In this document: in pieces, positions 1 to 32,000 of the stretch
Layout: the number at the start of each line of letters is the position of its first letter
Position numbering within the stretch: position 1 is the stretch's first letter
Assembly (NCBI GenBank): GCA_000217635.1
Contig: CP001817.1
Coordinates: forward strand, 330,001 to 362,000
DNA length: 32,000 nucleotides
Direction: 5' to 3'
Source of the DNA: Candidatus Saccharimonadota bacterium
GTDB taxonomy: Bacteria; Pseudomonadota; Gammaproteobacteria; Enterobacterales; Enterobacteriaceae
The notes under the pieces: model-generated
Told to the model about the DNA's origin: nothing
Databases searched by the model: none
What the model saw: only the letters and a program-made list of their open reading frames with translations
Program-made: the position numbers and the translations under genes

Positions 1-944
1 ATATGATCCTGGGAACTATAAAATGAATAATATTTTTTACAAAATATTTTTTTCATACAAACTTGTAATAATATTTGATGATTTAATAATTTTACAGATG
101 CTAAAACAATACCTGCATTATATATATTTTTCATTTTATCACGATGTTTTATTGACGAACCAACAATAGGTAAAATATCTGACTTACCAATTAAAATTTG
201 AATATCTAGTTTATTAATTTTTTTCTTTTCATAACGAAATAATACTTCTTGTCCATAGTAACAACCTTTATTAAAACAAATAGCATTCCAATAATTTAAA
301 TTTAAAGATTGAGGTAAAAATCTTCCACAAGTTAATATATTCATAAGCGGAAAATTAGATTCAATTTCTAAAGATTTCCATTGTAAATCATTACTAATTA
401 ACATATTTTTTGCTATTGAGTTAAAAAATACATAAGATTTTCTGGTCATACAAATCATTAAAAATCTTTCTGTCGGAAATTCTAATCGTAAAATAATTAC
501 ATCATCATAATAAATAATATTATTACTTTTAGTCGGTAAAGAACTAAAATAGTTTAGTAGTATATTTTTAATTCCAAAACCAGCAAAACCAAATAAAATT
601 ATGTTTTTATTTAAAAAAATATCAACTTTTGAAAAAATAGAATATTTTTTTAATTCATTTATTTGTTTTAATGCAATTTCCGATTGTATAATATATGCAT
701 AATCCTTTTTATATTTTAGTAATAATAATGGACTCCAAACTTTTCCATTATAATTACAGTGTGCACCAACTTGATATGTATTATGATTTACTGTATTTAC
801 ATCTAATGTAAATTGCTGATTTAAATATTGAATACTATCTATTCCTGTAACATTTACAATACACCAATTTTTTAAAAACATAATTGTCGCAGGGAGTTGT
901 TTATTTAAAAATACTGTATTATTATATAAATTTAATAATGTCAT
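1..944 (-). CDS. ygfZ: Folate-binding tRNA-modification protein YgfZ; the 3' end runs off the window start
   Basis: Hand translation of the minus strand from the ATG (plus-strand CAT at 942-944) gives MTLLNLYNNTVFLNKQLPATIMFLKNWCIVNVTGIDSIQYLNQQFTLDVN...ELKKYSIFSKV...FNKGCYYGQEVLFRY...NAGIVLASVKLL... It stays open to base 1. It is collinear with E. coli YgfZ as recalled (ITGADSEKYMQGQ, ELKKYAVFSKV, FKKGCYTGQEMVAR). It is absent from the ORF track because there is no stop inside the window. Confidence 0.85.
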   Translation of the reverse strand, partial: MTLLNLYNNTVFLNKQLPATIMFLKNWCIVNVTGIDSIQYLNQQFTLDVNTVNHNTYQVGAHCNYNGKVWSPLLLLKYKKDYAYIIQSEIALKQINELKKYSIFSKVDIFLNKNIILFGFAGFGIKNILLNYFSSLPTKSNNIIYYDDVIILRLEFPTERFLMICMTRKSYVFFNSIAKNMLISNDLQWKSLEIESNFPLMNILTCGRFLPQSLNLNYWNAICFNKGCYYGQEVLFRYEKKKINKLDIQILIGKSDILPIVGSSIKHRDKMKNIYNAGIVLASVKLLNHQILLQVCMKKIFCKKYYSFYSSQDH

Positions 945-1228
945 AATAAAAACTCTCTTAAATGTTATATACAATAAATTTAATTATATATAATACAATA
1001 TTTTTTTTTCAATAAAAAAATATATTAATAAAATATATATTTGTATCTAATACAATATATATAATATATATGACACACATTAATTATTTATATAATATAT
1101 TATATATAATAGAATAAATTTTTTCATAAAATGAAAATATTTCTAATGAAATTATAAAATAAAATTCTAAGAATCAATAAATAATATTTAAACATAATAC
1201 AATCAATTATAAACATCTGAGAAATATC

Positions 1229-2323
1229 ATGTTAGAATTTTCAATAATAAAAAAAAAGACAAAGCAGCTGAATAATAAAATAAAATATTTAACGAGGACT
1301 CTTGAATACAAAAAAAACAAAAAAGAAATCAAAAAAATTAATAATAAACTGAAATCGCCAGTTATCTGGAGAAATAATAAAACACTTCATTGTTTGCAAA
1401 AGGAAAAAATATTAAATAATTTTATAAAAAAATTAAAATATTTAATAGAAAATATACAAGATATAAAAGTATGGATAGATATCTTATCAAATGATTATGA
1501 TAATCATATCATATCTGAAATTAATATAAAATTTAAAATAATAGAGAAAATTATAAAAAAATTAGAAATCTATCAATTATTCTCGAATCATTATGATCAA
1601 AATAATTGTTATATTGATATTCAATCTGGATCTGGAGGATTAGAAGCTCAAGATTGGGCTAAAATGTTATTACGAATGTATATTAAATGGGCTGATATAA
1701 AAAATTTTTCTGCTGTTGTGATAGAAGAATCGATAGGAGAAATAGCAGGAATTAAATCCGCTACAATTAAAATAAAAGGAAAATATGCATTTGGATGGTG
1801 CCGCACAGAATCAGGTATACATCGATTAGTCCGTAAAAGTCCTTTTGATATGAGTAATAAAAGACATACATCATTTTGCTCAATATTTATTTATCCGGAA
1901 ATAAAAAAAAATAAAGAAATTATTCTTAATGCTTCTGATCTAAGAATTGATGTATACCGAGCATCTGGAGCAGGCGGACAACATGTCAATTGTACTGAAT
2001 CAGCAGTACGAATTACACATGTTCCTACAGGTATATCTACACAATGTCAAAGCAATCGCTCACAACATAAAAATAAAAATATGGCTTTAAAACAATTAAA
2101 GTCTAAACTTTATATATTAGAAAAAAGTAAAATAAATATAGAAAAGAAGAGAAAAAATAAAAATAAATTAGATATTGGATGGGGCAATCAAATTCGTTCA
2201 TATATATTAGATAATTCACTAATTAAAGATCTAAGAACTGGTATAGAGCAACATAATACTAAATCAATATTAGATGGTAATTTAAGTCAATTTATTGAAC
2301 AAAGCTTAAAATTGGGGTTATAA
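1229..2323 (+). CDS. prfB: Peptide chain release factor 2, encoded in a single frame with no programmed +1 frameshift
   Basis: 364-aa ORF carrying the RF2 signatures SPF (RKSPFD) and GGQ (RASGAGGQHVN). It is collinear with E. coli RF2 over its full length. Confidence 0.95.
   Translation: MLEFSIIKKKTKQLNNKIKYLTRTLEYKKNKKEIKKINNKLKSPVIWRNNKTLHCLQKEKILNNFIKKLKYLIENIQDIKVWIDILSNDYDNHIISEINIKFKIIEKIIKKLEIYQLFSNHYDQNNCYIDIQSGSGGLEAQDWAKMLLRMYIKWADIKNFSAVVIEESIGEIAGIKSATIKIKGKYAFGWCRTESGIHRLVRKSPFDMSNKRHTSFCSIFIYPEIKKNKEIILNASDLRIDVYRASGAGGQHVNCTESAVRITHVPTGISTQCQSNRSQHKNKNMALKQLKSKLYILEKSKINIEKKRKNKNKLDIGWGNQIRSYILDNSLIKDLRTGIEQHNTKSILDGNLSQFIEQSLKLGL
1294..1309 (+). other. Vestigial RF2 frameshift cassette: GAGG, 3 nt, then CTT GAA TAC at codon 25
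   Basis: Codons 23-27 read AGG ACT CTT GAA TAC. The E. coli site is AGG GGG TAT CTT TGA C at the same codon 25/26. The window sequence equals that cassette minus one T, so the UGA is gone. Confidence 0.6.
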
Positions 2324-2334
2324 AAATTAATAAT

Positions 2335-3888
2335 ATGCCTAATACAAAAAAATATGCTTTAATTAATAAAAAAAAAATTCTCACAGAAAATAATATAAGA
2401 AAAAAAAAATTAAAAAAATTATGCGATAACGGTTTTAATTTTCCAAATCTTTTTCATTGTAATAACACAGCAAAAAACATACTTTTATTATATAAAAAAT
2501 ATACAAAAAAAGAATTAAAAAAAATCAATGTTCAGATAAAAATCGCAGGACGCATTATAAATAAAAGAGTATTAGGGAAAGCATCTTTTTTTAAGATACA
2601 AGATTATGATTATGAAATTCAAATATATATTCAAAGTAATAATTTTAAAAAAGATTTTTATAAAGATTATATTCTTGAATTAGATTTAGGTGACATCATA
2701 AGTGTTGTAGGAACTGTTTTTAAAACTAATACACAAGAAATATCTATTTTTTGTTATAAAATAGAATTATTAACAAAAATTTTACATCCATTACCTGATA
2801 AATATCACGGTTTACAAGATCAAGAACTAAAATATAGAAAAAGATATTTAGACCTAATCGCTAACAATAAAATTAAAAAAATATTTAAAAGAAGATCAAA
2901 AATATTATCTGTCATTCGTATGTTTATGGAAAAAAAAGATTTTTTAGAAGTCGAAACACCTATGATTCATAGTATTCCAGGAGGAGCTAACGCAAAACCC
3001 TTTATTACATATCATAATACCTTTAATAAAAAAATGTATTTACGAGTAGCACCTGAATTATATTTAAAAAGATTGATTATTGGTGGTTTTAATAAAATAT
3101 TTGAAATTAATAGAAGTTTTCGAAATGAAGGAATTTCGTCTCGTCATAATCCGGAATTTACTATGATGGAAATATATATGGCATATAGTAATTATAAAGA
3201 TATGATGAAACTATTAATTAAATTATTAAAATTTATTACAAAAAAATTTTTAATACATCAAAAATTTATTATAATAATTATAAAATTAATTTTAAAAAAA
3301 ATTAAAACGATGACAATGATTGATGCTATTATATATTTTAATAAAAATATTAAAAAATCTGATTTAAAAAGTATTAATAATATCAAAAAAATAATGAATG
3401 ATTTAAACTTAAAAATACCATTAAATATTTCTTTAGGAGAAATGATTAATATAATTTTTGAAAAAACTACAGAAAAAAAAATAATAGAACCTACATTTAT
3501 TACTAATTATCCAATTGAAGTTTCTCCATTAGCAAAATCAAAATCTACTAAAAATCATATTGCAGAACGATTTGAATTTTTTTTATCAGGATATGAAATA
3601 GCTAATGGTTTTTCTGAATTAAACGATTCTAAAGAACAAAAAAAAAGATTTAAAAAACAAATAATAGAAAAAAACAACAAAAAAACTTCTGATATTAATT
3701 ATGATTACGATAAAGAATATATTTCAGCATTAGAATATGGATTACCACCAACATCAGGACTAGGTATTGGAATTGATCGGTTAATCATGATTTTTACTAA
3801 TCAAAAAAGTATTCGTGATGTGATTTTATTTCCAACGCTACGCTCGTTAAAAAAAACAGAAATAATCAAAATATTTAATATTTTATAG
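2335..3888 (+). CDS. lysS: Lysyl-tRNA synthetase, class II; contains an internal compensated frameshift at 3240-3301
   Basis: 517-aa ORF with conserved blocks LPDKYHGLQDQE, FLEVETPM, FRNEGIS.RHNPEFTMME and GLPPTSGLGIGIDRL. It follows prfB as in the E. coli prfB-lysS operon. Confidence 0.95.
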   Translation: MPNTKKYALINKKKILTENNIRKKKLKKLCDNGFNFPNLFHCNNTAKNILLLYKKYTKKELKKINVQIKIAGRIINKRVLGKASFFKIQDYDYEIQIYIQSNNFKKDFYKDYILELDLGDIISVVGTVFKTNTQEISIFCYKIELLTKILHPLPDKYHGLQDQELKYRKRYLDLIANNKIKKIFKRRSKILSVIRMFMEKKDFLEVETPMIHSIPGGANAKPFITYHNTFNKKMYLRVAPELYLKRLIIGGFNKIFEINRSFRNEGISSRHNPEFTMMEIYMAYSNYKDMMKLLIKLLKFITKKFLIHQKFIIIIIKLILKKIKTMTMIDAIIYFNKNIKKSDLKSINNIKKIMNDLNLKIPLNISLGEMINIIFEKTTEKKIIEPTFITNYPIEVSPLAKSKSTKNHIAERFEFFLSGYEIANGFSELNDSKEQKKRFKKQIIEKNNKKTSDINYDYDKEYISALEYGLPPTSGLGIGIDRLIMIFTNQKSIRDVILFPTLRSLKKTEIIKIFNIL

Positions 3889-3980
3889 AAAAAAATAAAT
3901 AAATATACATTTATTAAAAATAATTAATAAATATAATTAATCGTTAAACATTTTAAATTTTTAAAAATTTAGGAATATAC

Positions 3981-5228
3981 ATGTCAAAAATCAAAAACCT
4001 ACAAAAAGAAATGTTACGATATGAAAATATTACGTATTTAAAAAAAAATATGATACTCCTTTATGGTTATATAATGCTAATATTATTAAAAATCAAATTA
4101 AAAAAATTAAAAAAATTCGATAATATTCGGTTTGCACAAAAATCTTGCTCTAATATAAATATTTTAAAAATTATAAAATCATATGGAGTGAAAGTTGATG
4201 CTGTATCGTTAGGTGAAATCATTAGAGCTCTTACGGCGGGTTTTACATCTAAAAATAATGATCTTGTTTTTACCTCAGATATTTTAGAAGATAAAACACT
4301 TAAAAAAATTATTCAATATCATATTCCTGTAAATATTGGGTCACTTAATATGATAGAAAAAATCGGAAAAATTTCTCCAAAACATCCGGTTTGGCTTAGA
4401 ATTAACCCAAAATTTGGAGATGGTCATCATATTAAAACAAATACTGGAGGAGAAAACAGTAAACATGGAATTTGGGATATTAATAAAGCAATATCAGATC
4501 TTAAATATTATAATTTATCATTAATTGGATTACATATGCATATTGGGTCCGGAATTAATTTAGATAATATAAAAAAAATGTGTGATTCTATGATTCAATG
4601 CGCATTAAATATAAACCAAAAAATACAATTTATATCAGCTGGAGGGGGTTTAAATATACCTTATAAACCACATGAAAAAGAAATTAATTTAGAATTCTAT
4701 TATAATATGTGGAATAAAACACGAAATTTTATCTCATCCCAATTATCATGTCCTATTAAATTAGAAGTTGAACCGGGTCGTTTTATAGTAGCACAATCTG
4801 GAGTATTAATTACTCAAGTATGTGCTGTAAAGCAAATGGGAAATAATTGTTTTATTATTATTAATTCCGGATTTAATGATCTTATACGACCAATGCTATA
4901 CGGCAGTTATCATAAAATTTCTGTTATTCATCAACTTAATAAAATGCCTATTGTACAATCAACTACTGATTATATTATTGCAGGACCATTATGTGAATCA
5001 GGAGACTTGTTTACAACTAATCATGAGGGTTTATTATTAAAAAGAACTTTACCTACAGTTATTCCTGGAGATTATATTATTATTCATGATACCGGAGCAT
5101 ATGGAGCCTCTATGTCGTCAAATTATAATAGCCGACCTTTAATTCCTGAAATTTTATACCAAAACAATAATTTTTATACCATTAGAAAAAGACAAAAAAT
5201 AAAAGATCTAATTCAATTAGAATTATGA
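3981..5228 (+). CDS. lysA: Diaminopimelate decarboxylase; contains an internal compensated frameshift at 4040-4115
   Basis: 415-aa ORF with RFAQKSCSN, GVKVDAVSLGEI, NTGGENSKHGIW, EPGRFIVAQSGVLITQV and DTGAYGASMSSNYNSRPL. It ends in TGA at 5226-5228. Confidence 0.95.
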   Translation: MSKIKNLQKEMLRYENITYLKKNMILLYGYIMLILLKIKLKKLKKFDNIRFAQKSCSNINILKIIKSYGVKVDAVSLGEIIRALTAGFTSKNNDLVFTSDILEDKTLKKIIQYHIPVNIGSLNMIEKIGKISPKHPVWLRINPKFGDGHHIKTNTGGENSKHGIWDINKAISDLKYYNLSLIGLHMHIGSGINLDNIKKMCDSMIQCALNINQKIQFISAGGGLNIPYKPHEKEINLEFYYNMWNKTRNFISSQLSCPIKLEVEPGRFIVAQSGVLITQVCAVKQMGNNCFIIINSGFNDLIRPMLYGSYHKISVIHQLNKMPIVQSTTDYIIAGPLCESGDLFTTNHEGLLLKRTLPTVIPGDYIIIHDTGAYGASMSSNYNSRPLIPEILYQNNNFYTIRKRQKIKDLIQLEL

Positions 5229-5415
5229 TATAAAGAATTATCTTCTAAAATAAAATTTTTAAAAAAACTTAAAAACAATATTTATATTTTTAATATAAAA
5301 AGATTTTAAAAATAATTATTACTTATAAAAATATTCTATTTTTTTTGGATATATGAATAAATATCTTATACATATAAATTTTAAAAATTAAATTATACTT
5401 AATAAAATTAATACT

Positions 5416-6762
5416 ATGACAATTAAAAAAACAAAAAAAATTTATATAAAAACCTGGGGTTGTCAAATGAATCAACATGATTCTGATATCCTAATTAATA
5501 TTTTTAATAAAACTAAAAAATATAAAATTGTTAAAACCCCAGAAAATTCTAACATTTTAATTTTAAATACATGTTCAATTAGAGAAAAGGCACAAGAAAA
5601 ATTATTTCATCAATTAGGAAGATGGAAAAAATTAAAAGATAAAAATTCTAATATTATTATTGCGGTAGGAGGTTGCGTAGCTGCTCAAGAAGGTAAAAAA
5701 ATATATCAAAGAGCAAATTATATAAATATTATTTTTGGACCTAAAACAGTTCATAAGTTACCTGAATTAATAAAAAAAATATCACATAGTAATATCTGTA
5801 TTATTGATATCGATGACTCACCATTAAAAAAATTTAATTCTTTTTGTCCTCAATTTAATTCTGTAAAAAAAGTTTCTTCTTTTGTTACTATAATTGAAGG
5901 CTGTAATAAATTTTGTTCTTTTTGTATTGTACCTTATACAAGAGGGCGAGAAATTAGCAGACCATATGTTGATATTATAAGAGAAATAAAAGAATTATCT
6001 AACCTTGGTGTATGTGAAGTCATTTTATTAGGTCAAAATGTTAATTCATATTATTATAAAAAAAATAATCAATCTCCGTGCTCATTTTCAGATTTATTAC
6101 ATTTAATATCAGATATACCAAAAATTCAAAGAATAAGATATATTACTAGTCATCCTAAAGATTTTAGTGATGATATTATTAATGCATATAAAACTATTCC
6201 TAAACTAATGGATGCATTACATTTACCTGTTCAGTGCGGTTCAAATAAAATTTTAAAATTAATGAAGCGAGGATATACAACGCATGAATACGAAAATATA
6301 ATTAAAAAAATACGTAAAATACGCCCTAATATCAGTATCAGTTCAGATTTTATTGTTGGTTTTCCGGGAGAAACAAAAAAAGATTTTAATAAAACGTTAG
6401 ATTTTATTAAAAAAATTGATTTTGATTCTAGTTATAGTTTTATATACTCTGTACGCCCCGGAACAAGAGCTGCCAAATTAATTGATAATGTGCCATTAAA
6501 AGAAAAAAAAGAAAACCTCTTAAAACTACAAAAAAAATTAATCAACATGCTTTTCAATGGCGCAGAAGAATGTTTGGAACAATACAATCAGTATTGGTTG
6601 AAAAAAATACATAATAAAAATAATCACAAAGTATTAGGAAGAACAAAAAATAACAAAATTGTTTGTCTTCATGGAACTAATGAATTAATTGGGCATGTAG
6701 TTAACGTAAAAATAACAAATATTAATTATCATTCTTTTTTAAGAGGCGAAATTATTCTATAA
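5416..6762 (+). CDS. miaB: tRNA-i6A37 methylthiotransferase MiaB; contains an internal compensated frameshift at 6530-6607
   Basis: 448-aa ORF with KTWGCQMN, NTCSIREKAQEK, the radical-SAM motif CNKFCSFCIVP and SSDFIVGFPGET. Confidence 0.95.
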   Translation: MTIKKTKKIYIKTWGCQMNQHDSDILINIFNKTKKYKIVKTPENSNILILNTCSIREKAQEKLFHQLGRWKKLKDKNSNIIIAVGGCVAAQEGKKIYQRANYINIIFGPKTVHKLPELIKKISHSNICIIDIDDSPLKKFNSFCPQFNSVKKVSSFVTIIEGCNKFCSFCIVPYTRGREISRPYVDIIREIKELSNLGVCEVILLGQNVNSYYYKKNNQSPCSFSDLLHLISDIPKIQRIRYITSHPKDFSDDIINAYKTIPKLMDALHLPVQCGSNKILKLMKRGYTTHEYENIIKKIRKIRPNISISSDFIVGFPGETKKDFNKTLDFIKKIDFDSSYSFIYSVRPGTRAAKLIDNVPLKEKKENLLKLQKKLINMLFNGAEECLEQYNQYWLKKIHNKNNHKVLGRTKNNKIVCLHGTNELIGHVVNVKITNINYHSFLRGEIIL

Positions 6763-6846
6763 AATATAACTTTTAATAATGTTAATAAATTATTAATATA
6801 ACTTGTATTATTTTAACTTTATAATCATAAAAATTTTTATAAAACT

Positions 6847-7300
6847 ATGAAAATAAATATTCAAAAAGCTACGAAAATAAATGAACGAATTCCACATAAA
6901 AAAGATTTTACAAAATGGCTTTATTATATATTTTTTAATAAAAAAATAGAATTAACAATTCGTATTGTAACAATTAATGAAATTATATTATTAAATCATA
7001 CTTATAGAAATAAAAATATACCTACTAATGTATTATCATTTCCGATGAATAATATATATCTAGATAAAAATCATAAAAAATTATATTTAGGAGATATAGC
7101 TATCTGTAGCTCATATCTTAAAAAAGAAGCGTATCAATTTAAAAAAATGTTAAAGAACATTGGGCTCATTTAACTATACATGCGGCATTACATTTAATAA
7201 ATTATACACATAATACCTTAAAAAAACAAAAAAAATGGAAAAAAATAGAAAAAAAATTATGAAAAATTTAGGATATAATAACCCATATCAATGTTATTAA
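6847..7300 (+). pseudogene. ybeY: Endoribonuclease YbeY, split over three frames by two -1 lesions in poly(A) tracts
   Basis: Frame 1 (6847-7173) gives ...PTNVLSFP...LGDIAIC...KKEAYQFKK and then a stop. Frame -1 from 7146 gives NVKEHWAHLTIHAALHLINYTHNTLKKQKK, which holds the H-x3-H-x5-H metal site. A further -1 frame from 7235 gives MEKNRKKIMKNLGYNNPYQCY with a stop at 7298-7300. The junctions are at A7 7141-7147 and at A7/A8 7220-7235. Confidence 0.85.
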
Positions 7301-7436
7301 AGAACAATAAAAAAAATTTATAAAAATATTGTATATATTTTAAATATATAACATAAAAAAGTTTTGAAAATATAAATATCTTTTTATAAAAAGTTAATAT
7401 CAACAATCAAAAATCTAATTAATACGGTAATATATT

Positions 7437-9998
7437 ATGAATTTAGAATATAATCCTAAAAAAATTGAATCTTTTGTTCAACAATACTGGCGTAATAATA
7501 ATACATTTTCAGTATCAGAAAATTCAACAAAAAAAAAATATTTTTGCGTTCCTATGTTACCTTATCCGTCTGGAAATTTACATATGGGACATGTACGTAA
7601 TTATACTATCAGTGATGTAATAGCACGTTATCAAAGAATGTTAGGAAAAAATGTTCTTCAACCAATAGGGTGGGATGCATTTGGTCTGCCAGCCGAAGAA
7701 ACCGCAATAAAAAATAATATTTCACCATCTGAATGGACTTTATTAAATATAAAGACGATGAAGCATCAATTACAATCACTTGGTTTTAGTTACGATTGGA
7801 AAAGAGAACTGAATACATGTAATCCTTATTATTATAAATGGGAACAATGGTTTTTTATACAGCTATATAAAAAAAAACTAGTTTACAAGAAAAACACTCT
7901 GGTTAATTGGTGTCCTCACGATAAAACAGTGTTAGCAAATGAACAAGTACATCATGGAAAATGCTGGAGATGTAATACAAATGTTATTTTAAAAAAAATA
8001 CCTCAATGGTTTATGAAAATAACTAATTATGCTGAAGAATTATTACAAGATCTTAAAAAATTAAAAAATGGCCTAAAAAAAGTACTGCGAATGCAAAAAA
8101 ACTGGATTGGAAAATCTACTGGGTTACTAATTAAATGCAAAATTTACCATTCTAAAAAAAAAATAAAAATATACACCACAAAACCAAAAAATATAATGCA
8201 CATAACATTTTTTGCAATATCTATGTATCATTCTATTGTGCCTTTGCTGTGTAAAAAAAACAAAGAAATACATAATTTTTTAAATACATATAATAATATA
8301 AATATATCAAAAATGTATAAAAAGAATAAATATCTTGGAATAAATACAAATCATTTTATTATACATCCCGTTACTAATAAAAAAATACCATTATGGATTG
8401 CATTATATATTAAACATGATTATGCAACTGGAGCTATCATGGGTACTCCGGAATATGATAAAAATGATTTTCATTTTGCATCTTTCCATTCTTTACCAAT
8501 AAATATAAAAAATTTAACATATAAAAATATTGATATAAATGAAAAAAATAACAGCATTTTAAATGTTCATAAAGAAAATAAAGATTTATTAACCTCTAAT
8601 GATTTTAATAATACAAAAATACTATCAAATATTATTAAAATATTAATTAAAAAAAAAAAAGCAAAAAAATATATCTGTTATAAATTAAAAGATTGGAGCA
8701 TATCAAGACAAAGATACTGGGGCGCACCTATCCCTATCGTTTACACTAAAAAAGGAAAAATTATTCCTGTACCAGAAAAGAATTTACCAGTTATTTTACC
8801 TGATTATTCTTCTGTAAAAAATTATACCCAACCGCTTCAATTTCAAAAGAGTTGGTTATATACAGTAATTAATAAAGAAAATGTTATTCGAGAAACGGAT
8901 ACGTTTGATACATTTATAGAATCTTCATGGTATTATGCTCGCTATACGTGTCCAAATTTTACAAGCGGAATGATAGCTCCTGAGAAAGCAAAATATTGGC
9001 TTCCAGTTGATCAATACATTGGGGGTATTGAACACGCAGTCATGCATTTAATATATTTTAGATTTTATCATAAATTACTGCGAGATTTTGGTCTAGTGTC
9101 ATCCGATGAACCTGTAAAAAAATTAATTTGTCAAGGTATGGTTTTATCCGATGCATTTTATACTTATGATCATAATAAAAAAAAAATATGGATAAAACCG
9201 TCAGATATAAAAAATCATAAAAAATATTCTGATAAAAAAAATAAAAATAAAATTATATATGCGGGAAAAATTAAAATGTCAAAATCAAAAAATAATGGAA
9301 TTGATCCTCATATAATTATTAATAAATATGGAGCAGACACATTAAGATTATTTTTAATGTTTGCAGCTCCTATAGAATCAGCATTAGAATGGAATGATCA
9401 AAGTATTATAGGTATGTATAGATTTTTAAAAAAATTATGGACATTCACATATTCTCTAAGTTTATATTTAATTAAAATACCACTAAACATCCATGAACAA
9501 CATGATCATCATGATATTTTTATAATACTTAATAATACAATTAGTTATGTAACAGATGACATAAAAAGACGACATTCATTTAATACAGCTATAGCACATA
9601 TAATAAAATTATTTAATATAATTTTAAAATTACCTTGTCAAACTGATAAAAATAAAATAATTATTAAACAATCATTAGCGATTATATTAAAAATGTTATA
9701 TCCATTTACACCTCATATTTGTTTTATTTTATGGAAAGAAATATATGGAAAAGATGCAGATATAGATCAAGAATCATGGCCTATCACATATGAAATAAAA
9801 AAAAATATAATTTCACATCCATTTATTATTCAAATAAACGGAAAAAAAAAGAATATAATAAATATATCAAATATATATTCTAAAAAAGAAAAAATAGAAT
9901 TTGCTTTAAAAAATAAAAAAATTAAAAAATATTTAAAAAATAAAAATATAAAAAATACAATTTATATACATCAAAAATTAATTAACTTTGTTATATAA
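7437..9998 (+). CDS. leuS: Leucyl-tRNA synthetase; contains a 3-codon compensated frameshift at 8063-8081
   Basis: 853-aa ORF with HMGHVRNYTISDVIARYQRMLGKNVLQPIGWDAFGLPAE, the KMSKS loop (KMSKSKNNGIDP) and ETDTFDTFIESSWYYARY. Confidence 0.97.
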   Translation: MNLEYNPKKIESFVQQYWRNNNTFSVSENSTKKKYFCVPMLPYPSGNLHMGHVRNYTISDVIARYQRMLGKNVLQPIGWDAFGLPAEETAIKNNISPSEWTLLNIKTMKHQLQSLGFSYDWKRELNTCNPYYYKWEQWFFIQLYKKKLVYKKNTLVNWCPHDKTVLANEQVHHGKCWRCNTNVILKKIPQWFMKITNYAEELLQDLKKLKNGLKKVLRMQKNWIGKSTGLLIKCKIYHSKKKIKIYTTKPKNIMHITFFAISMYHSIVPLLCKKNKEIHNFLNTYNNINISKMYKKNKYLGINTNHFIIHPVTNKKIPLWIALYIKHDYATGAIMGTPEYDKNDFHFASFHSLPINIKNLTYKNIDINEKNNSILNVHKENKDLLTSNDFNNTKILSNIIKILIKKKKAKKYICYKLKDWSISRQRYWGAPIPIVYTKKGKIIPVPEKNLPVILPDYSSVKNYTQPLQFQKSWLYTVINKENVIRETDTFDTFIESSWYYARYTCPNFTSGMIAPEKAKYWLPVDQYIGGIEHAVMHLIYFRFYHKLLRDFGLVSSDEPVKKLICQGMVLSDAFYTYDHNKKKIWIKPSDIKNHKKYSDKKNKNKIIYAGKIKMSKSKNNGIDPHIIINKYGADTLRLFLMFAAPIESALEWNDQSIIGMYRFLKKLWTFTYSLSLYLIKIPLNIHEQHDHHDIFIILNNTISYVTDDIKRRHSFNTAIAHIIKLFNIILKLPCQTDKNKIIIKQSLAIILKMLYPFTPHICFILWKEIYGKDADIDQESWPITYEIKKNIISHPFIIQINGKKKNIINISNIYSKKEKIEFALKNKKIKKYLKNKNIKNTIYIHQKLINFVI

Positions 9999-10105
9999 TA
10001 AAAATTATATTATTTATTTTATATATTAAATAATTAAATTAAAAATCAATAAATTAATATGAATATTTGTTATATTAAATACTATAAAAATTTATAATAA
10101 AAATT

Positions 10106-11101
10106 ATGATTATTGAAACCTTTTATCTTAAAAAATATTTATCACAACATTATTTATCAAAAATATATATCATTATAGAAAAAGAAAATTTGTTTTTACA
10201 AGAAAATACTAAAATAATTTTAAAATACTTAAAAAGAAATAAATTTATACATAAAATTAAAATAATTGTTCATAATGATTCTGAATTTACTCAAATTATT
10301 CAATTATGTCAAAAAAAAGAAATATTTTTTAAAAAACTAATAATAATTGCAATAATTAAAGATAAAAAATTATCTTTACAAGCAAAATTATTTTTTAAAA
10401 ATAAAAATTTTTTAGATCAAGATATAATATGTATTTTTCAATATCCAAATTTAATATTTAATATAAAATATGAATTATTTTTTTATAAAAACATTAAAAA
10501 TAAAGTAGTTATTTTAAAAAATTCTATATTTAATATAAAAAATATACATACTTGGATTACTAATAAAATAAAAGAATATAAATTACATATAACAGAAAAT
10601 ATTATTAAAAATATAATATCAAAATATAAATATAATTTAAATAAAATTAATAATACATTAAAAATTTTTTCATTATTATATCCAAATACTAAAATTACTA
10701 GTTCTATCTTAGAATATCATTATAATAATTTTGAAACAAAAGAATCATATCATTGGATAAATTCTGTGATTCATAAAAAAAAAAATATATCTATACATAT
10801 ATTAAAAAAATTAAAAATACAAAAATATAATATAACAACATTACTACGTCATTATAAAAATTTTATATTTATAATTTTAAAAATTAAAGAAAAAAAAATT
10901 ACTGAAAAAAACTATAATCCTAAAGAAATATGTAATTATCCCATAAAATTTAACTTATTAAATATACTTGCAAATAAAAATAGTTTAATTAAAATTTATC
11001 AGGCAATAAAAATACTAAAATATATTGATTTTATTATCATAAATTATAAAAAAGAAACAATTTGGATATATTTAAAAATATTGTCTATATTATTTAATTA
11101 A
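10106..11101 (+). CDS. holA: DNA polymerase III delta subunit
   Basis: 331-aa ORF in the leuS-downstream position. Similarity to E. coli HolA is weak but collinear: YIIIEKENLFLQE vs YLLLGNDPLLLQE, IIQLCQKKEIFFKK vs IFSLCQAMSLFASR, HWINSVI vs HWVDALL. Confidence 0.75.
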   Translation: MIIETFYLKKYLSQHYLSKIYIIIEKENLFLQENTKIILKYLKRNKFIHKIKIIVHNDSEFTQIIQLCQKKEIFFKKLIIIAIIKDKKLSLQAKLFFKNKNFLDQDIICIFQYPNLIFNIKYELFFYKNIKNKVVILKNSIFNIKNIHTWITNKIKEYKLHITENIIKNIISKYKYNLNKINNTLKIFSLLYPNTKITSSILEYHYNNFETKESYHWINSVIHKKKNISIHILKKLKIQKYNITTLLRHYKNFIFIILKIKEKKITEKNYNPKEICNYPIKFNLLNILANKNSLIKIYQAIKILKYIDFIIINYKKETIWIYLKILSILFN

Positions 11102-11298
11102 ACATTTTATAAAAATAAAACAGTTATTATAATTTTTAATTCAAATTAATATCATTGTTTTTATATAAAATAAAAATTAAAAATAATATATTAATTGATA
11201 AAAAATATATTAAAAAATTTTATTAATAATAAATATTTAATTAAAATAAAAAAAATAAAAAAAAATTTATAATCTCTATATTGGTACAATAAAAACAT

Positions 11299-11538
11299 AT
11301 GACAGAATTAATAACATTAAATTTATTAGGATTACGATGTCCAGAACCACTTATGGTGTTAAGAAAAAATATTCGTTCATTAAAGGAAGGACAAATCATC
11401 CGAGTTTTAACAGATGATTTTTCCAGCACTAGAGATATCAAAATATTTTGTCATTTTATGAAACATATTTTATTATCTTTTTCTATAAAAAAAATACCTT
11501 ATCAATATATTATAAAAATAGGAAAAATAATAATATAA
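11299..11538 (+). CDS. tusA: Sulfur carrier protein TusA
   Basis: 79-aa ORF with LLGLRCPEPLMVLRK (E. coli ALGLRCPEPVMMVRK) and the ...TRDI..FC.FM.H motif. Confidence 0.9.
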   Translation: MTELITLNLLGLRCPEPLMVLRKNIRSLKEGQIIRVLTDDFSSTRDIKIFCHFMKHILLSFSIKKIPYQYIIKIGKIII

Positions 11539-11581
11539 TTTAATTAAAGAAATTTAATAATTTTTATTATATTATAAAAAA

Positions 11582-12697
11582 CTATTGTGATATTAAAATA
11601 TTTAATATCCGTCTTAAAGGTTCTGCTGCACCCCATAATAACTGGTCTCCAACAGAAAAAGCTGTGATATAATTTTTTCCGAGATTTAACTTTCTTACTC
11701 TTCCGATCGGAATATTTAATGTACCAGTGACTGCCGCAGGTGTTAAATTTTTTTTTGTATCTTCTGGTGTATTTTTTATTAATTTTACCCACGGATTATG
11801 TGAATCAATCCATAATTCAATATCTTTAATAGATATATTATTTTTCAACTTAATAACAAAAGACTGACTATGACAACGAAGAGAATCAACACGAACACAA
11901 GTTCCGTCAATCGGGATATAATTTTTTGAATCTAATATTTTATTTGTTTCAACAGCACCTTTCCACTCTTCTTTACTTTGTCCGTTTTTCATAGGTATAT
12001 CGATCCATGGAATTAAACTTCCAGCCAAAGGAACTGTAAAATATTTCTTTGGAAAAAATCTATCTTGTACAGCATCTCTTGCTATTTTTTCAATTTCTAA
12101 TACCCCTTTATTTAAAAGTGTATTATTTAATGATATTTTATTATATATATATCCCATTTGTTTTAATGTTTCTAACATATATTTTGCTCCACCACCTGAA
12201 ACAGCTTGATATGTTGATACAGTAACCCAATCAACAATATTTTTTTGAAATAAACCTCCTAATGCCATTAACATTAAACTAACAGTACAATTTCCACCAA
12301 CAAATGTTTTGATATTTTTTTGTAAAGCACAGTTAATAGAATTCATATTAATAGGATCTAAAACTATAATTGAATTATTTTTTAAACGCAAAGCTGAAGA
12401 TGCATCAATCCAATAACCTTTCCAACCAATTTTTCGAAGTTTTTTGTAAATTATTAAAGTATATTTTGTACCTTGACAAGAAAGAATAATATCTAATTCT
12501 TTTAAGTGCTCAATATTATATGCATCTTCTAAAAAAGATTGAGAACAACCAAGAATAGAAGGGGTTTTATGTCCTACCTGAGAAGTTGTAAAAAAAACTG
12601 GTTTAATTTTTTTAAAATCATTATTTTTTTGCATTCTATCTAACAATACCGAACCCACCATCCCTCTCCAACCAATAAAACCAACTGATTTTTTCAT
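11582..12697 (-). CDS. asd: Aspartate-semialdehyde dehydrogenase
   Basis: 371-aa ORF with GFIGWRGMVGSVL, FVGGNCTVSLMLMALGGLF, LRCHSQSF and GDQLLWGAAEPLRR. It is full length and has no frame lesions. Confidence 0.97.
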   Translation of the reverse strand: MKKSVGFIGWRGMVGSVLLDRMQKNNDFKKIKPVFFTTSQVGHKTPSILGCSQSFLEDAYNIEHLKELDIILSCQGTKYTLIIYKKLRKIGWKGYWIDASSALRLKNNSIIVLDPINMNSINCALQKNIKTFVGGNCTVSLMLMALGGLFQKNIVDWVTVSTYQAVSGGGAKYMLETLKQMGYIYNKISLNNTLLNKGVLEIEKIARDAVQDRFFPKKYFTVPLAGSLIPWIDIPMKNGQSKEEWKGAVETNKILDSKNYIPIDGTCVRVDSLRCHSQSFVIKLKNNISIKDIELWIDSHNPWVKLIKNTPEDTKKNLTPAAVTGTLNIPIGRVRKLNLGKNYITAFSVGDQLLWGAAEPLRRILNILISQ

Positions 12698-13097
12698 AAT
12701 TATAAATACCTATTATTAATTAAATCTTATTAATTTACAAAATAATTAAGTATAATGTTATTATTACAAATACTTGTATATTCAATATATTTTTTAATAA
12801 ATATTATTTTACAATATTTTTAATATTCACAATATGATATATTTATATATATTAGATAAAATATAAAAAATTTTTATAAAAAAAATTCATATAAAAACTT
12901 TTATATTGAATTTATTTTTAATAAAATAACATATTTTAAATAAAAAAATATAAATATTTTATAATATTTAAAATATTTTAATAAAATTAAATATATTTTT
13001 TAAAATAATTTACTTAACATATAAATATATTAATAATTAATCACAATCTTATAAAATTAATAAAAATATTTTATGAAAAACATGGAAAATAAAAAAT

Positions 13098-13700
13098 ATG
13101 ACAATGATTACTTCTTTAATAATATTACAATTTGTAATTATGGATCCTTTAGGTAATTTACCAATTTTTATATCAATTCTAAAAAATACATCAGCTTCAC
13201 GTAGACGATTTATTATAATTAGAGAAATGATTATAGCATTAATATTTATGTTGTTATTTTTATTCCTAGGCGAAAAAATATTATCTGTATTAAATTTAAA
13301 AACAGAAATAGTATCAATATCTGGAGGTATTGTACTATTTTTAATCGCTATTCCAATGATATTTCCTAGTTTTAATCAAATTAGTAATAATAATGATCAA
13401 CAAGAAAAACAAAGCGAACCATTTTTAGTGCCTTTAGCTATTCCTTTAATTGCCGGTCCATCATTACTAGCAACATTAATATTATTATCTCACCAGTATG
13501 CTTCACATATGTGGTATCTTTTAATTTCTTTATTTATTTCATGGTTTATTTCTCTTTTTATACTACTATCTTCAAATTTATTTTTAAAATTATTAGGTAA
13601 AAAAGGAATAAATGCATTAGAACGTTTAATGGGTTTAGTATTAATTATGCTGTCAACTCAGATGTTTTTAAATGGAATTGGTAGTTGGTTTAAAATATAA
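13098..13700 (+). CDS. yhgN: MarC-family (UPF0056) inner membrane protein
   Basis: 200-aa ORF with IMDPLGNLPIF, SISGGI.LFLIA, PLAIPLIAGPS and GINALERLMGL. It is divergent from asd, as yhgN is in E. coli. Confidence 0.85.
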   Translation: MTMITSLIILQFVIMDPLGNLPIFISILKNTSASRRRFIIIREMIIALIFMLLFLFLGEKILSVLNLKTEIVSISGGIVLFLIAIPMIFPSFNQISNNNDQQEKQSEPFLVPLAIPLIAGPSLLATLILLSHQYASHMWYLLISLFISWFISLFILLSSNLFLKLLGKKGINALERLMGLVLIMLSTQMFLNGIGSWFKI

Positions 13701-13755
13701 AATAATTATTAATAATAATATATTATCTAAAAAATTATAAATAAAAGAGACTTTT

Positions 13756-14910
13756 ATGATAGAAATGAAAGATTTAAATTTATCTAATAAGCGTATATTA
13801 ATTCGAATGGATTTAAATGTTCCTATTCAAAATAAAATTATCACTTCAACTGAACGAATTGATAAATCTATTCCAACCATTAAGTTAGCGTTAAAAAAGA
13901 ATGCAAAAATAATTATTGCATCACATTTGGGTCGTCCAAAGAATTATACATATGAAAAAAAATTATCTTTATATCCCGTATATTTATATTTAAAAAAAAT
14001 ATTTCCTCAAATCAATATTACATTTATTAAAAATTATTTAAATGGATTTAATATTAAATCAGGAACAATTGTTTTATTAGAAAATGTGCGATTTAATAAA
14101 GGAGAAAAAGAAAATTGTATAGAGTTATCAAAAAAATATGCAAAATTATGCGATATTTTTGTAATGGATGCGTTTGCTACCGCGCATCGTATAGAATCAT
14201 CTACATATGGAGTTTGTAATTTTGTAGATATAGCATGTGCAGGACCATTATTATCATTAGAAATTAAAAATCTTAAAAAAATATTAAAAAAACCAAAACG
14301 TCCAATGATTAGTATAATAGGGGGCGCAAAAGTTTCAACAAAATTTAACTTATTAGAATCATTATTAAAAATTACAGATTTAATGATTGTTGGTGGTGGA
14401 ATTGCTAATACATTTATTTCTGCATATCATTCTATCGGAAATTCATTACATGAAAAAAATTTTAAAATTCAAGCTAAAAAATTATATGCTAGCAAAAAAA
14501 TAATTTTACCGATTGATTCTCGAGTTGGAAAATCATATTCAATTACTGAACCATCCATTAATAAATTAATTTCAGAAATTTCAGAAAATGAAGAGATAAT
14601 GGATATCGGTGATCAATCCATAAAAAATTATATAAAACTAATAAAAAATGCAAGAACTATATTATGGAATGGACCATTAGGTGTATTTGAATTTCCAAAT
14701 TTTAGAAGAGGTACTGAAAAAATTTCTAAAGCAATTGCAGAAAGCACAGCTTTTTCTGTTGCAGGAGGAGGAGATACAATTGCTGTTATAGATTTATTTC
14801 AATTAAAAAATAAAATATCTTATATTTCTACTGGTGGAGGAGCATTTTTACAATTTATTGAAAATAAAACATTACCTGTTTTAAAACTATTAGACAAATT
14901 CTCTATATAA
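13756..14910 (+). CDS. pgk: Phosphoglycerate kinase
   Basis: 384-aa ORF with SHLGRP, LLENVRFNKGEK, FVMDAFATAHR, GGAKVSTK and ISTGGGAFL. Confidence 0.97.
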   Translation: MIEMKDLNLSNKRILIRMDLNVPIQNKIITSTERIDKSIPTIKLALKKNAKIIIASHLGRPKNYTYEKKLSLYPVYLYLKKIFPQINITFIKNYLNGFNIKSGTIVLLENVRFNKGEKENCIELSKKYAKLCDIFVMDAFATAHRIESSTYGVCNFVDIACAGPLLSLEIKNLKKILKKPKRPMISIIGGAKVSTKFNLLESLLKITDLMIVGGGIANTFISAYHSIGNSLHEKNFKIQAKKLYASKKIILPIDSRVGKSYSITEPSINKLISEISENEEIMDIGDQSIKNYIKLIKNARTILWNGPLGVFEFPNFRRGTEKISKAIAESTAFSVAGGGDTIAVIDLFQLKNKISYISTGGGAFLQFIENKTLPVLKLLDKFSI

Positions 14911-14982
14911 ATAGAATATTTTTATTAAATATTAAAATTTACATAAATCATATATAAAAGACAAAAAAACAGGATTATTTTT

Positions 14983-16065
14983 ATGGCTAATATTTTAAAT
15001 TTTATTAAACCAGGCGTATTAAATGCTATGGATATGAAAATTCTATTTTCATTAGCAAAACAGCATAAATTTGCTATTCCTGCTATTAATTGTATTAATA
15101 CCGATTCTATTAATAGCGTTTTAGAAACTGCCGCTCAAATAAAATCCCCGGTTATTATTCAATTCTCATATGGCGGTTCTGCTTTTATTAGCGGATTAGG
15201 GTTAAAAACATCATACGTTCATCAACCATCTATTATTGGAGCAATTTCCGGAGCTCAACATGTGCATTTGTTATCAAAATATTATAAAATCCCTGTAATA
15301 TTACATACTGATCATTGTGATAAGGATCATCTTCCTTGGATTGATGGATTACTAGAAAAAGGAAAAGAGTTTTTTAAAGAATATAAAAAACCTTTATTTT
15401 CATCACATATGATTGATTTATCAAAAGAAAATATTAAAAATAATATATTTATTTCTAGTCAATATTTAAAAAAAGTTACAAATATAAATATGATTTTAGA
15501 AATAGAATTAGGATGTACAGGCGGCGAAGAAGATGGAATTGATAATTCCATGATACAAAAAAAATATTTATATACAGACACAAAAGATATCTTTTACGCA
15601 TATAAAAAATTAAATAAAATTAGCAATAATTTTATTATTGCCGCAGCTTTTGGAAATGTACACGGCGTATATCAACCAGGTAAAATATTATTAAAACCGT
15701 CTATCTTAAAAAAAGCTCAACAATATATTAGTAATAAAATTAGTAATTTACCTAACAACCCATTAAATTTTGTATTTCATGGTGGATCAGGAACAAATAT
15801 TAAAGATATTCAAAAATCTATAAATTATGGTGTTATAAAATTCAATATTGATACAGATATGCAATGGGCATCATGGAAGGGTGTTTTAGACTTTTATTTA
15901 TTAAACCATGAATATTTAAATGGTCAATTAGGCAATCCAACTGGAAAAGATCAGCCAAATAAAAAATATTATGATCCACGAATATGGTTAAGAAATTCCC
16001 AAAATTATTCTGTTAAATATCTTAAAAATGTTTTTATAAAACTAAATGCAAAAAATATCTTATAA
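14983..16065 (+). CDS. fbaA: Fructose-bisphosphate aldolase, class II
   Basis: 360-aa ORF with FAIPAINC, ILHTDHC, LEIELGCTGGEEDG, FGNVHGVY, FVFHGGSG and QPNKKYYDPR. Confidence 0.97.
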   Translation: MANILNFIKPGVLNAMDMKILFSLAKQHKFAIPAINCINTDSINSVLETAAQIKSPVIIQFSYGGSAFISGLGLKTSYVHQPSIIGAISGAQHVHLLSKYYKIPVILHTDHCDKDHLPWIDGLLEKGKEFFKEYKKPLFSSHMIDLSKENIKNNIFISSQYLKKVTNINMILEIELGCTGGEEDGIDNSMIQKKYLYTDTKDIFYAYKKLNKISNNFIIAAAFGNVHGVYQPGKILLKPSILKKAQQYISNKISNLPNNPLNFVFHGGSGTNIKDIQKSINYGVIKFNIDTDMQWASWKGVLDFYLLNHEYLNGQLGNPTGKDQPNKKYYDPRIWLRNSQNYSVKYLKNVFIKLNAKNIL

Positions 16066-16221
16066 ATAAAAAAAATATAAAAAAAATTTATATAAATATA
16101 ATTTTGATCATATATCATTTTTTTTCCATTATAAATATCTAAGTATTTTAAAAAAAATACATACTGTTTATATAGGTAATACATGACTCCTGAACTTTAG
16201 AAAAAAATAATTTTTAAAACA

Positions 16222-16243
16222 TGCAATAAGAATCATTATTGCA
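16222..16243. other. 8-bp perfect inverted repeat, TGCAATAA-gaatca-TTATTGCA, ending 7 nt before the mscS ATG
   Basis: Read directly. The arms are 16222-16229 and 16236-16243, with a 6-nt loop. Confidence 0.5.
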
Positions 16244-16249
16244 AGAAAA

Positions 16250-17214
16250 ATGGAAGAATTACATGTAGTGAATAAAATTAATCATGCAAGTTCTTGGTTG
16301 ACAACAAAACAACCAACATTATTATCGTATATAATTAATTTATCATCTGCTACTATTATTGTGGCAATGGGATTTTTTATTGGACAAATCATTGCCAGCG
16401 GAATACAAAAAATTTTATTAGCACGAAAAATCGATAATACAATTTCCGGATTTGTATCAACACTGGTGCGTTATATAATTATTATGTTTACATTTATTGC
16501 AGCATTAGGTCGTATGGGGGTGCAAACTAACTCAATCATTGCTATTTTAGGTGCTGCAGGCATGGCAATTGGACTAGCCTTACAAGGATCTTTATCAAAT
16601 TTTGCTGCCGGGGTATTATTAGTTATACTGCGCCCCCTTAAAACAGGAGAATATGTAAACCTCGGTAATGCAGCTGGCACCGTACAACATGTTCATATAT
16701 TCCATACAATGCTCAAAACATTTGATGGAAAAATAATTGTGATTCCAAATGGAAAAATTATAGCAGGAAATATTGTTAATTATTCTAGAGAACCAATGCG
16801 TCGAAATCAATTTACTATTAGTGTAGCTTATGATTCTGATGTAGATTTAGTAATTTCAGTATTAACTTCAATATTAAAAAATGATGAACGTATATTAAAA
16901 AAAACCTAAATATGTAGTTGGATTAAGTGAATTCACCCCATCATCTTTAAATTTTATTGTAAAATGTTGGAGCAATACAAAAGAATTAAATACAGTTTAT
17001 TGGGATTTAATGTTAAAATTTAAAAAAAACATTAGATCAAAATAATATTTTAATACCATGCCCACAAATGGATGTATATTTACATAAAAAAACAAATAAA
17101 ATTTTAAAAAATAATTCAAAAATTATTCAAAAAAATAAAATTTATAAAGTACAATTAAAATTTGGCGTAGATCAAAAAAATTCTACGCCATATAATTTAG
17201 ATACTATATTATAA
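16250..17214 (+). pseudogene. mscS: Small-conductance mechanosensitive channel MscS, split by two +1 lesions in A8 tracts
   Basis: Frame 1 (16250-16909) matches MscS to ...[12 protein letters not shown]. Frame +1 from 16905 gives [42 protein letters not shown] further +1 frame from 17029 gives TLDQNNILIPCPQMDVYL... The junctions are at A8 16897-16904 and A8 17022-17029. The last frame stays open to the TAA at 17212-17214, so the true C-terminus is uncertain. Confidence 0.85.
17163..17190. terminator. GC-rich stem-loop (9-bp perfect stem, 10-nt loop) between mscS and recC
   Basis: TGGCGTAGA (17163-17171) pairs with TCTACGCCA (17182-17190); the loop is tcaaaaaaat. It is one of very few GC-rich non-tRNA elements in the window. 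No clean T-run follows it. Confidence 0.4.
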
Positions 17215-17253
17215 TAAAATAATTTCTTTCAACTTTTATAATACTGGAATTAT

Positions 17254-20200
17254 ATGTTAACTATCCACCAATCTAATAAATTACAATATTTAATAGAAAA
17301 AATCTGTAAAAAAATTAAGTTTTATAAAAAAAAATTTTAGAAAAAAATATTTTTTTAATTGATAATAAAAATATTCAACAATGGTTGGATATAAAAATTT
17401 CAAGAAAAATGAATATAACTGCTAATATAGATTATATTAATTATAAATATTTTTTTATTAATTTAATTTATCGTACCCAAAAAATCAAAAAAAATCCTTT
17501 ATTTAATAAATACTACCTTACATGGAATTTAATGTCTATTATTCATGATGTACCAATTAATAAAAATAAAAAAATGTTTTTATATAAAAATTTTCAACTT
17601 TGTCTATATTTAGCTAAACTTTTTATCACTTATCTTTATTTAAAGCCACATTGGATTTATAAATGGGAAAATGAAAAAAATAATTTAACATTAAAAAAAT
17701 CTCATATATGGCAAAAAAATCTGTGGAATAAATTAATAAAAAAATTAAAAAATAATAGCTTTACTCAATTAATTAAAACATTTTATTTATCTATAAGAGA
17801 TAAAAAAATAAAAAATTTTCTACCATCAAATATATTCATTATATGTCTAGAAAAAAATATTCCACTAAATAATTTTATTTTATCTATAATTAGTGAATAT
17901 ACTATAATACATAAATATCAATATATTGTTACTAACAATATAGAAAAAAATCAGTTAAAAAAAATTTCTAAAAAAATTAATCTAAAAGAAAAGGGAAACT
18001 CTAAACATTTAAATATAAGAATTATAAAAAAATTTTTTTTATTAAAAAAAACCAAAATCCTTATTTACTACAACAATTACAGTCTGATATTTTTTACTCT
18101 AAAAATACAAAAAAATAAAAAAATCAAATATCATTTATATGATCGTTCTATTTCTATTCATCAATGCATTTCATTGTATCAAGAAGTGGAAATTTTATAT
18201 CAATATATAACTCAAAAAATGAATTCAGATACAAAATTAAAACCCCACAATATTTTAATTACAGCAAAAAATATAAAAATATATAGTCCATATATTGATT
18301 ATATATTCAAATATAAAAAAATAGTTATTTATTGCTTAATAATAAAAAAAGTACTACCCCATACCTTGAAGAAAGGATTTTTTTCAACAATAAAAAAACT
18401 ACTGACAATAAATAATAACTATTTAAAATATTCTTGGATTTTATCTATATTAGATAACAGTTATATACGAAAAAAATTCTCTATTCACTCTAAAGATATT
18501 TCTACAATATATTTTTGGATATTAGAACTTGGCATATATTGGGGTTTTGATAAAACTCATTTAAATAATTTATCTTTACCAAAAATTGAACAATATACTT
18601 GGGATTTTGCTATTAAAAAAATAATATCTGGATGTTTTTTTAATAAAAAAGATAATTCATGGAATAATATTTTTCCATTTAGTTTGTCACATCATCAAGG
18701 ATATATTTTATTAGGAAATTTTATTAAATTTATATTATGTTTAAAAAAATTATATAAAAATATTCATACAAAAAAGAAATTAAAAAGTTGGTTAAATATT
18801 CTCCCTAATATTATAAAAAATTTTTTTAAAGTTTCAAATAAAAATAAAAAATTTTTTTATCAATTAAAAAAAATTGGTATAATATTATTATATACGGAAT
18901 ACAAGAAAATTATTCAAAAAAAATTTCTATTAATGAAATTGTATATGAATTTTTTCAAAAAAAAATATTTTTTAAAAAAATATTTAAATATTATATCAGG
19001 AACATTAAATTTTTCAAAATTACAAAAAATTAAAAACATACCATTTAAAATGATTTGCATATTAGGTTGTACTAAAAAAATACGTATTGAAAAAAAAAAT
19101 GCATTAAACTTAATAAAAACCAATAAATTTAAATATGATAATAATCAAAAGATTTTTTTTAACACAATAATGTCTGCAAAAAATTATTTATATTGCAGTT
19201 ATGTATTTAATGACAAAAATCAAAATATTAAAAATAGTTCATCTCTTTTTATAGATAACTTATTAATTTATATTCAAAAAAAATTTTATTATATTACTTA
19301 TAGTATAAATAATAAAATTAAAAAAAATAATAATATTTTAAAATATATTTTTCATAATCATTTAAAAACTGTTAAAAAAAATAAAACAAATAAAAAAATT
19401 TTATTATGTAACTATAAAAAAATTAATTTTTTTTATCTAAAAATAGAATTAAAAAATTTAATTCAATTTTGGAAAAATCCTATTAATTATTTTTTTAATA
19501 AAACTTTAAAAATTAAAATAAATTTAAATGAAAATGACACTCTTTTAAAAAATGAAATATTTTCAGTTGGTTTCTTAGAAAAATATAAAATAAAAAAAAA
19601 TATTATCATTTTTACTTTCTCAAAAAAAAACAAAAAGATATTTTTATATTATCAAAATACAGGAAAAATACCATATGGAACTATTGGAAAAATATTTTGG
19701 AATAACCAAAAGAAAAAAATAAAAAAACTAGTAAATCGCATTCATAAAAATCGAAATCAACCTAAAAAAATAAAATTCAAATTAAAAATACAGGAATATC
19801 AAATATCTGGAAAATTATCGGAAATTAATCATATAGGTTTAATTCGTTGGACTGTAACAAAAATAAATTATAATAATATTATTTCTTTATGGTTAGAGCA
19901 TCTTGTATATTGTGCATTAGATTATAAAAAAAAAAGTATTTTATTAAGTATTGACGATAAAATATTAGAATTTTCTTCTATAAAAAAATCAAAAGCATTA
20001 TTTTATTTAAAAAAATATATTCAAGGTTATCGAATGGGATTAAAAAAACCAATATTATTTTTAAAATCTGGGATTAATTGGTTAAATTATACTTATATAC
20101 ATAAAAAATCAAATTCAAAAAATATAGCAATAAAAAAATTTTTAGAAACATGGAATGGAAATTTCCAATATGACGGAGAAAAAAATAATATATATGTACA

Positions 20201-20309
20201 AAAAATAATACCAAAAATAAATGAAAAATATATTAAAAAAATATGTAACACATGTAAATATTGGTATTTACCAGTATTAAAAAATTACACAATTAAACAA
20301 TCAATTTAA
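17254..20309 (+). pseudogene. recC: Exodeoxyribonuclease V gamma subunit RecC; N-terminal frameshift at an A9 tract plus internal compensated shifts
   Basis: The ATG at 17254 gives MLTIHQSNKLQYLIEKICKKIKFYKKKF and then a stop (E. coli MLRVYHSNRLDVLEALMEF...). The -1 frame continues ILEKNIFLIDNKNIQQWLDIKISRKMNITANID into the 974-aa ORF at 17385-20309. That ORF is collinear with RecC (FNK..L.W.LM, WQ..LW..L, SISIHQC, YSPYI, LWLEHLVYCA). The junction is at A9 17326-17334. Confidence 0.85.
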
Positions 20310-20328
20310 AAATTTTTATAAATAAAAT

Positions 20329-23300
20329 ATGCAATACATAAAATATGATGAATTTAAATTTCCTAGTCCAGATATTACTTTAATTGAAGCTTCTGCAGGA
20401 ACCGGAAAAACGTTTTCCATTATAATATTATATTTACGCTTATTAATTAATAGTGGATTAAAAAAAAAATATAAACGCTCTATATCATCTAAAAATATTC
20501 TTATCGTAACATTTACTGAAGCATCTAAAAATGAATTACAAAAAAGATTATATTTAGGAATTACACAATTATATTCCGCTTGTATAAATAAAAAAACAAA
20601 AGTAGATTACATAAAAAATATTTTTCATGATATACAAGATTATATTTTAGTACAAAAGATATTAAAAAAATTAAAAATAATACAGATAATATATCTGTAT
20701 TCACATTTCATGGTTTTTTTGGTCTATATTAAATGAATATAAATTTTTTTATAAAGAAAAAATTCCTGAAAACATTATTAAAAATATGTATCCAATAAAA
20801 CTACGTGCAATACAAAATTTTTGGAGAAATAATATTTATTATTTTTCTCAAGATGTAGCTGCGATTTTTATAAAAAAATGGTCGGATCCTCAAAAATTAC
20901 TTGAATATTTATACAAATGGCTAGATAACTCACATCTTCAAATATATCAAAAAAAAATTGAAATAAAAACAATTGAACAAAAACATATAAAATTAATTAA
21001 TCAAATAAAAAATCTTAAAAATATATGGAATCAGGAAAAAAATAATATTTTTTTATTATTTTCACAATTAAAAATTAATAAAAAAATATATAATCAAAAA
21101 AATTTAAAAATATGGTATGAACGAATTCAATCATGGACAACAAAAAAAACATATAATTATAAATTTCCAAATATTTTAAAATATTTTAGTTTAAAAAAAA
21201 TAAAAAATCATGTCAAAAATCATACGAAATTACGATATCATTTTTTTATCAAGTAGATATATTTTATGATCTATTTATATCATTAGATCAATTATATATT
21301 TCTTTTGCATTAGTTAATACCTTAAAAGCTATTAAAAATGAAAAAAAAATAAAAAATGGACTTGATTTTAATGATATTACAAAAATATTTTTAAAACAAA
21401 TTCAGTGTAAATCATCGAAAATAAAGAAAATAATCAAAAAAAATATCCAATTACTATTATTGATGAATTTCAAGATATCGATAGCATGCAATATGAAATT
21501 TTTTATCAAATTTATAGAAAATCAAAAAAAGAATCATTAATTTTATTTGGCGATCCTAAACAATCAATATATAGTTTTCGTAATGCTAACATATTTTATT
21601 ATTTTAAATTAAAAAAAATTAAAAATATTATTTCTTAAAAAAAAACTTTCGTTCTTCTCATAATATTATTGAAGCTATTAATATTTTATTTAAAAATATA
21701 AAAAAACCTTTCTTATTTAAAGACATCAGATTTAAAAAATCAAAAAAATATATCAATAATAAAAAAATGAATTTTTCTATAAACAATATCCCTCAATCTG
21801 CATTAAAATTCTATCTATATCCAAAAAAATAAGCACAATAGAAAATTATTATCAATGGATATCAAAAAAATGTGCAAATAATATTTCTTTATGGTTATTT
21901 TCAGAAAAAATAAAAATATTACAATTACTTTACGAAATAATATCTCACGTAACATTCGTCCTCAAGATATTGCGATATTAGTAAAAAATAAATATGAAGC
22001 CAAGTATATAATTCAAGCTCTCAAAAAACTAGATATACCAGCAATTTATACATCTCATATTGAAGATGTTTTTAAATGTCTTGAAACAAAAGAAATAATA
22101 TGGATTCTAGATTCCATATTACACCCATTAGATAAAAAAAAATTTCAAAAAATATTAATTACTCGAATATTAAATAAAAACATTAATGAAATTTATGAAA
22201 TTAATAAAAAAAAAGAAAAATATAATAATTTAATGAAACAAATAATAAAATATCTAAATATCTGGAATAAATACGGACTTTTTAATGTTATTGAAAAAAT
22301 AATTATCGACTTTAATATTTCTAAAAAAAATAACTCTAACTTAGAAAATAATATAAATATAAGAATATTTTATTATTAAGAGATGTTTTAATAAAAAAAC
22401 AAAAAAAATATTAAATAAATTCTTATTATTATCATGGTTAAAAAATAAGTTCTTAAAAAGTAAAGAACAAAAAAATATAAAAAATATCAAAAAAAATCCT
22501 GATGAAACATTATTTGTTAATAATGTTAATATTATTACTATTTATAAATCGAAAGGTTTAGAATACCCTATAGTTTGGATACCATTTTTTAGCAATTTTT
22601 ATAAAAAAAAGATAAAACATTTTATTGTAGAAAAAATATAAAAAATATTAGATTTAAGTAATAATAAAATAAACCAAAAATTATCTGAAGAAGAAAGATT
22701 ATCCGAGGATTTGCGGTTATTATATGTTGCAATTACACGTAGTATATTGCATTGTAGTATTGGGATAGCACCAATAATAAAAAGAAGATTCACAATAAAA
22801 AAACAGATACCAAAAACAGATTTATATCAAAGTGCATTAGGATATTTATTAAAACAAAAAAAAAAAAGTAGTTATGAAGATTTAAAAATATCTCTATACA
22901 ATATACAAAAAAAAAATGTCATTGAAATCTCTGAAAGAGAGGTGTGCTTAACAACAAAAACAAGAGAATATCCAAAATTAGAAAGTATTCAAAAAATTCA
23001 TGAAATTCATAAAACAAGAAACATATTACATCCATGGAAAAGAATTAGTTTTTCGAAATTAAATAAGAAAAATACAAAAAAAAATATAAATTATAATTTA
23101 AATATTATTAATAATTTTACAGAAAATAAAAAAAATAATTCTAAAAAAGTATTCCTTTATGGAGCTGAATATGGAATTTTTTTACATAATATTTTAAAAA
23201 ATATTAATTTCTCGAAACCAGAAAATATAAAAGAAAAAATAAAAAATTTTAATTATTTGTCTTTATCTACAAGTTTAATAAATAAAATAGATAAATTAAT

Positions 23301-23859
23301 TAATACAATGATATTCACGTTACTAAAAAATTTTAAAATTTCATTAATTCAATTAAATTCTACAGAATATACACAAGAAATGAATTTTACACTTCCAATA
23401 AAAAAATATATTAACTTTAATATTATAAATTTTTACATTAAAAAATATGATGATATATCTGCATTATGTCCTGATTTATCATTGTATAAAATCTCCGGAA
23501 TTTTAACAGGTAGTATTGATTTAATTTTTAAATGGAAAAATAAATTTTATTTTATAGATTATAAATCCAATTGGTTGGGATCAGATAACTTTTCTTATAG
23601 TAATAAAAAAATAAAATTAGAAATAATAAAACATCGTTATGATTTACAATATCAAATTTATACTTTAGCTATACATCGTTATCTTAAAAATCACGTTAAA
23701 AATTATAGTTATAAAAAAATTTTGGTGGAACTTTTTATATTTTTTTTAAGAGCGTTCGAAAAAAAAGGAAAGAATTCTGGAATATTTTTTAAAAAACCGT
23801 CTTATCTATTAATTAATAAATTAGATTATTTATTTAACGGAATATTATATAATGATTAA
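20329..23859 (+). pseudogene. recB: Exodeoxyribonuclease V beta subunit RecB, heavily frameshifted: about 9 consecutive -1 lesions plus an in-frame TAA
   Basis: Homology to RecB can be followed across frames. The blocks are IEASAGTGKTFSI, VTFTEASKNELQ, VFTFHGFF, WSILNEY...NFWRNN..., GLDFNDI, ITIIDEFQDIDSMQYEIF, LILFGDPKQSIYSFRNANIF, NFRSSHNIIEAIN, IRPQDIAILVKN, IYKSKGLEYPIVWIPF, ERLSEDLRLLYVAITRS and GSIDLIFKW...FIDYKSNWLG...HRYDLQYQIYTLAIHRYL. ORF-track entries 20329-20736, 20786-21256, 21891-22379 and 22711-23859 are fragments of this gene. Confidence 0.9.
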
Positions 23860-25715
23860 TCAAAAAAAATATTTTTTAAAAAAATTACAAAAAGCACAAG
23901 AACAAGGAAAGATACATAATATTGATTTTTATTGTTGTACATTATTAATTCCAAATGCACCTTCAGAAATTAAATTAATTATATTATATTTAAGTTATGC
24001 GATTCATTGGGGACATAGTTGTTTACCAGTCAAATTATTTAAAAAAAAATTTTTTCTTGAAAAAAAAGATAGCTTTATTAAATATTTATGGAGTTCTATT
24101 ATTCATACTAAATCTTGGTTTCAATGTATACTGAAAAGTAAATTTTGTAGCAATGGGTCTATTGTTACACCTTTAGTGTTTCAAAAAGAAAAAATTTACC
24201 TGTATAGATATTGGAATTCTGAAAGAAAAATTATTAACTTTATTATTCATCATCAAGAAATAACAGACCAAAAAATAAAAAAATATAGAATATTATTTAA
24301 AAAATATTGCACCAAAAATATAGATAAAGTTCAAAAAATTGCTATTGGTGTTATGTTATTAAATAACATCTCTTTTATTTTAGGAGGTCCGGGTACCGGT
24401 AAAACTAGTATAATCACCTATCTAATTTTATTATTAATAAAATCTACAAAAAAAAATATTAATATACAATTAACAGCTCCAACCGGAAAAGCTGCATCTC
24501 GAATTACTGAAGTTGTATATCAAAAATTATCTACTAAAAATCTTACTGTAAAAGAAAAAAGGTTTTTACCTAAAAAAGGAATCACACTTCATCGTTTATT
24601 TAATATCCAAAAAAACACTAATGAAATACATTCATATAAATATATTAAAAAAAAAATTTCTAATATCGATTTATTAATTATTGATGAAGCATCTATGATC
24701 GATTTATATATGATGGAAAATATTTCTAATATTATCCAAAAAAAACAAAAATAATTTTTTTAGGTGATATTAATCAATTACCACCTATAGAAGTTGGTTC
24801 TGTTATAAAAGAACTATGCAAAAAAGCAAATAATAAATATAGTAAAGAATTTTCTCAAAAATTATCATTAATAACTCAAAAAAAAATTCAAAATAACACA
24901 TTAGAAAATCATTTTAATATAAATGATACAATGATTGTTTTAAAAAAAAGTATAGATTTAAAAAAAATCAGGAATTGGAATTTTTTCTACACTATTAGAA
25001 AAAGAAAAGTATATTAATATCTCTTCTATCATTAAAGAAAAAAATTCAGATATAATCTGGAAAAAATTAAAAACAAAAAATCATTATTTTTGTATGTTAA
25101 AAGAAATTCTAAATATATATCAACATTATTGGATTTATGTGCAAAATAAAAAAAACAAACCAAAAAAATTATTGATTATTTTAATAAATATAGAATTTTA
25201 TGTGCATTATTAAATGGTCCATTTGGGATTAACATGATCAATAATTATATAGAAAAAAATATGTATCATTCAAATAAAAACCCAGCCCAAAAAAAATATA
25301 TCCCTGGTACCATGGAAAACCAATTGTCATCACAAAAAATAATAATTCATTAAAATTATTTAATGGAGAAATTGGTATATGTTTATTAAATAAGCAAAAT
25401 AAATTAAAAATTTTTTTTTTATCTCATAAAAGAAAAATAAAAACCATTGATCCATCATTAATAACCCATTTTGAAGTAGCATGGTCCACTACAATTCATA
25501 AAGCTCAAGGATCTGAATTTTCTTATGTAACTTTAATTCTTCCAAACTACATCTCCAAAATATTATCAAAAGAATTAATTTATACAGGAATTACTCGAGC
25601 TAAAAAAAAAATTACAATATATTCTAATTTTACTATTTTAAAAAATACTATTAATTTTAAAAAAAAGAGATATTCTGGATTATATTCAAATATTATAAAA
25701 AATAAAAAAAATTAA
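23852..25715 (+). pseudogene. recD: Exodeoxyribonuclease V alpha subunit RecD, split by four homopolymer frameshifts
   Basis: The start overlaps the recB stop (ATGATTAA). The blocks are ILGGPGTGKTS, LTAPTGKAASR, TLHRL and LLIIDEASMID, then a stop at 24752. The -1 frame gives IIFLGDINQLPPIEVGSV. The next frames give SGIGIFSTLLEKE, then YRILCALLNGPFGIN, then PWYHGKPIVITKNN..LKLFNGEIGI...AWSTTIHKAQGSEF..V.LILP...ELIYTGITRAKKK, with a stop at 25713-25715. Confidence 0.9.
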
Positions 25716-25717
25716 TA

Positions 25718-25757
25718 AGTTATTTAGTTATTTAGTTATTTAGTTATTTAGTTATTT
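25718..25757. repeat. Perfect tandem repeat, 5 copies of the 8-bp unit AGTTATTT
   Basis: Read directly. The units are at 25718-25, 25726-33, 25734-41, 25742-49 and 25750-57. The array starts 3 nt after the recD stop. Confidence 0.95.
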
Positions 25758-25761
25758 AAGA

Positions 25762-25779
25762 TTTTTATAATTATAAAAA
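25762..25779. repeat. Perfect 18-bp A/T palindrome, TTTTTATAATTATAAAAA
   Basis: Self-complementary by direct reading. It lies between the convergent recD and tRNA-fMet genes. Confidence 0.6.
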
Positions 25780-25852
25780 AATACTTACAGGAGAATAGGA
25801 TATTATCAAGGTTAGAAGTATAGTAAAGGTTAATTAGTATTAAATAATTTTA

Positions 25853-25929
<77 letters not shown>

Positions 25930-26141
25930 ATTACAATTATTATTATACTCTTTTATCTATAAAATACAATACTTTTTTATAAAAAATTAAAACTTATAAA
26001 TATTTAAAAATCTATTTAAATTTTTAAATAAAGATTTATTTTAATACAGATAAAAGATAAAATATATCAACAAAAAATTTTGTACATTATAAATTTTTTA
26101 TATATGTTTACAATTCTTTAAATTAAAAACAGTAGAATAAT

Positions 26142-26570
26142 ATGATCCCTAAAAAAAGACGGCAAGCACGCATTTTAGCTTTACAAGTATTATATGCATG
26201 GCAAATTTCTAAAAATAATTTAATTACTCAAATTAAAAAATTTATTCTAAAGAAAACAAGGATTTTTTATATAGACGAAATCTACTTTCATGAAATTATT
26301 TCTGGTGTTATTGATAATGTTATTTATTTAGATAAATTGATATCTCCTGTTTGTCAAAAAATATACAAAAAACTAGATTGTATTGAAAAAAATATTCTAA
26401 GAATTTCTTCATACGAAATTTTTAAACGCACAGATATTCCATATAAAGTAACTATTAATGAAGGAATAGAATTAGCAAAAATTTTTGGATCATGCACGAG
26501 TCATAAATTTATTAATGGAGTATTAGATTCTATTTTATTAATTAAGAAAAAAAAACATAAAAAAAATTAA
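26142..26570 (+). CDS. nusB: Transcription antitermination factor NusB
   Basis: 142-aa ORF with RRQARILALQVLYAWQIS, DIPYKVTINEGIELAK and SHKFINGVLD. Confidence 0.93.
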   Translation: MIPKKRRQARILALQVLYAWQISKNNLITQIKKFILKKTRIFYIDEIYFHEIISGVIDNVIYLDKLISPVCQKIYKKLDCIEKNILRISSYEIFKRTDIPYKVTINEGIELAKIFGSCTSHKFINGVLDSILLIKKKKHKKN

Positions 26571-26963
26571 ATAATTTAATTTCATTAAGTAATAATTTTT
26601 TATTATAAAAACTTATATTTTTTAAAAAAATAATATAGTATTAATTTAAAAATTAAAATAGATAAATAATAAATATATATTTAATATATATTTAATATAT
26701 AAAAAAAATAAAAAAAATGAAATAATTTATAAGAAAATTTTATAATATTTCTATGTTATTCTCACTTTAATAATTTCACTATTAACTTATGAAAATAAAT
26801 AATAATTCAACATGATTATTTAAAAAATATTTAAAACATTAATAATTAATAAAAATTTTAAATGTATTTAAAAAAACTTTAAAAAATATTAATATTCTTG
26901 ATCTAATTAATTATAATTTATTATTTTTCTATATATAATATAAACAGGACATTAATAAAAAAT

Positions 26964-27275
26964 ATGAATAAAAAAACAAAATATTATAAAAACAACAAAA
27001 AAATACCTAAACAATGGAATATAAAAAAAGCACATTTAATTGCTAAAAAATTAAATATTTTATTAACCCACGAACACTGGAAAATTATTTTTTTAATAAA
27101 GAAATTTTATAAAAAATATAATATTATTCCAACTACACGTATGTTATTATTATCTTTAAAAAAAGAATATAAAATGTTATTAACTAGTCAAGATTTATAT
27201 ATACTTTTTAAAAATACACCGATGAAAAACATAAGTAAAATTTCCGGTTTACCAGAACCTCAAACATGTTTATAA
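26964..27275 (+). CDS. tusE: Sulfurtransferase TusE (DsrC family)
   Basis: 103-aa ORF with HW.II.....FY..YN..P..RML and the C-terminus ISGLPEPQTCL (E. coli IAGLPKPVKCI), which carries the conserved penultimate-region Cys. Confidence 0.85.
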   Translation: MNKKTKYYKNNKKIPKQWNIKKAHLIAKKLNILLTHEHWKIIFLIKKFYKKYNIIPTTRMLLLSLKKEYKMLLTSQDLYILFKNTPMKNISKISGLPEPQTCL

Positions 27276-27276
27276 A

Positions 27277-28197
27277 TTAATAAAAATAAAAATTAAAAAA
27301 CATAAAAAAAAACACTATAAAAATTACAAAAATTGATATAAAAAACATAATACGTGACCATACTATATTATTAAAAAATAAACCACCAAAAATAGAAAAA
27401 AAATACCAAAACGATAGAAAAAATGTAGTAAACCATAAATATGTTACGTTAACATAATTTAATAAATATAATAAAAAATTTGAAAAAATTAAAAAAATAA
27501 TACATAAATTTATATTTATTTTAGTTTTTTTTACTCCATATATTACAGAAAATAATGGAATTCCTGCATTCTTATAATCATTTAATCGAAAAATTGAAAT
27601 AGAATAAAAATGTGATATTTGCCAGAAACTATACATAAAAAATATAATAATACAACAAATATCGAAAGTATTTTTAATAGCTATATAACCAACAATAGGT
27701 GGTAATGCTCCAGAAATACTTCCAATGATTGTTGAATAAAAATATTTTCGTTTACAAATATAAGAATATAATAAAATGTATATAAAAAAACCAATTAAAG
27801 ATATAACTATACATAAAATATTAATATATACATAAAATATTATACATCCTATAAAACACAAAAAAAATGAAAGAAACCACAAAAAATATATTAAATATAT
27901 ATTATCTCCAAAAATACATAAAATTCTTTTTTTTGTTCGATTCATGCATTGGTCTATATCTTTATCAAGAATATTATTAATAATACAGGCCGATGAAATA
28001 ATACATATCATGCTTATAATACTTTTAATTAATACACTATATTTTATCTGTCCTTTTGATGCTAATAAAAATCCACTAATCAGCGCTATAATATTTCCAA
28101 AAATTATTCCCGGTTTAAAAATTTTTATAAAATCAAATATATAGTAAGTATAAAAATAATAAATTTTTTTTAATGATTTAAATGTCCCATTACCCAT
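27277..28197 (-). CDS. cyoE: Protoheme IX farnesyltransferase (heme O synthase). The start is placed at an internal ATG with an AGGA 6 nt upstream, and the frame is continuous with cyoD.
   Basis: From M100 of the 405-aa ORF: ...KPGIIFGNIIALISGFLLASKG, NNILDKDID..M.RTKKR, GSISGALPPIVGY and WQISHFYSISIFRLNDYKNAGIP, all collinear with E. coli CyoE. Confidence 0.9.
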   Translation of the reverse strand: MGNGTFKSLKKIYYFYTYYIFDFIKIFKPGIIFGNIIALISGFLLASKGQIKYSVLIKSIISMICIISSACIINNILDKDIDQCMNRTKKRILCIFGDNIYLIYFLWFLSFFLCFIGCIIFYVYINILCIVISLIGFFIYILLYSYICKRKYFYSTIIGSISGALPPIVGYIAIKNTFDICCIIIFFMYSFWQISHFYSISIFRLNDYKNAGIPLFSVIYGVKKTKININLCIIFLIFSNFLLYLLNYVNVTYLWFTTFFLSFWYFFSIFGGLFFNNIVWSRIMFFISIFVIFIVFFFMFFNFYFY

Positions 28198-28494
28198 AAC
28201 GATCCTATACAAATAATACTTATAATTAACGCAGTAAAAAATAAAAAAACAGAATACCAATAATTTTTTATAAGATAATTTAAAATGTAAGAAATATTTA
28301 TATTGAAAAAAAATTTGCATTATTGCAAATAAAAATATAAAAAATCGAGTAATTTTTATAGAAAAAAAAATCAAAATGTGAAATAAAAAACATAAAAATA
28401 TATAGAATAACTGAAATAAAAAAACAATAATGTTTTTATTAAAAAAATAATTTTTTATGTTTATAAATGTATAAAAAAACTTTTTTATATTCAT
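28198..28494 (-). CDS. cyoD: Cytochrome bo3 ubiquinol oxidase subunit IV, lacking its own stop codon (reads through into cyoE)
   Basis: The first 99 codons of the 405-aa ORF include NIKNYFF... and FAIMQIFFQYKYFLHF (E. coli AVVQVLVHLVCFLHM). It sits between cyoC and cyoE as in cyoABCDE. There is no in-frame stop before the cyoE ATG at 28197. Confidence 0.7.
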
Positions 28495-28542
28495 AAATAA
28501 CCTTTGTTTATATATAAAATAATTCTTTAATAAAATATAGTT

Positions 28543-29166
28543 TTATAAGTAAATGCACAAAATTAAAATAATCCACATAATATCTAAAAAATGCCAAAAA
28601 AGATTAAAGCAAAGTAACGAACTACGTATATGTTTTATTTTTTGTAGAAAAAATATTTGTAATAAAATAATTACTAACCATAATATTCCGATTATCACAT
28701 GAAAAAAATGAAATCCTAATAATACAAAAAAAGATGATATACATCCATGATATGTTGGATTAAATCCTAGTGATAATAAATGAGAAAACTCACGAAACTC
28801 AAAAAAAACAAATAAAATACCTAAAAAAAGAGTATTTAATAAAAATAAACAACCTAATTTTATTGATTTTTTATTTAACGAAGTTGTAGCCATTTTACAA
28901 GTTAAAGAACTTAACAAAAGTATTGTTGTTTCTAAAAACACAAGAGATAAAGAAAATATTTTTTTTTTAAAAAAATATAAATCATTTCTATAGTTTGACA
29001 TAAATAAAAATACAATTAATAGAACCGCAAAAATAATACAATCACTCATCAAATAAATCCAAAATCCAAAAATACTATTCTCTTCTGATGTAGATAATTC
29101 TTGTTGACCGCTAGTGTCAACAATTTTTTTAACAGTATTACTCTGAACATTCATCTTCTTAATCAT
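28543..29166 (-). CDS. cyoC: Cytochrome bo3 ubiquinol oxidase subunit III
   Basis: 207-aa ORF with IFGFWIYLMSDCIIF and CFNLFWHFLDIMWI (E. coli IFGFWIYLMSDCILF, LSLFWHFLDVVWI). Confidence 0.93.
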   Translation of the reverse strand: MIKKMNVQSNTVKKIVDTSGQQELSTSEENSIFGFWIYLMSDCIIFAVLLIVFLFMSNYRNDLYFFKKKIFSLSLVFLETTILLLSSLTCKMATTSLNKKSIKLGCLFLLNTLFLGILFVFFEFREFSHLLSLGFNPTYHGCISSFFVLLGFHFFHVIIGILWLVIILLQIFFLQKIKHIRSSLLCFNLFWHFLDIMWIILILCIYL

Positions 29167-29168
29167 AT

Positions 29169-31151
29169 TTAACCTTTTTTTATATTATTTAAAATAAATT
29201 TTTTTTCTTCTGCTTCAATTGTAGATTTAGAGATTATATATCCTTTATTTACAGTACAGTTATGTTTTATAAATAATAAAAAAATAAAAAAAACTGAAAA
29301 AATACTTAAATACCAAATGTGCCAAACCATAGAAAAACCAAATAATATGCAAAAAAAACCAATTAAGATTCCTAAATTACTATTACAAGGCATATGTATA
29401 TCTTCATAAATGATATTATTATTTTTTTTGCTTTTTAAATTCTTATCTTGCCAAAAAGAATCTCTCTCTGTCACCAAAGGAAGGACAGAAAAATTATAAA
29501 CAGGCGGTGGCGATGATATTGACCATTCTAATGTTCTTCCATTCCATGGATCACCTGTATAATCAATATAATCTATTTTTCTTCTATTTTTTATAGATAA
29601 ATATAATTGTATTACCTGCGATAATATCCCTAAAAAAATTATAAAAACACCAATAGCAGCTATTATTAATAAATTATGAAATTTATAATCAATATTTTGA
29701 CCAAGACGACGAGTCATACCTAACATACCTAATATATATAAAGGCATAAAAGCTATAAAAAAACCAATTAACCATAACCAAAATGAATAAATTCCCCACT
29801 TTTCATTTAACTTAAAACCAAAAATTTTTGGAAACCAATAAGTAATACCTGCAAAACAACCAAATACCACTCCACCAATAATAACATTATGAAAATGAGC
29901 CACTAAAAATAAACTATTATGAAAAACAAAATCGATAGGTGGTATAGATAACAGTACACCGGCCATTCCTCCTATTGAAAATGTAATTAAAAAACCAATC
30001 GTCCATAACATGGATAAATGAAGTCTAATACGACCTCCATACATAGTAAATAACCAATTAAATATTTTTACTCCAGTTGGAATAGCAATAATCATAGTAG
30101 TAATACTAAAAAAACTATTCACATGAGGTCCGGAACCCATTGTAAAAAAATGATGTAACCAAACAATAAAAGATAGAACGGTGATTACTATTGTAGCCCA
30201 AATTAATGAAACATATCCAAATAAAGTTTTTTTTGAAAATGTTGCTACTATTTCTGAAAAAATACCAAAAACCGGAAGAACAAGTATATATACTTCAGGG
30301 TGACCCCAAATCCATATCAAATTAATATACATCATCATATTTCCACCCATATTATTGGTAAAAAAATGAAAACCAACATATCGATCGAAAGTTAATAACA
30401 TTAATGTAACCAATAATACAGGAAAAGATATTAATATCAAAACATTAGTACATAATGCAGTCCATGTAAATACAGGTAATTTAAACATTGTCATTCCTGG
30501 AGCTCGCATTTTTAAAATAGTAACTAAAAAATTAATTGCAGTTAATGTAGCCCCTATACCTGAAATTTGTAAAATCCAAATCCAGTAATCCACCCCTACC
30601 CCTGGACTATATTGAATACCTGATAATGGAGGATAACCTAACCATCCAGTTTTCGCAAACTCTCCCAACCCTAATGATAATGTCATTAATATTACTGAAC
30701 CAGCAGTTAACCAAAAACTGATGCTATTTAAAATAGGAAAAGCGAAATCACGTGCGCCTATTTGTAGTGGGACTATATAATTCATTAAACCAATCACAAG
30801 AGGCATAGCTACAAAAAAAATCATTATTACCCCGTGAGCTGTAAATACTTGATCATAATGATGTGAAGGAAATAAACCAAGATATCCGCATGATACTAAT
30901 ACTTGTTGTAATCTCATCATAATCGCATCAATAAATCCGCGAATTAGCATAATAAATGCTAAAATTAAATACATTATAGCGATTTTTTTATGATCTACAG
31001 ATGTTAACCATTCAGACCATAAATATGTCCATTTTTTAAAAAAAGTAATACTAATTAATCCACAAAAGAAAACAAAAAGGATAATAAAACACGTCATCAT
31101 AATAACTGGATCATGATAAGGAATTGCATTAAAAGTTAATTTTCCAAGCAT
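29169..31151 (-). CDS. cyoB: Cytochrome bo3 ubiquinol oxidase subunit I
   Basis: 660-aa ORF, near-collinear with E. coli CyoB: [78 protein letters not shown] Shine-Dalgarno motif lies 9 nt upstream. Confidence 0.98.
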
Positions 31152-31205
31152 ACTTACTCCATAATTGTATCTATTTTATTTTACTCTATTATATTTATTA
31201 TAAAA

Positions 31206-32000
31206 CTATACTTGATATTTAATCATATTAATTATTTTATAAAACAATAATGGATCTACATATGAAAAATATTGTATAAAAATATTCCCAGAAGGTTTAG
31301 AAATTTTTAAAAATTGTTTTTTAAAGATCAATTTATTTTTTGATAATTTAACTTCTTTAATCCACGCATTTAATCTAGAAAAATTTTCTACAATATGAAC
31401 ATTAAATTTCATATTCGAAAAACCTTTTCCACTATAATTAGCAGAAATTCCTTTATATATTCCTGTTTTACCTGTTTTTAAATTTAATGTAGTTTTCATT
31501 CCTGCCATAGCATATATCTGACTTCCTAAATCAGGAATAAAAAAAGAATTCATGATAGAATTAGATGTAATATTAAAATTTACTGCTGTATTTTTTGGTA
31601 AAAAAATTTCATTAATTGTTGCTATTTTATATTGAGGGTAAATAAATAACCAACGCCAATCTAAAGCTATAGCGTCAATAAAAAGTACCGGATTACTACT
31701 TTTTAATGATTTTTTAGGATCTAATAAGTGTGTTGATTTATAAGACAAAGTTGCTAAAAAAATTACTATACAAATTGGAATAATCCAAATTAGTATTTCT
31801 AAAAATGTTGAATGTGACCAATTCGGAATATAATGCTTATCCATATTAATTTCATTATATTTATATACAATATAAAATGTTAATAAAAAAACAGGAAGGA
31901 CTATAGCTAGCATAGTTTTAAACGCTAACAATATTAATTCTAATTCAATACGAGAAATATCACCATTCACGCATACATATATATATTTACTATATTTATA
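31206..32000 (-). CDS. cyoA: Cytochrome bo3 ubiquinol oxidase subunit II; the 5' end runs off the window end
   Basis: The ORF carries PNWSHS, LDWRWLFIYP, NSIMNSFFIPDLGSQIYAMAGM and ISANYSGKGFSNMKF. The GTG at 31970 in the ORF track is not the true start. The frame stays open to 32000 (..YKYSKYIYVC VNGD..), and the E. coli protein has about 25 more N-terminal residues. Confidence 0.93.
   Translation of the reverse strand, partial: YKYSKYIYVCVNGDISRIELELILLAFKTMLAIVLPVFLLTFYIVYKYNEINMDKHYIPNWSHSTFLEILIWIIPICIVIFLATLSYKSTHLLDPKKSLKSSNPVLFIDAIALDWRWLFIYPQYKIATINEIFLPKNTAVNFNITSNSIMNSFFIPDLGSQIYAMAGMKTTLNLKTGKTGIYKGISANYSGKGFSNMKFNVHIVENFSRLNAWIKEVKLSKNKLIFKKQFLKISKPSGNIFIQYFSYVDPLLFYKIINMIKYQV

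Follow-up and report, generated by a model that had tools for sequence, protein, structure and literature searches.

The homopolymer frameshifts in the genome record of Buchnera aphidicola BCt are, for most of the lesions, probably not a genuine biological feature. The best explanation, to which we give a probability of about 70%, is that 454 undercalls were left uncorrected and that reading frames were restored by edits made at the wrong tract, so that the lesions would mostly be properties of the deposited record. The sequence-only reading had named homopolymer under-calling followed by frame-restoring curation as its alternative, and this is now the favoured one, on the grounds of an excess found in BCt only, a lack of relaxation and of stops, a sorting along the submitters' CDS list, and the prfB site.

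The window, by which we mean the whole stretch of 32 kb that was analysed, comes from the symbiont of the aphid Cinara tujafilina, and the genome was deposited in 2011. We compared it with three independently assembled sister Buchnera (A, B, and C), found via homologous proteins and then the contigs encoding them, using alignment with frameshifts allowed; cyoD was compared with sister B only. The gene identities and order read earlier from the letters, prfB through recD and cyoE to cyoA, were borne out. A second, independent BCt assembly was not found in the collections searched (an exact match with the fbaA of the window gave nothing), and the sole member of the 90% clusters of fbaA, miaB, and leuS was the NCBI record.

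The alignments revealed about 45 frame-changing events in the window, about 40 of them within some 22 kb, nearly all in A/T runs and overwhelmingly contractions. They are length changes of 1–2 nt in homopolymer runs, mostly undercalls, with conserved flanks; the lesioned runs are only 6–9 nt long, and a gene has 2–16 lesions (recB 14–16, recC 9, and recD 5 frame events). Exceptions to the run-bound changes of 1–2 nt are recB ~22365-80, recC ~19637, the second event in miaB, which is complex, and a T3 in prfB. The claim that the lesions are homopolymer-bound thus holds for nearly all of them, but the first three of these lie outside long runs. Together with the change from A5 to A6 in cyoD, the recB and recC exceptions are atypical of 454 miscalls and are a counterpoint to the artefact view. 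The contraction bias noted earlier is even stronger than first described, as many changes taken for a downstream +1 are -2 compared to the sisters, namely those at lysS 3294-3301, recC 18109-23, recC 19592-600, and recB 22631-45, and changes of -4 were found at recC 17326-34 and recB 21611-25.

We rejected the idea that every long run is undercalled, as only about 12–25% of the runs are affected, without saturation. The run-length spectrum is cut short at its upper end, runs of at least 11 nt being 3/292 in the window as compared to 65/1,046 in the sisters (p = 1e-4). A "frameshift" given by the aligner at the 3' end of pgk was rejected, it is a substitution making an earlier stop, and terminal signals in lysS, nusB, tusA, and cyoB were left uncounted, being located in variable C-termini. 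The ygfZ gene (window 6-944, minus strand) has no frame change.

Run on the sisters themselves, the same aligner found a single event in 19.4 kb for A against B, and one event and a doubtful pair in 11.9 kb for A against C. The lesions of BCt far exceed chance or method noise, and the comparison with sister strains, proposed in the sequence-only reading, shows that the excess is specific to BCt among four equally diverged lineages. Compensated sets, in which a second length change restores the frame, fall on the BCt branch in 9 cases out of 9 and never in the sisters; for three equally long branches the probability is (1/3)^9 = 5e-5. Published whole genomes of Buchnera have 1–18 homopolymeric frameshifts each, and BCc has 3 (PMC3164680 Table 1). 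The sisters do have single poly(A) frameshifts, in ybeY and recC of C and in recD of B. A few of the BCt lesions may be genuine, since the same genes are hit singly in independently assembled sisters, which is another counterpoint to the artefact view.

The lesions in ybeY, mscS, and the recBCD genes are distributed as follows.

6847..7297, plus strand: ybeY, two uncompensated -1 changes, in A7 7141-47 and A8 7228-35 (A8 and A9, respectively, in the sisters).
16250..17151, plus strand: mscS, two uncompensated +1 changes, in A8 16897-904 and A8 17022-29 (A7 in the sisters), with the ORF stopping at 16909.
17317..20309, plus strand: recC, a -4 change at A9 17326-34 near the start used in the sisters, and four compensated sets; the ORF is otherwise open.
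20329..23859, plus strand: recB, 14–16 frame events, mostly -1 in A or T runs of 6–8.
23852..25709, plus strand: recD, five -1 steps, at ~24732-45, 24942-49, 24960-67, 25148-68, and 25253-80.

The lesion sites read earlier in ybeY, mscS, and recB, at recC 18044-18115, and in the pairs of lysS, lysA, miaB, and leuS were all found again, but a +1 in recD and a single set in recC did not hold. The supposed +1 at recD 24960-67 resolves better into a pair of -1 events, 24942-49 and 24960-67, and instead of one compensated pair recC has four sets and the N-terminal -4. For recB, the nine contractions counted earlier agree with nine net -1 frame rotations, to which local compensated sets are added; examples of -1 are 20664-70, 20714-20, 21436-43, 21823-29, 22401-08, and 22603-10, the -4 is at 21611-25, and local compensations are seen at 22631-45 and 23740-47 (sets 22603-45 and 23713-47).

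The submitters annotated recC as a CDS of 966 aa from the ATG at 17409 (AEH39870), and the open ORF is 966–974 aa; for recB and recD, the records contain no AEH protein, the kind issued by the submitters. Four compensations hold the recC frame open, and recB and recD, its obligate partners, are broken up, which is the same split as in the CDS list of the submitters. The annotated ybeY is a CDS of 108 aa, and that both ybeY and mscS are annotated CDS and yet left truncated is a counterpoint to the artefact view.

When the frames are corrected, the broken genes look fully intact. There was no stop in the 3,219 frame-corrected codons of ybeY, mscS, and recBCD, where 7–9% of random substitutions would make one. 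The BCt branch lengths are 0.157 for recB, 0.138 for recC, 0.146 for ybeY, and 0.021 for mscS, none of them above those of sisters with intact genes, and the identity by codon position in the corrected genes follows the order 2 > 1 > 3, like in intact genes. The neutral ratio in endosymbionts is about 0.3 indels per substitution, from 114:34 in intergenic regions (PMC3268670) and genome-wide counts of 185:24 and 51:16 (PMC3890641). At this ratio about 34 indels should come with some 110 substitutions and 8–10 new stops, and no new stop was seen.

Outside the rec genes, compensated sets were found in five genes.

3240..3301, plus strand: lysS, compensated set, A7 3240-46 (-1) and A8 3294-3301 (-2 compared to 9–10 nt in the sisters), with 15–18 codons off-frame.
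4040..4106, plus strand: lysA, compensated pair, A9 4040-48 (-1 compared to 10 nt in three sisters) and A7 4100-06 (+1 compared to A6).
6530..6620, plus strand: miaB, compensated set, A8 6530-37 (-1; sisters B and C have A9), followed by a complex change of net +1 at ~6601-20.
8063..8081, plus strand: leuS mini-pair, A6 8063-68 (-1) and A7 8075-81 (+1), on either side of TGGCCT.
28173..28494, minus strand: cyoD, a pair with -1 at T7 (A7 of the plus strand, 28418-24) and +1 at T9 (A9 of the plus strand, 28362-70).

The scrambled stretches keep their coding signal in the other frame. In lysS the off-frame translation FNTSKIYYNNYKINF scores 53–59 against the sisters as compared to -5 for the annotated frame, and in miaB, where 24–26 codons are scrambled, the shifted frame scores 116–120 as compared to -4 to -7. 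The 19 scrambled codons of lysA include those of the TPLWLYN motif, and the leuS mini-pair, detected only with a frameshift penalty of 8, turns KKWP of the sisters into KNGL in BCt. In recC, three sets have the minus change before the plus change (18026-51/18109-23, 18315-21/18378-91, and 18866-73/18950-80), and the fourth has the opposite order, 19592-600 (-2) with ~19637 (-1). AEH proteins exist for lysS, lysA, miaB, leuS, and recC, which have compensated sets, and uncompensated lesions persist in recB and recD, which have no such protein.

The six compensated pairs of the sequence-only reading (lysS, lysA, miaB, leuS, recC 18044-18115, and recB 23713-47) are all present, although the second member is -2 and not +1 in lysS and in this recC pair. 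Its statement that indispensable genes, cyoA-E among them, have no uncompensated lesion fails for cyoD, which lies beyond the range covered by that reading and where an uncompensated +1 at 28264-69 (A5 to A6) makes the frame read into cyoE, giving a fused ORF of 405 aa (27277-28494). Nor is the opposite order never seen, as had been claimed. The minus-then-plus order, with the second change downstream of the first, holds in 8 of the 9 sets in genes with a preserved ORF (p = 0.034), the exception being recC 19592-19640. In 6 of 8 sets (p = 0.056), at most 15 nt separate the second change from the first stop that would follow in the shifted frame. Both the polarity and the distance-to-stop statistics are borderline. 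Stop density was rejected as a cause of the order, the +1 and +2 frames being equal (0.102 and 0.107), and the ORF-preserving opportunities, 307 as compared to 261, do not explain the asymmetry either.

The programmed +1 ribosomal frameshift of prfB consists of CUU UGA and an upstream Shine-Dalgarno-like element. The site differs in the window.

1294..1309, plus strand: prfB recoding site, reading GAGGACTCTTGAATAC, which lacks one T of the programmed +1 frameshift site CTT TGA.

The canonical site is intact in all three sisters (GAGGAnTCTTTGA), and BCt is alone among the four lineages in lacking one T. The GAGGA element and the CTT are retained in the window, but the in-frame UGA after CUU, present in every sister, is absent (the window reads GAGGACTCTTGAA), and prfB is a contiguous ORF of 364 aa, with RF2 as its product, in which no frameshift is needed. 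A pyrosequencing miscall is implausible here, the T3 is too short for it. The change from CTT TGA to CTT GA in BCt only is consistent with editing of a natural frame interruption, though it is no proof of it.

We infer that the record goes back to a pyrosequencing assembly in which long A/T runs were undercalled, leaving about 3–5 length errors per kb in the genes richest in AT. Finishing would then have restored the frames of those genes that the submitters retained as CDS. An edit placed at the wrong run, typically the last one before the premature stop, would produce a "compensated pair" with 4–30 scrambled codons in between, and this would account for lysS, lysA, miaB, leuS, cyoD, and the four recC sets. 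The natural recoding site of prfB may have been "repaired" likewise, and recB, recD, ybeY, and mscS, accepted as pseudogenes or as truncated, would have retained the raw errors. The same laboratory relied on 454 reads alone for SCc in 2011, with Sanger sequencing just for contig joins (PMC3213167), and it sequenced C. tujafilina DNA by 454 FLX and Titanium (PMC4122931). 454 sequencing is reportedly unreliable in poly(A) regions of Buchnera, which are said to need Illumina or Sanger correction (PMC3890641).

The main competing explanation is real and recent decay sorted by selection, where a burst of homopolymer contractions in BCt just inactivated recB, recD, ybeY, and mscS, recC and the essential genes were compensated naturally, and the prfB site was lost naturally. 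In Buchnera, genes are known to be inactivated mainly by homopolymeric frameshifts, which often hit the same genes independently (PMC3164680), as the single poly(A) frameshifts of the sisters in ybeY, recC, and recD also illustrate, and the lesions per run are enriched in dispensable genes, 24/126 as compared to 3/82 in the others (p = 0.001). The holA gene fits as well, it has no AEH protein on record and yet no lesion, which is a counterpoint to the artefact view, though with 8 runs only P(0) is 0.18. We nevertheless consider such decay unlikely. It requires an at least 20-fold excess specific to BCt without a longer substitution branch, about 34 accumulated indels with no new stop, selection on recC while recB and recD are dead, and compensated sets that are absent from every sister lineage; one would have to put the polarity, the placement just before a stop, and the prfB deletion down to coincidence, and the scarcity of runs of at least 11 nt does not fit. 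The fully specified form, a very recent contraction burst in poly(A/T) before any substitutions, with recC selectively kept, essential genes compensated downstream in the 5'-to-3' direction, and the autoregulatory frameshift of RF2 abolished, is somewhat less likely still.

It is much less probable that RNA polymerase slippage at poly(A) runs yields in-frame transcripts and makes both frames available, leaving the lesioned genes functional. Such rescue has been reported for a frameshifted Buchnera gene (as cited in PMC3164680), and transcription insertions in Buchnera concentrate in A/T runs, rise with run length, and have a direction that suits -1 lesions; the same transcriptome-wide study, however, found no restored reading frame, and the +1 lesions of mscS would require RNA deletions, which are rare in runs (PMC5574713). 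The lesioned runs are just 6–9 nt, and recB, recC, and recD would need 5–16 independent correct slips per transcript, which puts these genes beyond the rescue suggested in the earlier reading. It would also leave the occurrence in BCt only unexplained. Purely random, uncurated sequencing error, with the compensated pairs as unnoticed chance coincidences, is just as improbable. Both the contraction bias and the lack of a long-run tail are in keeping with pyrosequencing, but the errors per run are about 4 times lower in the kept genes, and the raw per-run rates of the broken genes (-1, about 0.17; +1, about 0.02) would give, in a hand estimate, some 0.4 open pairs by chance among 14 kept genes, where at least 5 were observed. 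A hand estimate from stop density gave a chance of the order of 1e-7 for recC to stay open through its frameshift events, and the T3 miscall in prfB is again implausible. The earlier argument that random error would not respect dispensability is valid only against uncurated error, which we also reject; the sorting follows the CDS list of the submitters.

Undercalling with frame-restoring edits has much in common with known 454 homopolymer errors in AT-rich endosymbiont assemblies: indels in A/T runs, undercalls of 1–2 nt, a curtailed long-run tail, an intact coding signal, and one affected record. Contrary to plain 454 errors, the BCt lesions are concentrated in genes not kept as full-length CDS, and the compensated sets in the kept genes imply an extra, directed editing step. 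The lesions also resemble genuine homopolymeric-frameshift pseudogenes of Buchnera (Moran et al. 2009; Degnan et al. 2011, PMC3164680) in their single-base poly(A) indels, conserved flanks, and recurrent hits in dispensable genes, as in the ybeY, recC, and recD of the sisters. In known cases, however, a gene has just one or a few lesions and a genome 1–18, as compared to 5–16 per gene and about 45 in 32 kb in BCt, and the relaxed constraint expected of multiply lesioned pseudogenes (extra substitutions, stops, or deletions) was not seen in the BCt genes. Slippage rescue (Tamas et al. 2008, as cited in PMC3164680 and PMC5574713) shares the poly(A) lesions, and -1 changes are of the kind that the insertion bias of RNA polymerase slippage would offset, but it would call for a run of about 9–10 nt or more and a single slip that restores the whole frame. 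The BCt runs are shorter, and with multiple lesions per gene rescue is arithmetically negligible.

If the lesions are an artefact, the reference genome misreports the LysS, LysA, MiaB, LeuS, CyoD, RecC, and RF2 proteins, and the calls of recB, recD, ybeY, and mscS as lost are wrong. Studies of gene loss and of metabolic complementation in Lachninae symbioses have repeatedly relied on the BCt genome, and the errors would carry over into their inferences, as into genome-wide scans for recoding or pseudogenes that include the record. Real lesions would instead mean that slippage mutations arose in an exceptional burst and were compensated in an ordered way, a reading that our evidence does not favour.

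In its corrected frame, mscS has 96% protein identity to sister A and ordinary third-position divergence. The high identity made us consider a chimera or contaminant, which was rejected, the third-position identity being 0.72, like that of the neighbouring genes. Two +1 events in the 4–5 runs of mscS are odd under any model.

Most of the frame lesions in the window are best read, in our view, as a property of the deposited record and not of the organism. The sequence-only reading had raised this as an alternative, under-calling of homopolymers followed by frame restoring at the wrong tract, and had preferred real mutations under selection; it is the alternative that we favour. That the lesions exist was borne out by frameshift-aware alignment to three sister Buchnera. 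The window has a G+C content of 20.8%, with A/T runs dense throughout, and the proteins encoded by its fbaA, lysS and cyoB match those of Buchnera aphidicola from Cinara tujafilina (BCt, chromosome 444,925 bp) at 100% identity. The genes are, in order, ygfZ(-), prfB, lysS, lysA, miaB, ybeY, leuS, holA, tusA, asd(-), yhgN, pgk, fbaA, mscS, recC, recB, recD, nusB, tusE and cyoE-D-C-B-A(-). The submitters' accessions were recovered through exact-sequence look-ups of the window proteins:

Submitters' proteins recovered in the window
prfB, AEH39858
miaB, AEH39861
ybeY, AEH39862, 108 aa
leuS, AEH39863
tusA, AEH39864
asd, AEH39865
pgk, AEH39867
mscS, AEH39869, 219 aa
recC, AEH39870, 966 aa, start ATG 17409
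nusB, AEH39871

The same look-ups gave no AEH protein for holA, recB and recD, only later RefSeq fragment calls, and from the AEH accessions we infer that the submitters did not handle these three as CDS. The holA gene (10106-11101, 12% G+C) is intact at 331 aa and colinear with its sister counterparts, although without an AEH accession; its NCBIfam score is 53.8 bits, under the cutoff of 80.

The sisters, A (NCBI GCA_900128735.1; DNA pieces L081, L085), B (Logan assembly of SRR21069242; L082, L086, L088) and C (Logan assembly of SRR33594963; L084, L089), were independently assembled, and their syntenic DNA was used; the fbaA protein identity to BCt is 80-83%. Every sister protein was compared with the window using a custom protein-to-DNA dynamic-programming aligner that allows frameshifts, and all events were then checked at the nucleotide level. 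The lesions clearly exceed chance. With identical settings there were about 40 events in the genes compared among sisters (about 45 in the whole 32 kb), as compared to one in 19.4 kb between A and B, and one, with a further questionable pair, in 11.9 kb between A and C. All nine compensated sets, in which a second nearby change undoes the first, belong to the BCt branch, as do almost all uncompensated lesions, the three branches being equal in length. Across whole Buchnera genomes in the literature the number of homopolymeric frameshifts is 1-18, with 3 in the AT-rich BCc (PMC3164680). The sisters have single poly(A) frameshifts of their own. In C, ybeY is shifted at an A10 run and recC also changes frame; in B, recD is shifted at an A13 run:

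Sister frameshifts at long poly(A) runs
L082 ~14160
L084 ~2203
L084 ~13100-13200

These strike genes that are also broken in the window. The polA gene of sister A (L085 187-2846) was called as three ORFs, the 5'-3' exonuclease, 3'-5' exonuclease and polymerase domains, and that of sister B as two. Runs of at least 11 nt make up 3 of the 292 runs of at least 7 nt in the window and 65 of 1,046 in the sisters (p = 1e-4), and there are 13 runs of length 10 in the window. The 11-13 nt runs of the sisters appear at the same places in the window as shortened, frame-breaking runs.

Alignment to the sisters gave two -1 events in ybeY, two +1 events in mscS, and nine net -1 frame steps plus local compensations in recB. 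In lysS, lysA, miaB and leuS a short stretch matches the sisters strongly off-frame and not in the annotated frame; for miaB the scores are 116-120 off-frame and -4 to -7 in frame. A mini-pair in leuS (8063-8081) turns KKWP of the sisters into KNGL, and the WP would belong to a motif conserved in bacterial LeuRS. The lysS product is 517 aa, as compared to 504-511 aa in the sisters, and its C-terminal extension (3824-3890) starts near an A8 run in a region where the alignment is too variable for a frameshift call. A 3' frameshift signal in pgk was rejected, being a substitution at that place. The contraction bias described from the sequence alone holds in direction and not in count; many +1 events are really -2 relative to all available sisters, so the spectrum is even more contraction-dominated, and two further events are -4.

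Events first taken as +1 and reread as -2 by nucleotide comparison with the sisters
lysS, 3294-3301
recC, 18109-23
recC, 19592-600
recB, 22631-45

Other details changed as well. The supposed +1 in recD is two adjacent -1 events, and recC contains four compensated sets, one in the opposite order, and an N-terminal -4, where a single set had been seen. The cyoA-E genes had been described as free of uncompensated lesions, but cyoD, which lies outside the range of the sequence-only reading, has an uncompensated +1 at 28264-69 after a compensated pair, and this joins it to cyoE:

Fused ORF
27277-28494, (-) strand, cyoD-cyoE, 405 aa, with the first ~75 cyoD codons and cyoE

The submitters annotated a 306-aa cyoE alone at this place; in sister B the two are separate, overlapping genes.

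The recC events are so placed that the ORF remains open, while its obligate partners recB and recD are shattered, and this division agrees with the submitters' choice of CDS. An open recC beside shattered recB and recD cannot be a product of neutral decay, the chance estimated from stop density being ~1e-7, and we know of no basis for selection acting on RecC alone. In prfB all three sisters have the programmed +1 site GAGGAnTCTTTGA. The window has GAGGACTCTTGAA at 1294-1309, exactly one T short of the sisters' CTT TGA site, which makes the RF2 ORF contiguous in the BCt record only. A T3 run poses no pyrosequencing hazard, and the missing T must stem either from natural loss, a rare event, or from an edit that restored the frame. 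The minus-then-plus order, claimed to be strict, holds, among genes whose ORF is preserved, for 8 of 9 sets, with a borderline p of 0.034; recB pairs were left out because any rare plus event there has minus events on both sides. This order is not explained by stop density (0.102 vs 0.107 per codon) or by how many run pairs preserve the ORF (307 vs 261). In 6 of 8 sets the second change comes no more than 15 nt before the shifted frame reaches its first stop (p = 0.056, also borderline), a spot where someone lengthening a truncated ORF would act.

It is unlikely that the lesions are real decay with natural compensation. Such decay fits the recurrent erosion of dispensable Buchnera genes (PMC3164680), and the single frameshifts in ybeY, recC and recD come from Illumina-era sister assemblies. 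Some of the window lesions are outside long runs, ybeY and mscS are annotated yet left "unrepaired", and holA is clean though it lacks an AEH protein, the last being a low-power test. The excess is, however, confined to BCt among branches of equal length, and recC stays open. There is no stop in 3,219 frame-corrected codons of ybeY, mscS, recC, recB and recD, where a stop is expected from 7-9% of random substitutions. Endosymbiont variation has ~0.13-0.3 indels per substitution (PMC3890641, PMC3268670), and by our own arithmetic ~34 indels would imply ~110 substitutions and 8-10 new stops. The BCt branch lengths are not elevated, 0.157 for recB (0.177 and 0.195 in the sisters) and 0.138 for recC (0.176 and 0.205), and identities at codon positions 1/2/3 keep the selected pattern in recB (0.786/0.855/0.687) and mscS (0.967/0.987/0.717). 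A very recent poly(A/T) contraction burst specific to BCt, with recC alone kept open, ordered compensation and the prfB site lost, is likewise unlikely. Rescue by polymerase slippage would draw on Buchnera transcription insertions, which concentrate in A/T runs and have the right direction for -1 lesions, but a transcriptome-wide Buchnera study found no restored frame (PMC5574713). The lesioned runs are just 6-9 nt, and slippage cannot reach genes with 5-16 lesions.

Random error by itself was also rejected. Kept genes have an about fourfold lower rate of lesions per run, 3/82 vs 24/126 (p = 0.001), and with ~0.4 compensated sets estimated by chance, the 5 or more observed are too frequent for coincidence. 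Some directed agent restored frames, more likely, on the evidence, a curator or algorithm than natural selection. The BCt genome was presumably a 454 project. For SCc, in 2011, the same laboratory assembled 454 reads and kept Sanger for contig joins (PMC3213167); it also sequenced C. tujafilina DNA by 454 FLX and Titanium (PMC4122931), and 454 is reported unreliable in Buchnera poly(A) regions (PMC3890641). Pyrosequencing homopolymer errors, with frames restored during ORF-guided finishing, would behave like the pattern in the window. Its likeness to genuine homopolymeric-frameshift pseudogenes of Buchnera is superficial only; their lesions per gene and per genome, and the relaxed constraint in multi-lesion genes, are not matched. 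A small number of the BCt lesions, one or two in each gene, could be genuine, and these could be the reason why the submitters left those genes uncorrected. Parts of the annotated LysS, LysA, MiaB, LeuS, CyoD, RecC and RF2 proteins are likely to be erroneous, and the organism itself probably has intact copies of recB, recD, ybeY and mscS. The lesion pattern does not represent a new mechanism in biology; in practice it serves as a caution about the BCt reference record.

MscS (16250-17151) has a protein identity of 92-96% across this Buchnera clade, as compared to 81-87% for FbaA and Pgk. Contamination was rejected, the third-position identity being ordinary (0.72), and the conservation indicates that MscS is under unusually strong amino-acid constraint.
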